Source: Rhizaria sp. SCN 62-66 (Eukaryota). Taken from it: DNA of 53,149 nucleotides. Below, piece by piece: positions 1 through 53,149 of the stretch. Position numbers and translations under genes: made by a program. How positions within the stretch are numbered: position 1 is the first letter of the stretch; every line of letters begins with the position of its first letter. The stretch is from positions 1 through 53,149 of the forward strand of contig MEDY01000239.1 in NCBI GenBank assembly GCA_001724265.1, in the 5' to 3' direction. The notes under the pieces were generated by a model that ran no database searches, was not told the origin of the DNA, and was given only the letters and a program-made list of their open reading frames with translations.

Positions 1-1
1 C

Positions 2-90
<89 letters not shown>
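1..90 (+). repeat. (CAA)30 microsatellite, read as poly-Asn (AAC) in the ATG4 frame; runs off the window edge
   Basis: Perfect CAA repeat at 1-90; the AAC frame (starting at 2) is continuous with the ATG at 95. Confidence 0.95.
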
Positions 91-1042
91 CGCGATGACG
101 GCGTGCTGCGGGGCTGCGGGCGGGGCTGGGAGCAAACCCAAGCGTCACGGCCCTAATCCTAGCAATCACGCGAATAACAACGGCAAGCAGGCCAACAACA
201 GCGCTGCTGCTGGTGCTGCGGCCGGCAGCAATCGCAACGGAAATGGCACTGGGAACAAGATGATGCCTCGGAGTCAGAGTACGAACAAAATCTCAACTCT
301 GACCGAGCGCAACAACAGCACTGCTGCTGCTGCTGCGCACAAGTCATCTGTTGCTGCTGGCCACAACAACGGCCTCAACAACACCGCTGCGAGCATGACG
401 GCGATGAGTGCCGACAGAGGCGGCCTCACTTCCGACAAGGGCGGCCTCACTTCCGACGCCGGGTGGGGCTGCATGCTGCGCAGTGCGCAGATGCTGCTCG
501 CCAACGCCCTCTTGCGCCACGCAGTCACGCTAAGCCCTCAGTCGTTCGCTGTCGCTGCCGCTGCCGCTTCGACTGCCTCCGTCGCGACGACTGCTGCCAA
601 CAACGCCGGCGGCGCCGGCGGTGGCAACCTGAGTTCTGCGGCTAGCACTACCTCCGAGGCATCAACGGCTACGTCCGCAACAACGTCTGCGTCCGTGGCG
701 TTCGCAACCCTGCCCCCCGCCCTTGTGGCGACGATAATGCTCTTCTCCGACCATCCGGGGGCGATTTTTTCGGTCCACGCGCTGTGCCAGTGGGGCAACA
801 GCCGGCTGGGCAAGGGCGCGGGCGAGTGGTACGGTCCCAGCGAGACGGCGTGGCTGCTAAAGCACGCGATGGCGGCCGCGCAGGCCTGCGACGCGGCGGC
901 GGTGACTCACTATGGCAGGAGCTACGCGCATGCGTACGCGAGCTTTGTCAACAGTAATAGCAATAACAGCGGTACGCATGGGACGGGTGAGCATGCGAGT
1001 GCGCAGCCTCAGCCTCAGCCACAGTCTCAGCAGCAGCAGCCT

Positions 1043-1077
<35 letters not shown>

Positions 1078-3234
1078 CTTGGCCTCTCTGCTGCAGACGC
1101 ACCTGGATCTCGCCAGGTCCCAGTTGAGCCTGCCTCTGTGGGCTCAAACCCCCTGTCTGGCGATCGAGATCGCCGAGCACGGCACGGTTTACCTAGACCG
1201 GCTGGTCAAGTGGAGCCTGGGGCAGAGGCCCGACAACATCAACTGGCGGCCCTCGGCCACAAACGCCAACAACGTCAACATCAACAACAACAGCATCAGC
1301 AGCAGCAGCAGCAGCAATGCTAGCGCTAAGGGTAACCGCAAGAGTAGTGCGAATGGGACCACCTCGAGTGCAAGTGCTGATGCGGGGACGGACGCGAATG
1401 CGAGCTCGAGTGAGGTCATTTCATCCCTCCGGCTGCAAGTGCAGCAAGAGTCTCTGTCACTCCAAGCCCAGTCACAGCGACAGTCTCAGTCACAATCGAG
1501 TGCAAGTGCGAGTACCAATGCGGCGCCGAGCCTGACTGCGTCGCTGCTGACGCCGCCGGCGTGGCGGCCGCTGTTGCTGCTGGTGCCCGTGCGGCTGGGC
1601 AGCGACCGCGTCGACCCTGCCTACGTCGAGTCCCTGCTCATGGTACGGCTCCGACAAGAAACTTGGAACGAGTATATCTTGCTTGAATGAACACTCACTA
1701 ATACTAAACTGAGACATAACTTAATATCGTTGGTATATCTAATTAATCTAACAATATCTTCCTCACCGTGTAATATCTTTCTATATTCATTCTGGCTTTT
1801 GTATCTTCTACCCCACTCCAGTGCTTCCATTCGCCCGTCTTCGCCGGCGCCATCGGCGGCCGCCCCCGCGCCTCCCTCTTCTTCACCGGCGCCCAAGACT
1901 CTCGGCTGTTCTACCTCGACCCGCACACGGTGCAGCCCGCGGTCAACGCCAGCGCCATGCATGCTAGCGCCAGCAGCAACAGCCTCAGCCTCAGCGCCCA
2001 CGGCCACTCGCACGGCTCGAGCGCTGCGAGTACCGGGGCCGCTGCGAGTGGGCCGGGGCTGGGGAGCTACTTCTGCCCCACAGTGCAGTCGATCGACGTC
2101 GGGGGTACGCTATATATTCACGAATATATCATCGTAAAATATCGCACTGATACAGTTTGATCTCGTTCAAAGTACTCTTGACTTCAAATATGTGACTTTT
2201 CTAACTCCCCTTTTCATCCTGCCTTGCTTTTTCTTTCACTTGCGCTTTCCCTCTCGCGTCATCGCATCACAGCCATTGACCCCTGCCTGACTCTGGCGTT
2301 TTACCTGCCCTCTGAGGACGCCACAATGCAGTTCTGGGCCTTTGCCAAGACGATGATGGCCATCGCGGCCTCCCAGGCGAGCCCCCGCCCCAACCATAGT
2401 AACTCCAGCGCTGCCGCCGGCGGCGACGGCTACTATAGCGGGGGCGGGGGCAGCCGGTGGCTCTCGGTGCTCACGGCGGAGGACCTGGCGCCCAAGCTGT
2501 TCGGCTCAGACTCGGACTCGGACTCTGAATCTGACCGCAGCCGCGGCCACGGTCGCGGCCATAGTGAAAGCGACTGTGGCGGTGACCGCGACAGTGACCG
2601 CGCCAGCAACTGCGACTTCAACTCAGAGACTGAAACTGAGGCGGGCTCCTCTGATGTTGATGGCGGCGACGACGACGATTTTTTAGGAACCGGCACGGAG
2701 AGCAACAACTACAACGACGGCGACGACGATGACGACGACGACGACGACTATAGTGACACGGCAGGCCCTGATACTGAGGCTGAGTCAAGTGGCTTCCTGA
2801 ACCGCGGAGTCAGCCGCAAGCAGAGCAACAACAGTCACGATAACAAGTGTGATTGCGTTTGCACCTGCGCCAACACCAACACCGCGGCCGCCGCCACTGC
2901 CGCCGCCACTGCGTCTGCTGCTGTAGATGCTAAGGCCGTTGGCAGTGGTGGCAGCATTGGTCTTGGCGAGACTGATTCCGACTTGACTCTGGAATCGGAG
3001 CCTGAGACGGAGCCCAAGCGGCCCGTTATCACCCCTGTCAACACGAGCGCGAATGTTAGCGGCTCTAATGCCAGTGCCAGTGCGAAGGCTAAGGGCAAGG
3101 GTAAGGGTAAGGGTGGCCGAGCTAAGCGCGGCAGTGTAAGTGGGCTGGCTCGCCGCAAGTCTAAAGGGGGCGGCGTCGTAGGGATGAAAGGCAGCGACAA
3201 TGACGACGACGACGATGGGTTTGAGCTGATCTAA
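2..3234 (+). CDS. ATG4: ATG4 cysteine protease (peptidase C54), 5'-partial; exons <2-1642, 1822-2104, 2273-3234
   Basis: Catalytic Cys motif TSDAGWGCMLRSAQMLLA; also GKGAGEWYGPS and PLLLLVPVRLG. Splicing GT-AG introns 1643-1821 and 2105-2272 restores GAIGGRPRASLFFTGAQDSRLFYLDPH (catalytic Asp/His) and AIDPCLTLAFY. Ends DDGFELI-TAA, resembling the C-terminal LIR of ATG4s. The usual N-terminal WxTYR motif is not in the window. Confidence 0.93.
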
Positions 3235-4110
3235 TCGGCGGCATTGTGCGACCCGTAAAGCTACCAACGGTCCGTCGGCAATGACGGTGAGATGATTGAC
3301 TCCAAGCTAGTCTTGTTTTTTCTTGATACTTTAAGTATGATGTGAACAAGAAGAACAGTCAAGAATCTCAATGGGAATGAATGAATATGTTTGATAATAC
3401 GTTACAAAGATAGTTGTATAGATGTAGATATCGGTTTGTATGACGAATGTGATCCCAATACACCAATTACACCACGATTTTATGCCAAATACTCGTACGT
3501 TACTCGCTGCTCCGATCTCATCCTGCTTCAGCCACCGGAGCGAGCGCATTCACGGCTGGCACCACGTGATGACAACAAACACTATCCAGTTCACTCAGTG
3601 CTACCGATACAACAGTCGCAGTAGCTGTTGCTGTGTCCGAGTCGTCGTCGACAAGACTGTTGCGGTCACCTGTGCCGTCATTGCAATTTAATTACACATG
3701 TGCTTGTATGGAACGTGACGTTGATATGACGCAAAATAGTCATATCATAATATATACCGCAACAATAAGTCATTTTACGCAATGCAACACGAATTCGAAC
3801 TCAGTTCCAGTCGCAATAATCGCCCTCAGTGCAGTCAGCTCCACTCCTGAGTCGTCGTTTCGTAACAACGAACAACAGCAGTATGGGCTGTATGGAGTCA
3901 ATACAAAAGCGCCAGCGACAGCCCCTTACTTCCCATTGCAAGATTACGAAGCAGAAATTCAATTCAGAGAGTGTTTCGCGTTACAAAAGCAGAGCAATTC
4001 ATGATGATGCATTGCATAGAGCGGTAGAGCATTTCATGTTCATACTGTTTAGGGGGGGTTGTGAAGCAAAATGGAATTTTATCGCGGGGTTTGTGGGGAG
4101 GTTGTTGGAT

Positions 4111-4689
4111 TTACCGGGCAGCCTTGGCAGCACGCTCGATCTCGCCGCGCTTCTTGATAGCGAAGGAGTTGAGGTTGTCGGAGGCGCAGTTCATGATCTC
4201 GTCAGCGAGGCACTCAGCAACAGACTTGAGGTTGCGGAAGGCCGAGGCGCGGGCGCCCTGGGTGATGAGGTACACGGCCTGGTTGACGCGACGGAGGGGG
4301 GAAACGTCGCACGCCTGGCGGCGGACAACACCGCCGGAGCCGATGCGGGTGGAGTCCTCACGGGGGCCGGCACGGGAGANGGCAAGGATCTGGATGGGGT
4401 TCTTCTTGGTGACGAGGGCGACGATCTCAAGGGCCTGCTTGACGATGCGGATGGCAAGGAGCTTCTTACCGGTGTTGCGACCGTGGAACATCATCGAGTT
4501 GACGAGGCGCTCGACGACGGGGCAGGACGCCTTGCGGAAGGCACGCTTGGCATAGCGGCCAGCAGTGTGGGGAGCGTAGACGGCGCGCTTCTTGATAGTG
4601 ATGTAGTCGACCAGGGAGAGGTCGGGGACGGAGACGTCGTCCAGGGAGAACTTGTTGAAGAGGCGGACCTCGTTAGCGAACGTAGCCAT
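4111..4689 (-). CDS. RPS5: 40S ribosomal protein S5 (uS7)
   Basis: [79 protein letters not shown]. One N at 4380, and the region appears about 2 codons short. Confidence 0.98.
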
Positions 4690-5407
4690 CGTTGTCTATC
4701 CAGCCACACGAAACGAATAAAAGCAAGAAGTCGTAGGGGAAGGGAGGAGGAAGTAAAGTGGGTACGGAGAGCGCATGATGAGGCTTAGAGAAGTAAATGT
4801 TCCTTCACCAGTATGACACACACACGGCAAATCGGTGACATATACGAATTGGCTATTTGACGAGGTTGTGGGTCGCTAGAGACGCCACAAGTAGTGTCCG
4901 CAGCTCGGTCAACAAGGGCTGTGGGAGTCAGGCGCTAGTCATTATAGTCACGGATTTGTACAACATATCTGCCACTTTGCGCTTATATATGAATATCTTA
5001 ACAATACAATAGACCCCTGCAAAGTATTCGCATATCTATAACGTGTCTTTGTGGCCTCCAAAATGATCGAGAAGTCGCGCTCCAACCTCCCGCAGTTTTT
5101 CGCTTGCGTCCGTCGGATTTTTCGGTCCAGGGCTCCGCACAGTCAGTCAGTCACTCCTCGTCAACATGACATTAACGCATCACGAAGCAACATTGAACAA
5201 ATACCGATGGTTTATCTCCGCAATATAGTGTAGTTAGGAATATAATACACGGCAAAATTGCAGTTTTAATGCACTTTGTATCGATGTATAGCGCTTAACA
5301 CGTGGGATTTGGAAAGTGTCTAAGTAACCCACACTCATAAGCGCCCTTGTTTTGCAGATAAACTATTTAACATGACGAGAATACAACATGAAAATAATGT
5401 CGGTACA

Positions 5408-8113
5408 TCAAACGTAGACGCACATGTTGTCGAACTGGTCGATATACGAGAGATAAAAAACCGCCGACACGGCGAGCGCGCCGAACTGAGCGAGCGCCCA
5501 CAGCGACAGGTGCACTCGAGAGTCACGCGTTACCGTGTACCGCGTGAAGCACGTGCGCACGTCGTGGCACACGCCGCTGTCGTCACGGTCGTCGTCGCAG
5601 TCGTCGCCGTTGCCACCGTTGGTGATGATCGAATTGCACCCACACAGCTGCTGCTGTTGTTGCTGTTGGCGCGTGTTCGAGTTGCTGTAGTTGCTGTTGT
5701 TGGTGGTGCCATTATCATTGCGACCGTTGTCCTCACGCTCTTGCAAAGCATCAGCAACGTTGTGAGCATTAATACTGCTGCTACTGCTGCTGCTAGGCAT
5801 TGCCATATTGATAGGATCAGTTGCATTATCAGCATTCGCAGCTGAGGCAGTAGCGTTGACGCGACTTGCATTCGCGCTCGCGTTTATGCTGTGGTGGTCG
5901 CGGATGTCGTTGTCCACGTCAATGTTACTGTTCTTCACAGAGTCCGTAAAAACGGTTCTGTAAGGACTCATTTCAATCTCAGCCGTTGTCGCAGCCGCCG
6001 TCGCAGCCGCCGTCGCAGCCGCCGTCGCAGTCTCGGCCGTCGCCGCCGCAGTCTGGGTCGCTGCCGCGGGATTGTTGCCGTCGCTGCCTTCGTTCTGCTG
6101 CTGCTGCGGCGGCGGCAGCGTCATGGGCTCAAGCCCCAGTCGCATCCGCCGCTCCTTTTCCCTCTTTTCCCTCTCCGCCTGCCGCGCCGTCGCCCGACCG
6201 ACTGCCACGGCCGCCGCCACCTCGGCCGCGCGCCGCCGCAGCCGCGCCGCGCCCCTGCTGCGGGCCGCCTCAACGACGGCGCAGGGGACAATGCACAGCA
6301 GCAGCGCCAGCGCCAGCGCAAGACAGGCGGCACGCCAGCGCAGCCAGCGGCGCCACGGCCACTGGGACTCCGCCTCGTAGTCGAAAGGGGTACTTAGAGG
6401 CGCGACGGCGTGGAGTGTAGAAAGCGGGGCCGCTAGGGAGGTAGTACTGAGCGAACTTGCGTGCGTACTTGTGGCAGCCATAGCAGAGGTACTGAGTGCG
6501 ACAACGCGACGGCTTAGCTTTGTCACAAGTTCCGGCACCAATGAAAACATGTCGTTGGCGGTGTTCATGTTGATCGCTGTCATGTCTGCTGCTTTGCTGC
6601 TGTTGCCGTCACTGCTGCTGCCAATGTTGCTGTCAAGTTCGCTCACAGTCTTATCCGTCGCCGCCACAAGCAAGGTCTGAAACAGCGACGCGAGCGGAAT
6701 ATAGGCCGCCGCGGCTAGATTATGACAGCGCGGGTGCACCCTGAAGCTCACAGTCCCCAGCAACCCCAGTGCCACTGCGGCCGCGACGCCGACCGCGGCG
6801 GCGGCGTCCGCCAGCGCCGCCGGTACCGGCGCCGGCACTGTCGCCGTCGTTGCTGGCGCAGAGCCGGCGTCGGCGTCAATCGGGGGCAGGGCGAGGGGGC
6901 GGCGGAGGGCTAGGCGCGCTGTGAGAGCGAATAGGAGATGCAGCAACGCGGCCGCGGCGAGAAACAGGGCGAAGAAGGGGAAAACGGCGGGGGCGGAGCC
7001 AGCGCGGCAGAGGATGTGGACCGCGGGGGCCGCCGTCGACGGCGACGGAACCGCCGCGGCTGCTGCTGCTGCTGCTGCTGCTGAGGTACCAGCTGAGGCG
7101 AAGGGTTGAGGAGGGACGTGCGACCTGTGGACACTGTTCGCGACGTTATAACGACTACTGCTGCTGGTGACGGTGCTGCTGTAAGAGAGCGCGTGCGAGT
7201 GGGGACTGCGGGGGCTGGTGGGGCCCCGAGGGCCCGGGGGCGCGGCCGCGACCGCGAGGGTGAGCTCAGTCGCAGAGGATAGGTACGACGAGACAGCGTT
7301 GGTGGACTCGTTGGATTCAGCGTCCGTAGCCTCGGGGGGCGCGAGAACGAGCGCGCTTGCGTTGTCGTCATCGTCCTCAATGTCGTTGTTGTTGAGATTA
7401 GATGCGCGACATTGGGGGCAGGTATAATAGAGCCGCGGCCTGACAGGAACAGAGAAAACAACAGCACAAAGTTGCAAGGGAATGAGTTAGAGGCGAGAAG
7501 AACAGATAAACAACACAATTTCCTGTTATAAAATAACAAATTGCGCACATATCACGTGGGTTTTATCGAGGAGTAAGATATGTGCGATATATCCTTGCTT
7601 TAGTCATCGTCATGTGTGGACGCACCTAGGTTGCTGACAGCAGAAGAAGAGACATGCCACAGCGGCACTGCGCGCGCGCGCCCGGTGCAGGCAGCCGCAG
7701 CTGGCGCAGCAGCGCGGCGGGCGCTCCTCGCGGACGAGCTCCACGCCGAGGCCGAGGGCGTTGGCGGGAGAGCGGGTGACGAGACGGCGACCGCGAAAGC
7801 TGCCGCAACATGCGCTGTTGCTGTTGCTAGTGTTGGCGTCAGCATTAACGTTGTTATTGTTGCTGTTGCTCATCATGCTCGCAAAACGGCTCGGGCTATA
7901 GTGGACCTCCGCGTTGTTACCGCTGCCGCCGTTGCCGTTGCCACTTTGCCGCGCCTTGTACGCCGTGATGCAGGACGACACGAAGGCGATGGTGAGTGCA
8001 GTCAACACCAGCGCGGCGTAGGCGATGGGAATGAACGAAAGCGAGAAGACCGAGGTCACGACAACGGGGGACAAAGACGCAGCCGTGGCGGCCGCGGAGG
8101 ACGGGCACGGCAT
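5408..8113 (-). CDS. Frag1/DRAM/Sfk1-like multi-pass membrane protein; exons 8113-7626 and 7439-5408
   Basis: The phase-2 intron 7625-7440 (GTGCGT...TCAG) joins the two ORFs in frame (CQQPR/PRLYYTCPQC). TM1 FIPIAYAALVLTALTIAF, later LGLLGTVSFRVHPRCHNLAAAAY and C-terminal WALAQFGALAVSAVFYLSYIDQF follow the family pattern. Stop TGA. Confidence 0.65.
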
Positions 8114-8751
8114 CGACGGCAGAGGTCAAGGTCGCTCCAGCAGTCGCGATGAGAAATTGGTAACTGATGTTGCAATGTGCTTGCTTGGGTTCGCCTTGTT
8201 GTTGTGATGTGGCGACAAACGCGCCGTGGAGGGGGTGGCACAAGTAGAAAGGACTTAAAACAACTAGAGCAGCTGTTGACACACTCTTATTGTGTCGAAC
8301 AAAGAGAGTGCGGAGAGAGTGGTGATGAGAAATGTCGCGTCGGTTAACTCGCTTCGGTCCTTGCGTTTGAGACAGCGAAGAAGTTAAAATAGACGATGTA
8401 TATGAACGTGCTTAGTTGAATACTTTAAATAAGTGGCGATTTTGTCTATATGAAACACAGTCGCGTTTGAATTGCAACAACAGACGGACAACTGCGCCCA
8501 ATATCCAGTGCTCCTTATCCCTTCGAACCTCGCCCATAGCCCCAGTCAATCCCACCACAAATCATCATCCTAACACTAAATCACGCAGTTTTCCGGGTAT
8601 ATGACGCGCAGTCACAGCCAAACAAGCACATCAGACACCGCTCTATAGACAAAATAATATGCCTCAGGTTTGACTTTCTAGCGTTACATTAAAATCATTA
8701 AAGCTTAAATACATATTTCGAGCAGTTTGAGTTATTCACAAAGAGCTTAGC

Positions 8752-9828
8752 TCAGTACTGGCTGCCGCCAGCAGCGGGCGTCACCGCGGCGGCCGTGCCG
8801 GCCGCAGCCCTGCGCTGGGCGTCCTTGGCGGCCTTCTCTTCCCTAGCCCTGGTTTCCTCAGCCTCGCGGGCCGCGAACTCGGCCTCCTCCTCGGGGCTCC
8901 ACTTGCGCGCGACCACGCGCGACTTAACATACAGATGTTAGGCCGCAGCAGTGAGTCAGCGAAGGAGGGAGCAAAGAAAATATGACGTGCATGTGTACGT
9001 GCGTGTGCACAGAACAGCAGAGAGTGCAGAGCAGTCGAACAGTACAGCAAACGCACAGAGCGAGGTGTGCATACAGGACAGAAGAAAAAAGAAGAAGATG
9101 ATATAACATGGTTAGTGACACAGATAAGTTTAAAATAAGATACATTCACATATATGATATGTTACTACACAATGTGCCGTGTGATTAAGTCTCGATCGCG
9201 CGATACATGTTGCGAATGTTTTGAATCGACGAGTCTAAATGCAGACGTACGGCTTCGAGCGCCTCCTGGACGCGCGCAACCTTCTTGGCCACGGCAGCGG
9301 TGTGCTTCTCCTTGGTGTCCTTGGACTTGGCCAGCTGCGCCGCGCGCACCTCAGCCTTGTGCTTCTGCAAACACGTGAGCAAACAAACAGTCAGTGGGAT
9401 GCAAGTGAGATACAAATGGCGGCAACAGAAAAGCGCCTATGGCGGCCGATCAAGAACAAAATAACACAAAAACAGAGTATATAGTTGCGATGTGCGCAAT
9501 AAACGCAGTGATATAACGCGAAACGTACGTCGCGCTCGGCCTTCTCCTTCTTGCGCTGCTCCTTCTCGTCGACGGTTTTCTCGCGCCTGTCTGCGCCCGC
9601 GCCGGCCGCGGGCTCGGCCGCCTTGCGAGGCGCGGCGCGCGAGCGCGAGTTCATGCCGCCCACGTCGCGCTGTAGCGCGGGGGACGAGTGGAACATGCGC
9701 CGCGCCGCGCTCGCGCTTGCAGCCGCAGTCACGGAGTTGAAGGCGGTGAGGCGAGCGGGCACAGCAGCAGAGCTGGTGACGAGACGGTGGGCCAGAGCGG
9801 CGACGCTGGAGCGAGAAGAGGCAAGCAT
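8752..9828 (-). CDS. Small Lys/Glu/Ala-rich protein with a predicted mitochondrial presequence; exons 9828-9529, 9364-9251, 8922-8752
   Basis: N-terminus MLASSRSSVAALAHRLV...ARRMFHSSPALQR is presequence-like. Two phase-0 GTACGT introns (9528-9365, 9250-8923) give a continuous frame ending GGSQY-TGA. Family not recognised. Confidence 0.7.
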
Positions 9829-10350
9829 AAGTGTGTCAAGGGCAGCACAGCGCGGTTGGCTTGGTGTTGCGCTCTGTTGCAAAGCGAAGCGGGTGTGATC
9901 GAGAGACTCGCGTTAGGGGTTTCGGGACTCTGGTGGAGTGCTGAAGAGGGTAATGAGAAAGTGATGAAAAATGAGGATACGCGAGGATTTGTCGCGTATA
10001 ATTAAGGGGGAATAATCAAAACTGCTATTGAAGTATTGGTTCATTTCTTATGCAGCTCCTGTCGGACCCCTTATAGCTCTACTTACTTGCCCGATTCCAT
10101 CCTCGATCGCAGCACTTGGCCTCACAGTCAGACCCTCTTTGTCAGCATTACACCCATGAGGATATCTTTCTTTACGCATATTCACCATGCAAGTCTTAAA
10201 TTTTCAACTAATTACACTACGGTCTAACTGTTATGTCCTTCAAGTCATCTCATAAACCTGCATTGCCACCTTTTTTTATCTCCCCACCACAAACCAAAGC
10301 CGACAACCCAAACTACGCCTCCCGAGTTGCAGCGCTCACGCCCCCACACA

Positions 10351-11394
10351 ATGTCGATGAAGTCCCTGCTGACGCGGCTGGCGCCTCACGGTCTAGACCC
10401 GCTGCACTGCATCCTGCTGGCCACGGTCGCCGGCACAGTCACCTTTATCGCTCTCCTACTCAAGTCCAAGCGCGGCTCTAGTGCCGGCTCTACCAAGAGC
10501 GCTGCGACCTGCTACGACGCGTCGATGCCGGCCATGAACACGACCCCGGGCTTGCCGCTGCCGCCGCCGCTGAGCCCGAACAACAACGAGACCTTCCTCG
10601 CGGGCGCCATGGGCTGCGGTCGTGCCCATGACGCGGCCAAACTTCTCGACTTCCTGCTCACTGTCGGCTCGCTCAAGACGCAGAAGCGGACGGGCTGGGT
10701 GAATCACGGCGTGGAGCTGCCAGAGTCGATCGCGGACCACATGTACCGCCTCACGCTCATGGGGCTCACGCTCACCGACTCCAACGTCAACACGCTGCGC
10801 GCGGCGCTCATCGGCGCCGTGCACGACCTGGCGGAGGCCGAGGCGGGCGACATCACGCCCACGTCCGTCTCGGGCGTGTCCAAGGAGGAGAAGCACCGCC
10901 TCGAGGTCGAGGGGCTCGCGCGCATGTTGGCCAACTTTTCCGCCGTGCCCACGGTGCAGGCGCGCGTGCGCCGACTCTGGGAGGGCTACGAATACGCGAC
11001 CACTCCTGAGGGCAAGGTCGTCAAGCAGCTGGACAAGCTCGAGATGGTGATCCAGGCGTTCGAGTACGAGCGCGACCAGCGCATGCGGCTCGACGCCTTC
11101 TTCGACAGCACGCGTCACTCATTCACGCACCCGGAGGCCGCGGCGCTGCACCGCGAAGTGCTGCGCCGCCGCGAGGAGCTGCACCAGCAGTGGGAGACCG
11201 AGGCCGCCGCGCCGGGCGGCCGGCCCGTGCCAGCCGCCACGACGCCGCACGACGGCAGGGACAAGGCCGAGGCCAGGGCCAAGGCGGCCGCGGAGGCGGC
11301 GGCCGCGGCGGCTGAGGCGGCGGCGGAGGCAGAGGAGAAGAAGGCTGCGACTGCGAAGGCAGAGAGCGACGATGTGCTTCGTCAGAGGAAGTAA
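10351..11394 (+). CDS. HDDC2: HD-domain 5'-deoxynucleotidase (HDDC2/YGK1-like) with an N-terminal hydrophobic segment
   Basis: LKTQKRTGWV, ESIADHMYRL, VHDLAEAEAGDITP, KEEKHRLE, VKQLDKLEMVIQAFEYE. First ATG at 10351; stop TAA. Confidence 0.92.
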   Translation: MSMKSLLTRLAPHGLDPLHCILLATVAGTVTFIALLLKSKRGSSAGSTKSAATCYDASMPAMNTTPGLPLPPPLSPNNNETFLAGAMGCGRAHDAAKLLDFLLTVGSLKTQKRTGWVNHGVELPESIADHMYRLTLMGLTLTDSNVNTLRAALIGAVHDLAEAEAGDITPTSVSGVSKEEKHRLEVEGLARMLANFSAVPTVQARVRRLWEGYEYATTPEGKVVKQLDKLEMVIQAFEYERDQRMRLDAFFDSTRHSFTHPEAAALHREVLRRREELHQQWETEAAAPGGRPVPAATTPHDGRDKAEARAKAAAEAAAAAAEAAAEAEEKKAATAKAESDDVLRQRK

Positions 11395-11768
11395 TTAAGT
11401 TAATATACATTCATGTTTGTTGTTTTTGCATGTGTGTTCTGAACATGAAGCTTATGTTTTTCGTTTTTGTTTCGTAATTGCGTGAGATCTGCAAGAATAA
11501 ACAAACTCTCAGAGCCGTGTTTTCTTTTTGCCTTCATATACAATTATTCAACGGCAAAGGTTCGCTCTACGAGCATTCAATATTGTTGACACAAATGAAC
11601 GAAATCAAAACGTATCAATGTATTAGTTGTAATGTTTTACTAAGATAAATCACAATAAGTGTTTGGTATTGGTTTTGAACAGGGATCCATTGTTTCATCC
11701 ATAGATAATACCACAAAACATTCTTCATGGCCAGTCACAACGTGATGCCCTGAGTCGTCGCGCTTGAG

Positions 11769-14700
11769 TTAGATTTTCGGCAACGGCACCGGCTGAATAC
11801 GCTGCATCATAGCATGCAGACGCTCGCTCTCGCCGCCCACACCAACAACATCATCATCGTCCTTATTGTGGCTCGAGCGAGTGTCGGTGTTGGCGCTGCT
11901 GTTTTGACGCGCTTTGCGATAGCGCGCGCGCGCGGCGGCGGCGTTGGCCGCAACCGTGTCCGCGGCGCGGGCGAAAGCGCGCGCAGCCAAGGGGGTGGCG
12001 AGGCCGTCGGCAGAAGGGGCGCAGAGCCCGGACCAGCTGACGGACTCGGCGGCCGCGAGGGCGGCGGCGGTGAGCGCGACGGGAGGCGTCGGAACCACCG
12101 AGTCGCCGGCGTTCACAGACGCCGCCTTGCGAGCGCTCGGGCCCGTCGTCGTATTGCTGTTGTTGCTCGCATCAGCACCTTTGTGCGCGTGTGTGAGCGC
12201 GCGTGCAAGCTCTTTCCCCAAGGGCGGAATGATCGGGTCAACAATGTCAGTACCACGACGCTCGTGTTTGTCACTGCTCATACTCAGAGCAGCGTAAGTC
12301 GAGTCACTGGTTCCCGCGCTCGCGTTGCCGCCCGCAATCGCAACATTACCGCTCTTGTCATGCTGTTGCTTGCTCTCGCTCTCGAAGTTAAGCCGCATCG
12401 CGAAGTCTAGCCGCGTGCGCACGGCGGCGACGAGCGCGGGCACAGCGACGGGCTCGGCCCTGGCGAGCAGCAGCAGCAGTTGGCCCACGCGGTCGCGCAG
12501 CGCCTGCGGGTAGTGGAACGGGGACAGCAGAGGCGTCACGGCCGCAGCGATTACCGTCGCCGCCGTCGCCCCCACCCCGGCCCCGCTGGCGCTGGCGCTG
12601 GCGATGTACGCGGTGCTGCTATGAGAGCTGTCGGTGTGCGTGTTGGCGATGGGAAGCGAGAGCAGCTCGGGCAGCAGCGCGGCTTGCGTAAACGCGACCA
12701 CGACGCCGGCAATAAGTTTGGCCGCCAGAGTCACGCTACTCGCACTCGTGCTGCTGTAAGTCTGATGACCAGCAGTGCTGGTGCCGATGTAAGTGTCGGT
12801 GAACCGCGCGCGCGCCTCGGCCAGCACCGCCAACAGCAGCGGCAGCGCCTCGGCGGCGAAGCGGCCGGCCAGGAAGCGCGGCGCGGCTTCGAGTGCGCAT
12901 GATAGCGCGGGCAGCGCGGCCGCCGTCGCGGGGGTCACGGGCCGGTGCGTCAGCGGCAGAAGCAGTGAGGGCCAAAGAGACGCGAGGAGAGGCAGCAGGC
13001 GGCGGTCCCAGCGGGAGGGTAAGGGGGTACTTACATCATGCGTCTGAGATGCACCGTCGTCGTCATAATCGTCATCACTGTCACTCTCATCACTCTCACT
13101 GCCATCACCACTCTCGCTATGATGAGCGTTGTTGTCGTCGCTGTCAGTGACTTCCTCCACATAGGCGGATGAAGTGCTGAGGTCCTTAGCAGATGTCTTT
13201 CCGCCCATATTCTTCTCATCGTCAGCACCAGCACCAACATCGGCGGTATAATCCTTCGTGCTGGCAGCATCATTCGCACTCACGACCCACTCTTCGTCGC
13301 CATACTCCATCGTCGAAAAGGCATTCTTGGACTTCTTCGCCCCCGCGGCCTTCCTCTCCTCCTCCGTCATCACCACCCCGCCGCCCAGGCCGCCGCTGCC
13401 GCCGCTGCTGTCAGTGCTGGCGTACGCCCGCAGCGCCGGCGCGGCGCGGCCCGCCGCGGCGAGCGCGGTGACAACAAGGCGCGCGGTGGCGAGTGCAGCG
13501 ACGACGACGGCGGGCACTGGCCACGCGAGGAAGGGCTGCACGTGCGAGAGCACACGCACCAGTACGGCCTCCTCCAGCGACGCGCCGGGGTCTTCGTCGT
13601 CGTCGCCGTCGTTCGCCACGCCATCAGCGTCCGCGTCAGCGGCAGCGTCGGCGGTAGCGGCAGCTTCCTCCGCAGCAGCGGCATCGAGCCCTTGCTTGCG
13701 CAGTTGCCTGATCTTTCGCTTGCGCGCCGCCGCTTTGTCAGCAGCGATGATGCCTTCGAGGCTTCCGTCCAGATCGGCGTCCTTTGCCGTCGAGCGCGAC
13801 TTGCGCTGGGTCTTCGCCTTGGAAAGCGCGTGCTTCGCTGCCCCCAACCCGCCCATCTTGACACCATCCATAGGATCCACCTCCCCTTCCTCGTCATCGC
13901 CGTCTAAAGCACTGCTCTTACTCTTACTCTGAGTCTTGCGCTTGCCTTGAGTACCGCGGATCTGCTTCGACTCCGCGAGCAGCGCCCACCACTTCTGCGC
14001 GATGTCTGCCGCGCTGGCGCCGCCGCGCTGCGCCGAGCTCAGCAGCGCGGACTTGGCGCGCGCGGTCGCGGCGGCGCGGCTGTGCGTCGCGGCCGAGGCG
14101 GCCAGCGCGGCGGCCGCGGCGGCGGCGGGGGGCAGCGCAGGCAGCGCGAGGAGCAGCGCGGGCTGCTCCGAGACGGCACCGGCAGTGGCGCAAACTGTAC
14201 CAGAGCTGGCAGCGTTCCTGCCGTTGAGAGGCGCATCCTCGTGCCACGGCCACAGAGGGCTAGCAGCGCTAGAGCCGGCGTCAGTGAAACCACTAACACG
14301 CGACTCGCCACCATCGCTCGCGACGGTAGTCCCTGTCTTCGCAGCAGCAGCGGAGAGCTGGAGTTGTTGTTGCTGCTGCGCGTGCTCAATCGCGTTGATG
14401 TGCGTGATCTTGCCGCCCTGGAGTGTAAGTGCCTTGGGTTGCAGACTAAGTACCCTGGGATTAGCCTCCCCGGGCGCTGCGTGGGCCCGCTCAACCTCGT
14501 CCACAGCCACGACAACCGCGGCACTTAAACCAGTGTAAGTAGCTGCGGAGGCGCCGCTGCCGCCCGTGGAGAGACACGGCACAGCAGTGGCGGACGTTGC
14601 GGCAGTAGCGGTGGCGGCGTTCGCGTCAGCCGTGGCCGCTGCGGAGGCCGACACGTACGGAATGCACACGACCCACTTAGACTCGTGTAAGGGGTTGCCG

Positions 14701-17700
14701 GCATCAGCGCCATTGCTGTGCTTGCTGCTGTTGTTGCCGCTGCGGGCGCTGTTGAGATTGCTGCTCTTGGAGACTGTAAGCACGCGCCGGTACACAGCCC
14801 TTACAATCGCGCTGACAAGGTCTAAGTACACCAGCACACCCTCAGACGCACTCACATTCACGCTAGCGTTCGGACTGGAGCTCGCTGTCGCCGCCGCCGC
14901 TGCGACGGCCGCCGCGGTGCTCATGCTCTCCAGCACCTCTCCCAACAGATCTTTGAGCGCGGGCACCAACTCTGGCCCCGCGGCAGCCAGGTCCAGCGCG
15001 GCCCGCAGCAGCCGCGGCAGCGCCGCCGCCGCCGTGGCCGCCGTGGCCGCCGCGGCAACCGCGGTGGCGGCCGCGGCGGAGGCGGCGCGCCAGTCGGTCA
15101 GGGCGCGCGCCAGCGACACAAACGCGCCGGCGCCGCTGTTCGTCGCGACAACGCTAGTGCCCGTGCTCGTGTCTGCGGTGGAGGGCGAGGAGGCGGATTG
15201 GCTTTGCTGCTGCTGCGAAGACGCGGCTTGGCTTTGCGCGTAGGCCCTCATGGCGTTTAGGTAGGCAGCGCGCACTTTGACGAGCGCTAGCTGTACGGCA
15301 CCATCAAAGTCATCCTGCTGTTGTTGCTGCTGCTGTTGTTGCTCAATGCTCGCCGAAGTCAGGCCGCGACGACCTAACTTCCTGACCTGACCAGCAACGT
15401 GCGCGACGAGGTAGTCAGCGTTGTGCGCAACGAGCAGGTCCGTGCGGCCCTGGGGCGCACCGGAGCGCAGCGCGAGGCGGGCCAGCGCGGCGGCCGCGGC
15501 GGCGCGCGGCGCCGGGTGCGGCGACGCCAGGCGCGGCAGCGCGAGGGGCAGGACGCGGGCCAGCAACGCGGGCGGCAGCGCGGACGCAGAGAGCGGGGCC
15601 AGACACGAGGCCGCGGAGGCGACGAGGCGCAGCGCGTGCGTGTGCAGCAGCAGCAGCCGATGCTGGCGGAGCGACGCCGGGGGCAGCGCCTGCGCCTGTG
15701 GCTGTGTCTGCAGTGCGGGGGCGAGGAGGTCGCTCGCGGAGGCGCCGCTGTTGATGGCCCGGAGGAGAGTGAGTGCGGCGACGGCCGACGCGGGCGTGTG
15801 CGCAGGCAGGTGCCACAGGGAGGACTGGGTCAGGGTCTGCAGCGCTGTACTTAGACTGGATGTGAGTACCTCGGAGGGCGGACTCGTGGGGTCGAGGCAC
15901 CAAGGGTACTCATGCTGCTCAAAGTCGTTGGCGACATCGTTGTCACTGTCGCTGTCGTCGTCGCTGTGGTCGCCGCGGCTGCTATCCTCAGTCGCCGTGT
16001 CAGCAAATTCAATGCCGATGTTGGTGTTGGCGATCATGTTGGCGTTGAGATCATCAAACGGCGCAGTGAAATCAGTGTTGATGTAGTTGAGGTCGTTGTT
16101 ATAGGCATTGTAACTGAACTCGGGATTATTAGCACTTGCGGTTGCAGCAGCCGCCTCAGCGCGAGGGTTCTCTTTGCTGCTCGTAAGACTGCGAGCCGAG
16201 GGGATTTGCGGAGGCAGCAGTGTAAACAGCGATGTAAGGGGCGCGGCGTGACTTCCGACCGCGGAATCGGCAAACTCGCCTGCCACCGCGGCCACAGCGG
16301 CCACAGACACACTATGGTGACCGTCATTGCGGTTCGCAGTCGTGTCATAGTTGCCGTTAGTGAGAGAGAGCAAGAGAGAGTTAAGGCTGTTGTTGCGATC
16401 GACGGCAACCTCCGCAAGCACCGCTGCTGCTTCATCTTCCTCATTAGCGTCTAAGATGGTGCCCACACCGACACTGGATGTTAGTGCTTCCTCAGAGATC
16501 TGCCCCCACTCCTGCTGCACACGCACACCCAGCACGAGCTGGTTCAATACAACGACTGATTCTGACGCGTAGCCGTCGGCCTCAGCGGCGGCCACGGCGG
16601 CGGCCACGGCAGCGCTCGCGGCACTGCCGCTGCCGCTGTGACCGTGGGCGGCGGCCGCGGCGGCCGAGCGGCTGCGCAAGCCGTGGCTGCCGCTGCCGTT
16701 CGCGGAGATGCCCATCGACTCGATCAAAGTCAGGGCGCGCTCGGACAAACCGGGGGGGAGCTGTCGGCTAGAGGTGGAGTTAGAGCTATGATTCCCACTT
16801 GCAGTAACATTCGGAGCGGCTGAGCTGGAGCTGGAGCTGGAGATAATCCCTGCGCCAGAGCTGGTGGTGACGTCGATGACAGTGCCAGAGCCATTATCAG
16901 GATCAACATTGCTGCTGTTGCTGCTGCTCTGCGTGAACGTAAGCGCCTAAGGTCGAATCGCACTCGCGTCGCCGGTCCCTCTTACGCCGGCGGCGTCCGC
17001 GGGGGTACTTAGATCCCCCGCAAGCCCGCTGCTGACGATGGCGCCCCGGGTCGCAACGACCGTGGCCACGCCCGTAGTCAGCGCAACCTCGGCCCAGCCG
17101 GCCACCACGGCCGCGGCGCCGGCGCCCGCCCAGGCAGCCAGCGCGGTGGGCAGCAACAGCAGCAGCGCGGCGGCCTCGGCGTCGGCCGCCAGCGCGGGCG
17201 CCAGGGCCGGGAACGGCGGCAGCGGCAGCTCGTAGTCGGCGTCGGCAGCACCCTCACTGTTACCGTTCCTGCGGGCGCTATCAGGGGTGTCGGAGGGGAC
17301 GGAGCGGTCGAAAGTTAGGCCGCCCCTCACCCCCAGCCCACCGCTCGCACCGGAGTTATTGGAGCCCGTGGCGCCTGTGCCCGTCGCCGTCGTGCCCGCG
17401 GCCGAGGAAATGAGCCCCGGTGAGACTGAGCCTGGCGCCAGTGCGAGCAGCTGTGACAGCGCGCGCACCAGCGCAGGGAACGCAGACAGCAGAGTGTAGG
17501 CGAGCGCGTTGCCGTACGCCTCGCGCCGCAGCAGGTGGTCTTCCCGATCTTGCTCATCGGTGGTATTGCCGCTGCTGCTGCTGCTGTTGCGGTGACGACG
17601 GCCTACCTTCCCGACGCGGCTTAACTTGGTCCTGCCGAGCATGGCGATGCTGGCGAGCAGCAGCCGCAGCGCCCATGCCTGTTTGGCGGCCGACGCCGTG

Positions 17701-20700
17701 GCGTTGGCGTGCGTCAGCAGCGCGGGCAGCGCGAGCAGGCGCCGCAGTGTGCGCTGCTGCAGGGCCTTCGTCACAACGGAGCCGTAGAGCGGGGGCGTGA
17801 GCGCAGAGTGCAAGTACCGCAGGCGCATGGGGGTACTTAAATCCATGTAAGGGGCAGGGACACTCTCAGACTGGCTATGAGTGCGACAAGTACGTTTCTT
17901 GCTTAATTTGCGCACGAGCGCCGCCGTGCCGTCTAAGGGGGTACTTAGATCCCGCAGCGCCAGCGTTGCAGCCCTCGCAGCTGCGCTCGCAGCGCCCACA
18001 CCGACGCAGACACTTGAGCCAGAACCAGAGCCAGAGCCAGTCGCGATAGAGTTAGAAGAGCCAGTGTCAGCAGCGGCGGCGGACAACAGGGCGTCCAATA
18101 AGGTAAGCCGCACTGCGCCCGCAGCTGCCTCAGCCTCAGCCCCAGTCTCCGCCTCCGCCCCTTCTTCATCATCACCAGTCTCTCCAACAGCATCAGCGCC
18201 AGCGCCAGTGTGAGTGCGCGTGGTCGCGACTGCGGCGGGGACAGCGACGGGGGAGAGGTAGAGACAGGAGACGGACCGCAGCAGCGTCGCGGCCGCGGCC
18301 ACGAGCGCGAGCCGCGACAGTGGGTGCGAGCTGCCGGCGACGACGACGCCCGCGCTGCCGCCGGCCACTGCGGCGGCGTCGCCCGCGGCATCGCCACTAC
18401 CATGGTCGCCGCTACTCGAGGCGTCTTGGCAGTCGGCCAGAGGGGCGAAGACGGGCGCGCAAAGACTGCCGATGCGCGCCGCCGTCTCGGCCAGCCAGCG
18501 CGGGGAGCGGGTTCCGAAAAAGTGCCCCTGCTGCTCGCGGTCGGCGCGCTGCTGCTCGAGCAGAGCCAGCGCGCGCGCGCGCAGCGGCGGCGGCAGCGCG
18601 TCGAGCGACTGGCCGCCGAAGGGCAGGGGCGGCTGCAGGAAGTTGCTGATGTCGGCCTTGCGGGCGAGGGTTGAGGTCAGCCAGGTTAGGACCCGGGCAC
18701 TTGAATCCAACGACGCCACATCGGTCTTGTCATCAGGCCTGAGGTTATTGCTTACAGCCGTGCCCGGCTCCGGTTGCTGTTGTTGCTCAGCAGCAGCAGA
18801 GTCGGCAACAGACACAGCAACAGAAGCAGAAGCGGAGACAGCTTTCGCTTTGGCAAACAGCGAGGACAAGCCAGCAGGCAGCGCGGCGTTAACATTCACA
18901 CTTGCATCTACGTTGTCTGCGATATCGTTATTGCTGGCGTCTTTGTCGCTCTCGGTGCTGCTGGACGGCATAACTTCCTCGCCACGCGGCTTATCTTCCA
19001 CGCCGCCGCCGCGCCCCCACTGCCTCGGCTTGAGCGTCAGCGGGTCAACGCATATCAGCGCCAGGGCGGCGTCGCCGAGGCAGAAGGCCACGGAGGCAGT
19101 GAACAGCGCCAGCACGCGCCTGTACAGCCGAGACGTGACACTGGGACTCAAGCTAGCAGCGGTGCTTACATTGCCGCCGCCGAGACTATTGCTGGCAGTA
19201 TGAGGAGTATTGCTACCGCTGCTGGTGCAGAGCACGTGAGCGCAGCCGCCGACGACGCCGGGCAGTAGCGAAGCCCACACCTCGGCGCCCAGGGCGACGA
19301 GCCCGGCCTCCTGGCCCCAGCGCCGCAGCAACAGTGAGGACCCGGGGGCGGGGCCGCGGACCGCGGGCGAGAGGTACAGGGCGGCGGCCGCGGCCGCAAG
19401 AGAGCTGGAGCTAGAGCCAGAGCCAGTTTCTGTGCCAGAGCCGGAGCTAGAGCTCGACTGAGACTTGGTATTACTCTTGTTGTTGTTCTTGTAGTTGTAG
19501 TTGTTGCTGGCAGCGGCAGCAATGGCGGCGGCGGCCTTGGTGGCAGCGTAGACCGCAGTCACAGACAGGGGCACACCGGCACGCGCATTCGCATTCGCAT
19601 TCGCACTGATGGCACTATTGCCGCTGTTGTTTGTGCTCATGTGAGTGTCGGTGATGTAGGTGCAGTCCAGGGAAGGTAAAATACGCAGCAGTTGCCTCCT
19701 TTGCAGTCCGGACATGGCAAGCGCGGCACTAAGAGGGTGCTTAGACAGAGCGTTCACACCGTAAGCCAGAGCTTCGGCGTCGACCGTGTTGCCGTTGTTG
19801 CTTGCATCGCTCATCAAGTACTTAGCCTGGTGGGGGTACTTAGACGCCGCCGACGCGAGGACCGCGGGGTAAGCAGCCAGCCGAGTCGCCATGGCATTCT
19901 CGAGCTTGGAGAAAACGAAGGCGCCGACGCTGTTAGCTGCAGAGCCAGACGCCTTGTTGTGAGCGTTCGCGTCTGTGTTATTAGATGCGCGTACTTTGCG
20001 TTGAGCGTTCTTGCCGAGCGATGTAAGTACATCGAGTGTAAGGGGGTCCGACGCCGTTTCATCAAGGCCAGCCACCACCTCAAGCCAGCCCTGCGATTGT
20101 GCCAGCGACCGAGACTTTGACGGCTGTTGCGCCTTTTGCTGCTTCAGACTCACGGTGACGGCCTCCGACATAGCCAGCACGACCCCCGCGCTGTGCCGCA
20201 AGTGCGGCTGCTCGCGCCCCAGCAAGGCCCTTAGACAGCTAAGGGTGTCGGCCGCCAGCAGCCGCACCCGCATCGGCACAGCGCCGCCTCCGGTCGCAGC
20301 CCCGGGCGCAGGCGCACTCGAGGCCTGCTGCTGCTGCTGTTGCTGTGGCAGCTGCTGCGAGGGGGCGACTCCCTTGATGAGGGAGAGGCAATGCGCAACC
20401 GCGAATCCAATAGAGACGCGCAAGGGCGCTGACGTAAGGGTCAGCGCGAGTAAGGGGGAGTCCGTGGCCGATGTGATGAGCAACAGGTACTTGAAGCAGC
20501 GCAGGGACGCAAGGTACACCGACTCGTGTGTTCCAGGCGTCATCGTCGCATTCGCACTCACGCTTGCGCTGTCCGCTTGAGTGGGGCTGCTGCTGTTGAA
20601 GGGCGGCAGTGTGCTGGGCTGCAAGAAATCAATCAAAAAGCGGAACAAAACCGAGAAAATGGGGTCACGCGTGAATGCCAGCTGTTTGAGCACCGAGCCA

Positions 20701-21397
20701 CTGCCGTTACTATCCCCAGAGACAGAGCCAGAGCCAGCGGCAGAGCTTGTACTGCTATAATTGTTATTATTGTTGTTGTTGACTGTGGTGGAGAGGAAAA
20801 ACGCAAACGCGGCCGCGAGCGCCTCGAGCGCGGCGGCGACAACCGCGGGCACGAGCAGCGGCGGCAGCAGCGCGCGGTCCAGCAACACGCGCGACACAGT
20901 GCCGAACAACGGGTCGAAGAGGGAGGCCGCTTCGGGGGGCGGCAGAAGCAGCAGCGATTCAGCCTCGGCTGCAGTCATAGCGCCACCACTGGCACTGGCG
21001 CTCGCAGTTGCAGTTGCAGCTGCTTTGGCACGAGGTGCGAGCGGCGGCGGCGCCGTTGCGGCGAACTGGAAGTACCCCGCGATCGCGGTGAGGGCCTCCG
21101 TGGCCGCGTGGGCGAAGGAGGTGCTCACGTTGAGCCAGTGGCGCTGCTGCAGCGCGCGCTCCTGTGCCTGCTCCTGCGCGCTCATCACCACGCTGATGCT
21201 CACGCCGCTGCTGCCAGCGCTCGGACTGCTCGCATTGGCCCCGGCGTTAGCGCTGCTAGTGGTGGTGTTGTTGTTGTTGATATTGTTATTGGCCATGTGG
21301 AAGGCTGTTGCGGCAGTGCGCAGCTAGAGATACTGTTGCGACAGCGAGTGGAGCGACTGAGAGATAAACTGGGCAGCCACTGAGGTCAACTCGAGAC

Positions 21398-21441
<44 letters not shown>

Positions 21442-21542
21442 GGCTGCGGCTGCTGCTGAGGGCGGGCAGACGAGGACGAGGGGGCAAAGGGAAATGTGAC
21501 GCCCGGGGAAGCGCCAGCTGGGCGCTGCGGGGTGCCGTTCAT
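11769..21542 (-). CDS. TTI1: TELO2-interacting protein 1 (TTT complex); one 3257-codon frame containing two in-frame TAG (21326-21324, 16949-16947)
   Basis: TTI1-like motifs in the expected order: IGFAVAHCL, WASLLPGVV, RSPRWLAETAARI, then after the second TAG, DLLVAHNADYLVAHV, LLPLLASLWPSL, FLAGRFAAEALPLL. The three listed ORFs share one frame (gaps of 27 and 198 nt with no other stop). Stop TAA. Confidence 0.85.
17932..17949. repeat. Most perfect copy of the dispersed hairpin motif TCTAAG-GGGGTA-CTTAGA
   Basis: 6-bp inverted repeat with a 6-nt loop; about 15 full or partial relatives across the window (see findings). Confidence 0.7.
21400..21456 (-). repeat. (CAG)n poly-Gln tract at the TTI1 N-terminus
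   Basis: CTG run on the + strand, encoding QQQPQPQQQ...Q. Confidence 0.9.
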
Positions 21543-21970
21543 GCTCGAGTCGCGTCACGCGCAGAGGGGCGGGAGCGCGCGAGAGAGCGAGGGCGTTGAT
21601 GTGATACGCGGAGGCTCAGGTCGAGAAGTGAAATCTGCTGCTGCCCAATGAGATAGACAAAGGGTTAAAGAATATAACCCGGTTAGAAGTTTAGACACTC
21701 AGCTTTAAAGCCTTGCTATAAAAACGAGGCACTGAACAGAGTTCAGGGGATGCGACGAGATGAGTCCGGACGTGCGATAGCGCACGAGCGCGGGTAGTGT
21801 CCAGTTCGGGAAGTCGAGGGTTGAAGGAGGTGAAGTAAAAAGGGAGTATTGAAGGGATTACAAAATTTCACGAAATCCTATTAAAGAGAAATACTCACAT
21901 CAGTACTTTCTATATTGTGTCAAAATTATAGACTTATTTACGATCAAGACAGCGTGAGTGCTTACGTTTT

Positions 21971-23166
21971 ATGATCGGCCCCGCACGTCAGGCGCCACTG
22001 CCTGCACCTCCGCTGCCACCCACCGTTTCATCGGCCTCGGCATCTTCGGCGCACTCTTCCGCTTTGCGCGCCGCTGACCCACATGCCCCGCATCGCATCA
22101 CCCTTGTTGCCCGCGGCGCACCGCGCGGCATGACGGCCGTGCCCCAGGACGAGGAGGAAGAGGAGGAGGACGGCAGTGCTCGCTCGGCACGGGCCCCAGT
22201 TCCCAACCTGAAGCTCAAAGGCATCGACAGTACGTCTTCTATCACGCGCTAATTAAGGCACCTCGAATTTAATTTGAAGTGTGCGTTCGTCCACTTTCTT
22301 GTCCATCCGCTCACCAGAATTTTGTCATTTTCCCGTGTTTTGTACGTTGTTAAACCTGCGTAGTTTTGAAGCAACCTGGCGTAGACGTGCACACCAAGGC
22401 CATCATCTTCTTCCACACGCTGCCGATGCCGCTGCTCGCACAGATCACCGACACCTACGGCGTCTACACCACAACGGCTCTGACAACAGGCCTCGTGCTC
22501 TTTGCGCCCGTCTACCTCCTTTTCGCCCTCGCCAAGGTGTACCTGGCGTTCCACCACTACCTGCTGCCGACCGCGCTCGCGCTGCTGTCCTCCGACGCTG
22601 CCGCGGCCGCCGCCGCCTCCCCGGCGCCGCCGCTGCCCGCCGCGCTGGCCCCGGTGCCCGCGCTGCTCGTGATCACGCTGCTGTGTGACGGCGCCGCCGC
22701 GCTGCTGCTGGGCATCGCCGCGGGCAAGCGCTGGCGCGCCGGCGTCGCGCTCGCCGTCGCCGCCGCCGCGGTCGCGCTCACGGTTACCCCGGCCCCGGCC
22801 GCCGCGTTCGCGGCCAGCGGCGGCCAGTTCGCGCACCTTGGGTACGCTGCGCACGCCCTGCTGTGGCCCGCAGCCGCGGCCGTGGCGGGGGCGGCGGCGC
22901 TGGCGGCCAGCCAGGCGCACCGCGCGGTGACCGTGAGCAGCAGCGACTGCGACGGCGGCTGCGGCGCGGGCTGCCGGTGCGTGCGGGGCGGGGCGGCGCA
23001 CCCGGCGGTCACTATGGAGGAGGCGGGGGCGGCCGCGGTGGCGGAGACCGTGCGGCGCGCCGACGCGCGGTTCGAGGAGGAGCAGCGCGAGCGCGAGGAG
23101 GAGCAGCAGCGGCGCGAGCGGCAGGCCCGCGGGGTCGACGACGAAGACGATGATTACGGAATCTGA
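21971..23166 (+). CDS. Hypothetical multi-pass membrane protein; exons 21971-22229 and 22364-23166
   Basis: The phase-1 intron 22230-22363 (GTACGT...GTAG) joins LKGID/ILKQPG. Several hydrophobic segments, a CDGGCGAGCRC cluster and a Glu/Arg-rich tail; stop TGA. The start could alternatively be the ATG at 22130. Confidence 0.7.
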
Positions 23167-23989
23167 GCCCGGGCGGGGATGAGTCGCGAGCGCCCGCGCT
23201 TGCAAGTTGTTACGTTTGCTGCGACCGTGGCAAGTTTGCATTGATGCTTTGCCGACTCATGTGATTATTATTTAGCTCTGTAGCTCATGAAAGCGGCCGT
23301 TCCGTGTTGAAAACAGACGGTGTTCATATGCAGGGTGAACACTAGTGTCGATTCGTTCGTCGATGTACCATTGTGCCCGATGTTTGGCTTGTAGAATGGT
23401 TGTGTGCGATAAACTCCCATGGTCGGAGCTTTTTGTTGCGGCATGTCAAGCACTTGCACTTGACAAATTTCGACGTCTTAGGAACCGAATTTTCGCTATT
23501 CAGGGCAGCAAAGTACATGTAACACCGCAATTTGAGCCGTGATATTGGGCTCACTGCATAGTATACACAGCTGTTAATACGTGATATAACATTGTATATG
23601 GAATTTTATTGGCACGACACGAAGCTACAAACGCGAAATGACGCGACAAACACTAATATGTAGATTGTTAATAACGATCATGATGATGAGATAATCAATG
23701 TAACAAGAACTGCCTCTGAAGGAGGAGAGACAGAGTATTGCTTGTGGACAAGCTGAGATAACATAGAGCCGTCACTTTGATAGTCAATAGCACAACAGAT
23801 TGACCGTCTAGACATCCACCATGTTGACACCGGGCAAAAATCTTAAGAATATGTATAATATGATCATTAAAATGCGCCAAACATCATCTTCATTTCACTG
23901 TCCTCACTTTATTTTCTGCCGTTTCTTCCTTCCATTTCCAGCCACTTCCTCTCTCTTTCCTGGACAGACTGCGCATTCCTGCGCTCTCT

Positions 23990-26323
23990 ATGTTGCCATC
24001 TTCACCCCACGGGCCGCCACGCCCACCGGCTATCGCGACGCCCTACCAGCACTTGTTAACAACAACATCTGCCTCCTCCAGCCCTTACTCCATGAAGGCT
24101 CTCGGGAGCAAGCCGGTCAAGACGACTGCAGCTGCCAATGCCGCCGCATCGGGCCTCACGGCTCCCGCGTCTCCACCGCGTCACTCCCTGCATTCTCCGC
24201 TGCGCTCCGTGCCTACCTCCGCGATTGCGGCGGAGCTCTCGTCGCTCTCTGACGCCGCCACGGCGGCCGCGGCCGCGCGCGCCCGCCGTCGCCGCGCCGC
24301 CGCGGCCGCGCTCGAGTCCGTGGTCGCGGCCCGGCTCATGGGCGCCGTCAACGGCAAGGCGCGGGGCGAGCTGGAGCGCGCCGGGCGGGAGAAGGAGAGC
24401 AGGGGCGCCAAACAAGGTGGGATCGGCGGCCGCGGGCTCGATCAGTCACTTAACTCGGACAACAGCTACAGTAGCAACAGCGCTGGCGCCGCGATGAACA
24501 GCAACGGCGCGAACAATGCGCACACCGTCAAAGACACTACGACTGCGGCTGCGACATCTGCCAACATTAGTGGCAACGCTAAGGCGCCTGCGATTGTGAG
24601 TAATCTCGCCACTGGTGCCGATAAGTCTCTCGCATCCAAGACTGCCTCCCGCACCGTGCCTGGCGCCGACGGGGACAATGCGAGCACTGCCGTAGCGTCA
24701 GAGGCGGCACAAGACAGCAGTACTTCAGCTGATGCGAGTGCGAGCGCTGAATCCAAGACCGCCACCGACGACAGTGTTTTGCCTGCGATTCTCAACAACT
24801 GTCTCCGCGAGTGCCGCGCGCTCCGCACCGCTCAGAGCTCCGCGGAGACCGACAACAGCGGCAGCGGCAGCGGCGCTGACTCGGCGAGTAGCCGCGGCTC
24901 ACAGCCGCCGGCTGCAAGCGGTATCCACATTTTCAACGCCCAGCTGCAGTCGCCGTCGCCGCCACCGCCGTCGCCCCGTGGCGCCAGCGCCGACGCGAGT
25001 GGTGGCGCAGGCTCAGATGCGGTCAGTCATAGCCGCACACCTAGCGCCACCAGCGCCACTACCGCCACGCTCGCCTCGTTCGCGATCTTCCCTTACTTGC
25101 ACTCGCTGCCGCCGCTGCCACCAGAGGCCACACAGTTCATTCCCCACGCCTTCCCCACCGCGGTCGTGCAGTCGAACCTACTGATTACACCGCAGTCTAA
25201 TAACTCCAGCCAAACCAGCGCCAGCGCCAGCGCGAGTGCACGTGCGGCACAACAGCAGCAGCCCCAGCAGCTCTCCGGCTTTGGCAAGAACGTGAAAAGT
25301 GGAGAGGCTGTGTTTGCACAGTATACACTGCCGCCGCGGCCGCCGACGCCGGAGCTTCTGCGGCTGCTGGCCACGACGGCGCCGACGGCGATGACGGCGA
25401 TGGCGATGGGGCCGCCAGCGACGGGGCGCCGAAAATCAACATCCGCTGATGCTACCGCAACAACTACTGCGGGAGCAGAGCCGACACAGGCGGTCGCGAC
25501 GATGACTGATGTTGGCAACAACGCTATCAAGGCGCAGGATGACAGTCGCAACGCTCAATGTGATCACAACGACGACGATGACGACTGTTTGCCGAACGTC
25601 GTCGTGATCGGCGGCGAAAATGAGAGCAGAAGCAGCAACGGGGACGTGAACGCGAAGCAGCAGAAACGTCAGTCTGTCTCTGGTTTCGCTGCATCGCACG
25701 ATAACAGAGGCGGTAATGACGCAGCCAAAGACAGCGGCGACACTGATCAGTGTGATGACACTAACGAAGGTGAGGATGATGCGGTTAAACTTCTGCGTGC
25801 CGCGTCCAAGCTCTCGTTCTCTGATGCGGCCGTGTTGATTCGCCAACACCACTTAGACCAGCAGCGGAAGTACTTAGTTCCCTCGTCATCGTCCTCACTG
25901 TCACCTCTCAGCGCCGTGGATAGTCAGAGCAACAACACTAACATCGCGAACGCTGCGGCTGGTTTGAGTCCGTCTTCGCTCTCTCGCAACAGCACGAGCA
26001 GTGCCACCGCTGCCGGCAACCTGGGACTGCTCATTTACGGCAACACCTACGCCAACAACAGCAATAACACCGCGAACAACAACAATAGCACGAAGAGTGG
26101 CACTGGCAGCGCTAGCACCCGTCGGAACAGTGCGGCGACAGGGAAAACGTCAGGCGATTCGGCAGCCGAGCAGAGCGCCGGTGTCATTGCGTCCCTCGAG
26201 CTCAACGCGTCGCTGCCCGTGCTGCCGCCTGCGTTTGCGCCGCCACTGTCGCCGTCGTATCCCCACGGTCATATCCGCAGCAGCCACAGTCTCGGCTACG
26301 GCCACGGCCACGGCCACGGTCAC

Positions 26324-26362
<39 letters not shown>

Positions 26363-29300
26363 CACGGGAGCGCATTGCATCTGACAGCAACCGCGACCGC
26401 AACGGCAGCGGAAACGGCCAACGAGTTAGCCGAGGCCGAGGCTGATGCTGAGACGGACACCGAGACTGACACCGAAGCCGAGCCGGGGGCTGTAGCCAAG
26501 GCAGCCAAGGCAGCTCCAGCAACAGTGAAAGTGGCGCCCAAGGCGAGTGGTGCGAATAAGGTGACGCTGAGCGCTGGAGCGGTTAACACGGGGCCCAGAG
26601 CGGCGTCTAAGGGGGTACTTACCCAGCCTAAGATCATGTCAAAGCATGAGAGGCAGCAGCAACAGCGGCGACGCCTCTTCGCCAACATTGGCAAGGAACA
26701 CTTAGACACAAAAAAACCCTTAGACTTTGATGATGTGAACAGCGACAGTTGCGCGAACGCGAGCTCTGCTCAGACGACAGCGAAGTCCCAGTCGCCGCGG
26801 TCTAATGCGGCGAGCAACAGCGCAAAGGCTGCGGGCGCCCGCGCGAGCCCGAACAGTGCGTTGTCGCTGCCGATCTTGTCTCTGCCCCTTCCGGCGCAGG
26901 CGCATTCGCAGACGCAGGCGCTGCTTCAGCCTCAGTCTCAGCCCCAGTCGCAGCTTCAGCAGCAACTGCAGTCTTCGCTGCAGCAGCCGCAGCAGCACCA
27001 GTTCGTGTCGTCCGCGCTTGAGGGCGTGCTTGCAATGGCGCGCGCCGAGGCGGCGTCGAAGTGGGCGGCCTACCTTAAGAAGGCCGCCAAGCGCGACGGC
27101 CTAACTTTAAAACCCGCCGCTACGAGCAGTATGGGCTCAGACCAAGAAGATCCCGCAACTTCGCCGTCTGCAGCTGGAACAACTGCAACCATGAGCCCTT
27201 CGAGCTCTGCCAGCAAGAGCAAGATCAAGACATTGGCCGAGGCCCAGGCTGAGGCAGACGCGGAGGCCGAGGCCGAGGCTGAGGCTGAGGCTGAGGCTGC
27301 GAACATTGCCGGCGCCGGCGCCGCGGCCGTGGCCGTGGCTGGTTCCGCCCCACCGCCGCTTCACAGTGGCGCCGGCGCCGTTGCTGCCCGCGGTCGCCCC
27401 AGCGCTATGACGCACCGGCGGCTGGGAAGTTTGACCGCCCTGCTCACGGTCACCCCGGAGGCCGCGCAGAGCCAGTACCTGTCGCAGGCCGTGCCCACGG
27501 TCGCCGCCGCCGCGGAGGCCGCCGCCGTGGCCGGAGTCGGGGTGCCTGGGGCCTTCGCGGCCGGCGGCGGCAGCAGCAAGGGGTCTTTCACTGGCGGCGT
27601 CGAGAAGAGCTCGGGCAAGGGGGCGCACGCGAGGTCTAAGGGTGCGCCTGGCAAGCCGCCCGGCGGGCTGGAGACTGTGAGCGAGAGCGGACCAGCCACC
27701 CCTCAGAACAGCGCGGGCAACAACCTTGAGACTGAGTCACATTTCAAGCGTCAGACACAGTCAGGGCCAGAGCCTACGTCGGAGCAAGCGCCAGCGCCGG
27801 AGCCTGCGCTGAGCCCCGCCGAGGCCGAGGCCAAGTGGCTGACCCTCGTGGCTGCGCGCGCCCGCGCCCGCGCCCGCGCGCGCGCTGCTGCGGCCAAGGC
27901 GGCTGCGCACGAGTCTAAGTACCCCTTACTCACCGCTGCTGCCAACGCCTGCAATAGCATTAGCGCTCACGCTGATCCCGATGCGAACGCTGGTGCGAAC
28001 AACGGGCTGCTCACTTTGCCGATGCTGATGCCCCCGCCTACAACAGCTTCGTCCGAGACGCGGCTTAACTTATCACAACAAGGCGACTTAAGTTCCTTCT
28101 CAGGCGTTAGTCACTGCGGTCAGAGTCAAAGCGCACGATCGCACTGCAGCAGTAACGTTGTCGGTGCTCGGACTGGCCGCAGTGTAAGTTTCGCCCCCTT
28201 AGACGGCCATCTAAGGGGCTCTGATGTCCCTGTGTCGATGAAGACGCTGGGGGCGATGTCCAAGTCTCAGTCGCAGTACAATCCGTCCAGTAGCATCAAC
28301 ACCGACGTTTACTCCGAGCTGAACAACGCCGGCGCGGGGCCGGCGCTGTCGACGCTGTCGGCTCTTTCGTCGTCGCTGACGCTGTCGCAACCACTCTCTC
28401 TCACGCAGCCGCAGTCGCTGAGTGACTGTGAGCAGGAGCAGCAACATCAAGAGCAGCAGCAGCGTCAGCAACAGCAACAACGGCTGTTGCTGCTGCTGTC
28501 GCCGCGCGAAGAGAAGTGGGTGAACAAAGCGCTCACGCGGGCCGTCGAGACGACGGCGGCTGCTATCGATGACGTCACAAGCTGGAACTATACCACTAGC
28601 CGCACTGGCGATGATGTGGTCGCGGAAAATGCCGCAAACACGGAAAACGTGAAGTCTGACACAAGCACGAAAAACACTGATAACGCCAACTCTGCGCATA
28701 CGTCTAACCCAAGTGCTTTGAACTCAGATCGCGGTCAGCGGATGCGAAACACCAGCCACAACAACATTACGACTGCGAACACCAAGAGTGCCAGTAGTCT
28801 AAGTACCTCTGTCCGTCTAAGTGGGACTCAGAGCGGGGGTGGCCGTGTAAGGGGCGTTCTGGGCACACTTAGCGACGCGCAGCGCGCCGCCGTCTCCCAG
28901 TCTGCGCTCGCAGCCGCGACCGCGGCCTGTATGCCTCCGCCACCGCCACAGCGAAAGTCGGACAATGGCGCTAACAGGGCCGGTCTGAGCGCGCGTAACC
29001 GCGACTGCGCCTTTGGCCGTGACCATGAGAGCGCCAGGATGGCGAGAGCGATTTCCGCTGCTGCCAGCGCTGCTACCTCCAGCACAAGCCTGAGACTCAG
29101 CAACACGCAGCCTGTCAGTGCCCGAGCTCCTACTGCTGCTACAGCTACGACAGCGTCTGCAACGGCGACTCCGACTGCGAGTCGCACATCTAGCCATGGC
29201 GGCGGCGGCGGCAGCGGCAGCGGCAGTCACAGGGGGCCGCCGGCGCTGTTGTCACCCCTCGTGCGCTCCGCCGTAGCTCTAGCGACTTACACGTCATCGT

Positions 29301-29848
29301 TCGGCACGGCGTCGTCATACAGTCAGCAGCAGCAGCATCTAGAACAGCAGCAGCAGCAGCAGCAGCTTCAGCAGCAACAGACAACCGTTGACGGCGCTAG
29401 CAGCGCGAGCAGTAGCGCTGCCGGCAAGAGCTCTGCCAATAGCCTGGCCTTCTCCGGGCCGTTCTCGAGCTCCCATGACGCCCCCTTCGGCCACAGCCTC
29501 GACTCGCAGTCGCGCTGGCTTTCCCGCGCCGCGCAAAGTTTGGCCGCCTCGGGGCTCACCAAGGGCGGCGACATCCTCACGACGAGCGCGCGCGACTGGC
29601 GCCTGCTGCGTGCGCGCGCGCAGGAGCAGGGCGAGCAGCTCGCCGCCGCGCGCGCCGCGGCCGAGGCGGCAGCGGCCCGAGTCGTCGGCCGCCGCTGGGA
29701 CGCCGAGCAGGTTGAGATCAGGGGCGCGATGGGCGCCGCGCGGGGCAAGGTGCGGTTTGTGTTTGCCGTGGAGAGGGTGATTGAGGCCAATCGCAGGGAG
29801 AGGGCCAAGAGGCAGTGCGCCGTGGGCGTCGAGCTTGGCGTCGACTAA
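23990..29848 (+). CDS. 1952-aa low-complexity protein of unknown function
   Basis: Uninterrupted 5.86-kb GC-rich ORF from ATG to TAA between AT-rich flanks. No recognisable domain; a few helical-looking islands. Confidence 0.8.
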
Positions 29849-30203
29849 CTTCGCTTAAGCAGCCAAGTGCTGTTCAAGCTGGTTTACAGGGATCATATTT
29901 GAGTTATATAGAAAACAAGGGAGATTTAGCTTCAAACTAAGTTACATAATACGAATACATACTTTTTATTTGGTTAACTCTTTTCGATCTTGTACTAATC
30001 ACGCGCTTCTGTGGTCAGGACAGCTTCTTGCCCATTTGCCCGCCATTGCGAGAGGTGAGGACAAAATATCGAGCGTTTGACTTGCACATGCAATATCTCA
30101 ATAGAATGATCGTCGGTAATTCCTAAACTTGACCATGCTCTAAATCAACCACTTTTGTCATCATTTCCCTTTTTATACTATTTCCTGTTGCAGGTGTCGG
30201 CGT

Positions 30204-33200
30204 ATGTCTTTGTACAACAAACGCCGCACCAAGATTGGTCCTCCAGACCCCGCGGGCACTGCTGCCGATACACCAACACCATCGTCACAACTCACGACAG
30301 CCGATAGCAGCACCGGTATGCTTGCTGCGCCTTACAGCGTCATTGCCGGTAGTGTGGCTAATCCATCTGGTGCTGCTTTGCACTCTGTGCGCTTGTCTGA
30401 GCCTCATCATACCTCCAACACTTCGACTCTTTGTCCTGCAACTACCACGACTTCCAGCCCTGCGCCAAACGTGACGTTTGGCCATGATGTGCCATCTTTA
30501 ACCAACGCACTGTTAGCGACCGGGGCTGCGCCGACAGTGTCAGCCACAGCAACAACTCTAACGACATCCGTCTATGCCTCATCGTTATCAACGTCGGCGT
30601 CAATTCCAGGCGCAGCGCCAGTGTCTGCCTCGCCGTCTTCCTTGCTGTACCAAGGCCGCAGCCGGTCTTTTGGCCACTCTGGCGTGACTGCAATGCACCG
30701 TGGCCTGACCTCAGGCCTTGCACACCGTTATCACGCAACCGGCGGGAGCAAAAGCAACAGCAATAAAGGGCGAATCAACGATTCTCCACGTGCGAACGAC
30801 GCAAAAAACGACACGAGCATCGGTGTCAGCACGGCAACTCACGACGATTCACGCGCTGACACGCACCCTTACATGCCCTCTGGAGGTGTAAGTGCTGCGA
30901 GTACCGGCGGCAACGTCACCACGATCGGGACCTGGCGCCGCACCCGCGGCAAAGTCGCTCCCCAGGCTCCAAACACCCCTACCGCAGCCAGCGATACTTA
31001 CCGTGACAGTCACACCGCATCGAGCTCCTCAGAGTCCCTGTCTCAATCTGGCCTCCAGTCATTGGCTTCGAACACAGGCCCACCGCTCTCGTCGTCTGGC
31101 AGCCAGTCCGAGGCGTACTACGTGACGCGCCTCGGCGAGCGCCTGCCCCCGGGCCCGCTGTCCGCGGCGGCCGCACGGCGCGAGCAGGAGGAGCAGGGGC
31201 TTAGGCTGGGAGCGGCGGCCTACGTGGCTGCGACGCTGCAGAGCAACAGCAACAGCAACGTCGGGATGAAGAGCGACTCTGAGCAGCAGCTGTGTGACGG
31301 TGACCAGGATGAGTTTTCTTGGGACAGTGCGCCATTAGGCCTGGCTTTTGAACAATTTTCAGGCAGGAGTAATGCTGTTCGTGCGCATTCTACGGCGATT
31401 GCTGCCGTATCAACCTCACATGCAGAGACGGTGACCGAGATTACGGTGAAGATTGAGTCTTCGTTAGATGCCACCGAGTCAGGGGCTGAGACCGAGGCAG
31501 ATGCGGCTGTACTTCCGCGCATCAAACGGCCGACCTTTGGGTCTCAACTTGACACCACTGCGCACAGGACGGCCGATGCAGCGTTAAACGCGTCATCTCA
31601 GTCGTCTGCTAGTGTCCAGTCTAAGTATCACGACTTCGCCCCGCTGCCACTCACCGCGTCTAAGTGGGCGCTTCCCCTACAGTTCACCACTGCACTTGCC
31701 GCCCGCGGCGTCACGCACCTGTATCCCTGGCAGGCGGCCTGTCTTTCTCTCCCAGGCGTGCTCGAAGTCAAGCCGCAGACGCACCGGACGACGGCTGCGA
31801 AGCAGAAGCACGGGCCTGGGCCGGCGACATTGCGCAATGTCGTCGTGTCCGTGAGCACGAGTGGCGGCAAGACGCTCGTCGCGGCCATCATTGCGCTGCG
31901 CCGCCTGCTGGAGCCCGCGCCGCTGCCGTCCCCAGGCCTCTGCGCTGACCCTCACGGTCGCTCGGCCACAAGCCGCCCGAATGGCAAGTCTCCCGTTCGC
32001 AGCCACAGTCTCAGTCACAGTCACCGCGTGGTGCTCTACCTTGTGCCCCTCGTCGCCCTTGCTGCAGCGACAGCGGCAGAACTTAGCACCCTGCTCGCGC
32101 CCCTCGGGCTGCGAGTAGCGTCCGCCGCCGGCAACACAGTCGCGCTCGCGAGCAACAGCGGCGCGAACGCGAGCGCGCAAGGCGGTGGCGGCGCGAGTGC
32201 TCTTGACACTGGCGCTGCCGGCGGTGCTGGCGCTGGCGTGGGCGCTGCGAGCACGGCTGCGGCGGCCGCCGGCGCGGACGTGTTGGTGCTCACCTACGAG
32301 AAGGCGACGGCGCTGATCTGGCATCTGACAGCATCAGCGCGCACAAAGGCGAAGACGACCACTCGAGCAACACCGACAGTTTCACAAGCTGCGACAGGTT
32401 CACAGTCGGGTGCGGCGGGCGCTGCATCTGAGGCTGATGTCGAGCTTGAGTTCGAGCCTCCCGCCATTGCGATCCCGCTCGTGGTCGTCGACGAGGCGCA
32501 CGCAGTGACCGACGAAAACGGCCGCGGCGCGGCGCTGGAGGCACTGATCACCGCGATGCACGCGGCGCAGGGCGGCGCTAGTTACATGCGGGGCCTTGGT
32601 ACTCACGCGGGCGACCATGGCGCTGGCAGTCAAAGCGCTGCTGTCTCAAAGACAGCGACTCTGGCGCCCGTGTTGCCGCGGACGCAGATGGTGTTGATGA
32701 GCGCTACTATGCCCTCGACGTCAACAAGGAGCACAACAGAGTCAGCGACCACAAACCCGAGACGGACTCAGGTGACTGTGGGCAGGGGCGTGTTTGGCAG
32801 ATGGCTGCGCGGTGCGGTGCAGTGGCCGCCTGCGTGGGCGCCGGTGCGGGACACGGGAATGCCAGGAACGCACACGTTGACAGCGGGCAATGAGACTAGC
32901 ACTAGCCGCAACCGCAATCACGTTGAGAGTGCATCCGACGGCGATGATAATGATGATGATGACGAGTTAGTAGCAGCTCTAAGGGGCTCCTTAGAGCAAC
33001 CCCTGCGCCCAGTGCCCTTAGAGATTGCGATTTACACTCCAGACCGTCAGCCGCCTCTGCTGCCACAGGAAATTGATCAGTCGCTCCCACAACTACCGTC
33101 TCCGTTGCGATCACAGTCAAAGACTCAGTCCCCTGTGAAGAATCGTGCAAACAACAACGGACCTAGCGGTATGCCAGGTGGTAATCTTGGTAATCTTCAG

Positions 33201-36200
33201 GCCTGTAGCGGCTACGACGGCGGAGCTCTGCGCGTGGTGGCCACCGACACCGGCCACGGCTGGGTGCGCACCGCCAGCAACTCCGACAACAGCAACGCTC
33301 TTCACAACGGAACAGCGACAGTAATGTCGCCAACAACGTTAGCAGTGCGACCCTCAGTCGCAGCATCGCTGTTCCGAGACGAGTTTTTTGGTCCGGCGAT
33401 CCGCCAGGGCGGCGCGCGGCGCAGCGGCGCGCTGCTGCCCCTCTGTGCGGCCGCTGTTGCGCTGGCTGGCAGGGCCGTTGGCGTCCCTGTGGCAGGCGCG
33501 GATGCCGCATCTATGAGCGCTGGCGTGAGCGCGAACATGAAGACTGAGAACATGCTTGATAATGACAAGGACGACGACGATGAGGATGACTTTGCAGACA
33601 ACAATAGCAATTCTACTAGTTCTATTTCTCGTGATGTAAGCCTCGACAGAAAAATGACTTCCCGCGCGAACGCTCCGGCAGCGCGCGCGAGCGCGACAGC
33701 TCACCCTAACACGAGCGCGAACACACTGGCAGACGCGGACACGCGTGCGAGTACTAGCACCGACACTAAGACCAAGAGCAGCGGCGGCGGTGTGATTGTG
33801 TTCCTGCCTACTCGTGACCGCACCGAGCAAACGGCACTGTCTCTCGCGTTTCAAAGCGCACACTTAACGAACCCCAATTCGAAGAGCCAAGCCGCAGTCG
33901 CCCAAAGCCAATCTGCGTTGGTGCGAAACCAAACCGAGCTGATTCAGAGTCTAGCTGCGTTCAAGCTTGCTCAAACGCAGTCCGCAGTTGAGGTGCGGAA
34001 GAGTCAACTGACCCCCGGCTCTGTTTATAAAACAGCGTCAAAGCCAGCAGCAGCGACAACATTATCAAAGTCACTGACAGAGGCACTCCAGTCACCCACG
34101 ATGACTGCAGGAACAAGTGTTCCAGCAAACAATAGCCGTCGGAGTAGCGCAAATCACCCTGCGAGTAGCACGACTCAAACCGAGCTGCAGCGACTGCTGG
34201 AGCTATTGCGCCAGCATTCTCGTCTGTTGTAGCAATACAACATGCAGCAGCAGCGCGAGTGCAGCGTGTTCCTTGGCCACATGCGCGTCTCTCTAAGCCC
34301 GCGGCTTAGCATCGACACACATACGCGGCTAATCAAGCTGAAGCCACTTGCGAGCCCAGGCTATGATCGCGCTCTGCAGTCCGCTTTGGTTGTTGCGGAA
34401 ACACCCATGAAGCTGGTCAGTTCTCCATCTAAAGCGTCATCTGCTCCTTTGAGTAAATCAACCGCCCCATCATCACCAGTGAAGGCTGAGACTGCAGTAG
34501 TCTCTGTCGTTGCTGCCGCTGCTGCTGCCATCGAGACTATCACTCAGCTCACAGTCGCACCGAGCGCCAGTGCTGAGGCTGTTGCCCCCATGCCGCTACT
34601 GTGGGCCCGTGCGATTGCTGCTTCATGCGTTCTTTGCCCGCCTTCTAGCGCACAACCATTTGCGCCATCTCCGTTGCAGCCACAGGCACAGTCTCTGGTG
34701 CCGCTGTCATTTCCGCTGGCCCCTGTCACGTCGTGCTCATAGTCGCTTTGGCTTTTTTGTAGCCGCTTTCTCTGCCCGCCTCCGCCAAAGAGCAATCAAA
34801 GTGCCCTCTTAGATGAGGTTGGGTGCCGGTTAGTTGCTGCGGCGTTTACGCTGATCCACGGGTACTTAGACGTTTCCCTCGACAATCTCAGGTCGAACCT
34901 TACGCTGACACATCTAAGTACCGCCACGGCGCCCACCACTCTGATTTTTAGTCAGGAGTGTGGGAGCTATGCTATTCCACTTCACAACAGTTACAACCAT
35001 AACTTTAGCAACACAAATGCACACCTTGCAGTAACCTTGACACCAATCATGGGCGCAAACTTAGGCTCTGTGATGGACACCTCCACTGCTGCGCATAACA
35101 TGTTTTTAGCTCACAGTCAGCGCAGGTACTATCACGGCGGAGCACAACCAGGGGCTGATGGAGATCTCTCGATCTTTGCCACCGGGGCGATGCTGGGAGG
35201 CGTATTTTACGTGCCTTCGGTCGCAGCTGCTATCACTCTAACGAACCTCTTGTTCCCACCTCTGACCAGCAGCGACAACAGCGAGGTGGACAATCACTCG
35301 GATGCTGCCACTGCTAATTGTTACTTGCTGTCGTGGCTTCGTGCCCGCGCCCGCGCATTCGCTCTGCTTGCTTCACAGTCGCAATCTTTTGCGGGTGCAG
35401 CCAGGGCTGCTGCTGCTAGCCTTCGCGACACGAAAGCTGTCGTCGCTACTGCAAATGCGGCAGCTGAGTCTGCATCTTCGTCTGAGCAATCGAGTGAGCT
35501 GGTGTTGGAGCGACTCACTCCAGTGGTATCTTTGTGTCACACCGACTACGACCTGTCGAAGCACCCCGGCTTCTCTCATCTGACGACCTCGCAGCGCCCT
35601 CCTTTCGACTCATCGATTTTCTCGGTCTTGCTACTACTGGGGGTCTCGCCGCACCACAGCGCGCTGCCCCCCGCGCACCGACGCCTGGCCGAATTCGCAT
35701 TTGCGTCGCGCGTGCTCGCAGTCATAACGGCCACGACGACGCTCGCGGCGGGGGTGAACCTCCCGGCGTCAGTGGTGGTGTTGACCTCGCACTTGACCGG
35801 GATCACGCCGCTGACGCCGCCGCAGCTGAAGCAAATGGCGGGCAGGGCAGGACGCATGGGCGCGGATGCTGCAACGAACAGCACTGCAACTGCTGCCGAG
35901 TCTAAGACTGAGACTGATGCTGATGCTGATGCAGAAGCAGTTGCTGTTGCAGAGGCAGCCGGGGCAGCCGGGTTGTGTGTGCTTGTTTCTGGCATCGACA
36001 CTAAGGAGGACACGTGGCGGCGGCTTATCTTTGATACCAGCGACTCCGAGCGCAGTAAACAATAGAGCCAGCCACAGAGCAAAGCGGGCGGCGCTCCCGT
36101 CCGATTCAGTGTGTCTGACGACTGTGCGAGTAGCTGGTTACGTAAGCTTCCTCCGCCATCGCTCAGCTTATACTTTCAACAACAGCGACAACAGCAACAC

Positions 36201-38519
36201 ACACAACAGAACCCACGCTTCTTACGCTGTTTCAAATGTTGGGCTGACGTCGGCAGTCGAGTTGCACACGATAGCTGGCTGTACGAGTTGTTCTGTCACT
36301 ACACGGCATTTATTTTCTCACATCCTACGTACTCCGACACAGCTGCATTGGTTGCATCCGCTTTGCAGCTGTATTCAACATCACAACTCACCAATTCACT
36401 GTCAGCGTTGCAGTGTGTTGCCACTGCAGTATTCACTCTTGCATTAGGACGAAGCAAGCTAATTTATGCGAACGCAGACGATGCACACACGTCGCCGCCC
36501 CCGCCTTGTTTCCCGCTGGTTCTCACATCGGCCGGACGCAACAACCTGCAGCGCGTGCTCCTGTCCTGGGTCTCGGTGCACTTGGACTCCGCCGCGCCCC
36601 CCTCAGACGCCACTCTGGCTGCGCTGGCGGGCGCGTCTCTGGCGGCCAGTGAGCTGGCTGCAATTGCACAACGGGCGATTATAGACACCATCAAGTCTAC
36701 CTTTTCAGTGTGTCGACCGTGCGCAGACTCTCATCTCAACAACGGTGCGGACAGTCTCGGGAATGTAAGCGCTGACTCGAGCCTCGGCGGAATCATTGCA
36801 AAATGTGCCGGCGCTGTGCTGGCGTTACCCGAGCTAGAACTGCTGCAAACGATGGGTCTGATCACATCAGTCAGCAGCGACTGCAATAGCAACAACAACA
36901 CGACTAGGGCATTGCTTTCAGGTACGGCTTACCTTCCAACTCCCTCGGGCCGCACTGTCTTCCACTCGTCACTGGCCCCCGCAGAAGCACTGGCGCTGCT
37001 GCGTGTTGCTGATGCAGTTGCAGGCGGCCTAACTTCGGTGACACAGGTCGCGCTATGTCTGTTTTGTATCACGTCGATGGGGGTGAAAAACAACAGCAGC
37101 AGCAACATTGCTGGCGCAAACACAAATGCTCGGAAAGGTGCTGCGATGAACAGCAGCAACGTTACAGGGATGAGCAACTCCGGTCTCAGCGGAGGAGGCA
37201 CTGGCGTGGGCATTGATGGCGTGAGGTGGGACAACCTACGGGTTGCAATCACGCCGCGTGCTTACAGTAAGATCGCTGTCACTACTGCCGCGGTCAGTTC
37301 CATCTCTAGCGCGACTGCCCAGCTCCCAAACATGAGTTCAAACGATGTTGCAAGCGTCACTAATGATGACGTCGGCGTCATGCCGGAAACTGATATTCAC
37401 CGCGCGCACGCCACGATGTACAAGAAGACGACGGGCAACAACAGCAACAGCAATTCTACTGTGGTGGACGCTGACGCTTCGACAGCTGACGCGAACTTAG
37501 GTTTCGCGACTGGTGTTGTCGCTCCTATTCTTGACGCAGAAGCAGCCGCCGCTGCGGAGGCTGCTGCTGAGGCCGAATCAGAGGCTGCCGCTATTGCCGA
37601 CGCTGCGGCCGTTGCTGCTGAGACGGCTGCGCGCGGCGGCTTGACCCCAGGCGAGTCTGCCGCTGCCGTGGCGCTCGCCCGGCTACTCGGCGTGCGGGTG
37701 AGCACCCAGTCGAAGAGCAATCAACGGAGTCAGACTGTTGCTTCTGCACTGAGTCTCAGTTCCTCCTCCACTCATAGTCTGAGTGCGATGCGTGGCGGCT
37801 TAACGATCGCCAACGATTACGACGACAGTGACAACGACGGTGATGCCAAGGGAGATGAATCTCATGGACGAAGTGTTCGATCTAAGGGCGGATACTTAGA
37901 CCTTGACGACAGCCCAATCGATTTCCTCGCTCTCTCCCGTCAGTCCCCCTTGCTTGCGCTCTATGCTCCGTTACGCCCCCTTAACGCCACCTACACCGTG
38001 TCCCTACTGTTCTCCGCCCTCGTCCTCAGCGACACGCTCACCCGCGGCCCCCTTGCCGCGGCCCGCTACTGGGGTGTGCAGCCCTCCGCCGCCGCCGCGC
38101 TGGTCTCCGCGGCGCCCTCGGCGGCGGCGCTGGCCACGATGCTCTGCGAGGGCCGCGGTCACCGCGCGCTGGCGCTGGCGTTGGTCGAGTTCAAGGCCTC
38201 TGTGGTTGAGCCCGCCGCTGCGGCGGTGGCTGCGCTAGGTGACGCGTACACTGGGCTGCATAGCTACAACAGCAACAACAGTCACAGTGCGAATGGCGGT
38301 GGCGCTGTGGCGTGGGAGCCCTGGACGATTGCAATGACTGCGGCGAACCCTAATGCTGCGGCGGCTGCTGGTGCTGCTCCTGCTGATGCTGTTGAGTATG
38401 CTGCCACTGCTTCCGCCGCGGCTGCTGCTGCAGCGGCCAGGGCTGGCACAGAGGCTAGGAAGCGACAGGACCGAGACAACAGGGTGCACCAGGCATGGTC
38501 AGCGTTAATGCTGGACTGA
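30204..38519 (+). CDS. HELQ: HELQ/HEL308 (POLQ-like) Ski2-type DNA helicase; one 2771-codon frame containing three in-frame TAG (34230, 34740, 36063)
   Basis: Q motif LYPWQAACL, motif I STSGGKTLVA, Ib TYEKA, II VVDEAH, III MSAT, RPVPL, IV VIVFLPTR; after two TAGs, GVSPHHSAL, V ATTTLAAGVNLPA, VI KQMAGRAGR; after the third TAG, the winged-helix-like PTPSGRTVFHSSL. No polymerase domain. Stop TGA. Confidence 0.88.
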
Positions 38520-38718
38520 TGTTATCACTTTGCAAGCATGTGCATACATTACGTGGTGTGTATTACGCGAATAATCAATCGCGATGAGATACATGACTAT
38601 ATAGCCAACAAGTTATTCTAGATAAGCGTTAAGATAGTAAGATCAAGCAATACATAAAAGCTTTGCCATTCACATTCAAGGCGTCATGCTGCACATACCA
38701 ACAGTCATGACACAACGT

Positions 38719-40323
38719 TTAATAGTCTTCCTCGGAGTACTGCACGAAGTGCAGCGTGGGGTCCTGCCACGACTCCTGCTGCGTCTTCTTGTTGCGCCAG
38801 CCGGGCAGCCCGCGCGAGTCGACCTGCGTGACCCAGTACTTGCGGAACTCGTAGGGCACGGGGAACGGCTTGTGGTGGGCCAGTGCGCGGAAGAAGGAAA
38901 GGGACATCGCGGGGTCGAATAAGTTAAGCCGCCGGACAAGCTCGCGGGCCTTCGCACGCATGTGGGGGTCAGACGATCTATACGAGATATAAAAAAAATG
39001 CAAGATGAGACATACAAGTTAGTGAGGTAAATAATGACTACACCAAAAAAATCTATTTTTCACGCTCAATATGAACAAGTTCAAATGCGCAATTGTGCAT
39101 TTGTGCGGCGTGTGATGCACGTGTTACGTACTTAAGGAGCGCGGCCGAGTGCCGCATCAGCCCCGCATAGACCTCGGCCTTGTCCTCCTCGATCGCGGCC
39201 ATCGAGTACCGGTTAAGGAACGCTGTGCCGACGCCGATGTCGACCTCGCTGTGCGGCGAGATGGTGGCGGTGCCGTCGCGGTCCTGGGCGCCGCCGTCGC
39301 CGTAGCGGAACCCGGGCGGGTTGAGGCAGTGCCACAGCGGGTCCGTGCCCACCGACTCAGGGTTGCGGCCGCAGTCCGAGGCCGAGTCGAGCGGCCGCAG
39401 CCAGAGGCGGACGGCGGCGGAGCGATGCGCGGCCAGCACGGGGATCAACGGGACCGGGAAGGCCAGCGACTCGGCGAGGGGGACGCCGGGGGCCGCGGGG
39501 GTGACGGCGAGGGACACGGTTAGCGTGCTTGTCGTCGCCGTCTCCACAGTTCCAGTCGCGCTCGCATTCGCAGCGGGGGAGAGACTGCTGGACTCTGAAG
39601 GCGCCGCGGTGGCAGCGGCGGCGTTTGCGTGGTCAGTTTGAGTGGTGTCCGGACCCGCCGCGCTGTTACCGCCAGTGTCCGCCGGGGGCAGAGTGGGGCT
39701 GAGGGGGCTCACAGTCGGGGAGGCTGGGGTCGCGGGCACTGTGAGAGCCAGCGAGTGCAGCTCTGAGTGACCGTGGGCGTGACTGTGGGAGTGACTGTGC
39801 GAGGTGCTCACAGTCGCGGCCTGACCGTGGGCAGCAGCAGCAGGAGCGCGAGTGCGACTCTGAGAGTTGCTAGAGCGGCGTTGAGTTGCGACGTCAGAGT
39901 TCGTCATTTGCTGCAGCTGTTGCTGTTGCTGCTGTTGCGGCTGCGGTTGCAGAGGCATGGGCTCCGTTTCAGTCTCAATCTCGACGGTATATTCAATGGG
40001 AGTGCTTAAATGAGCATGTGAGTTGTGCGTGTTGTGGTTTAAGTACCCTTGCGAAACTAAGTAGTTCTCCGCATCCGCGGCCGCCGACTGAGTGGCGGCC
40101 GCGATCGCTGCCGCCGCGATGTAGGCCGCGTCCTCCTCATCGTCCTCGCTGTTGATGCCCGCGTCGTCGCTCATAAAAGCCGCCTTGTTGCGGCCGACGA
40201 CGCGGCCGCCAGCCCCGCTGTTTGCCGCTGCCGCTGCCGCTGCTGTTGGGATGCCTGTGGCGTTGACGCGGCCACCGACGACAACATTGCCGTGACTCAT
40301 GTTTGCACGCGTGCTCGCATTGC

Positions 40324-40357
<34 letters not shown>

Positions 40358-42831
40358 GCGAGTGCCTACAGTCATCTGCGCCACGGGCGGGGGCGACGAC
40401 AACTGACCTTGAGGGCGACTGCTCCGACTGCTGCGAGTTGAGTTCCTGTGAGAGTTCGCAGTGGCAGTGGCCGCCGCGTCGTTATCCCCGTCTTTCTCCC
40501 ACACATCGCCCTCGTCAGCCCAGGCCGGGTGACCGCGGGCGCCGGCAGCTGAGTGATGAGAGTGGGGAGAAGCAGCCGCGACGTTGCGACTACCGCTCGT
40601 CACTGGGGGCTGAGGCGGCGGCGGCAGAGGCGTGGTGCGGCTCTGCTTTGGCGGAGAAGCTGCAGTCTCCGCAGCGGGAGCAAGAGCCGCGTCTCCACTC
40701 TGTGCGCCATCTCCAGCTTTCGAGCTGCGCGGCCGCTGACTCGTCCTCGCACCGGTGCTGCGCGGTGCAACAGCTTCAGCAGAAACAGCTGCATCTTCAC
40801 CCTTCGCAGCGGCCGCGTCAGGCTTGTCAGGCTTGGTGCTGGAGGTGCCGCTTTTAGCAGCGTTGCCCTGACTGTAGATACGGTCATTGCGCGCCACGTC
40901 GCGCCTGTACCACCGACTGGGCTGCGCGAGGCCCTTGAGGTGCATCGACACAGTGACATTGTTCGTCGCCACATTCTCAGCAGTGCGGTCAACATCAGCG
41001 GTCATGACGTTCTCTGTGTCCAACGTGTTGGGATACAGCACGGCCTGATTTTGAATCGCTACAGTCATGAACTTAGACGCCTGACCGTTTGCGTCTCCCT
41101 GTCGCTGTAGATGTGCGGCGACGGCGGCCTGGCTTTGCGCCAGCGCGGCCTGACTTTGCGCCTGCGCCGTGGCGGCCTGGCCCACCATGAACCGCGCGAA
41201 GTCAGGCACGCGCCCCGGCGGGTTGGCCGTGCGTGCGTTGCACGCCGCAGTGGCGTACGCAAACAACGGGTCCGGCAGCGTGAGCGCCGGCTCGGTCGCA
41301 GTCGCCGAGCTCGTGTTGACCGGGGGAGCGAAGCCCCGCCAGTCATCAGTCGCGCTGCTCGCGTCATCGTATTCGTCACCATCGTCATTGTTGTTGCTGT
41401 CGTCTTTGCCCGTCTCGCCCTTCTGCAGTTGCCGCATGCCCTTGAGCATGGCCAGGATCTTGTCGTCGAACATGTGGAAAAACTCGTGGTGGAACACTGA
41501 CTGGAGGTAGTACACGATCTCGGGCTTGCAGTCCAGGTAGAGCGTGCCCGTCTCAACCACGGGCACGGCCTTGCGCGCCTGGCCCTTGTACGCCAGCCCC
41601 TCGGCCAGCACGATGCGGCGCAGGCGTGCGCGGCGGAGGAAACTGGGCGGGTACAGGCCCAGCTCCACGCACAGGAAGGGCTGGAAGAAGAGCGCCGAGG
41701 CCAGACAGGGCGGCCGGCCCTCGAGGCTGTTGCCGTAGACTTCGTCGTTGACCGAGGTGGACTGCAGCAGACACAGTGTCACGCCGGCTGCGTGGCAAAC
41801 CGCCGCAGCGTCGCGCAAGTACCTAAAGAGTACGCATAGAACAACAATTTATGAGATGAGTGAGATTAAATTTTGTCACAGATAAAAACGAAACTGTTTA
41901 ATGGAAGATGAGCGTTTCAAGACTTTTAAGTCATGGTATTTGTTCTCAAGACATACCTCGGCTCGGCGGGCAAGCCCCAGAAGTCTGCGTAGGTGCCCAA
42001 GATCGCCGGCCTCGCCAGAGTGGTCTGCCCCGTGAGCACGGAGAAGTAGTACGGCCGGCCCGACGATCCCGTGAGCTGGCGCCACGCAAACGCCGCGATG
42101 TCCACCGTTACGTGGTTTCCGGGTCGCAGCCCGCGCTCCTGGTAGATCGACCGCAGCGGCGGCGGCGCCTGCGCGTCCGCCTTGCGCCCGCCGCTGCTCG
42201 CTGACTCGGCGTGCAGGGCGCGCACTTTGCCGGTGCGCGGGTCCACCGCGGCTCCCGCACGCGCGCCGGCGGGGATGCGGGCCGGCGCGCGCGCCTGCTC
42301 GCCGCCCCGGCCGCGCGCGGCGGCGGCGGCTGCGATCTGGCCCAGCTCGACGTCGCTGATAGCCGTCTCGTCGTCTTCGTAGTAGCGGTTGCCATACTCG
42401 TCGACGTAGCCGTAGCCGTCGTCGTCGTAGCCCTCGCCGTAGTCGCCGGCGGCGGCGGAGAGGTGGCTGCCGGCGTTGCTGGCGCCGGCGCGCGACTGCT
42501 GCTGCTTCTTGGTGGAGCGGGGCGGCAGCACTTGCGCCAGCCGCCGCAGCTGCTGCCGCTGCTGGTGCTGCTGGTTGGACAGCCGCGGGTAGCCATGCTC
42601 GTCGTAGTCGTAGTACGGTCCCGTAAGCCCGCGGTGACCGCGGCTCTGGCCGTGCCGGCGCCCGCGCGCGTAGGCGGGATCGTTGAGGTCGAAGTCAAGC
42701 CCCCGGTCGCCGCCGTTGCGAGACGGGCTCGAGGACGGCGATGACGACGGGGTGACGTTCGGAGAGCATGTCGGCGTGCAGGTGAAGAGCGACGTGCAAC
42801 AGGGAGGGCAACAGCTCATGCTACTGCCCAT
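38719..42831 (-). CDS. WW - HEXXH zinc metallopeptidase-like - WW protein with a predicted N-acylated start; exons 42831-41957, 41822-39132, 38977-38719
   Basis: Two phase-2 GT-AG introns (41956-41823, 39131-38978) join three ORFs. MGSSMSCCPPCC start; WW-like AWRQLTGSSGRPYYFSVLTGQTTLARP; FHHEFFHMFD ... WHCLNPPGFRYGDGG ... FLNRYSMAAIEEDKAEVYAGLM; second WW-like YWVTQVDSRGLPGWRNKKTQQESWQDP. Stop TAA. Confidence 0.78.
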
Positions 42832-43291
42832 GGCCGTGACGCTCGGTGCGCAGAGCCGGTCGAGGCAAAGGTCAGAGCGAAGGGCAACGTGTGTAGGGAG
42901 GCCAGCAAGATAGAGAAGGTTGGCCAGACTTTTGAAGGAGTACACCGAGGTAGGGCAGTGAAGTGAGAGGGTATAAAAAGGGCGATACGCAGATCACATA
43001 TATTAAACACTGTAAATCTCTGTTAATGTGCGCTTGACAGATGATTCGTAGGACGCCGATCTGGGTTTAGAATCATATCACCCCCCTCTGCGCGGACCAC
43101 AACGGGACAGCAAGCCGCAACGGCAAGAGGATTCAGTTGAATGTACAGCCATCATCATCCATGCAATAGCAATGATATTCAACTCTGTATATCTAAGCGT
43201 GACCGTGTTTATTTCTTTTCAAAGAGATCGCACTAATTCGCGTTTGTGTTTCGCTGTTGTTCCTTTTGTGTTTTTCATATCGTGCAGGGGG

Positions 43292-46200
43292 ATGTCTCAC
43301 CAACAGCACGGCTCCCGCCCTGGTCCTGGCGCCACAAGCTCTGCGTCTGGCCCTGGTTCAGCTTCCCCGCCTCTGATTCCGGCATCACCCATGCTCGTTC
43401 CCGGCGGTGACCCGAAGCGCCGCCGTCTCGCCACCGAGAACCCTCTGACTCTGTCCCCGCCCCTCGGCGGCTCCCGGTCAGACGCGGCGCTCGGTGCGAA
43501 CCCCAGCCGCTTTGCGCTGGGCGACTCCCCCGTCATCGGCAAACACCAGTCGCGCTCCGCCTCGCTTGTCTCTCTTACCGAGAGCGCCACTGGCAGCTCC
43601 AGCTCGCTCGCTCAGGCTTCGGCGGCCATTGGCACTGCCGCCACAAGTGCCTTCGCCACGGACACGTTCGCGCCGTCGAAGGACACTGCCATGCCGCTCT
43701 GGTGCCGCGGCCTGCTCCCCGCGTCCTCCGCGACCCCCACGAGCGCCAGCACGCTTACCGCGGCGCCGCTGACTACGGCCGCGACGGGCGCGGCGCTCAG
43801 CGCGGCGCTCAACGGTCAGCTGTCTCAGTCCGCGCTCAACGCGCTGACGCTGCCAGCGGCGTCTTTGGACCACCTCCTGTACGACCTGCCCTACATGTTA
43901 TCTTTCCACGACTATCTCGCGCTGCTGCCGCTTGACATCCGCAGGGCCTTCCTTGCCTCGCTGCCCCCCGCCGTCGCAGCCGCGCTCTCCGCTCCCGCCG
44001 CTGCGGCCTCTGCTGCTGCGGCCTCTGCGGCTGCTGCGGCCGGCACAACCACTTCACAGTCGCAGTTGCTGTCGCAGTCGCCGTTCCCGGTCTCGGCCTG
44101 CCCCGGCGAGGCCGCCCCGCCGCCGCAGCGCCCCGGCGTCGGCCCCGCCCCGGCCGCCTGCTTCACCGAGCGCGACGAGTGGGCCGCTACCTCCACCGCC
44201 CCCGCAGCTGCCACGAGTACCTCCTCAGCGATGACTGGCATCCGCGCTACTGGGATCCGCGCTAGCTCGACTGCGATGAGCGTCGCCAGCGCCGGCGCCG
44301 CGGGGGCGAGCAGCGCGAACGCGAGCTCTCTCGCGCTGGCGTTGTCGACAGCGGACGGCGACCCTTACACGCTCTGGCACAGCTACTTAGACTACGTAAG
44401 CACCTTCCGCACCGCCACGGCCAAGGGCTTCTACAGCAAGCACAAGGGGGAGAACTGGTACGCTGAGCGTTACGCCGGCAAACTGCCCGCCACGGGCACC
44501 GCCGTCGTCGACTCGCTGTCCAAGGCTCTCAGCAACATCAGCAGCTCGAGCGCGAACGCCGCCGCGGCTGGCTCGAGTGTGGGCGCGGTCACTGCGGTGA
44601 TGTCGGCGTGCGCCGTTGCTCTCACGCCCGCCGCCGTTGCCACCGCGCGCGCGCACAAGGCCTGGCTGGCAGCCTTCAACGCCAAAGACCCCTACCTCTC
44701 CCCCACGCCCGCGTATGTCAGTCGCTCCAGCGGCGCCAAGGGTACTCACACCGCTGTCAGTGCCCCCGCGGCGCGCGCGTGGGTTGCCGTGCGCGGCGTG
44801 CCCCCGCACGCGAGCGACGCCGCCGTGACGGCGACGCTCGGCGGGCTGCCGGGCTTTGTGCGGCTCTGGCTCGCAGCGCCGTGCATCAACGCGCAGCTCA
44901 CGCGCACCGTGTACGTGCTATTCAGTAGCCACGGCTCCGCGGCGGCTGCGGTCAGCGTGATCAACCGCGCGGGCGCGACCGCCAGCAAGGCGCACGCGCA
45001 CGGCAACTCCGCGAACAACGCCACTCCTGGCAACAACACCAACAACAACAACAATGGCGCAGAGTCGGCTGGTAGTGAGGCCACAGCCAACAACACACAC
45101 AGCTCTGACGACTCCGAGGGCGGCCTAACTTCGGACGGCGGCCTGACGATCCAGTGGCCGGCCCGCCCCCCCTTGCCGCCGCCGCCGCCGCCGCCGCGCG
45201 CACTGAGCTACATGCTGACGCACCAGCTCGCACCCATGCCTGTGCTGGCACCGGTGCCCACGGTGCCGCTCACGGCCTCGCTCGCCACCGCCGGGCCCGG
45301 GATGACCGTGGGCAGCACGAGTACGGGGCCCGCGTCATGTGTTCCGCCGTGTCTGGTGGGCCCCGATGCGTACTCCGCGGGACCCGTGCCCGCGTGGACG
45401 CTCGCTGACCCCGCCGTCGTGGCGGCCGATGCGGCCGTGGCGCTCGCGCTGGCGGCCGCGCTGGACAAGGCTAAGGGGGTCGAGCCGGGACATTTACACA
45501 ATGCGCTCAAGGAGAACGCAGTGCTGCGGAGTCTTAGTGCCGTGAAGAGCGATCTAAGTAGCGCTGCTAAGGCGAGTGAGGTTGTGGGCACTGTCATCAC
45601 GAAGGCACTGAGTAGCACCAACAACAACACTGCTTTAGATAGCAATGACGCTGATGTTGCTGCATGCGTGTACATCGTCACAAGCACCGTCTCGTACTTG
45701 CTGCACGTGCACAGCTACGCGTTTTACCTCGGCCGCCAGTACTTACACCAGCAGGAGGCCCTTACATGCGTCGGCGAGCAACACCCCTATCACCCCCTTA
45801 CATCCACCGCCGGCGGCACTTACACCTGCGTCAATGCGACCAATAAAAACAGAGCTCTGCCTATGGCTGACGACGACGCTGACAACAGCAATGCCGACAT
45901 TAGTCGCGCGAGCAACAGCGCATTCGCGAGCGCTCCTGTCCCTTTCCTCACCAGTATCAGCGCCGCCCCCGGTTCTAGCTCTGGCTCCGGCTCCAGCTCC
46001 AGCAGCTCCAGCGTTGACGCCGCGGAGGCTGCGGCCAGCGCCGCCGCTGCGACCCAGGCCGCCATCAAGTGCCTCCAGGGTCGCCACCCGGCTCTGCTGC
46101 TCAGCGCACATTCGCAGGCACAGTTGGACTCGCCGAGCAGCTTACAGTTGCCGTCGCAGTTGCCGTCGCAGTGGCAGTGGCCGCCGCTGCTGTCGCCGGC

Positions 46201-46820
46201 CTTGTCGGCCGCCACGCTTGCCGACGCCGTCGCAGCCGCCGCCACCGCGAGCGCCGCCACTCTCTTCGCGGGCGGCGGCGCCGGCGCCGGCGCGACCAAG
46301 GCCACCACGGCGGCGGCCGCCGCTGCCGCGCTCAGCGTGCTGCCCGGCGCCGGGTCTAAGGGGTACTTACACCGCTACCGCACCGCCGCCGCCGCCGCCA
46401 CGGCCGCTGCCCGCACCTCCAGTCTAAGTGCCCCCGGTGTAAGTGCTGTCGCGGCGCCGTCGCCGATCGACGTCATGCCCCCCCTGGATGCCGACGTGGC
46501 GCACTGGGTGCTCAGTTGGGTCTCCCGGGCCGTCGCGGCCAAGTCAAGGACGCGCTTCCAGTGCGTGCTGTGCGCCAAAATGCTGACTTCAGCGGTCTTC
46601 GCGGTCAGGCACGTGCTCACCGTGCACGCCGACTGCGCCGCCGCGGTCGGCGACGAGGCCCTCGCGGCGGCCACGGTCGTGGCCTATATTAAGGACGGCG
46701 AGCCAGGCGCGGCTAAACTTAAGGGCGATGACGCTGCTGCTGTCGCGTTCTCTGCACCGAGGCCCATTCTGTCACTCTTCCCTCTTCCTTTGCTCAACAA
46801 CAGCTCTGGCGCTGGTTATG

Positions 46821-46851
<31 letters not shown>

Positions 46852-47206
46852 CTCAAGCGCTGCGTCTGCGTTCAACTCTGGGTTTTACTTCAAGAGCAAG
46901 GCTGAGAAGCACATCAGGCACGAATGGGCTCTGGCTGTCACGAACGCCGCCTCTGCCGCCGCTGCCGCCGCCTTTGCTGCCGCTGCCGCTGCGAACGCTC
47001 CCCCTAGCGTTGCTGCAGCTGCTTCCGTTGCCTCTGGCGCCAACCGCAGCGCTGGCGCTAGCGCTGGCACCGCTGCTGCCGCCGCCAGCGGGAGCAGCAA
47101 CGTGGCACCTGTGCTCATCGTGGCCTCGGAGACCGCGGCCGCGCTGGCGGCCGAAATCTCCAAGGCAGACGCCGCCGCCGCTGCCGCCGAGGCCGCTCTC
47201 GCCGCC

Positions 47207-47238
<32 letters not shown>

Positions 47239-47621
47239 CGAGGACGAGAAGGAAGAGGAAAGCGGCAAGAGCAAGTACAAGAAGGGCAAGAAACACGCGT
47301 GGACCCGCGAGGTTGCGGTCGACGACCAGGTACGGCAATTTGAAACAAATGATTGACATTTTTAGATTTTATCAAAGATAATCAAACATATATGTGCTCG
47401 CCATGTTTTGACTCGTTATCTGAACTTACTTTCTCAATTTCGCGTTCCTTTGTTTTGTGTTGTCTGCATCTTAGGACGGCGCTGCGAGCGTTAGCAGTGC
47501 GGATGCTGCGGCCGCCGCGCGCGCCGCCGCCGCCGTTGCCGCCTCACTCGTATCTCTCACGAGCGGCACCAAGGCCAGCCTCAGCAGCGCTGTGACCGTT
47601 GATGATGCCGCCGCCGCCGAG

Positions 47622-47674
<53 letters not shown>

Positions 47675-47831
47675 TGCCGCTGCCGCCAGCGCCAACACCG
47701 CGGCCGGCAGCAAGGCCGTCGTGGTTGGCGGCCGCAAGGCTGTGTGTTATGAGGGCGTCTGCGAGCCCGTGGCGGCCAGCGTCGAGGCGTGGGGGCGCGT
47801 CGCCAAGAAGGCGCTTGTGTCATACACCTAA
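43292..47831 (+). CDS. SRRT: SERRATE/ARS2 RNA-processing factor; exons 43292-47329 and 47475-47831
   Basis: ARS2-like motifs in order: MLSFHDYL, FYSKHKGENWYAERY, RRM (VRGVPP...PGFVRLWLA...RTVYVLF), YLLHVHSYAFY, zinc finger FQCVLCAKMLTSAVFAVRHVLTVH. Phase-0 intron 47330-47474; stop TAA. An acceptor-like site just upstream of the ATG may indicate an earlier exon. Confidence 0.85.
47622..47686 (+). repeat. (GCC)n poly-Ala tract in the last ARS2 exon
   Basis: Long GCC run followed by GCT/GCC variants. Confidence 0.9.
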
Positions 47832-48168
47832 GCTTGTGTCCTTCATCGAAGCTGCGTCCTCTGTCGTTTGCGTGGGCAATCTTTGGATTAAGTGTGGTGA
47901 GTTTGTTTCATCATTTGTTTATTGTGCTATATAGTTAACGTTTATGTTTCTGACAATACAATGTGCAACTTTCAATACAAGTCAGCTTTTCATACACTAA
48001 AAGTAGACGTTTGTATAGAACTAGGTAACCCAAGAGTCGTAACTCCTTGCTGGAAATAATTGCCATAAACCTGCCGATGTACGCTCATGACACGGCATGA
48101 CTGAGTCTGACTGGTCATCCGAGTGTTGATTAGCACGACGTTTTATGAAGTATACGCATCGACTCACC

Positions 48169-49482
48169 TCACTCCTCATCGAAGTACATACCCGCGTCGC
48201 CACCAGCAGCCCAGTCACCGCTGCCGCCCTCGTCGTCCTCCTGCTCCTCCTGCTGGCCCCGCAGCACCGCCGCCGCGACCTCGGCCTCGGACATCTCCAG
48301 CACGCGCGCCTGCGCGCGCCGCAGCTGCAACTCCCCATCCTCGCCGTCGACAGCAGGCTCAGCATACACGCCACCACCGCCGCTGCCGCGAGCCGAGTCA
48401 CCGGAACCCGCGCCCGCGTCGGGCAGAGACGCCTTGTGCGCAGCGCGCATGGCCGCAATGCGGGCCTTGGCTTCCTCGTCATCGCTGCCACTCTCACTGC
48501 CACTCAAGTAGGCCTCGTCCCCGTTCGCGTCGACATCGATGTGCCTCTTGTCTCTATCAGCGCCGGTGCCGCGGCTGTTGTCAATGTTCGCGTCGTCGTC
48601 GACCTCGTTCGTAACGCCGTCGTCGTAGTACATGTCGACATCTTCGTCGTCGTCGCCGCCATTCTGATCATTGGCGCTGATGCTTGCGAAGTGACTCCGC
48701 TTCACTGGGGCATCATTGTCATTCTCATCGCCGTCACCGTCGTCATCGTCGTCGCCCTCGTTCACGCCGCCGCCGCTGTCGCTGGCGTCATCACCGCGCA
48801 GCCGCTTGCGCCTGTTCTTCTTCTTCATCGCCCGCGCGGCCCGCGCCACGGCCTCCGCGCGCTCCTTCTCCTGCCGCACCCGCTCCAGCCGCTCGGCGAC
48901 GCTCTCCGCGGCCTTGCCGCCGCCCGCCGCGCCCTCGGCGAGCCGCCGCACGTGATGCGCAATGCGCGCGCGGACGTCGGTCACGGAGGCGCGGCGCACG
49001 TGCATGCTCACGCCCAGCGCTTTCTGGTGCTTGCGGCCGTTGATGTGCGCCAGGTAAGCCTGCGAGTCGGAGAGGATGACGTCGCAGACGGCGCAGTGGA
49101 AGCCCGCGCGCGTGCCCTTGGTCACCGCGAGGGTCTTGCCGACATTAGCGTAGAGGTCCAGGCGCGCGTCGCGAGCCGACAGCAGCCCGCGCGGGGCGGC
49201 ACTGGCGGCGCCGGCGGCATTGCCCGCAGCCGTGGCGGACTAGGCCTCTTGCTGTTGGGCGGCGGCGAGGTACTGGGAGGTGTCCCAGGTGCGGCGGCCG
49301 ATGTTGTCGACAAACTACAGTGTGGGATTAACCGAAAAAGTGAAATCAGGAAGTAAGAAAGAATGGATGAGACTGGCGTGCGCTGAGTAATACGTAAGAG
49401 ATGAGGAGTGAAGAGCTTGGAACAGGGGCATGTAAAGCGACTGATGACGAGGGACCGTAATTACCTTTTGTGGCTGAGCCAT
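48169..49482 (-). CDS. ZMAT2: Zinc finger matrin-type protein 2 (Snu23); exons 49482-49465 and 49314-48169; in-frame TAG at 49242-49240
   Basis: Spliced product MAQPQK/FVDNIGRRTWDTSQYL...QQQEA*SATA...RGLLSARDARLDLYANVGKTLAV...GFHCAVCDVILSDSQAYLAHINGRKHQKALGVSMHVRRASVTDV follows ZMAT2 (RRKWDxxEY; LLxxRDxxVDL; GYYCxVCD; HINGKKHQ). Stop TGA. Confidence 0.9.
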
Positions 49483-49949
49483 AGTGCCAGTAATGTATGG
49501 GGCTTAGAGAAGAACGGCCAATTCGTAAAAGCGCAAGCTAGGGATGCTTTGTGTGTCTCTGATGCGTGCTGGAGTGGGAAAGAGACGTTAAACTTTCTGG
49601 AGTGTGTGGTGGTCTAAGGATCAAGGCACAAATCAAGCAAGATCAAGAGCTGTGAGGGTAAAAGAAAAGTATAGTATACAATACACTATAGATCAGCAGG
49701 TTTAGACTACTCGCGTTTGATTGACGATTAGGCGGTTGCGATATTGAAGTTCGAATTTGGGGGACTGTGGGCAACTGAAGAGAGCGACGGGAGACTGCAA
49801 CGTGCGTGACGGACTGGCCACGTTCGGAACCCTTTCTGTCTGCCCTCTTGTGGCCATAACTTGTCACAAAAGCCACCTTTTGCGAGACCGCTCCTCGTAA
49901 ACCCAACAACTACAAATTTAAAACTCAACCCGAGTGCGTCTAAGCAACA

Positions 49950-51025
49950 ATGTCCAAGGTACGACCAACCCCCTTTCTTCCAGTCTTCATTCCCTTTTAT
50001 CACACTTTCCTCCTGCAGCACTCCTTCCGTTCCATGTTCAAGCACAATTTTTTACTGTTACACTTGTTCATTTGTTTTCATTCACTGCCGACCTACAGAT
50101 TGTCCAGCAGCGCCCCCGCAAGCACATGCCCGGCGCGGGCACCGTGCCCGCCGCGGCGGCCCCCACGCGCAACGCCTTCGGCGAGGCCCCGCCGTCCCGC
50201 GCCGCGGCCGCCGCCGCCGTGGTCGCGAGCGGCATCCCGCTCTCGGGCGCAGTCGCGGCGTCACTGCTGAGCCTGCCGCAGGCGACGCAGGACCTGATCT
50301 CGAAGGACTTCGCCGAGGTCGAGGCCGAGGCCTCTGTGGCCGCCGCCAAGGCCAAGGCCGCGGCCGTCGCGGAGAAGGCCGCCAAGCACAGTGGAACGTG
50401 GGGCGTGGTCAAGGTGACGAAGAAGGAGAAGAAGAAGCTTAAGCACGACCGCTTCATGGCGTACATCATGCCCGGCGACACGGCCAACGTGGTCAACGGC
50501 GTCCACATGCCCTCCAAGAAGGCCTCGGAGCTGTCCGTCGCTAAGAACAAGCTCGCCTTTACAGAGGCCTTCCACAACGCGCTGCCCTCGGCCGCGACGT
50601 TCGCTGAGGCCGCGGCCGCCGCCGAGGCTGCGCAGGCCGCCGCGCCGATGCTTCAGGGCAAGAGCGGCGGCGCGGCGGCCGCGCATGGCAAGAATGGGGG
50701 TGTCAACAGCGCCAACAACAAGCCCAAGACGGCGGCCGACGTGAGCATCCTGACCAACGCGACGCGCAAGCACGCGGCGCAGGACCGCGAGAAGTTCGGA
50801 CTTGTGCTCGCACACCCCGTGTTCCGCGCGAACCCGCTGGCGACGATCAAGGAGCACCTGCAGAACGAGATGGCGCTGGCGGCGCTGCAGCAGGAGAGCC
50901 TGCGCAAGCTCGCCGTGCCCGCGGCCCAGATACGCTCCGCAGGCGCCGTCGCCGACGCGGACGACGCGGGGAAGAAGAAGGTGTTTAAGCACCAGCTGGG
51001 CATGAACTCGTTCACCCGGAAGTGA
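49950..51025 (+). CDS. SLX9: SLX9/FAM207A-like ribosome biogenesis factor; exons 49950-49958 and 50099-51025
   Basis: MSK/IVQQRPRKH via phase-0 intron 49959-50098; KKEKKKLKHDRF and EKFGLVLAHPVFRANPLATIKEHLQN match the two conserved Slx9 blocks. Stop TGA. Confidence 0.8.
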
Positions 51026-51465
51026 GTGACCGAACTAGCGCACTGAAGTAGTTGTGTTGCGTACTTGTGACTAAAACGAAGCGGAGCAGACGTGTTCTGA
51101 ATATGGCCAGATGTGGTTTTATCAATACATTTTTAAGATTTAACATCACGACTTGTCGGCACATACACTAGTTTGGCGTTGTTTTTTGCTGTCATGACTC
51201 GAAACAACTCTCGTGTACGCTGTGATGTGCGCTGCTTGGCTGCCAACGGGTGGCTGGCCGAGGTTGTGATGTCGAATCGGGGCGTTGGGCATCACTTTCT
51301 GTTTTCAAAATAGCACACTCTGCGTCCGATAGTTGTGAATGTAGTTATTGGCCTACGTATTTATACACTGCGTTGATTCTATTTTCTTTTTTGAAATCCA
51401 CTCAAAGCTCATCTATGTCTCTATATGAACCTCTATTTTCTCCAACGGTCGGCTTCCGAACTCAG

Positions 51466-52632
51466 ATGAGCTTTTCTGCCTCGAGCAGCAAGGTACGCAT
51501 CCATTTCATTTTCACAGGAAAAAAACCCACTAATTTCACATATATTCGTGTGTTTTTCTTGTCAGTTGATTTATTTAACTACTATTTCAGTCATAAACCC
51601 GTTCAAGCAGACCACTTTCCCTAACCTCTCATCTCTCACGCAACCATCTTGCTCCTTTCCTTTTCATTCCCGCCATTTTAAACTTTTGTCCTGCGCACTG
51701 TCCTACCAACTTGACCGCAGGCGGTGTTTGCGCAGCGCCGGTCGACCGCGCGCCCGTCGGCGGGCGGCAAGCCCTCCGCGGCGTCTGAGGAGCAGCTGGA
51801 GGAGATGCGCGAGGCCTTCAAGCTCTTCGACACCGACGACTCGGGCAGCATCGACCTGCGCGAACTCAAGGCCGCGATGCGCGCGCTGGGCTTTGAGGTT
51901 AAGAAGGACGAGGCGCGCCAGATGCTCGCCGACGTCAACAAGGAGCCCACGGATCAGATCACCTACAACGACTTCGTCGCCATGATGACGCCCAAGATGG
52001 TACGTGGAAACATGTAAACACTCTCCAAACAAAGTGGAAAACAAACGGAAAGCAACACCACCGTCATATTCTGGACAATGTCTAGTATTTTAACTGATAA
52101 CCGCTTATTATTTCTCACACATGACATGTTTTGCTTTTTTTTTTGTTCTGCAGGGCGACCGCAACTCCAAGGAGGAGATCATGAAGGTGTTCCGCCTGTT
52201 CGACGAGGACAACACCGGCTTCATCACCTTCCGTGCGCTCAAGCGCATCTGCCAGGAGATTGGCGAGGGCCTGTACGTCTTTACACTTGCAACACACATA
52301 CTCATGTTCATTGCTTCTCCTTTGCCACAGCAATCGAAGTGTTATTACATCTCTTTCGTCGTCCGTGTTTGACTTATTTTATTGCGTTGCCATGCTTATC
52401 TTCTCGTCAATATTATATTTTTCCTTTCGTTTGTTTGCCCTTTGCTGCGATTTGCCCGCGCTCTGCTTCGTTGCGCGCTGCGCGGCGCAGGACGGACGAC
52501 GAGGTACAAGAACTCATCGTCGAGGCGGACCTCGACGGAGACGGCCAGATCTCTTTCAACGAATTCTACCGGGTCATGAAAAAGCGCGGCGACAACCCGC
52601 TCGACGACTGGGACTCCGACGATGACGCCTAA
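51466..52632 (+). CDS. CETN: Centrin/caltractin; exons 51466-51492, 51721-51999, 52154-52272, 52491-52632
   Basis: [76 protein letters not shown]. Three GTACG...CAG introns with matching phases. Stop TAA. Confidence 0.96.
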
Positions 52633-53149
52633 GCGATACGCTCAGAAGTGAGTGAGATAGGATGAGTGACGCCTTGAAGCGGTGGGTGATGCAAAAGATG
52701 TGAGCACTTCTTCATTAGTGGTGTTATAACGCATTCATATGGTGGTCGGGCGCTTAATTTAGATGTACTCGGAAATCATCACGTGTTGTTCTGCTTTGAT
52801 ACTGTGTGAAGATTCGGATACCGCGCGGATCCCCTCCTTTAGCGGTGGGGTACGCAAGGAGATGCTCAGAGATGCGTGAGTGGCGAGAATTGAACAATGG
52901 AGAATATCCGCAGAGAACGCAAAAGAACTAAAATACAACATGTAAATACTAATTAAAAAACCAAGACTCACCAGAAAATCAAGATTATATCTCATGTAGG
53001 ATTGAACTGAAAGTTATAATGCGTATGTGTAATGTGTATGTGTGCATTTGAATAATAACCCCTATGTAGCGTCAACTAAAAAACGCCAAAAACGCAGTTT
53101 TCGGCAGGTAACTTCCACAATAGAAATCTCTGTGAAATAATCGTCAAAG

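Follow-up and report, generated by a model that had tools for sequence, protein, structure and literature searches.

The locus studied here raises the question of whether a protist whose genes appear to end only in TAA or TGA has turned TAG from a stop into a sense codon. In the window, by which we mean the whole analysed stretch of 53,149 nucleotides, the initial annotation placed 14 gene models (3232..52632) and counted eight TAA, six TGA and no TAG terminators. It took this count, and especially the 11 genes without an internal TAG, to favour reassignment over leaky read-through or editing.

Gene ends in the window and across the genome

Exons of all 14 genes were recovered ab initio with a coding model neutral towards the three stop triplets, and every terminator in the count is present at its gene end. 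TAA ends ATG4 (3232..3234, plus strand; Peptidase_C54), RPS5 (4111..4113, minus strand), HDDC2 (11392..11394, plus; HD_3), a TTI1-like ORF (11769..11771, minus), an ORF of 1952 aa (29846..29848, plus), the "WW-peptidase" gene model (38719..38721, minus), an ARS2-like gene (47829..47831, plus) and centrin (52630..52632, plus). TGA ends the putative "DRAM-like" (5408..5410, minus) and small "mitochondrial" (8752..8754, minus) gene models, a putative membrane protein (23164..23166, plus), a HELQ/POLQ-type helicase (38517..38519, plus), ZMAT2 (48169..48171, minus) and SLX9 (51023..51025, plus). Pfam matches above the cut-off were obtained for ATG4, RPS5, HDDC2, HELQ, SLX9 and the centrin EF-hand, while TTI1 and ARS2 matched below it and ZMAT2 was identified by a zinc finger match and a PDB match. 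The Pfam scan gave no supporting family for the DRAM-like, membrane and 1952-aa genes or for the large exon of the WW-peptidase. RPS5 is the sole gene whose end is pinned by homolog C-termini, its TAA standing immediately past the conserved C-terminus.

TAG makes up 22% of the stop triplets in noncoding DNA here. At an expected TAG share of 15, 20 or 25%, finding none among 14 ends has a probability of 0.10, 0.044 or 0.018, respectively, and we agree with the initial annotation that the sample is small: the window's 0/14 is weak by itself (P about 0.04-0.10). The 11 genes free of internal TAG are correctly delimited, but as independent support they carry little weight (0/11; P = 0.17, 0.086 and 0.042 at the same shares).

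We therefore rely on about 1 Mb of the genome, since stop usage reaches significance only at that scale and not with the window's 14 ends. Sites with coding-like sequence upstream and no donor motif were scored for whether noncoding DNA comes next, which yielded coding-to-noncoding transitions at 36 TAA, 34 TGA and three doubtful TAG triplets. In the main scan, noncoding DNA followed TAA at 34/42 sites, TGA at 33/42 and TAG at 2/26, with coding continuing past 18 of the 26 TAGs; in a held-out 100 kb the values were 2/3, 1/2 and 1/4. The scarcity of TAG at gene ends has a P-value of about 3e-5 at a 20% TAG share. Three sites with TAG followed by noncoding DNA persist, all of them weak candidates and none a convincing terminal TAG. 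TAA follows the conserved C-termini of both RPS5 and eRF1, and no in-frame TAA was seen at conserved sites. TAG is thus practically missing from gene ends.

In-frame TAG codons and the residue they probably encode

Within the window, in-frame TAG is restricted to three genes, which bears out the count of 11 genes without one. The TTI1-like ORF contains two (minus strand), one at 16947..16949 separating coding-like open stretches of 1458 and 1725 codons, and one near the N-terminus at 21324..21326, where the true start codon may lie downstream. The helicase contains three (plus strand): those at 34230..34232 and 34740..34742 lie between the DEAD and Helicase_C matches, and the third, at 36063..36065, is covered by an X2-run contig that differs only at 36206. 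The TAG of ZMAT2 (49240..49242, minus strand) separates a conserved N-terminal motif from the zinc finger; it pairs with Glu of human ZMAT2 in an ungapped alignment and with Leu of yeast Snu23 in a gapped one. Three further TAGs near the WW-peptidase are located in an intron. RNA contigs from three runs on 16600-36500 are short, and none of those listed bridges a TAG; run X1 may contain DNA.

Across the genome, in-frame TAG was found in eRF1, MetRS, HELQ, ZMAT2, EFHB, a UBE2J-type E2 and five kinases, at a frequency of about 0.18 per 1000 codons. At this rate the 34.9 Mb assembly would contain roughly 1500 in-frame TAGs. Many other candidates were rejected. Apparent stops inside Pfam matches were interpreted as acceptor sites of introns in dynein (C660, C390), kinesin (C108) and a DEAD helicase (C40). 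Six of 11 kinase TAGs were also dropped, four because they stood at the edge of a match in a context resembling an acceptor and two because they were intronic. No internal TAG occurred in 20 ABC_tran matches, and comparison of dynein paralogs gave no informative TAG site.

The TAG of eRF1 falls on Glu107, a column with 109 E, 10 D, 1 V and no Q among 120 homologs. The nearest relative carries Val there, so the column is relaxed in this lineage. The sole GT..AG close by would excise 10 nt, and the same TAG recurs in L171 (0 mismatches over 1626 nt), which may be the same sample. The TAG of EFHB/CFAP21 lies opposite E in 5/5 PDB alignments among the matches listed (8 hits) and also in a relative of 68% identity (6/6 in all), and the UBE2J column reads 96 D, 17 E, 15 N, 10 S and 1 Q in 150 homologs. 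These three are the only strongly conserved TAG sites known. The MetRS TAG is located between the protein's two matched halves. Among the kinases, the TAG lies opposite D in a paralog for L069 (aligned by eye; a PDB search with L069 gave no match at E 1e-12), Thr in a paralog for L068, Gln in NEK1 for a NEK-like kinase, and Tyr/Lys in PDB CaMK1 for a CaMK. A combined residue score over six columns, a crude measure with a weighting devised ad hoc for this analysis, gave 0.995 for E, 0.005 for D and near 0 for Q.

The neighbouring residues speak against Glu: for 37 TAGs, the log-likelihood under the profiles of CAT, CAG and CAA was -615, -617 and -621 vs -641 for GAG. Numerous TAGs stand in Gln/His-rich surroundings, several within poly-Gln runs. 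We consider this test confounded by mutational origin, as CAG to TAG transitions produce poly-Gln contexts irrespective of the meaning of TAG.

A candidate suppressor tRNA and an altered release factor

A tRNA gene with a CUA anticodon is encoded on the minus strand at G000:C84:76008-76080. It is 73 nt long, folds into a full cloverleaf (Rfam 58 bits, cut-off 29) and is followed by a T-run; one copy was found. Rfam scoring of tRNAs covered 63 of 506 candidates and missed the CUA tRNA, so the tRNA inventory is incomplete; a second tRNA pattern search found nothing. The best non-self match of tRNA(CUA) is the genome's own Glu(UUC) tRNA (47/73). Glu(CUC) and one Met(CAU) come next with 46 each, and both Gln tRNAs fall outside the ten best matches. 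Its first five acceptor pairs are identical to those of both Glu tRNAs, the acceptor stem and T-arm are Glu-like and not Gln-like, and the variable loop is short. It departs from the Glu tRNAs by A38, the anticodon loop ending in A37-A38, and by a remodelled anticodon stem. Taken together, the sequence suggests a tRNA-Glu body with putative glutamate charging. The "Pyl" label assigned by ARAGORN reflects the anticodon only; the fold is a standard cloverleaf resembling tRNA-Glu.

The eRF1 of this organism carries T32S, G57S and T58K, at positions where T32 and G57 are found in 120/120 homologs and T58 in 119/120; L69 is unchanged. T32 has been tied to UAG recognition, and T32G is described for Iotanema in section 9 of PMC5304391. 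A metagenome scan for the eRF1 of relatives returned four loci, one identical to G000 and three distant; the P0009 locus of an 84% relative was not among them.

Competing explanations and comparison with known codes

The source protist is uncultured and comes from sewage sludge. In an RPS5 tree that took in 36 of about 125 available rows, it falls into a 12-row clade with G. vulgaris (support 100/97; one gene, long branches), which places it probably with Guttulinopsis (Sainouroidea; Cercozoa, Rhizaria), the group of exLh. The nearest named RPS5, from a dinoflagellate transcriptome, is presumably a contaminant there and was set aside for naming, and an ESM Atlas search gave no match at ≥0.9 and no taxonomic lead. 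The SSU rRNA (L084) did not yield a classification.

The best explanation, to which we assign a probability of about 0.78, is a flagellated protist, probably a sainouroid cercozoan, whose nuclear code would use UAA and UGA as stops and UAG as a very rare Glu codon. A duplicated tRNA-Glu(CUC) may have acquired a C36 to A change while retaining charging by glutamyl-tRNA synthetase. T32S, with G57S and T58K, could loosen the hold of eRF1 on the third-position G of UAG, and we propose that this lets tRNA(CUA) beat termination at UAG; UAA would remain a stop because a CUA anticodon is unable to read it. Terminal TAGs would have been purged, and the codon would now be making its first appearances within coding regions (about 0.4% of Glu codons). 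Many of these may stem from CAG to TAG drift, which turns Gln into Glu, in stretches of low complexity, and some from synonymous GAG to TAG changes at conserved Glu sites. The reassignment of TAG with TAA and TGA as stops, as first suggested from the window, thereby gains support from genome-scale stop usage, in-frame TAGs, tRNA(CUA) and eRF1, whereas the window's 14 ends were insufficient for it. The preference for reassignment over leaky read-through gains partial support: TAG is extremely rare, and the CA that follows 14 of 37 in-frame TAGs is a context promoting read-through, although the held-out DNA did not repeat this, so some termination at UAG may persist.

A tentative alternative, which is compatible with the favoured reading and would represent its early phase, is that reassignment is incomplete: tRNA(CUA) would insert Glu, eRF1 would sometimes terminate, TAG would be kept mainly in contexts friendly to read-through, and the TAG of eRF1 itself would act as a feedback sensor. 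The codon after in-frame TAG is CAN at those 14 of 37 sites, vs 6.3% in the genome, 19.7% after CAG and 8.8% after out-of-frame TAG; nine of the 14 are His (vs 2.2%; p about 1e-7), and CA follows 0/67 TAA/TGA terminators. The +4/+5 positions are described as the most influential for read-through, with CAAUUA as the strongest signal, in PMC7089771. One tRNA copy, a very rare TAG, the mild T32S change and a TAG within eRF1 point the same way. However, the CA test was post hoc, and in the held-out 100 kb CA followed 0/11 listed TAG sites. Some of the 37 sites, though not many, probably lie in UTRs; translation of HELQ would require read-through three times over, and genes do not retain TAG as a terminator. 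The bias hints that reassignment may be incomplete. Likewise tentative is an elaborated version, an early stop-to-sense change of UAG to Glu only, in which a single tRNA-Glu-derived suppressor would compete with a partly terminating eRF1, in-frame TAGs would be filtered for read-through contexts and the UAG at eRF1 Glu107 would form a feedback loop setting how often UAG is read; Sainouroidea would then have reassigned UAG twice independently, here to an amino acid differing from that of exLh.

The remaining readings change the meaning of UAG or leave the standard code in place. UAG as Gln, the code of Iotanema (NCBI table 15), is unlikely, and so is a Glu/Gln mixture that would arise if the CUA tRNA were a substrate of glutaminyl-tRNA synthetase too. 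Bacterial tRNA-Glu amber suppressors are partially mischarged with Gln, and the CAG/CAT-like neighbour profile, the poly-Gln runs, the NEK1 alignment and A37-A38 agree with it; against this, Gln occurs in 0/120, 1/150 and 0/6 at the three most conserved sites, the acceptor stem and T-arm are Glu-like, and CAG to TAG transitions account for the poly-Gln contexts under any meaning. A standard code, with TAG merely avoided at ends and internal TAGs explained by sequence errors, nonsense alleles, editing or the ends of introns, is strongly disfavoured. Many TAGs within Pfam matches did prove to be intron acceptors, and G. vulgaris also ends almost all genes with UAA (PMC5304391, section 8), but exon-internal TAGs persist in five kinases as well as in eRF1, MetRS, UBE2J, EFHB and ZMAT2. 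The TAG of eRF1 is found again in L171 (with the caveat on its sample) and a HELQ TAG in the run X2 contig; a tRNA-CUA gene occurs together with the eRF1 changes, and TGA serves freely as a stop. Least probable of all is UAG as Leu inherited in common with exLh: the two are probably of the same clade by the RPS5 tree and PMC5304391, yet the conserved columns hold acidic residues, the CUA tRNA combines a Glu-type acceptor stem with a short variable loop, and L69 is kept vs L69A in exLh.

Under the best reading, UAG would be Glu while UAA and UGA stay stops, a nuclear code that did not turn up in the literature searched. Annotation under the standard code would cut short eRF1, MetRS and HELQ. 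Parts that the exLh paper could only predict occur here together in a single genome, namely tRNA(CUA), the tRNAs it derives from and an eRF1 altered at the UAG-reading residue, and each part is amenable to yeast or in vitro assay. Because the UAG codon is still very rare, the case looks like the early stage debated by the codon capture and ambiguous intermediate theories; genetic-code expansion, in turn, seeks a natural eRF1 blind to UAG yet reading UAA and UGA.

To our knowledge, a split between UAG and UAA is rare among nuclear codes. In the literature searched, such splits give UAG as Leu, Gln and, as reported, Ser, with Glu only alongside UAA as Lys. The closest case is exLh (Sainouroidea), where UAG is Leu (384 UAGs in 71 genes) and UAA/UGA are stops (PMC5304391). 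Both organisms, probably of the same clade, reassign UAG alone and terminate solely with UAA and UGA (56/15 in exLh; 36/34 here). They differ in the amino acid (Leu vs the proposed Glu), in UAG being common vs about 0.18 per 1000 codons, and in eRF1 (L69A vs T32S/G57S/T58K); the CUA tRNA found here was a prediction only for exLh. UAG as Gln, in Iotanema spirale, Hartmannula sinica, Trochilia petrani and Protocruzia tuzeti (PMC5304391; PMC11687900), likewise reassigns UAG alone, and eRF1 T32 is also altered in Iotanema (T32G), but our case would involve Glu and a tRNA-Glu-derived suppressor, in an unrelated lineage.

Codes with UAG as Glu differ at UAA. Oligohymenophorea sp. PL0344 also reads UAG as Glu through a tRNA(CUA) most similar to tRNA-Glu (PMC10553269), but it is a ciliate with UAA as Lys and 10 CUA tRNA genes, vs UAA as main stop, one such gene found and a probable cercozoan here. 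Peritrich ciliates and Blastocrithidia share the change of UAG from stop to Glu (UAR as Glu; PMC11687900; PMC12153298), but UAA is also Glu there, with a dual meaning in Blastocrithidia, which has recoded UGA as well; here TAA terminates, and the noncoding DNA after 34/42 TAA triplets does not fit a sense UAA of the PL0344 or UAR type. In dual codes of the Condylostoma/Blastocrithidia type, a codon both ends genes and lies inside them; here three weak candidates for a terminal TAG were seen, along with a CA context bias that the held-out DNA did not repeat. What the genome does present is the pattern of a UAG-only reassignment, namely UAG as a non-terminator, conserved in-frame UAG and a CUA tRNA.

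Gene ends in the window and across the genome

The assembly that contains the window (contig C239) is eukaryotic (34.9 Mb, 714 contigs), with AT-rich introns and GC-rich coding DNA; the RNA run matching the window is labelled activated-sludge metagenome. The terminators listed in the initial annotation, 8 TAA, 6 TGA and no TAG, were as named at 14 of 14 gene ends. Only the RPS5 end was fixed by homolog C-termini, and a Pfam scan gave no support for several of the gene names. The caution about sample size was appropriate, as 0 of 14 is weak by itself (P = 0.10, 0.044 and 0.018 at a TAG share of 15, 20 and 25%; in noncoding DNA, 22% of the stop triplets are TAG).

A frame-specific Markov coding model, scoring TAA, TAG and TGA neutrally and with initial training frames permitted to pass through TAG, covered the window and most of about 0.89 Mb of DNA from the assembly (223,217 codons in segments). 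Sites with coding-like sequence upstream and no splice-donor motif were retained (42 of 135 TAA, 42 of 126 TGA, 26 of 49 TAG). Noncoding DNA followed 34 of 42 TAA, 33 of 42 TGA and 2 of 26 TAG; the sequence remained coding past 3, 4 and 18 of them, respectively, and the remaining sites were ambiguous. Both TAG cases followed by noncoding DNA are weak: one ends a barely coding short frame of about 55 codons, the other sits 5' of a kinase exon, its frame closing shortly afterwards. The probability of at most 2 TAG among 69 ends is 3e-5 at a 20% TAG share and 1e-3 at 15%. In a held-out 100 kb, noncoding DNA followed 2 of 3 TAA, 1 of 2 TGA and 1 of 4 TAG, this sole TAG site being a borderline case in a stretch that is dense in TAG and may be decayed; one TAG-TAA pair downstream of a donor motif was removed by the filter. 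Going by these genome-scale and held-out transition counts, TAG is essentially not a terminator. Overall, we put the probability that it is a sense codon and not a stop at about 0.93.

Segment L177 (2300-7100; contig C42, 22-27 kb) has a cluster of about six in-frame TAGs. They are spread over two short frames with no recognisable protein product, perhaps decayed genes or a mobile element.

In-frame TAG codons and their context

The 205,393 core codons include 37 in-frame TAGs, about 0.4% of Glu and TAG codons combined, a few of them probably in UTRs. Many TAGs inside Pfam matches proved to be intron acceptors or to lie in introns, and we excluded these. Exon-internal TAGs were found in eRF1, MetRS (between both matched halves), HELQ (between DEAD and Helicase_C), ZMAT2, a UBE2J-type E2, EFHB/CFAP21 and five kinases, genes that must need a full-length product. 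The eRF1 TAG was seen again in a metagenome locus (L171; 0 mismatches in 1626 nt), possibly from the same sample. An RNA-run contig (X2), with a single difference located elsewhere, contains one HELQ TAG. Judged from these sequences, in-frame TAG is apparently genuine, though rare. Two Gln-rich frames lie far over the genome average, with three TAGs (L155:2281-3030, minus strand) and two (L027:2404-3303, minus strand).

The window holds six in-frame TAGs in three genes: a TTI1-like ORF (16947, 21324), a HELQ/POLQ-type helicase (34230, 34740, 36063) and ZMAT2 (49240). Long Ala/Ser/Asn/Gln-rich insertions swell the HELQ-like (30144-38519) and TTI1-like (11769-21554) proteins to about 2700-3200 aa; one helicase insertion, of about 570 aa, lies between helicase motifs. 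The contig starts within a (CAA)n repeat of the ATG4 reading frame (1-90), so that the 5' end of ATG4 is cut off, and RPS5 contains one N (4380). At 22178-22479 an RNA-run contig runs gaplessly through a predicted membrane-gene intron, reflecting unspliced RNA, library DNA or an error in the gene model. Counting either strand, the 9-mer TAAGTACCC has 12 copies in the window (for example at 17934-17951, 19830-19842 and 46357-46370) versus 4 in all other analysed DNA of the assembly, with no occurrence in 400 kb of contigs C4 and C9. Its sites, mostly within reading frames and frequently in near-palindromic pairs, fall in coding regions of TTI1, the 1952-aa ORF, HELQ, ARS2 and others.

The initial annotation had favoured reassignment over leaky read-through or editing. 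That TAG barely ends genes genome-wide agrees with this, but a CAN codon follows 14 of 37 in-frame TAGs (6.3% genome-wide, 19.7% following CAG) and a His codon 9 of 37 (versus 2.2%; p ~1e-7), while CA comes next after 8.8% of out-of-frame TAGs and 0 of 67 terminators. Positions +4 and +5 are described as most influential, with CAAUUA the strongest read-through signal (PMC7089771). Such a bias would suit residual termination at UAG, and the TAG of eRF1 itself could then give feedback; however, the context test was post hoc and CA followed none of the 11 TAG sites listed for the held-out 100 kb, so we regard this reading as rather unlikely. The earlier observation stands, and its interpretation in part: TAG is very probably a sense codon, though its reassignment may be incomplete.

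Residue, tRNA and release factor

The three best-conserved TAG sites fall in acidic columns: eRF1 position 107 (E 109, D 10, V 1, Q 0 of 120), EFHB (E in a relative with 68% identity and in 5 of 5 PDB alignments shown, out of 8 hits) and UBE2J (D 96, E 17, N 15, S 10, Q 1 of 150). Weaker sites gave E in human and L in yeast (ZMAT2), D and T (a kinase paralog pair), E/A/D among paralogs versus Y/K in PDB CaMK1 (CaMK) and Q in NEK1 (NEK). A crude six-column combined score was 0.995 for E and 0.005 for D. Two observations count against Glu: Val at the TAG site in the closest eRF1 relative, and residues flanking the 37 TAGs far nearer the CAT/CAG/CAA profile than that of GAG. The latter would be explained if TAG arose from CAG by mutation and the resulting Gln-to-Glu change was tolerated in low-complexity sequence. 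Overall, Glu is the most likely residue and, in our judgement, a probable one.

Of 8 sites matching a search pattern with a CTA anticodon at class I spacing, one is a real tRNA (contig C84, 76008-76080, minus strand; 73 nt, Rfam 58 bits). This single-copy tRNA has a full cloverleaf, and a T-run comes after it. Within the incomplete recovered tRNA set, its best match was Glu(UUC) with 47 identities; next came Glu(CUC) and a single Met tRNA, each with 46, and Gln tRNAs were outside the ten best. The first five acceptor pairs are identical to both Glu tRNAs, the T-arm nearly equals that of Glu(CUC), and CUC and CUA differ by a single change. The anticodon loop reads C32-U33-CUA-A37-A38, where the Glu tRNAs carry C38; A36-A37-A38 matches the isopentenylation motif, which makes suppressors stronger.

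One eRF1 was found; two further matches represent a single other gene, presumably pelota. This eRF1 carries T32S and G57S, each seen in 0 of 120 homologs, and T58K, common only to the closest relative (P0009, metagenomic, 84% identical), which keeps T32 and G57, has Val at 107 and may represent the state preceding the code change. E55, L69, S70 and YxCxxxF are unchanged. T32 forms a hydrogen bond with the G of UAG and is changed in Iotanema (T32G; PMC5304391); T32A is lethal in yeast and E107A halves read-through (PMC4381064), and T32A moves specificity towards UGA (PMC3384315). It is plausible that the milder T32S could lose UAG yet retain UAA. The very rare in-frame TAGs include one at Glu107 in exon 2 of eRF1 itself (L061, contig C63), making feedback on termination possible.

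Lineage and comparison with known codes

Ten dynein heavy-chain loci, centrin and EFHB indicate a flagellate, as far as gene content can tell. The nearest RPS5 relatives are environmental sequences, one of them in a cluster that includes Guttulinopsis vulgaris. The window protein and G. vulgaris fall within a 12-row clade (100/97 in a 36-row tree; 97 in a quick 120-row tree), which suggests placement in Sainouroidea from a single gene with long branches. Another clade member, P0133, is filed in EukProt as the dinoflagellate Yihiella yeosuensis and probably stems from a contaminating sainouroid-like protist. The SSU rRNA gene (L084; contig C706, 4459-8903) extends across 4.4 kb, is AT-rich and highly divergent, and has several long insertions resembling introns. 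The code of G. vulgaris is probably standard, with terminal UAG nearly absent (PMC5304391); this near absence may represent the predisposing state.

In the literature searched (mostly titles and abstracts, few subscription journals), no paper described a code that reads UAG as Glu while UAA and UGA still terminate. The genome differs from each of the codes compared here in a defining feature, either the residue or whether UAA is a stop. Its proposed mechanism resembles that of the UAG-only reassignments in exLh, itself a member of Sainouroidea, and in Iotanema and several ciliates (PMC5304391, PMC11687900), but differs in the residue, which is Leu in exLh and Gln in the others. The ciliate PL0344 took the same tRNA route to UAG=Glu, but there UAA is read as Lys (PMC10553269).

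Follow-up and report, generated by a model that had tools for sequence, protein, structure and literature searches.

Six TAG codons lie in frame within three genes of the window, the whole stretch of 53,149 nucleotides analysed here, and the question raised by this locus is whether they are stops or are translated, and, if translated, whether UAG has changed its meaning alone. UAA and UAG are nearly always reassigned jointly. The source organism is known from wastewater and bioreactor metagenomes and is recurrent in reactor metagenomes. All six codons were found where a sequence-only reading had placed them (34230, 34740 and 36063 on the forward strand; 21326, 16949 and 49242 on the reverse strand), and the same frame remains open past every one of them, with frames of 2791 codons (30144..38519, forward) and 3261 codons (11769..21554, reverse) for the helicase and TTI1-like ORFs described below. 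Across 14 gene models, amounting to 13,175 codons, we counted six in-frame TAG, no TAA and no TGA, as had been claimed; the off-frames of the same models contain 158 TAG, 190 TAA and 502 TGA. The frequency of in-frame TAG is therefore very low (0.46 per 1000), and most of the models (11 of 14) have none. The further claim that TAG ends no gene was also borne out. Thirteen of the 14 models terminate in TGA (seven) or TAA (six), and two additional terminators, those of centrin and of the second exon of a gene at 39-41.8 kb, are both TAA, so that none of 15 gene ends is TAG (7 TGA, 8 TAA), a small sample.

The restriction to TAG has to be read against the codon usage of the window, which is rich in G-ending codons. 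With this usage, 60–63% of single-base nonsense changes produce TAG, and the probability that six of six nonsense changes are TAG by chance is ~0.05; the pattern is consequently weaker than it appears and is not decisive. Each of the six sites also lies outside the domains matched by Pfam, in sequence that is either of low complexity or poorly conserved. The statement that recognisable family motifs flank five of the six sites did not hold in that form: such motifs are clear at 34230, 34740 and 49242 and weak at 36063. We observed no shared stimulatory readthrough context 3' of the six TAGs, and the hexamers at these positions are all different (CAATAC, TCGCTT, AGCCAG, CTGCGC, GCGCTT and TCCGCC); the one nearest to UAG-CARYYA, a type of context associated with programmed readthrough, is CAATAC at 34230.

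Table 1. Coordinates of the TAG-containing genes, the in-frame TAG codons and the supported introns of the window.
Feature	Position	Strand	Description
TTI1-like ORF	11769..21542	-	3257 codons from ATG 21542; ends in TAA
TAG in the middle of the TTI1-like ORF	16947..16949	-	aa 1536
TAG near the start of the TTI1-like ORF	21324..21326	-	72 codons past the first ATG
PolQ/HELQ (Hel308-type) helicase gene	30204..38519	+	2771 codons from the first ATG; ends in TGA
Helicase TAG 1	34230..34232	+	aa 1363; after the first RecA-like lobe and before the second
Helicase TAG 2	34740..34742	+	aa 1533; after the first RecA-like lobe and before the second
Helicase TAG 3	36063..36065	+	aa 1974; after motif VI, followed by 817 more open codons
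39-41.8 kb gene, next exon	38719..38977	-	different frame; GC-rich; ends in TAA
39-41.8 kb gene, intron	38978..39131	-	154 nt; GTACGT, ACTAAC, ...TATAG; GC 0.36
ZMAT2/Snu23 exon 2	48169..49314	-	RRTWD, U1-type zinc finger, acidic tail; ends in TGA
ZMAT2 TAG	49240..49242	-	between RRTWD..Y and LLxxR..LDL / zinc finger
ZMAT2 intron	49315..49464	-	150 nt; GTAATT...CTGTAG; GC 0.46
ZMAT2/Snu23 exon 1	49465..49482	-	ATG plus 5 codons
Centrin intron 1	52000..52153	+	154 nt; GTACGT...CAG; GC 0.36; reference intron
Centrin intron 2	52273..52490	+	218 nt; GTACGT...CAG; GC 0.45; reference intron

Three of the codons interrupt a helicase gene with very long low-complexity inserts. Its assignment to the PolQ/HELQ/Hel308 (Ski2-like) helicases was confirmed by the presence of both lobes, matched by Pfam DEAD at aa 563-665 and Helicase_C at aa 1833-1906 (stop-to-stop numbering), and by best PDB matches to the helicase domain of DNA polymerase theta and to Hel308; the winged-helix and C-terminal parts match weakly, and the sole match reported by hhalign covers the RecA2 motifs (probability 98.9). 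The ORF is not a chance product, because its own frame holds 3 TAG, 0 TAA and 0 TGA, whereas the other two frames are stop-rich (22/19/54 and 30/26/68 in the same order). The TAGs at 34230 and 34740 are flanked by the DEAD and Helicase_C halves of one helicase core, and if UAG were a stop at these positions a single product containing both halves would be impossible. Downstream of 36063, a one-sequence search gave weak co-linear matches to an 8-sequence PolQ/Hel308 profile (i-E 5e-4 and 0.055); a phmmer search of this part against PDB returned no match, and the last 999 residues matched other proteins in a motif of roughly 80 aa alone. An 802-aa gene-caller product that begins right after the TAG at 36063 has been recorded from six contigs. 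We found no relatives alignable across 34230, 34740 or 36063. The GC content at third codon positions (GC3) of the helicase gene is almost unbiased, at 0.61, and this flatness may be a sign of relaxed constraint.

Two codons interrupt a still longer ORF, with a GC3 of 0.75 over its entire length, in which Pfam TTI1 (PF21547) matches aa 2006-2061 with 22.9 bits, below the cutoff of 27 (E 7.9e-5); no PDB relative was found for it. At 16949, GC3 is 0.84 in the 90 codons upstream and 0.71 in the 90 codons downstream, the phase is unchanged, and 78 codons separate the TAG from the next in-frame ATG. Nothing recognisable lies upstream of this site, and the sub-threshold TTI1 match lies downstream. 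The same TAG terminates an in-frame 39-nt stretch, GTAAGA...CCTTAG, a doubtful intron option. Around 21326, GC3 of the coding type likewise carries on in phase, at 0.81 upstream and 0.87 downstream (overall GC of spacers, 0.35-0.55), with no motif on either side. An alternative ATG 10 codons downstream makes this the least certain of the sites; only with ATG 21542 as the true start would the TAG be an internal codon.

The remaining codon is in ZMAT2/Snu23, an identity that was verified by the presence of both the N-terminal RRxWD..Y motif and the U1-type C2H2 zinc finger. Exon 2 matches Pfam zf-met and zf-C2H2_jaz, the protein has 1301 homologues at E<=0.001, and the cluster of its closest relative, P0163, includes a member named SNU23 by its source. 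The spliced N-terminus, with MAQPQK before the exon joint and FVDNIGRRTWD after it, agrees with the start of P0163 (MSASSGPQKFVDNIGRRTWD). No in-frame ATG is present between the TAG at 49242 and the zinc finger, the next ATG being 79 codons on, and a stop at this position would leave a ZMAT2 product of 31 residues. This is the single TAG site that can be aligned with homologues, and its column is variable: alignment A1 has E in 7 of 13 homologues, and of 105 homologues read at a fixed offset from the conserved W, 22 have E, 13 have R, 11 each have A and Q, and the rest have other residues.

The four supported introns of the organism are 150-218 nt long, have 36-46% GC and begin with GTACGT or GTAATT; one contains ACTAAC. 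Apart from the doubtful option at 16949, the six TAG sites carry none of the signals of these introns. At 34230, no GT..AG option with a length divisible by three has a genuine 5' splice signal, and a scan of the helicase coding strand for intron-like motifs yielded 0 candidates resembling the supported introns. Four additional TAGs in stop-to-stop frames are intronic, namely one in ZMAT2 (49317..49315), where the 3' end of the intron presents itself as a further in-frame TAG, and three that seem to close the first-exon frame of the 39-41.8 kb gene. These four do not appear in the list of the sequence-only reading. The interpretation of the 39-41.8 kb gene as ending in TAG was rejected, as its three TAGs are intronic and a further exon lies beyond them.

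Presence of the TAGs in contigs of another DNA sample was established for 34230, 34740 and 49242 with data sets X2 and X3; none of the listed pieces spans the codon at 36063. The X2 and X3 contigs are identical and were counted as one data set, in which a 1043-nt contig spanning 33870..34912 shows 0 differences and a contig spanning 49220..50000 has TAG 49242 unchanged. The stretch over which contigs were compared took in the helicase and ZMAT2 sites and ended short of 16949 and 21326, and the small-share runs X6-X9 were not used. At the RNA level, a 308-nt contig from the X5 polyA RNA library (49041..49339) retains TAG 49242 unchanged and without a gap; the contig also reaches 25 nt into the ZMAT2 intron, and for this reason it is perhaps pre-mRNA or carried-over DNA. 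The X5 strain is slightly different: single bases are changed elsewhere, and its helicase ORF contains 6 inserted nt that preserve the frame. No RNA contigs over 34230 or 34740 were present among the contigs compared, X11 contained only pieces of 23-26 nt, and the RNA contigs included no spliced joints at the control introns 38978..39131 and 49315..49464. A metagenome scan for close loci recovered only L001, from the same organism and corresponding to the left end of the window, and L002, 3.5 kb of an 88% relative; the likely coding part of two extra ORFs of L001 and of the 526-aa ORF of L002 contains no TAG.

These observations have to be weighed against explanations that retain the standard code. 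The TAGs might be true premature stops, whether nonsense alleles, marks of decaying genes or variants fixed in reactors, with the three genes truncated or dead. The mutational null that yields TAG in most nonsense changes, the poor conservation of the sites, the flat GC3 of the helicase gene and the rarity of TAG, which most models lack, are all compatible with such an origin, yet it would leave three TAGs in one ORF of 2771 codons without a single TAA, TGA or frameshift, and would reduce ZMAT2/Snu23 to a short peptide although the part downstream of 49242 has a GC3 of 0.91. Loss of function is also hard to reconcile with the same TAGs in another sample, with the persistence of 49242 in a diverged strain whose sole helicase-ORF indel is 6 nt and in frame, and with the complete absence of TAG from the gene ends, and we regard it as distinctly unlikely. 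Removal or alteration of the TAGs at the RNA level, whether through editing or through in-frame introns of unconventional type or very small size, appears most improbable. The TAG sites are exon-like, with up to 70-90% GC around 49242, and depart from the longer, GC-poor supported introns; the available GT..TAG options divisible by three have weak GTG starts, and 49242 offers none, its sole GT..TAG option measuring 34 nt. Introns at six of six sites would moreover be unlikely all to be multiples of three, and the X5 contig keeps TAG 49242, though it may not represent mature mRNA. What speaks for removal is that the organism splices, that two of its supported introns end in TAG, that the ZMAT2 intron is itself an in-frame intron devoid of TAA and TGA, and that the 39-nt stretch ends precisely at TAG 16949.

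A dual meaning of UAG, with sense decoding or efficient readthrough inside genes and termination at some gene ends, as in Condylostoma, Parduczia and Blastocrithidia, would fit the rarity of in-frame TAG, which could reflect incomplete reassignment. We consider it unlikely: no terminator is TAG, although among only 15 gene ends TAG terminators at 10-15% could escape by chance, the six sites are without a common downstream context, and the three sites in the helicase gene would demand near-complete decoding at each. The reading of UAG as a sense codon is preferred because the introns are unlike the TAG sites, the ORFs are too long to have arisen by chance, three of the TAGs recur and none of the 15 gene ends is TAG. 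Accordingly, it is likely that UAG is translated as an amino acid throughout the nuclear genes and that UAA and UGA are the sole terminators. The proposal of sense UAG with UAA and UGA as stops thus emerged from the tests of its rivals as the best explanation, the translation of UAG being a step that we infer.

If UAG is sense, it would rank among the rare codons (roughly 0.5 per 1000 in the window), used in long, weakly biased genes and missing from highly biased ones. Decoding would presumably occur via a tRNA with anticodon CUA, which could have arisen most simply from tRNA-Gln(CUG), tRNA-Glu(CUC) or tRNA-Leu(CAA), and eRF1 would be expected to have lost affinity for UAG; the 53,149-nt window contains no tRNA genes. 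Since TAG is very rare, lies in poorly conserved segments and occupies a variable column at 49242, no amino acid is assignable to it, and we lean towards Gln or Glu.

The position of the organism was examined with uS7, using a FastTree tree of all 120 matches listed together with pairwise identities. Among these matches, the window organism belongs to a clade of 11–19 sequences without a named taxon and does not group with the single named metamonad; the matches listed include 0 named ciliates and 0 green algae, and Medicago stands at 66%. One member of the clade is filed as a dinoflagellate transcriptome. It is 73% identical to true dinoflagellate uS7, which is itself 80-86% identical to apicomplexans and Vitrella; this member was therefore read as a data-set contaminant. 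An HD-domain search, cluster look-ups and an Atlas search yielded no placement of the window organism. Introns of 150-218 nt combined with 61% GC are presumably not ciliate-like in appearance.

Taken together, these results suggest that the window organism is probably a further member of the UAG-only reassignment class. If so, UAG would be uncoupled in an organism that is GC-rich, apparently free-living and repeatedly present in reactor metagenomes, the rarity of UAG would reveal the first steps of stop-codon capture, and the case would bear on the order of eRF1 change and tRNA gain. The public proteome of the organism would also be mis-annotated, since standard gene callers split genes at TAG, as recorded for fragments P0024 and P0162. 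A more specific scenario, which we put forward tentatively and believe somewhat less than we doubt, is an early-stage, independent UAG-only reassignment in a deep eukaryote lineage of wastewater reactors, in which UAG has gone as a terminator and is re-emerging as sense in weakly expressed genes; were this correct, the organism would show, as a natural snapshot, how a stop codon is captured. Our literature search found no published case of altered UAG meaning in any non-ciliate eukaryote from wastewater or derived from a metagenome.

Among known UAG-only codes, the sequence-only reading had listed Iotanema spirale, the rhizarian exLh and some phyllopharyngean ciliates, and had missed the green alga Scotinosphaera (UAG=Ser) and Protocruzia tuzeti (UAG=Gln), both given in the excerpted text of PMC11687900. 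The same excerpt describes UAG as Gln or Leu in phyllopharyngeans, uncoupled from UAA (PMC11687900), and beyond the ciliates the excerpts attribute uncoupled UAG only to one rhizarian, one fornicate and one green alga (PMC11687900, PMC5304391). For Iotanema spirale (Fornicata; UAG=Gln), the excerpt of PMC5304391 reports 204 in-frame UAG in 126 genes, corresponding to ~8% of Gln codons, with UAA and UGA as stops. As far as that excerpt describes Iotanema, the window organism resembles it in having in-frame UAG only, UAA and UGA as terminators and UAG as a minority codon, but if UAG encodes Gln in the window, its share of the Gln codons does not exceed about 1% (6 vs 532). Iotanema is a gut endobiont, whereas the window genome, with ~61% GC, is of wastewater and bioreactor origin. 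In exLh (Sainouroidea; UAG=Leu), 384 in-frame UAG occur in 71 genes and half of the ribosomal-protein genes contain UAG, according to the excerpt of PMC5304391. Like exLh, so far as excerpted, the window organism would combine a UAG-only change outside the ciliates with termination by UAA and UGA; compared with both exLh and Iotanema it uses TAG far more rarely, six times in 14 genes, with uS7 free of it, and nothing suggests Leu. With Scotinosphaera, Protocruzia tuzeti and the phyllopharyngeans, as the excerpt presents them, it would have in common the uncoupling of UAG from UAA. In context-dependent codes, the excerpted accounts describe two or three stop codons as affected, one of which still terminates (PMC6394959, PMC5304391). 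Standard stops inside coding sequence link the window to Condylostoma, Parduczia, Blastocrithidia and Amoebophrya sp. ex Karlodinium veneficum; the window differs from these codes in having TAG alone in frame, a codon that ends none of its 15 genes.

All six TAG codons claimed to interrupt reading frames in the window (53,149 bases, GC ~61%, a single N at 4380) are present: 34230, 34740 and 36063 lie in a helicase gene, 16949 and 21326 in a TTI1-like ORF, and 49242 in ZMAT2. When TAG is not counted as a stop, open frames of 2791 codons (helicase) and 3261 codons (TTI1-like) result. The open helicase frame is not a product of chance, because its off-frames are full of stops (TAG/TAA/TGA 22/19/54 and 30/26/68, versus 3/0/0 in frame). 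The sequence-only reading had further held that no gene contains an in-frame TAA or TGA and that none ends in TAG, and both statements were borne out: 14 gene models totaling 13,175 codons contain six TAG, no TAA and no TGA, and 0 of 15 gene ends are TAG. The gene models terminate in TGA (seven) or TAA (six); the 39-41.8 kb gene, at its second exon, and centrin add two further TAA ends. The TAG observation is real, with corrections, and its best explanation is that UAG is probably a sense codon, with UAA and UGA as the stops.

Genes of eukaryotic type and well-supported introns in the window
Feature	Position	Strand	Remarks
ATG4 peptidase (Peptidase_C54)			cut off at window left end
Ribosomal protein uS7	4111..4689	-	
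HD-domain hydrolase			in window
TTI1-like ORF		-	3257 codons; contains 16949, 21326
ORF without any family			1952 codons
PolQ/HELQ-type helicase	30144..38519 (frame)	+	
ORF of ~900 codons plus second exon (39-41.8 kb gene)	38719..41848	-	
Intron of 39-41.8 kb gene	38978..39131	-	GTACGT, ACTAAC, TATAG
ZMAT2/Snu23		-	contains 49242
ZMAT2 intron	49315..49464	-	GTAATT...CTGTAG
SLX9			in window
Centrin	51720..52632	+	
Centrin intron	52000..52153	+	starts GTACGT, ends CAG
Centrin intron	52273..52490	+	starts GTACGT, ends CAG

Genes occur on both strands, and all the large proteins commonly carry long runs of Asn, Gln, Ala and Ser. The N-terminal part of ATG4, which lies beyond the left end of the window and was seen at 3705..6059 (-) of L001, a metagenome locus of the same organism, has more than 40 consecutive Asn. 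The protein of the 39-41.8 kb gene has no Pfam family; it carries an HEFFH (HExxH-like) motif close to its N-terminus and a WW-like GLPGWRNKKTQQESWQDP segment in its last exon. Coding-like GC periodicity was seen at 7500-8100, and candidate introns on the minus strand of 7500..10200 include 9365..9528 and 9874..10086; this region is likely to contain at least one multi-exon gene.

The sequence-only reading had placed recognizable motifs on both sides of five of the six TAGs. This holds for three sites and weakly for a fourth, and fails for the remainder. Pfam matched the helicase frame to DEAD (aa 563-665) and Helicase_C (aa 1833-1906), the closest solved structures are those of the DNA polymerase theta helicase domain and Hel308, and a profile of eight PolQ/Hel308-type helicases matched the RecA2 motifs with a probability of 98.9. 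On account of these matches, 34230 (aa 1363) and 34740 (aa 1533) fall between two lobes of one helicase core. The region 3' of 36063 gave co-linear but weak profile matches in a one-sequence search (winged-helix motif, i-E 5e-4; later segment, 0.055), and a phmmer search of the sequence after 36063 against PDB returned no match. In the helicase gene, GC bias at third positions is nearly absent (GC1-3 0.60/0.57/0.61), compared with GC3 of 0.71-0.85 in its neighbors; this gene is the least codon-biased, and carries three of the six in-frame TAGs.

In ZMAT2, TAG 49242 stands 15 residues past the W of RRTWD and ahead of LLxxR..LDL and the zinc finger, from which no ATG separates it, the next ATG being 79 codons downstream. 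The family match of the TTI1-like ORF is weak (22.9 bits against a Pfam cutoff of 27), and a PDB search yielded no relative. Its GC3 stays coding-type, in the same phase, across 16949 (0.84 before, 0.71 after) and across 21326 (0.81 before, 0.87 after), compared with an overall GC of 0.35-0.55 in spacers. For 21326 to count, translation has to begin at ATG 21542; a further ATG lies 10 codons past 21326.

None of the six TAGs lies within a Pfam-matched domain. In an alignment of ZMAT2 with its homologues, Glu stands opposite TAG 49242 in 7 of 13, the two closest included. When the position is set by its distance from the conserved W, it varies across 105 homologues (E 22, R 13, A 11, Q 11, D 8, G 8, K 8 and others; 149 matches were examined and 44 without the motif left out). 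Depending on the amino acid it stood for, TAG would make up ~1% of Gln codons (6 versus 532), ~1.3% of Glu codons (6 versus 468) or ~0.5% of Leu codons (6 versus 1136).

If the TAGs were true premature stops under the standard code, which we consider quite unlikely, their uniformity would be less striking than it seems: computed from codon usage in the window, where codons end mostly in G or C, 60-63% of random single-base nonsense changes create TAG. The probability that six of six are TAG is then ~0.05, so that the stop-count statistics are weaker than the naive (1/3)^6. The lack of TAG among 15 gene ends has a probability of ~0.035 if a standard-code host is assumed to use TAG for about one-fifth of its stops. 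The case draws its weight from function and not from statistics: three stops in the helicase and one in ZMAT2 would wreck proteins that otherwise preserve their frames perfectly. A UAG with dual meaning, as both stop and sense codon, is unlikely, since no gene in the window ends in TAG.

An intron origin of the TAGs is the most serious alternative tested, since the organism splices and TAG can form a 3' splice site. The four well-supported introns measure 150-218 nt at 36-46% GC, and they account for four other 'in-frame' TAGs, outside the six claimed. The ZMAT2 intron model finds support in the closest relative (P0163, 62% identical), whose start, MSASSGPQKFVDNIGRRTWD, matches the spliced MAQPQK-FVDNIGRRTWD; the exon that follows the intron at 38978..39131 is GC-rich, in another frame, and ends in TAA. 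GTACGT opens three of the four introns, and a yeast-like ACTAAC branch site occurs in one. Centrin has at least three exons; just before 51720 stands a 3' splice site (..ccgcag), and no first coding exon carrying the ATG was found. Unlike these introns, the six claimed TAGs lie in exon-like sequence (GC 70-90% at 49242), and a motif scan along the helicase coding strand turned up no candidate intron. Frame-keeping GT..TAG options at the claimed sites have weak GTG starts, except for a 39-nt GTAAGA...CCTTAG at 16949, which we judged too short for the introns of this host, yet which may be possible. Removal of the TAGs from RNA appears very unlikely, and a sense UAG the better reading.

Contigs of four runs were compared with 30144..50000. 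Two DNA metagenome runs, X2 and X3, gave the same contigs, lengths and depths, and were counted as one DNA data set; they are filed under differing studies, years and labels, and are apparently a single data set deposited twice. This data set derives from another sample than the probable source. Their contigs match without differences over 33870..34912, spanning 34230 and 34740, and over 49220..50000, spanning 49242 ~20 nt from the contig end. The polyA metatranscriptome run X5, from a separate study, represents a slightly different strain, with single-base changes and a 6-nt insertion within the helicase ORF; the sole indel seen outside genes is 5 nt, at 48163. A 308-nt X5 contig over 49041..49339 is unchanged and keeps TAG 49242. 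It includes 25 nt of the ZMAT2 intron, along with nine unmatched letters, and so could derive from pre-mRNA or DNA carry-over instead of mature mRNA. Public gene calls begin right after two of the TAGs: P0024 (802 aa, on record from six contigs) after 36063, and P0162 (318 aa, from two contigs; a further source contributes a 318-aa member of its cluster) after 49242.

Ribosomal protein uS7 has 98-100% matches from other assemblies, P0043 and L001. The window sequence reads ILA-X-SRAG and theirs ILAEAVSRAG, leaving the window uS7 two residues short; the lone N at 4380 replaces more than one base. L001 has an identical uS7, yet just upstream of the start codon it differs from the window (L001 220..700 against window 4690..4908), which suggests that another metagenome contains a second strain or haplotype of this organism. 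Among the matches listed, further relatives stand at 87%, 77%, 75% and 74%, and named taxa (apicomplexans, Vitrella, a dinoflagellate, a cryptophyte, a plant and an oxymonad) at 66-71%. In a FastTree of all 120 listed matches, the clade around the window organism, with 11 (support 0.98) to 19 (0.92) members, had no named taxon. The one labeled member, P0045, comes from an EukProt entry for a dinoflagellate transcriptome, yet shares only 73% identity with genuine dinoflagellate uS7, which is 80-86% identical to apicomplexans and Vitrella. Judged by its sequence, P0045 is probably a contaminant of that data set, likely from the culture, and may give access to a cultivable relative. The runs holding most of the helicase stretch are labeled bioreactor and wastewater metagenome, and the RNA run activated sludge.

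Excerpts of two papers (PMC11687900, PMC5304391) describe UAG uncoupled from UAA as Leu in rhizarian exLh, Gln in Iotanema spirale and Protocruzia tuzeti, Ser in Scotinosphaera, and Leu or Gln in several phyllopharyngean ciliates; in one oligohymenophorean ciliate UAG encodes Glu and UAA Lys. In the portions of the literature available to us, no non-ciliate eukaryote from wastewater or a metagenome was described as having such a code. A context-dependent stop/sense code, as described in excerpts of PMC6394959 and PMC5304391, fits poorly, with no gene ending in TAG and only one stop codon affected. If the sense reading is true, the window organism would add to a known, rare kind of code, possibly at an early stage. 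As far as those excerpts go, it shares with the known UAG-only codes the presence of UAG alone in frame and UAA and UGA as sole terminators. Its UAG is rarer (6 in 14 genes) than that of rhizarian exLh (384 in 71 genes) or Iotanema (204 in 126 genes; both PMC5304391), and it is set apart from the known cases also by its GC-rich genome and unplaced lineage.

Follow-up and report, generated by a model that had tools for sequence, protein, structure and literature searches.

The window, the whole 53,149-nucleotide stretch of DNA analysed here, most likely comes from a host in which UAG is a sense codon and TAA and TGA serve as stops. Real TAGs are present in the coding frames of three separate genes, where TAG is the sole in-frame stop, and TAG is the terminator of no modelled gene. 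This reading was preferred because the pattern holds throughout the window, beyond the helicase gene, and its strongest support is provided by two further genes with in-frame TAGs in a coding context, together with the lack of in-frame TAA and TGA and of TAG terminators among all the genes modelled. The 16 re-modelled genes, with 13,809 codons, carry six in-frame TAGs (one of them probable), no TAA and no TGA, of which three are located in a helicase gene, one or two in a TTI1-like gene and one in a SNU23/ZMAT2-like gene. In-frame TAG accounts for 0.04% of codons and is confined to three of the 16 genes, and the remaining ~7,400 codons contain none. The helicase would accordingly be a single intact Hel308/HELQ-type protein of 2771 residues, whose three TAGs would be ordinary but rare sense codons. 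UAG may be decoded by a CUA-anticodon tRNA or a near-cognate one, while eRF1 would no longer recognise UAG well, which is how the known UAG-only code variants work. Precedents for the amino acid assigned to UAG are Gln and Leu, and the two alignable TAG sites, in the SNU23-like gene and at the third helicase TAG, do not point to a consistent residue. Neither a tRNA gene nor an eRF1 gene was found in the window, and an Rfam scan of it gave no match at gathering thresholds.

The Hel308/HELQ/POLQ-helicase-like gene occupies 30204..38519 on the plus strand, comprising 2771 codons when read through its three TAGs, with a terminal TGA at 38517. The only other stops in this frame are codons 1343 (TAG1, 34230..34232), 1513 (TAG2, 34740..34742) and 1954 (TAG3, 36063..36065), all of which are TAG. 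The gene was listed as four open reading frames (30204..34232, 34242..34742, 35037..36065 and 36111..38519), and the claim of the earlier note that the gaps of 9, 294 and 45 nt between them are stop-free, leaving the three TAGs as the sole internal stops of one frame, was borne out. Reading through TAG merges segments of 1362, 170, 441 and 818 codons without a frameshift over 8.3 kb, and the 1428 codons after TAG1 lack TAA and TGA, which has a chance probability of ~5e-13 given the base composition. By codon usage, the helicase frame ranks best in six of six segments; its mean coding score is 0.19 versus 0.34 elsewhere, with 15.8% of helicase windows below 0, and its GC3 is 0.62-0.63 versus 0.71-0.93 in other ORFs.

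A motif scan of the plus strand located LYPWQ (31719), STSGGKT (31854), VVVDEAH (32481), MSATM (32697), motif IV VIVFLPTR (33792-33815), motif V TTTLAAGVNLP (35733-35765) and motif VI QMAGRAGR (35832-35855), so that the complete SF2 set, including the Q motif, Walker A (GKT), DEAH, SAT and motifs IV, V and VI, is present. Motif IV lies upstream of TAG1 and motifs V and VI lie downstream of TAG2, in agreement with the arrangement described earlier. Motifs IV and V are separated by ~640 residues, and low-complexity inserts are present. Pfam assigned DEAD to residues 543-645 and Helicase_C to residues 1813-1886, and found no polymerase domain in the protein. Among solved structures, Hel308 and the helicase domain of POLQ give the top sequence matches (E 1.5e-13 to 4e-13), and similarity to solved relatives is limited to residues 1804-1896.

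Like the Hel308/HELQ/POLQ helicase-like domain (2va8, 2p6r, 5a9f, 9bh6-9bha), the window's helicase possesses motifs I-VI and, according to the structure model, a putative winged-helix/ratchet-like unit after RecA2, whereas it is about three times longer (2771 residues) and carries the low-complexity inserts. In a model of the C-terminal part (mean pLDDT 53), the region after TAG3 is predicted to form this winged-helix/ratchet unit (2va8_A, Z 12.0, rmsd 3.3 A over 224 residues; POLQ, Z 13.3-13.9). The VIA-align Z of 12-13.9 to Hel308/POLQ (model residues 136-968) comes from re-scoring the top chains of Foldseek alone, and values of this size can arise by chance among helical folds; Foldseek itself gave no match for the model at E <= 0.001, with a best E of 0.059. 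A winged-helix-like region had been placed after the TAG at 36063 in the earlier note, and such a fold was indeed modelled there, but the structural alignment to Hel308/POLQ appears to span TAG3, from 27 residues before it to ~720 after it.

All three helicase TAGs are situated in inserts or linkers where conservation is poor and the local coding score is weak. TAG1 falls within the long insert between motifs IV and V (40-codon flank scores of +0.01/+0.21). TAG2 (-0.32/+0.02) falls within a pyrimidine-rich stretch with a negative coding score, ~34575-34790, which terminates in TTTTTTGTAG at 34762, and windows of this kind make up 0.9% of control windows. TAG3 (+0.18/+0.08) is located at the RecA2/winged-helix junction, three residues past the invariant S of the S-x-L motif; its column in HELQ-like proteins, one past the conserved L, holds H/K/I/A/N.

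The TTI1-like gene (11769..21542, minus strand), which has ~3257 codons and a terminal TAA, was assigned from weak Pfam TTI1 matches. Its readthrough frame contains a TAG at 16947-16949 (minus strand) and, judging also from the coding score, a probable second one at 21324-21326 (minus strand). Reading through TAG merges segments of 76, 1459 and 1726 codons, with no frameshift over 9.8 kb. The Pfam TTI1 and TPR_TTI1_C matches fall in the part after the TAG, and PF21547 (24.6 bits) and PF24181 (15.9 bits) are both below the cut-off of 27 and in the right order, while the N-terminal half shows only generic HEAT/TPR-like look-alikes. The 77-codon stretch downstream of the TAG scores +0.52 with a GC of 0.58, matching the flanking coding sequence, and the stretch upstream of 21324 scores +0.30 with a GC of 0.65.

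The SNU23/ZMAT2-like gene (48169..49482, minus strand) is composed of exon 1 (49482-49465) and exon 2 (49314-48172), followed by a terminal TGA. Both features of the family are present, namely an N-terminal RR(K/T)WD motif and, after it, a matrin-type C2H2 zinc finger (zf-met, E 1.3e-6). The in-frame TAG (49240-49242, minus strand) is located in a GC-rich part of the exon, past the RRTWD motif and ahead of the zinc finger, and no in-frame ATG lies between the TAG and the finger, so that no rescue start for the finger is available. The alignment with human ZMAT2 crosses the TAG (residues 70-234, E 4e-22), and yeast Snu23 also matches (E 1.3e-4); the residue at the TAG is E in human and L in yeast.

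Among the 16 modelled genes, TAA is the terminator of nine, TGA of seven and TAG of none, and one additional gene, on L001 past the end of the window, has a TGA terminator. In non-coding sequence, 20% of stop trinucleotides are TAG, from which the probability of no TAG among 16 terminators is ~0.03, rising to ~0.17 if the expected TAG share is 10%. The lack of TAG terminators is modest evidence, because the 53 kb + 3.5 kb surveyed supply only 16-17 terminators. TAG readthrough joins large coding pieces, while TAA or TGA readthrough joins none. The three TAG terminators in the first gene list were rejected by codon-usage scoring and homology as two antisense ORFs and one intronic TAG. The ORF at 3883-4788 (plus strand) is an antisense artefact of a ribosomal protein uS7/S5 gene identified by homology (4111..4689, minus strand, ending in TAA), and the ORF at 22249-23241 (minus strand) is an antisense artefact of a gene recognised by codon usage (22354..23166, plus strand, coding score 0.52, ending in TGA). 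The third, at 39053-39055, is contained in a 154-nt intron (38978..39131, minus strand) with the signals GTACGT..CACTAAC..TATAG, after which the last exon (38977-38722) ends in TAA. Only the 5' site of this intron joins both coding frames, and an 86-nt intron model for the same TAG (5' site at 39063) fails to do so.

The TAGs are regarded as real because they recur in the contigs of other studies and in a 0.6%-divergent strain. The X3 contig, from another study, spans 33870-34912 with no differences and bridges TAG1 and TAG2. In the X4 strain, which is ~0.6% divergent from the window and for which 40 of 93 differing places were listed, one contig (32270-34771) ends 29 nt beyond TAG2 and shows 15 differences, none of the 14 listed being at a TAG, and another (35820-36468) bridges TAG3 with a single difference at 36206. 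Protein pieces bounded by the helicase TAGs also recur, with the 1342-aa piece on six contigs, the 158/166-aa pieces on five and one, the 330/338-aa pieces on one and two, and the 802-aa piece on six. Assembly error as the source of the TAGs is ruled out by the bridging contigs of two other studies together with these recurrent ORF pieces, and the TAG state is unchanged in runs of 2015-2025 and in the diverged strain. As for expression, a polyA RNA run from an activated-sludge study is almost empty in the intergenic bins 23170-23836 (depth 0.15) and 29840-30506 (0) and reaches 1.2-3.0 in four of four bins over 33842-36499, past TAG1; none of the RNA contigs listed crosses a TAG, and no difference and no joint at a TAG is found among its best-supported entries listed.

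Removal of each TAG from the mRNA within a frame-preserving intron was considered, since the host does have introns, and the 150-nt intron of the SNU23/ZMAT2-like gene (49464-49315, minus strand) itself keeps the frame and has no stop before the in-frame TAG at its end. The stretch around TAG2 resembles known introns in its pyrimidine share (0.62-0.66 versus 0.60-0.69) and has a negative coding score, and loose filters leave 11 of the 75 frame-preserving GT..YAG pairs there, although all have weak 5' sites and a GC of 0.53-0.58; weak frame-preserving candidates also occur at TAG3 (two) and at the TTI1-like TAG (four, one with GTAAGA and CTCTAAC). However, no pair with usable intron signals exists at TAG1 (0 of 82), at the SNU23-like TAG (0 of 22) or at 21324. 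The introns of the window (86-172 nt) have a GC of 0.28-0.46, against 0.55-0.60 around the TAGs, and the 77 codons after the TTI1-like TAG look coding. It would be highly coincidental for six introns all to preserve frame and lack TAA and TGA, and splicing would leave the absence of TAG terminators unexplained, so it is very unlikely to account for the pattern; TAG2 would be its likeliest site. The same gap is left by programmed or leaky readthrough at these sites only under the standard code, to which we give a similarly small chance. CAA directly follows TAG1 and directly precedes TAG3, a partial likeness to the leaky stop context of tobacco mosaic virus, CAA-UAG-CAA-UUA. However, a context shared by the six in-frame TAGs was sought and not found (the next bases are C, T, A, G, C and T), and three leaky stops in succession would result in a very low yield of full-length helicase.

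Under the standard code, the genes could also have become pseudogenes recently or be nonsense alleles, whether or not functional copies exist elsewhere, which would be in line with the lower GC3 and weaker coding score of the helicase. Its strain polymorphism, 13 nonsynonymous to eight synonymous (pN/pS ~0.57), does not depart from neutrality, in a test that lacks power at 21 sites, and the neighbouring gene has a ratio of 7:3; a genome rich in G-ending codons would presumably reach TAG most easily among the stops. Against this, three of 16 genes would be broken, including a core tri-snRNP protein in an intron-bearing organism and the TTI1-like gene, six of six in-frame stops are TAG, and neither long gene has a frameshift. 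The same state persists from 2015 to 2025 and in the diverged strain, and the genes lie within regions covered by polyA RNA. Decay of these genes is therefore very improbable, and the earlier judgement of one intact HELQ-type gene, for which a pseudogene was thought unlikely, still stands, with its motifs intact, TAG as the only interruption and POLQ/Hel308 as its closest solved relatives. Just as improbable is the editing of UAG in the mRNA, for instance by A-to-I conversion to UGG. Editing of premature UAG is known in genes of some filamentous ascomycetes, and its preference for UAG would fit the restriction to TAG. However, the absence of TAG terminators would not be expected from editing, the RNA entries listed, which do not give coverage per TAG, hold no difference at one, and the one ribosomal protein of the window is closest to non-fungal chains.

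The window has a GC of ~60% and many genes, and is best explained as part of a GC-rich eukaryote with few introns that lives in bioreactors and activated sludge. It is present in runs X1-X4, and its habitat was read without runs X6-X9, in which its word shares are small. An HD-domain protein has its best named matches in blastocladiomycete fungi (46-51% identity). The best chains for uS7 are non-fungal (E 1.7e-82), the nearest being 5xxu_F, and plant and apicomplexan chains are also close. A Tetrahymena chain matches at 3e-63, far below the best at 1.7e-82.

Nuclear codes in which only UAG has changed from stop to sense include those of the rhizarian exLh (UAG=Leu) and Iotanema spirale (UAG=Gln), as described in the relevant part of PMC5304391. 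In the exLh data given there, 56 genes end in UAA, 15 in UGA and none in UAG, with 384 in-frame UAGs in 71 genes, and the amino acid in both organisms was fixed by conserved alignment columns together with a cognate tRNA or an eRF1 change (PMC5304391). The window has in common with them that UAG alone occurs in frame and that genes end only in UAA or UGA, while differing from exLh in that just six in-frame TAGs are found in 16 genes, all in three genes. Phyllopharyngean ciliates, which were mined from metagenome-derived genomes, likewise reassigned UAG alone, to Leu or Gln, and kept UAA as a stop, according to the portion of PMC11687900 concerned with them. Unlike a ciliate, the window has a GC of ~60%, many genes on a 53 kb contig, introns of 86-172 nt and only a weaker uS7 match to Tetrahymena. 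Condylostoma, Parduczia and Blastocrithidia also read stops as sense inside genes, but by context-dependent codes that involve several stop types and in which reassigned codons also terminate genes (PMC5304391, in the passage on these codes), whereas in the window no modelled gene has TAG as its terminator, and neither TAA nor TGA occurs in frame.

A split in meaning between UAG and UAA is rare in nuclear genomes, with few lineages recorded in the sections of PMC5304391 and PMC11687900 that treat it, and a full-text literature search returned no paper linking UAG reassignment to a eukaryote of wastewater or activated sludge. A case outside the ciliates that is maintained in engineered reactors would be a further origin of UAG reassignment, and a rarely used reassigned codon may show an early stage of code change. 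We tentatively propose, at somewhat less than even odds, that a free-living wastewater eukaryote, rich in GC, poor in introns and not a ciliate, has independently captured UAG as a sense codon and is still at an early stage of the change, with UAG off all gene ends, making up ~0.04% of codons and found chiefly in long genes whose codon bias is weak. If so, the host would show a code change under way, and this host recurs in reactor communities over the sampling span 2015-2025.

Finally, the helicase is present in public protein collections as four fragments only. Standard gene callers split the long genes of this host into pieces, and the genetic code of eukaryotic bins from samples of this kind should therefore be checked before they are annotated. 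Word-index searches of the TAG region, at near and shorter lengths, returned the window's own four fragments and remote matches to motifs V-VI; a HMMER scan of 1.84 billion representatives likewise gave these and no close orthologue of the helicase. For its RecA1 part, no locus was found in metagenome, genome or viral contigs. The best remote match, P0080, is an odd protein in which the motif V-VI block is duplicated.

The Hel308/HELQ/POLQ-helicase-like gene (30204-38519, plus strand) has a frame of 2771 codons, which runs from the ATG at 30204 to the TGA at 38517-38519 and is interrupted only by TAG codons at 34230 (TAG1), 34740 (TAG2) and 36063 (TAG3). The four open reading frames, separated by gaps of 9, 294 and 45 nt, that an earlier note had described were matched by our ORF listing. 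The frame carries the full set of Ski2-like/Hel308-type helicase motifs, which by motif reading start on the plus strand at 31719 (LYPWQ), 31854 (STSGGKT), 32481 (VVVDEAH), 32697 (MSATM), 33792 (VIVFLPTR, motif IV), 35733 (TTTLAAGVNLP, motif V) and 35832 (QMAGRAGR, motif VI). TAG1 and TAG2 thus lie between motif IV and motifs V-VI, as the same note had stated, and therefore split RecA2 within an insert of ~640 residues. In HELQ-like proteins RecA2 is followed by an S-x-L motif, and TAG3 is located 3 residues past its invariant serine. The Pfam matches are DEAD and Helicase_C. Among solved structures, Hel308 and the helicase domain of POLQ are closest in sequence, with E values between 1.5e-13 and 4e-13 over a match confined to residues 1804-1896. 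According to base composition, the chance of 1428 codons free of TAA and TGA after TAG1 is P ~5e-13, and a codon-usage model trained on the window's other genes favoured the helicase frame in each of the six segments, the 294-nt "gap" among them.

The decisive evidence comes from outside the helicase, where two minus-strand genes also possess in-frame TAGs. TAG readthrough fuses two long ORFs into one 3257-codon frame of a TTI1-like gene (11769-21542), while readthrough of TAA or TGA across the whole window fused no large coding pieces. The 77 codons between its TAG at 16947-16949 and the next ATG (coding score +0.52, GC 0.58) resemble the flanking coding sequence, not intergenic DNA (GC 0.40-0.49), and weak TTI1 and TPR_TTI1_C matches follow this TAG in the correct order. 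A probable second in-frame TAG of this gene (21324-21326) is present in an N-terminal extension that scores as coding (+0.30). The third gene with an in-frame TAG (48169-49482) encodes an SNU23/ZMAT2-like protein of the tri-snRNP type, with a first exon reading ATGGCTCAGCCACAAAAG, a 150-nt intron (49315-49464, GTAATT...CTGTAG) and a second exon beginning FVDNIGRRTWD, all on the minus strand. Its TAG (49240-49242) is located in GC-rich exon sequence, 17 codons past RRTWD and upstream of the C2H2 finger. The alignment of residues 70-234 of this protein to human ZMAT2 (E 4e-22) spans this TAG, and the first in-frame ATG past it lies downstream of the zinc finger.

Across 16 genes and 13,809 codons, the in-frame stops comprise six TAG, no TAA and no TGA, while the terminators are nine TAA, seven TGA and no TAG. 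Of the stop trinucleotides in non-coding parts of the window 20% are TAG, so its absence from all 16 terminators has P ~0.03; taken alone this is modest evidence, but it is independent of the in-frame count. Three candidate TAG terminators were rejected. The ORF at 3883-4788 (plus) is antisense of the gene for ribosomal protein uS7 (Pfam 8e-36; PDB 1.7e-82; codon-usage scoring), and that at 22249-23241 (minus) is antisense of a plus-strand gene with a coding score of 0.52. The TAG at 39053 lies inside a 154-nt AT-rich intron (39131-38978, minus, GTACGT..CACTAAC..TATAG), the only splice that connects the frame upstream with a last exon that scores well and ends in TAA. This last exon (38722-38977, minus) of gene 39132-41473 encodes a short tail, GLPGWRNKKTQQESWQDP, that appears WW-domain-like by motif. 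L001, a JGI contig from the same species that shares 99.7% identity with the window along 4.7 kb, reaches 3.5 kb beyond the window's left end and adds one more gene, which is TGA-ended. Its match runs leftwards from the uS7 start codon; contig positions 1-699, upstream of uS7 and compared with window 4690-5407, match nowhere in the window, reflecting either a strain structural difference or a chimeric contig. The window's only N (position 4380) is inside the uS7 coding sequence.

The helicase TAGs are real. A contig from another study is identical to the window over 33870-34912, spanning TAG1 and TAG2. In contigs of a ~0.6%-divergent strain (32270-34771 and 35820-36468), no TAG is changed among the differences listed; the former contig has 15 differences, one of them unlisted, and ends 29 nt beyond TAG2. 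The source of the window is a metagenome, and sequencing runs from bioreactors, wastewater and activated sludge, dated 2015-2025, contain it. In public protein collections, the helicase exists only as four fragments bounded by the TAGs, from up to 6 contigs. The listed strain differences in the helicase number 21 (13 nonsynonymous and 8 synonymous, pN/pS ~0.57), a comparison without power since the neighbouring gene stands at 7:3. In the divergent strain, the TTI1-like gene also carries a 9-nt insertion (TTGCTGCTG) at window 16908, and the helicase differs in length by 3 letters (within 32270-34771); both changes keep the frame and fall in repeat-rich coding sequence.

Six in-frame TAGs, no in-frame TAA or TGA and no TAG terminators are most simply explained if UAG is a sense codon, and we consider it likely that this organism translates it so; UAG would then be translated, and UAA and UGA would end translation. 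The UAG-only codes of rhizarian exLh and Iotanema (PMC5304391) and of phyllopharyngean ciliates (PMC11687900) were defined by the same pattern, with only UAG in frame and UAA and UGA terminating. Unlike in those systems, UAG is here very rare (0.04% of codons) and limited to three genes. At the two alignable sites, relatives carry E or L (SNU23/ZMAT2-like) or a variable column (TAG3).

The remaining probability is shared by pseudogenes, RNA editing, site-specific readthrough and splicing, by which the TAGs would sit in introns removed from the mRNA. The introns of the window are 86-172 nt long, with GT[AG] 5' sites, CTAAC/CTGAC branch sites, pyrimidine-rich 3' ends and GC of 0.28-0.46. Pyrimidine tracts together with CTAAC or CTGAC branch sites mark other likely introns at 2134 to about 2300 (plus), 7441-7612 (minus), around 9365-9394 (minus) and around 21641-21686 (minus); with about half a dozen in 53 kb, the genome is therefore intron-poor, not intron-free. 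The SNU23/ZMAT2-like intron illustrates how splicing can mimic a recoded TAG, being in frame and stop-free with an in-frame TAG at its end, and would pass for one but for the ZMAT2 homology. Around the TAG of this gene, 0 of 22 frame-preserving GT..YAG pairs have intron signals, and around TAG1 none of 82 frame-preserving candidates has usable ones, while TAG3 has two weak candidates and TAG2 eleven. TAG2 may be removed by splicing, because the ~200 nt around it (34575-34790, plus) are pyrimidine-rich (0.62-0.66) and have a negative coding score in four consecutive windows, a sign found in 0.9% of control windows; this stretch, ending in TTTTTTGTAG at 34762, is possibly an intron, or else an unusual linker. 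Against splicing in general, GC around all three helicase TAGs (0.55-0.60) is far higher than in known introns, and it would be a large coincidence if six introns all preserved the frame and all lacked TAA and TGA. Depth in a polyA metatranscriptome run is 0-0.15 in two intergenic bins, where DNA runs reach 5-7, and 1.2-3.0 in all four bins over 33842-36499, so the transcript appears to continue beyond TAG1; no RNA contig among those listed crosses a TAG.

An AlphaFold model of helicase residues 1790-2771 (TAG entered as Q, 26-row alignment) was poor overall (mean pLDDT 53), with confident helical blocks after TAG3. A Foldseek search with it gave no significant match, the top being POLQ (E 0.059). 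VIA-align, applied to Foldseek's top chains only, placed model 138-883 on chain 419-646 of Hel308 2va8_A (Z 12.0, rmsd 3.3 A, 224 residues) and model 136-968 on chain 513-892 of POLQ (Z 13.3-13.9). The aligned ranges, which begin upstream of TAG3, cover the winged-helix and ratchet region of both, consistent with the predicted structure after TAG3 being part of the helicase; this is supportive only, because Z values of this size also arise by chance between helical folds.

No helicase relative closer than motif V-VI similarity was found by word-index searches or a full HMMER scan of 1.84 billion representatives, and the RecA1 part had no match among metagenome, genome and viral contigs. The best non-self match, a 628-aa metagenome protein, carries two identical motif V-VI blocks (residues 230-310 and 491-575), probably an assembly or gene-model artefact. 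An HD-domain protein of the window is, among named matches, closest to blastocladiomycete fungi (46-51% identity) and has relatives at 70% and 53% in other metagenomes, where a uS7 relative reaches 87%. The chains closest to the window's uS7 are presumably apicomplexan and plant. Most large proteins of the window have no Pfam family. The window's proteins are of unusual length and contain many homopolymer runs of N, Q, A and S, such as 20 Q in the TTI1-like protein; an ATG4-like protein on L001 has a 50-residue N run.

What the first reader, a model, noticed from the sequence alone, without database searches (positions are those of the whole stretch)
49240..49242. In-frame TAG between two conserved blocks of the spliceosomal protein ZMAT2/Snu23
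The ORF track misses the N-terminus. Reading upstream gives a micro-exon MAQPQK, a 150-nt intron, then FVDNIGRRTWDTSQYLAAAQQQEA-TAG-SATAAGN...RGLLSARDARLDL. The RRxWDxxxY motif is conserved in ZMAT2 and lies 5' of the TAG. The nearest GT would give a 34-nt frameshifting intron, so a micro-intron does not rescue the frame. This is the cleanest and shortest test case.
Basis: partly seen in the sequence, partly recalled or inferred. Interest (0 to 1): 0.82.

Follow-up and report, generated by a model that had tools for sequence, protein, structure and literature searches.

The report
In-frame TAG inside splicing-factor gene Snu23
A conserved splicing-factor gene of an uncultured wastewater eukaryote carries a TAG "stop" in the middle of its reading frame, and the most likely reason is that this organism reads TAG as an amino acid and ends its genes only with TAA or TGA.

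Summary
On the minus strand a Snu23/ZMAT2 gene runs as follows: ATG 49482, micro-exon MAQPQK, a 150-nt GT-AG intron (49464-49315), exon 2 from 49314, TGA at 48171-48169. It has one in-frame TAG (49242-49240), between the invariant FVDNIGRRTWD block and the C2H2 zinc finger.

A spliced transcript of a 62-66% identical relative (L002/P0002) shows the same exon-1/exon-2 join and a linker of similar length. The TAG is identical in three assemblies besides the window. These are L001, a DNA contig of a diverged strain from another study, and a contig from an RNA library that shows no skip and no other letter there.

Five more in-frame TAGs lie in two giant reading frames, and two of them separate the two halves of one helicase core. 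None of 13 gene ends is TAG (7 TAA, 5 TGA, one TAA or TGA).

Best reading (about 0.7): TAG is decoded as an amino acid genome-wide, with TAA and TGA as stops. The residue is unresolved, with a weak hint for Gln. Not shown: spliced mRNA, a tRNA-CUA, eRF1 or any peptide. UAG-only reassignment is known in a few lineages, so this would be a new member of a known kind.

The parts
49465..49482 (-). Exon 1 of the Snu23/ZMAT2 gene: ATG plus five codons (MAQPQK)
   Evidence: Sequence. The relative's spliced transcript L002 has ...GPQK joined directly to FVDNIG.
49315..49464 (-). Intron 1: 150 nt, gtaatt...ctgtag, AT-rich
   Evidence: Sequence. Its length and composition match the other introns of the window, which are 134-179 nt with GC 0.32-0.45. 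Strain differences and indels cluster in the intron and the 5' flank (tables 3 and 4: 49340, 49430, 49493, 49512, 49517, 49526).
48172..49314 (-). Exon 2: 381 codons including the in-frame TAG
   Evidence: Translation. GC at third codon positions is 0.84 for the 356 codons after the TAG.
49270..49314 (-). Conserved N-terminal block FVDNIGRRTWDTSQY (the RRxWDxxxY/F motif)
   Evidence: 11 invariant columns in alignment A1. The same motif is in PDB chains of human ZMAT2 and yeast Snu23.
49240..49242 (-). The in-frame TAG, codon 25 of exon 2, in the variable linker
   Evidence: Unchanged in L001, in X5 record 24 and in X6 record 32.
49027..49101 (-). C2H2 zinc finger of the matrin/U1 type (residues 72-96 of P0001)
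   Evidence: Pfam zf-met PF12874, E 1.2e-06, 29.1 bits against a cut-off of 21.2.
48169..48171 (-). TGA stop of the Snu23 gene
   Evidence: A 5-nt strain indel lies at 48163, just past the stop, as expected for untranslated sequence (table 4).
30144..38516 (+). Frame of 2791 codons free of TAA and TGA (SF2 helicase), with in-frame TAGs at 34230, 34740 and 36063
   Evidence: The Pfam DEAD domain (563-665) lies before the first two TAGs and Helicase_C (1833-1906) after them. Database gene calls of this DNA stop at the TAGs: P0009 ends at 34230, P0012 at 34740 and P0010 at 36063.
11772..21554 (-). Frame of 3261 codons free of TAA and TGA (giant protein with a weak TTI1 match), with in-frame TAGs at 16949 and 21326
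   Evidence: The TAG at 16949 has 1458 and 1725 stop-free codons on its two sides. The TAG at 21326 may lie upstream of the true start.

Best explanation
The window comes from an uncultured eukaryote found in bioreactor and wastewater metagenomes. In this organism UAG is most likely decoded as an amino acid, and UAA and UGA end translation. The TAG at 49242-49240 would then be an ordinary, rare sense codon in the poorly conserved linker of Snu23/ZMAT2. The ribosome reads through it and makes a full-length protein in which the RRTWDxxxY block and the zinc finger sit on one chain. By analogy with published UAG-only codes, the expected mechanism is a tRNA with anticodon CUA, possibly together with an eRF1 that recognises UAG poorly. 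This mechanism is inferred, not shown. The inserted residue is unresolved, with only a weak hint for glutamine. Shown: the gene model, the TAG in independent assemblies, further in-frame TAGs in other genes, and no TAG at gene ends. Inferred: translation of TAG, its genome-wide scope, the tRNA and the release-factor change.
For: 1. Gene integrity. The 11 residues FVDNIGRRTWD before the TAG are invariant in 5 of 5 sequences, and the zinc finger follows it in the same frame. The profile matches human ZMAT2 (E 2.5e-40) and yeast Snu23 (E 2e-11). There is no in-frame ATG between the TAG and the zinc finger.

2. Linker length. Reading through gives 30 residues between D11 and R42, against 25-28 in three relatives.

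3. The TAG is real and stable. It is identical in L001. It is also identical in X5 record 24 (48941-49424, another study, 0 other letters), a strain that differs at six intron or 5'-flank sites. X6 record 32 (49041-49339, RNA library, 0 other letters, 0 gaps) also carries it.

4. Other genes. There are 6 in-frame TAGs, 0 TAA and 0 TGA in 13,705 codons of 14 reading-frame pieces; the zeros for TAA and TGA hold by construction. A symmetric test counted stops flanked by at least 300 stop-free codons on both sides: TAG 2, TAA 0, TGA 0. Off-frame TAA plus TGA make up 1346 of 64,295 codons, so open flanks of 440 to 1725 codons cannot be chance.

5. Function. TAGs 34230 and 34740 lie between the DEAD and Helicase_C domains of one helicase.

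6. Gene ends. 0 of 13 are TAG: 7 TAA, 5 TGA, and one that is TAA or TGA.

7. Splicing. No intron-like sequence surrounds the TAGs. Real introns here are 134-179 nt with GC 0.32-0.45 and GTA[ACT]G-type donors. The 72-nt candidate has about 0.7 GC (my count) and a third-position GC of 19 of 24 codons.

8. Precedent. UAG-only nuclear reassignments are published (passages of PMC5304391, and of PMC11687900).
Against: No spliced mRNA of this organism was seen. The one RNA-library contig over the TAG also runs 25 nt into intron 1. A second contig (41592-41869) runs 47 nt into another predicted intron. These contigs may therefore be pre-mRNA or carried-over DNA, and they do not test splicing. Only 15 of 229 joints were displayed.

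No tRNA of any kind is in the window and no genome is held, so a tRNA-CUA and eRF1 could not be examined.

All six TAGs lie in unconserved, low-complexity stretches. None sits at a conserved column, so no alignment shows which residue is inserted, or even that one is.

The sample is small. If nonsense hits fell at random, 60% would create TAG, so 6 of 6 has a chance of about 0.05. 0 of 13 TAG ends has a chance of about 0.01-0.055 if TAG normally made up 20-30% of stops; that share is my assumption.

Two of the six sites are soft. 21326 may be in the 5' UTR. 34740 is followed by ttttttgtag, which looks like an acceptor.

Strain differences in the helicase insert fall mostly on first and second codon positions (9 of 11, my count), so constraint there is weak.
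Confidence: 0.7

Rival explanations
1. TAG is still formally a stop, but termination at it is leaky or ambiguous in this organism. Near-cognate tRNAs or a weak suppressor read through often enough to yield working amounts of full-length protein, and no complete reassignment has occurred.
For: In-frame TAG is very rare, 6 in 13,705 codons. It is confined to unconserved segments and absent from the highly expressed uS7 gene. That pattern fits a poorly decoded codon.
Against: 0 of 13 gene ends use TAG. An essential single-copy splicing factor carries the TAG 31 codons from its start. One helicase would need three successive readthroughs. The nucleotides after the six TAGs differ (C, G, C, T, A, T), so there is no shared readthrough context.
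Confidence: 0.1
2. Splicing removes the TAG. Either exon 1 is joined to the AG of the TAG itself (a 225-nt intron, giving MAQPQK|SATAAG...), or a 72-nt in-frame intron (49273-49202) is cut out of exon 2.
For: Both GT..AG pairs exist and keep the frame. No spliced RNA of this organism was seen, so neither event is excluded directly.
Against: The 225-nt form would delete the block that is invariant in 5 of 5 sequences and present in human and yeast. The relative's mRNA joins exon 1 to FVDNIG. The 72-nt piece has about 0.7 GC (my count), third-position GC in 19 of 24 codons, a GTACCT donor and no pyrimidine tract. Real introns here are 134-179 nt with GC 0.32-0.45. Its removal would delete the conserved Y and leave a linker of about 6 residues against 25-28 in relatives. 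The X6 contig is colinear over 49041-49339. The same rescue would be needed independently at four or five other TAGs, where no good candidates exist.
Confidence: 0.08
3. The TAGs are true nonsense mutations. This Snu23 copy and the two giant genes are decaying or non-functional alleles, and a working copy lies elsewhere.
For: All TAGs lie in weakly constrained regions. Strain differences in the helicase insert look nearly neutral. 6 of 6 nonsense hits being TAG has a chance of about 0.05, which is not negligible.
Against: There are no frameshifts and no TAA or TGA in frames of 2791 and 3261 codons. The TAG is fixed in strains from at least three studies. Exon 2 shows 0 differences in the diverged strain over 49041-49314, against six in the adjacent 215 nt of intron and flank. 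Third-position GC is 0.84 after the TAG. Three unrelated genes within 53 kb would all have to be broken.
Confidence: 0.07
4. The TAG is a sequencing or assembly error, for example a true CAG read as TAG.
For: The window has one N (4380) and comes from a metagenome assembly.
Against: The same letters stand in L001 and in contigs of X5 and X6 from other studies. TAGs 34230, 34740 and 36063 are kept in X3, and 36063 also in X4.
Confidence: 0.02

Closest known systems
Snu23 (yeast) / ZMAT2 (human), U4/U6.U5 tri-snRNP protein
   Same: It has the N-terminal RRxWDxxxY/F motif, a linker of similar length, and one matrin/U1-type C2H2 zinc finger followed by a charged tail. The profile of the window's protein and four relatives hits human ZMAT2 chains (E 2.5e-40) and yeast Snu23 chains (E 2e-11).
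   Different: The reading frame holds a TAG in the linker. The acidic, low-complexity tail is longer (381 residues from exon 2, against chain lengths of 199 and 194).
UAG-only nuclear code changes: the uncultured rhizarian exLh (UAG = Leu) and Iotanema spirale (UAG = Gln) (PMC5304391, passages); Scotinosphaera (Ser), Protocruzia and phyllopharyngean ciliates (PMC11687900, passages)
   Same: In-frame UAG occurs in several unrelated genes, UAA and UGA are kept as stops, and no UAG stands at gene ends.
   Different: The codon is far rarer here: 6 in 13,705 codons, against 384 in 71 transcripts of exLh. It was seen only at unconserved sites, so the residue cannot be read from alignments. The organism is unplaced, and no tRNA or eRF1 is available. 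The genome is GC-rich (about 0.6) with introns of about 150 nt, unlike ciliate macronuclear DNA (the ciliate comparison is recalled).
Programmed stop-codon readthrough (the UAG-CARYYA type of plant viruses, recalled)
   Same: A UAG inside a frame that continues in phase.
   Different: The six sites share no downstream context, several unrelated genes are affected, and TAG is absent from gene ends.

Membership tests
Snu23/ZMAT2 | N-terminal RRxWDxxxY/F motif | tested here: met
   GRRTWDTSQY in exon 2. It is invariant or near-invariant in alignment A1 and aligned to RRKWDKDEY (human) and GRRTWDREEY (yeast).
Snu23/ZMAT2 | Single matrin/U1-type C2H2 zinc finger downstream of the motif | tested here: met
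   PF12874 zf-met, 29.1 bits against a cut-off of 21.2, residues 72-96.
Snu23/ZMAT2 | Overall sequence similarity to structurally characterised members | tested here: met
   Profile hits to 5o9z_N (ZMAT2, E 2.5e-40) and 5nrl_L (Snu23, E 2e-11).
Snu23/ZMAT2 | Residence in the tri-snRNP and the pre-B/B spliceosome | not testable with these tools
   This needs biochemistry.
UAG-only nuclear code reassignment | In-frame UAG in several unrelated, otherwise intact genes; no in-frame UAA or UGA | tested here: met
   Three genes carry 6 TAGs, 4 of them firm. With flanks of at least 300 codons the counts are TAG 2, TAA 0, TGA 0. A helicase core is split by two TAGs.
UAG-only nuclear code reassignment | UAG not used at true gene ends | tested here: met
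   0 of 13 gene ends are TAG. The sample is small, and some ends are inferred only from composition.
UAG-only nuclear code reassignment | UAG sites align with one amino acid at conserved columns of orthologues | tested here: inconclusive
   The target TAG aligns with E, E, K and S in a gapped linker. No relatives cover the helicase TAGs. A neighbour-composition score ranks Q first and L second, which is only a weak hint.
UAG-only nuclear code reassignment | Mature mRNA keeps the UAG (no splicing, no editing) | tested here: inconclusive
   The RNA-library contig X6 record 32 keeps TAG without a gap, but it is unspliced at intron 1.
UAG-only nuclear code reassignment | Cognate tRNA with anticodon CUA | not testable with these tools
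   No tRNA was found in the window and no genome is held.
UAG-only nuclear code reassignment | Altered eRF1, or peptide evidence | not testable with these tools
   eRF1 is not in the window and no proteomics tool is available.
Programmed readthrough signal | Shared 3' context or structure after the stop | tested here: not met
   The six downstream contexts differ. No structure search was done.

The most novel reading that the evidence does not exclude
The window belongs to a so far unrecognised, non-ciliate eukaryotic lineage of wastewater reactors that has reassigned UAG alone (UAA and UGA stay stops). It was caught at an early, low-frequency stage: about 0.04% of codons, all at unconstrained sites, and none in a ribosomal protein gene. 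That would be a natural snapshot of how a freed stop codon re-enters coding sequence.
Probability: 0.35. Interest if true: 0.8.

Novelty: new member of a known kind. Interest (0 to 1): 0.62.

Why it matters
Nuclear codes in which UAG and UAA differ in meaning are rare; the passages read name only a handful of lineages. A further case in a GC-rich, intron-bearing, uncultured eukaryote of engineered water systems would add an independent data point on how stop codons are captured.

There is also a practical consequence. Standard-code gene callers cut this organism's genes at every TAG. The database holds the helicase in pieces that stop at its three TAGs, and it holds Snu23 without its N-terminus. 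Annotations of this genome bin will therefore be systematically truncated.

The Snu23 site is a compact test case. One short exon carries a conserved motif on one side of the TAG and a zinc finger on the other, so a single junction-spanning read set or one peptide would settle the question.

Tried and rejected
- **Whole genome:** not held, so no search for tRNA-CUA, eRF1 or genome-wide stop usage was possible.
- **The look-up of sequencing runs:** busy twice and answered on the third identical request.
- **Codon-usage log-odds scoring of the flanks of every stop**. One search used mis-phased training coordinates and was discarded. The corrected versions did not discriminate, because antisense and shifted frames of this GC-rich DNA score as well as the weakly biased helicase gene. 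I rely on the open-frame-length test instead.
- **Representative search with 1200 residues of the helicase**. 3465 hits at E up to 0.001, but only the window's own fragments and the conserved Helicase_C part matched. Nothing covers a TAG site.
- **Metagenome scan with the Snu23 alignment**. 10 loci. The closest relative is 62% identical (L002), too far to align the linker codon by codon. L003 and L004 (44%) show TAG only near ORF edges and served only as a rough standard-code comparison.
- **Atlas search with the HD-domain protein**: no useful taxon.
- **PDB search with uS7**. The best chain is 5xxu_F (278.5 bits), followed by plant-type and 3j7a chains. This does not place the organism.
- **Rfam** and **ARAGORN**: nothing found.
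- **RNA evidence**. X6 has no cover in bins 34614-35170 and 38513-39069, and no splice joint of this organism was among the 15 joints displayed. Neither fact is used as evidence. One of the 7 differences in X4 record 9 is not listed, so that record is not counted as keeping TAGs 34230 and 34740.
- **Literature**: no paper in the held library describes a UAG reassignment in an activated-sludge eukaryote. The Scotinosphaera paper is not held.
- **Supplementary files:** closed and not consulted.

Full report
**1. What is there**

The finding lies on the minus strand. An ATG at 49482-49480 opens a six-codon exon (MAQPQK) that ends at 49465. A 150-nt intron follows (49464-49315, gtaatt...ctgtag). 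Exon 2 starts at 49314 and reads FVDNIGRRTWDTSQYLAAAQQQEA, then TAG (49242-49240), then 356 further codons to a TGA at 48171-48169.

Pfam finds a matrin/U1-type zinc finger at residues 72-96 of exon 2 (PF12874, 29.1 bits, cut-off 21.2). A profile built from this protein and four relatives hits human ZMAT2 chains (E 2.5e-40) and yeast Snu23 chains (E 2e-11) in the PDB. The alignments place GRRTWDTSQY opposite RRKWDKDEY and GRRTWDREEY.

**2. The gene model**

The word-indexed protein search returned 4 proteins:
- P0002, 66% identical.
- P0003, a standard-code call of the window's own DNA. It begins only after the TAG, at a GTG read as M.
- P0004 and P0005, two more distant relatives.

P0002 is encoded by L002, a 1229-nt contig in which ...CCT CAG AAG is joined directly to TTT GTC GAT AAC.... 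This is the spliced form of the same micro-exon/exon-2 junction.

P0008 belongs to the same 90% cluster and comes from a longer contig. Its N-terminus (…GLQ before FVDNIG) looks like a read-through intron end, and it is otherwise colinear. That suggests, by inference, that the relative has no intron in the linker.

In alignment A1 the first 11 residues of exon 2 are invariant in 5 of 5 sequences. The stretch from D11 to the invariant RG is 30 residues in the window if the TAG is read through, against 25-28 in three relatives. The TAG column aligns with E, E, K and S in a gapped region, which says nothing about the residue.

**3. Is the TAG real?**

- L001, a 4279-nt contig from the metagenome collection, is 100% identical to 46213-50491 and carries the TAG.
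- The runs that hold the stretch are bioreactor, wastewater, fuel-cell and activated-sludge metagenomes from 8 studies.
- Four runs were laid on 33500-50200.
- X5 record 24 (another study) covers 48941-49424 with no other letter and one 1-nt gap at 49340. This strain differs from the window at 49430, 49493, 49512 and 49517 and has indels at 49340 and 49526, all in the intron or 5' flank.
- X6 record 32, from a poly(A) metatranscriptome library, covers 49041-49339 with no other letter and no gap.
- Of the other TAGs, 34230 and 34740 are unchanged in X3 record 1. 36063 is unchanged in X3 record 2 and in X4 record 11.

A sequencing error or a private nonsense allele is therefore very unlikely.

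**4. What the RNA contig does and does not show**

X6 record 32 excludes, for that molecule, the 34-nt, 72-nt and 225-nt skips and any U-to-C editing. However, it extends 25 nt into intron 1. Another X6 contig (41592-41869) extends 47 nt into a second predicted intron. No splice joint of this organism was among the 15 of 229 joints displayed.

The contigs may therefore come from pre-mRNA or carried-over DNA. Splicing is untested, and this is the main gap in the evidence.

**5. Can an intron remove the TAG?**

The window's recognisable introns are 134-179 nt, have GC 0.32-0.45 and carry GTA[ACT]G-type donors. Examples are 38978-39131 and 41823-41956 on the minus strand and 47330-47474 on the plus strand.

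Around the target there are 25 in-frame GT..AG pairs of 30-300 nt.
- The only pair with a good donor is the exon-1 donor joined to the AG of the TAG (225 nt). That join would delete the invariant block.
- The 72-nt pair (49273-49202) has about 0.7 GC (my count), G or C at 19 of 24 third codon positions, no pyrimidine tract and a GTACCT donor. Its removal would take out the conserved Y and shrink the linker to about 6 residues.

At the other five TAGs the candidates are 30-57 nt or GC-rich. Only 34740 is followed by an acceptor-like ttttttgtag.

**6. The TAG is not alone**

Reading TAG through joins standard ORFs into frames of 3261 codons (11772-21554, minus strand; TAGs at 21326 and 16949) and 2791 codons (30144-38516, plus strand; TAGs at 34230, 34740 and 36063). 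Reading TAA or TGA through lengthens the longest ORF only from 1994 to 2012 or 2028 codons.

Off-frame TAA plus TGA occur at 1346 of 64,295 codons. Stop-free flanks of 440|817 codons (36063) and 1458|1725 codons (16949) therefore cannot be chance.

In the symmetric test with both flanks at least 300 codons, the counts are TAG 2, TAA 0, TGA 0. At thresholds of 100-200 codons all three stops appear, mostly in non-coding frames of this GC-rich DNA.

The DEAD domain (563-665) and Helicase_C (1833-1906) of the helicase lie on opposite sides of TAGs 34230 and 34740. Database gene calls of this DNA stop at the TAGs.

The site at 21326 may lie before the true start. I count four firm sites (16949, 34230, 36063, 49242) and two soft ones.

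**7. Gene ends**

After correcting for introns, 13 gene ends were read. This includes merging orf350 with the ATG4 gene and orf355 with the 959-codon gene, and adding the last exon of the 1446-codon gene.
- TAA (7): ATG4, uS7, the HD-domain gene, the giant gene, orf1994, the 959-codon gene and 51715-52014.
- TGA (5): orf692, orf270, the helicase, Snu23 and SLX9.
- TAA or TGA (1): the 1446-codon gene.
- TAG: none.

Some of these ends rest only on the drop in GC after the stop. If TAG normally made up 20-30% of stops (my assumption), 0 of 13 has a chance of about 0.055-0.01.

**8. Counter-arguments weighed**

- Random nonsense hits on this codon usage would give TAG 60% of the time, so 6 of 6 has a chance of about 0.05. 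This statistic alone is weak.
- All TAGs lie in unconserved, low-complexity stretches.
- The strain differences in the helicase insert fall 9 of 11 times on first or second codon positions (my count), so constraint there is low.
- Against decay stand the absence of any frameshift, TAA or TGA in frames of 2791 and 3261 codons, the fixation of the TAG across strains, and the intact, strongly biased frame after it (GC3 0.84).

**9. Which residue?**

This is unresolved. A naive score compares the eight neighbours of each TAG with the neighbour composition of each amino acid in the window's proteins. It ranks Q first, 5 log units above L. Q clusters with itself in these proteins, so this is only a hint. 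Published UAG-only codes use Leu, Gln or Ser.

**10. The organism**

It is a GC-rich eukaryote (about 0.6 overall) with introns of about 150 nt and very long, low-complexity proteins, found in engineered water systems. Its uS7 is closest to PDB chain 5xxu_F, followed by plant-type and 3j7a chains. From memory these are an apicomplexan, plants and Plasmodium. This does not place the organism.

**11. Comparison with the known**

As a protein it is an ordinary Snu23/ZMAT2. As a coding phenomenon it matches the published class of nuclear codes in which UAG alone is reassigned while UAA and UGA remain stops:
- the rhizarian exLh (Leu) and Iotanema (Gln), from passages of PMC5304391;
- Scotinosphaera (Ser), Protocruzia and phyllopharyngean ciliates, from passages of PMC11687900.

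It differs in the very low codon frequency and in being unplaced. None of my five literature searches returned a report of such a code in a wastewater eukaryote.

**12. Verdict**

The best explanation is that TAG is a sense codon in this organism (confidence 0.7). It would be a new member of a known kind. Interest is 0.62, because the case is rare, cleanly testable and affects annotation, but it is not yet demonstrated at the RNA, tRNA or protein level.

Noticed in passing
window 4114-4689 (-), N at 4380: An intact ribosomal protein uS7 (RPS5) gene with no in-frame TAG, ending in TAA. The single N of the window falls inside it. The best PDB match is chain 5xxu_F at 278.5 bits.
   Followed up: partly
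window 49950-50098 (+): The divergently placed SLX9-like gene also seems to begin with a micro-exon (ATG TCC AAG), followed by a 140-nt intron (gtacga...ctacag). This is the same layout as the Snu23 gene. It was read from the sequence only and not checked against relatives.
   Followed up: no
window 34740-34765 (+): The TAG at 34740 is followed by tcgctttggcttttttgtag, which looks like a pyrimidine tract plus acceptor. The only in-frame partners are 30-33 nt away, so a very short intron cannot be excluded here. No RNA cover was found in this bin.
   Followed up: partly
window 30144-38516 (+): Public protein collections hold this helicase gene as separate standard-code calls that stop at the three TAGs: P0009 ends at 34230, P0012 at 34740 and P0010 at 36063. 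P0011 begins after the last TAG.
   Followed up: yes
window 11772-21554 (-): A 3261-codon frame encoding a low-complexity protein. Its only family signal is a sub-threshold TTI1 match (22.9 bits, cut-off 27) at residues 2006-2061.
   Followed up: no
window 47607-47687 (+): A (GCC)27 tract encoding a poly-alanine run in the last exon of the 1446-codon gene. Many unrelated metagenome contigs pile up here and at other simple repeats.
   Followed up: no
window 49315-49530 and 48163: The strain in runs X4 and X5 differs from the window by four substitutions and two 1-nt indels in the Snu23 intron and 5' flank. X4 and X6 lack 5 nt at 48163, just past the stop. Exon 2 is unchanged between 49041 and 49314.
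   Followed up: partly
L003 / L004: Two nearly identical contigs from different metagenome records carry a 44% identical Snu23 relative in a genome of about 0.52 GC. There TAG appears only near ORF edges, as expected for a standard code.
   Followed up: partly
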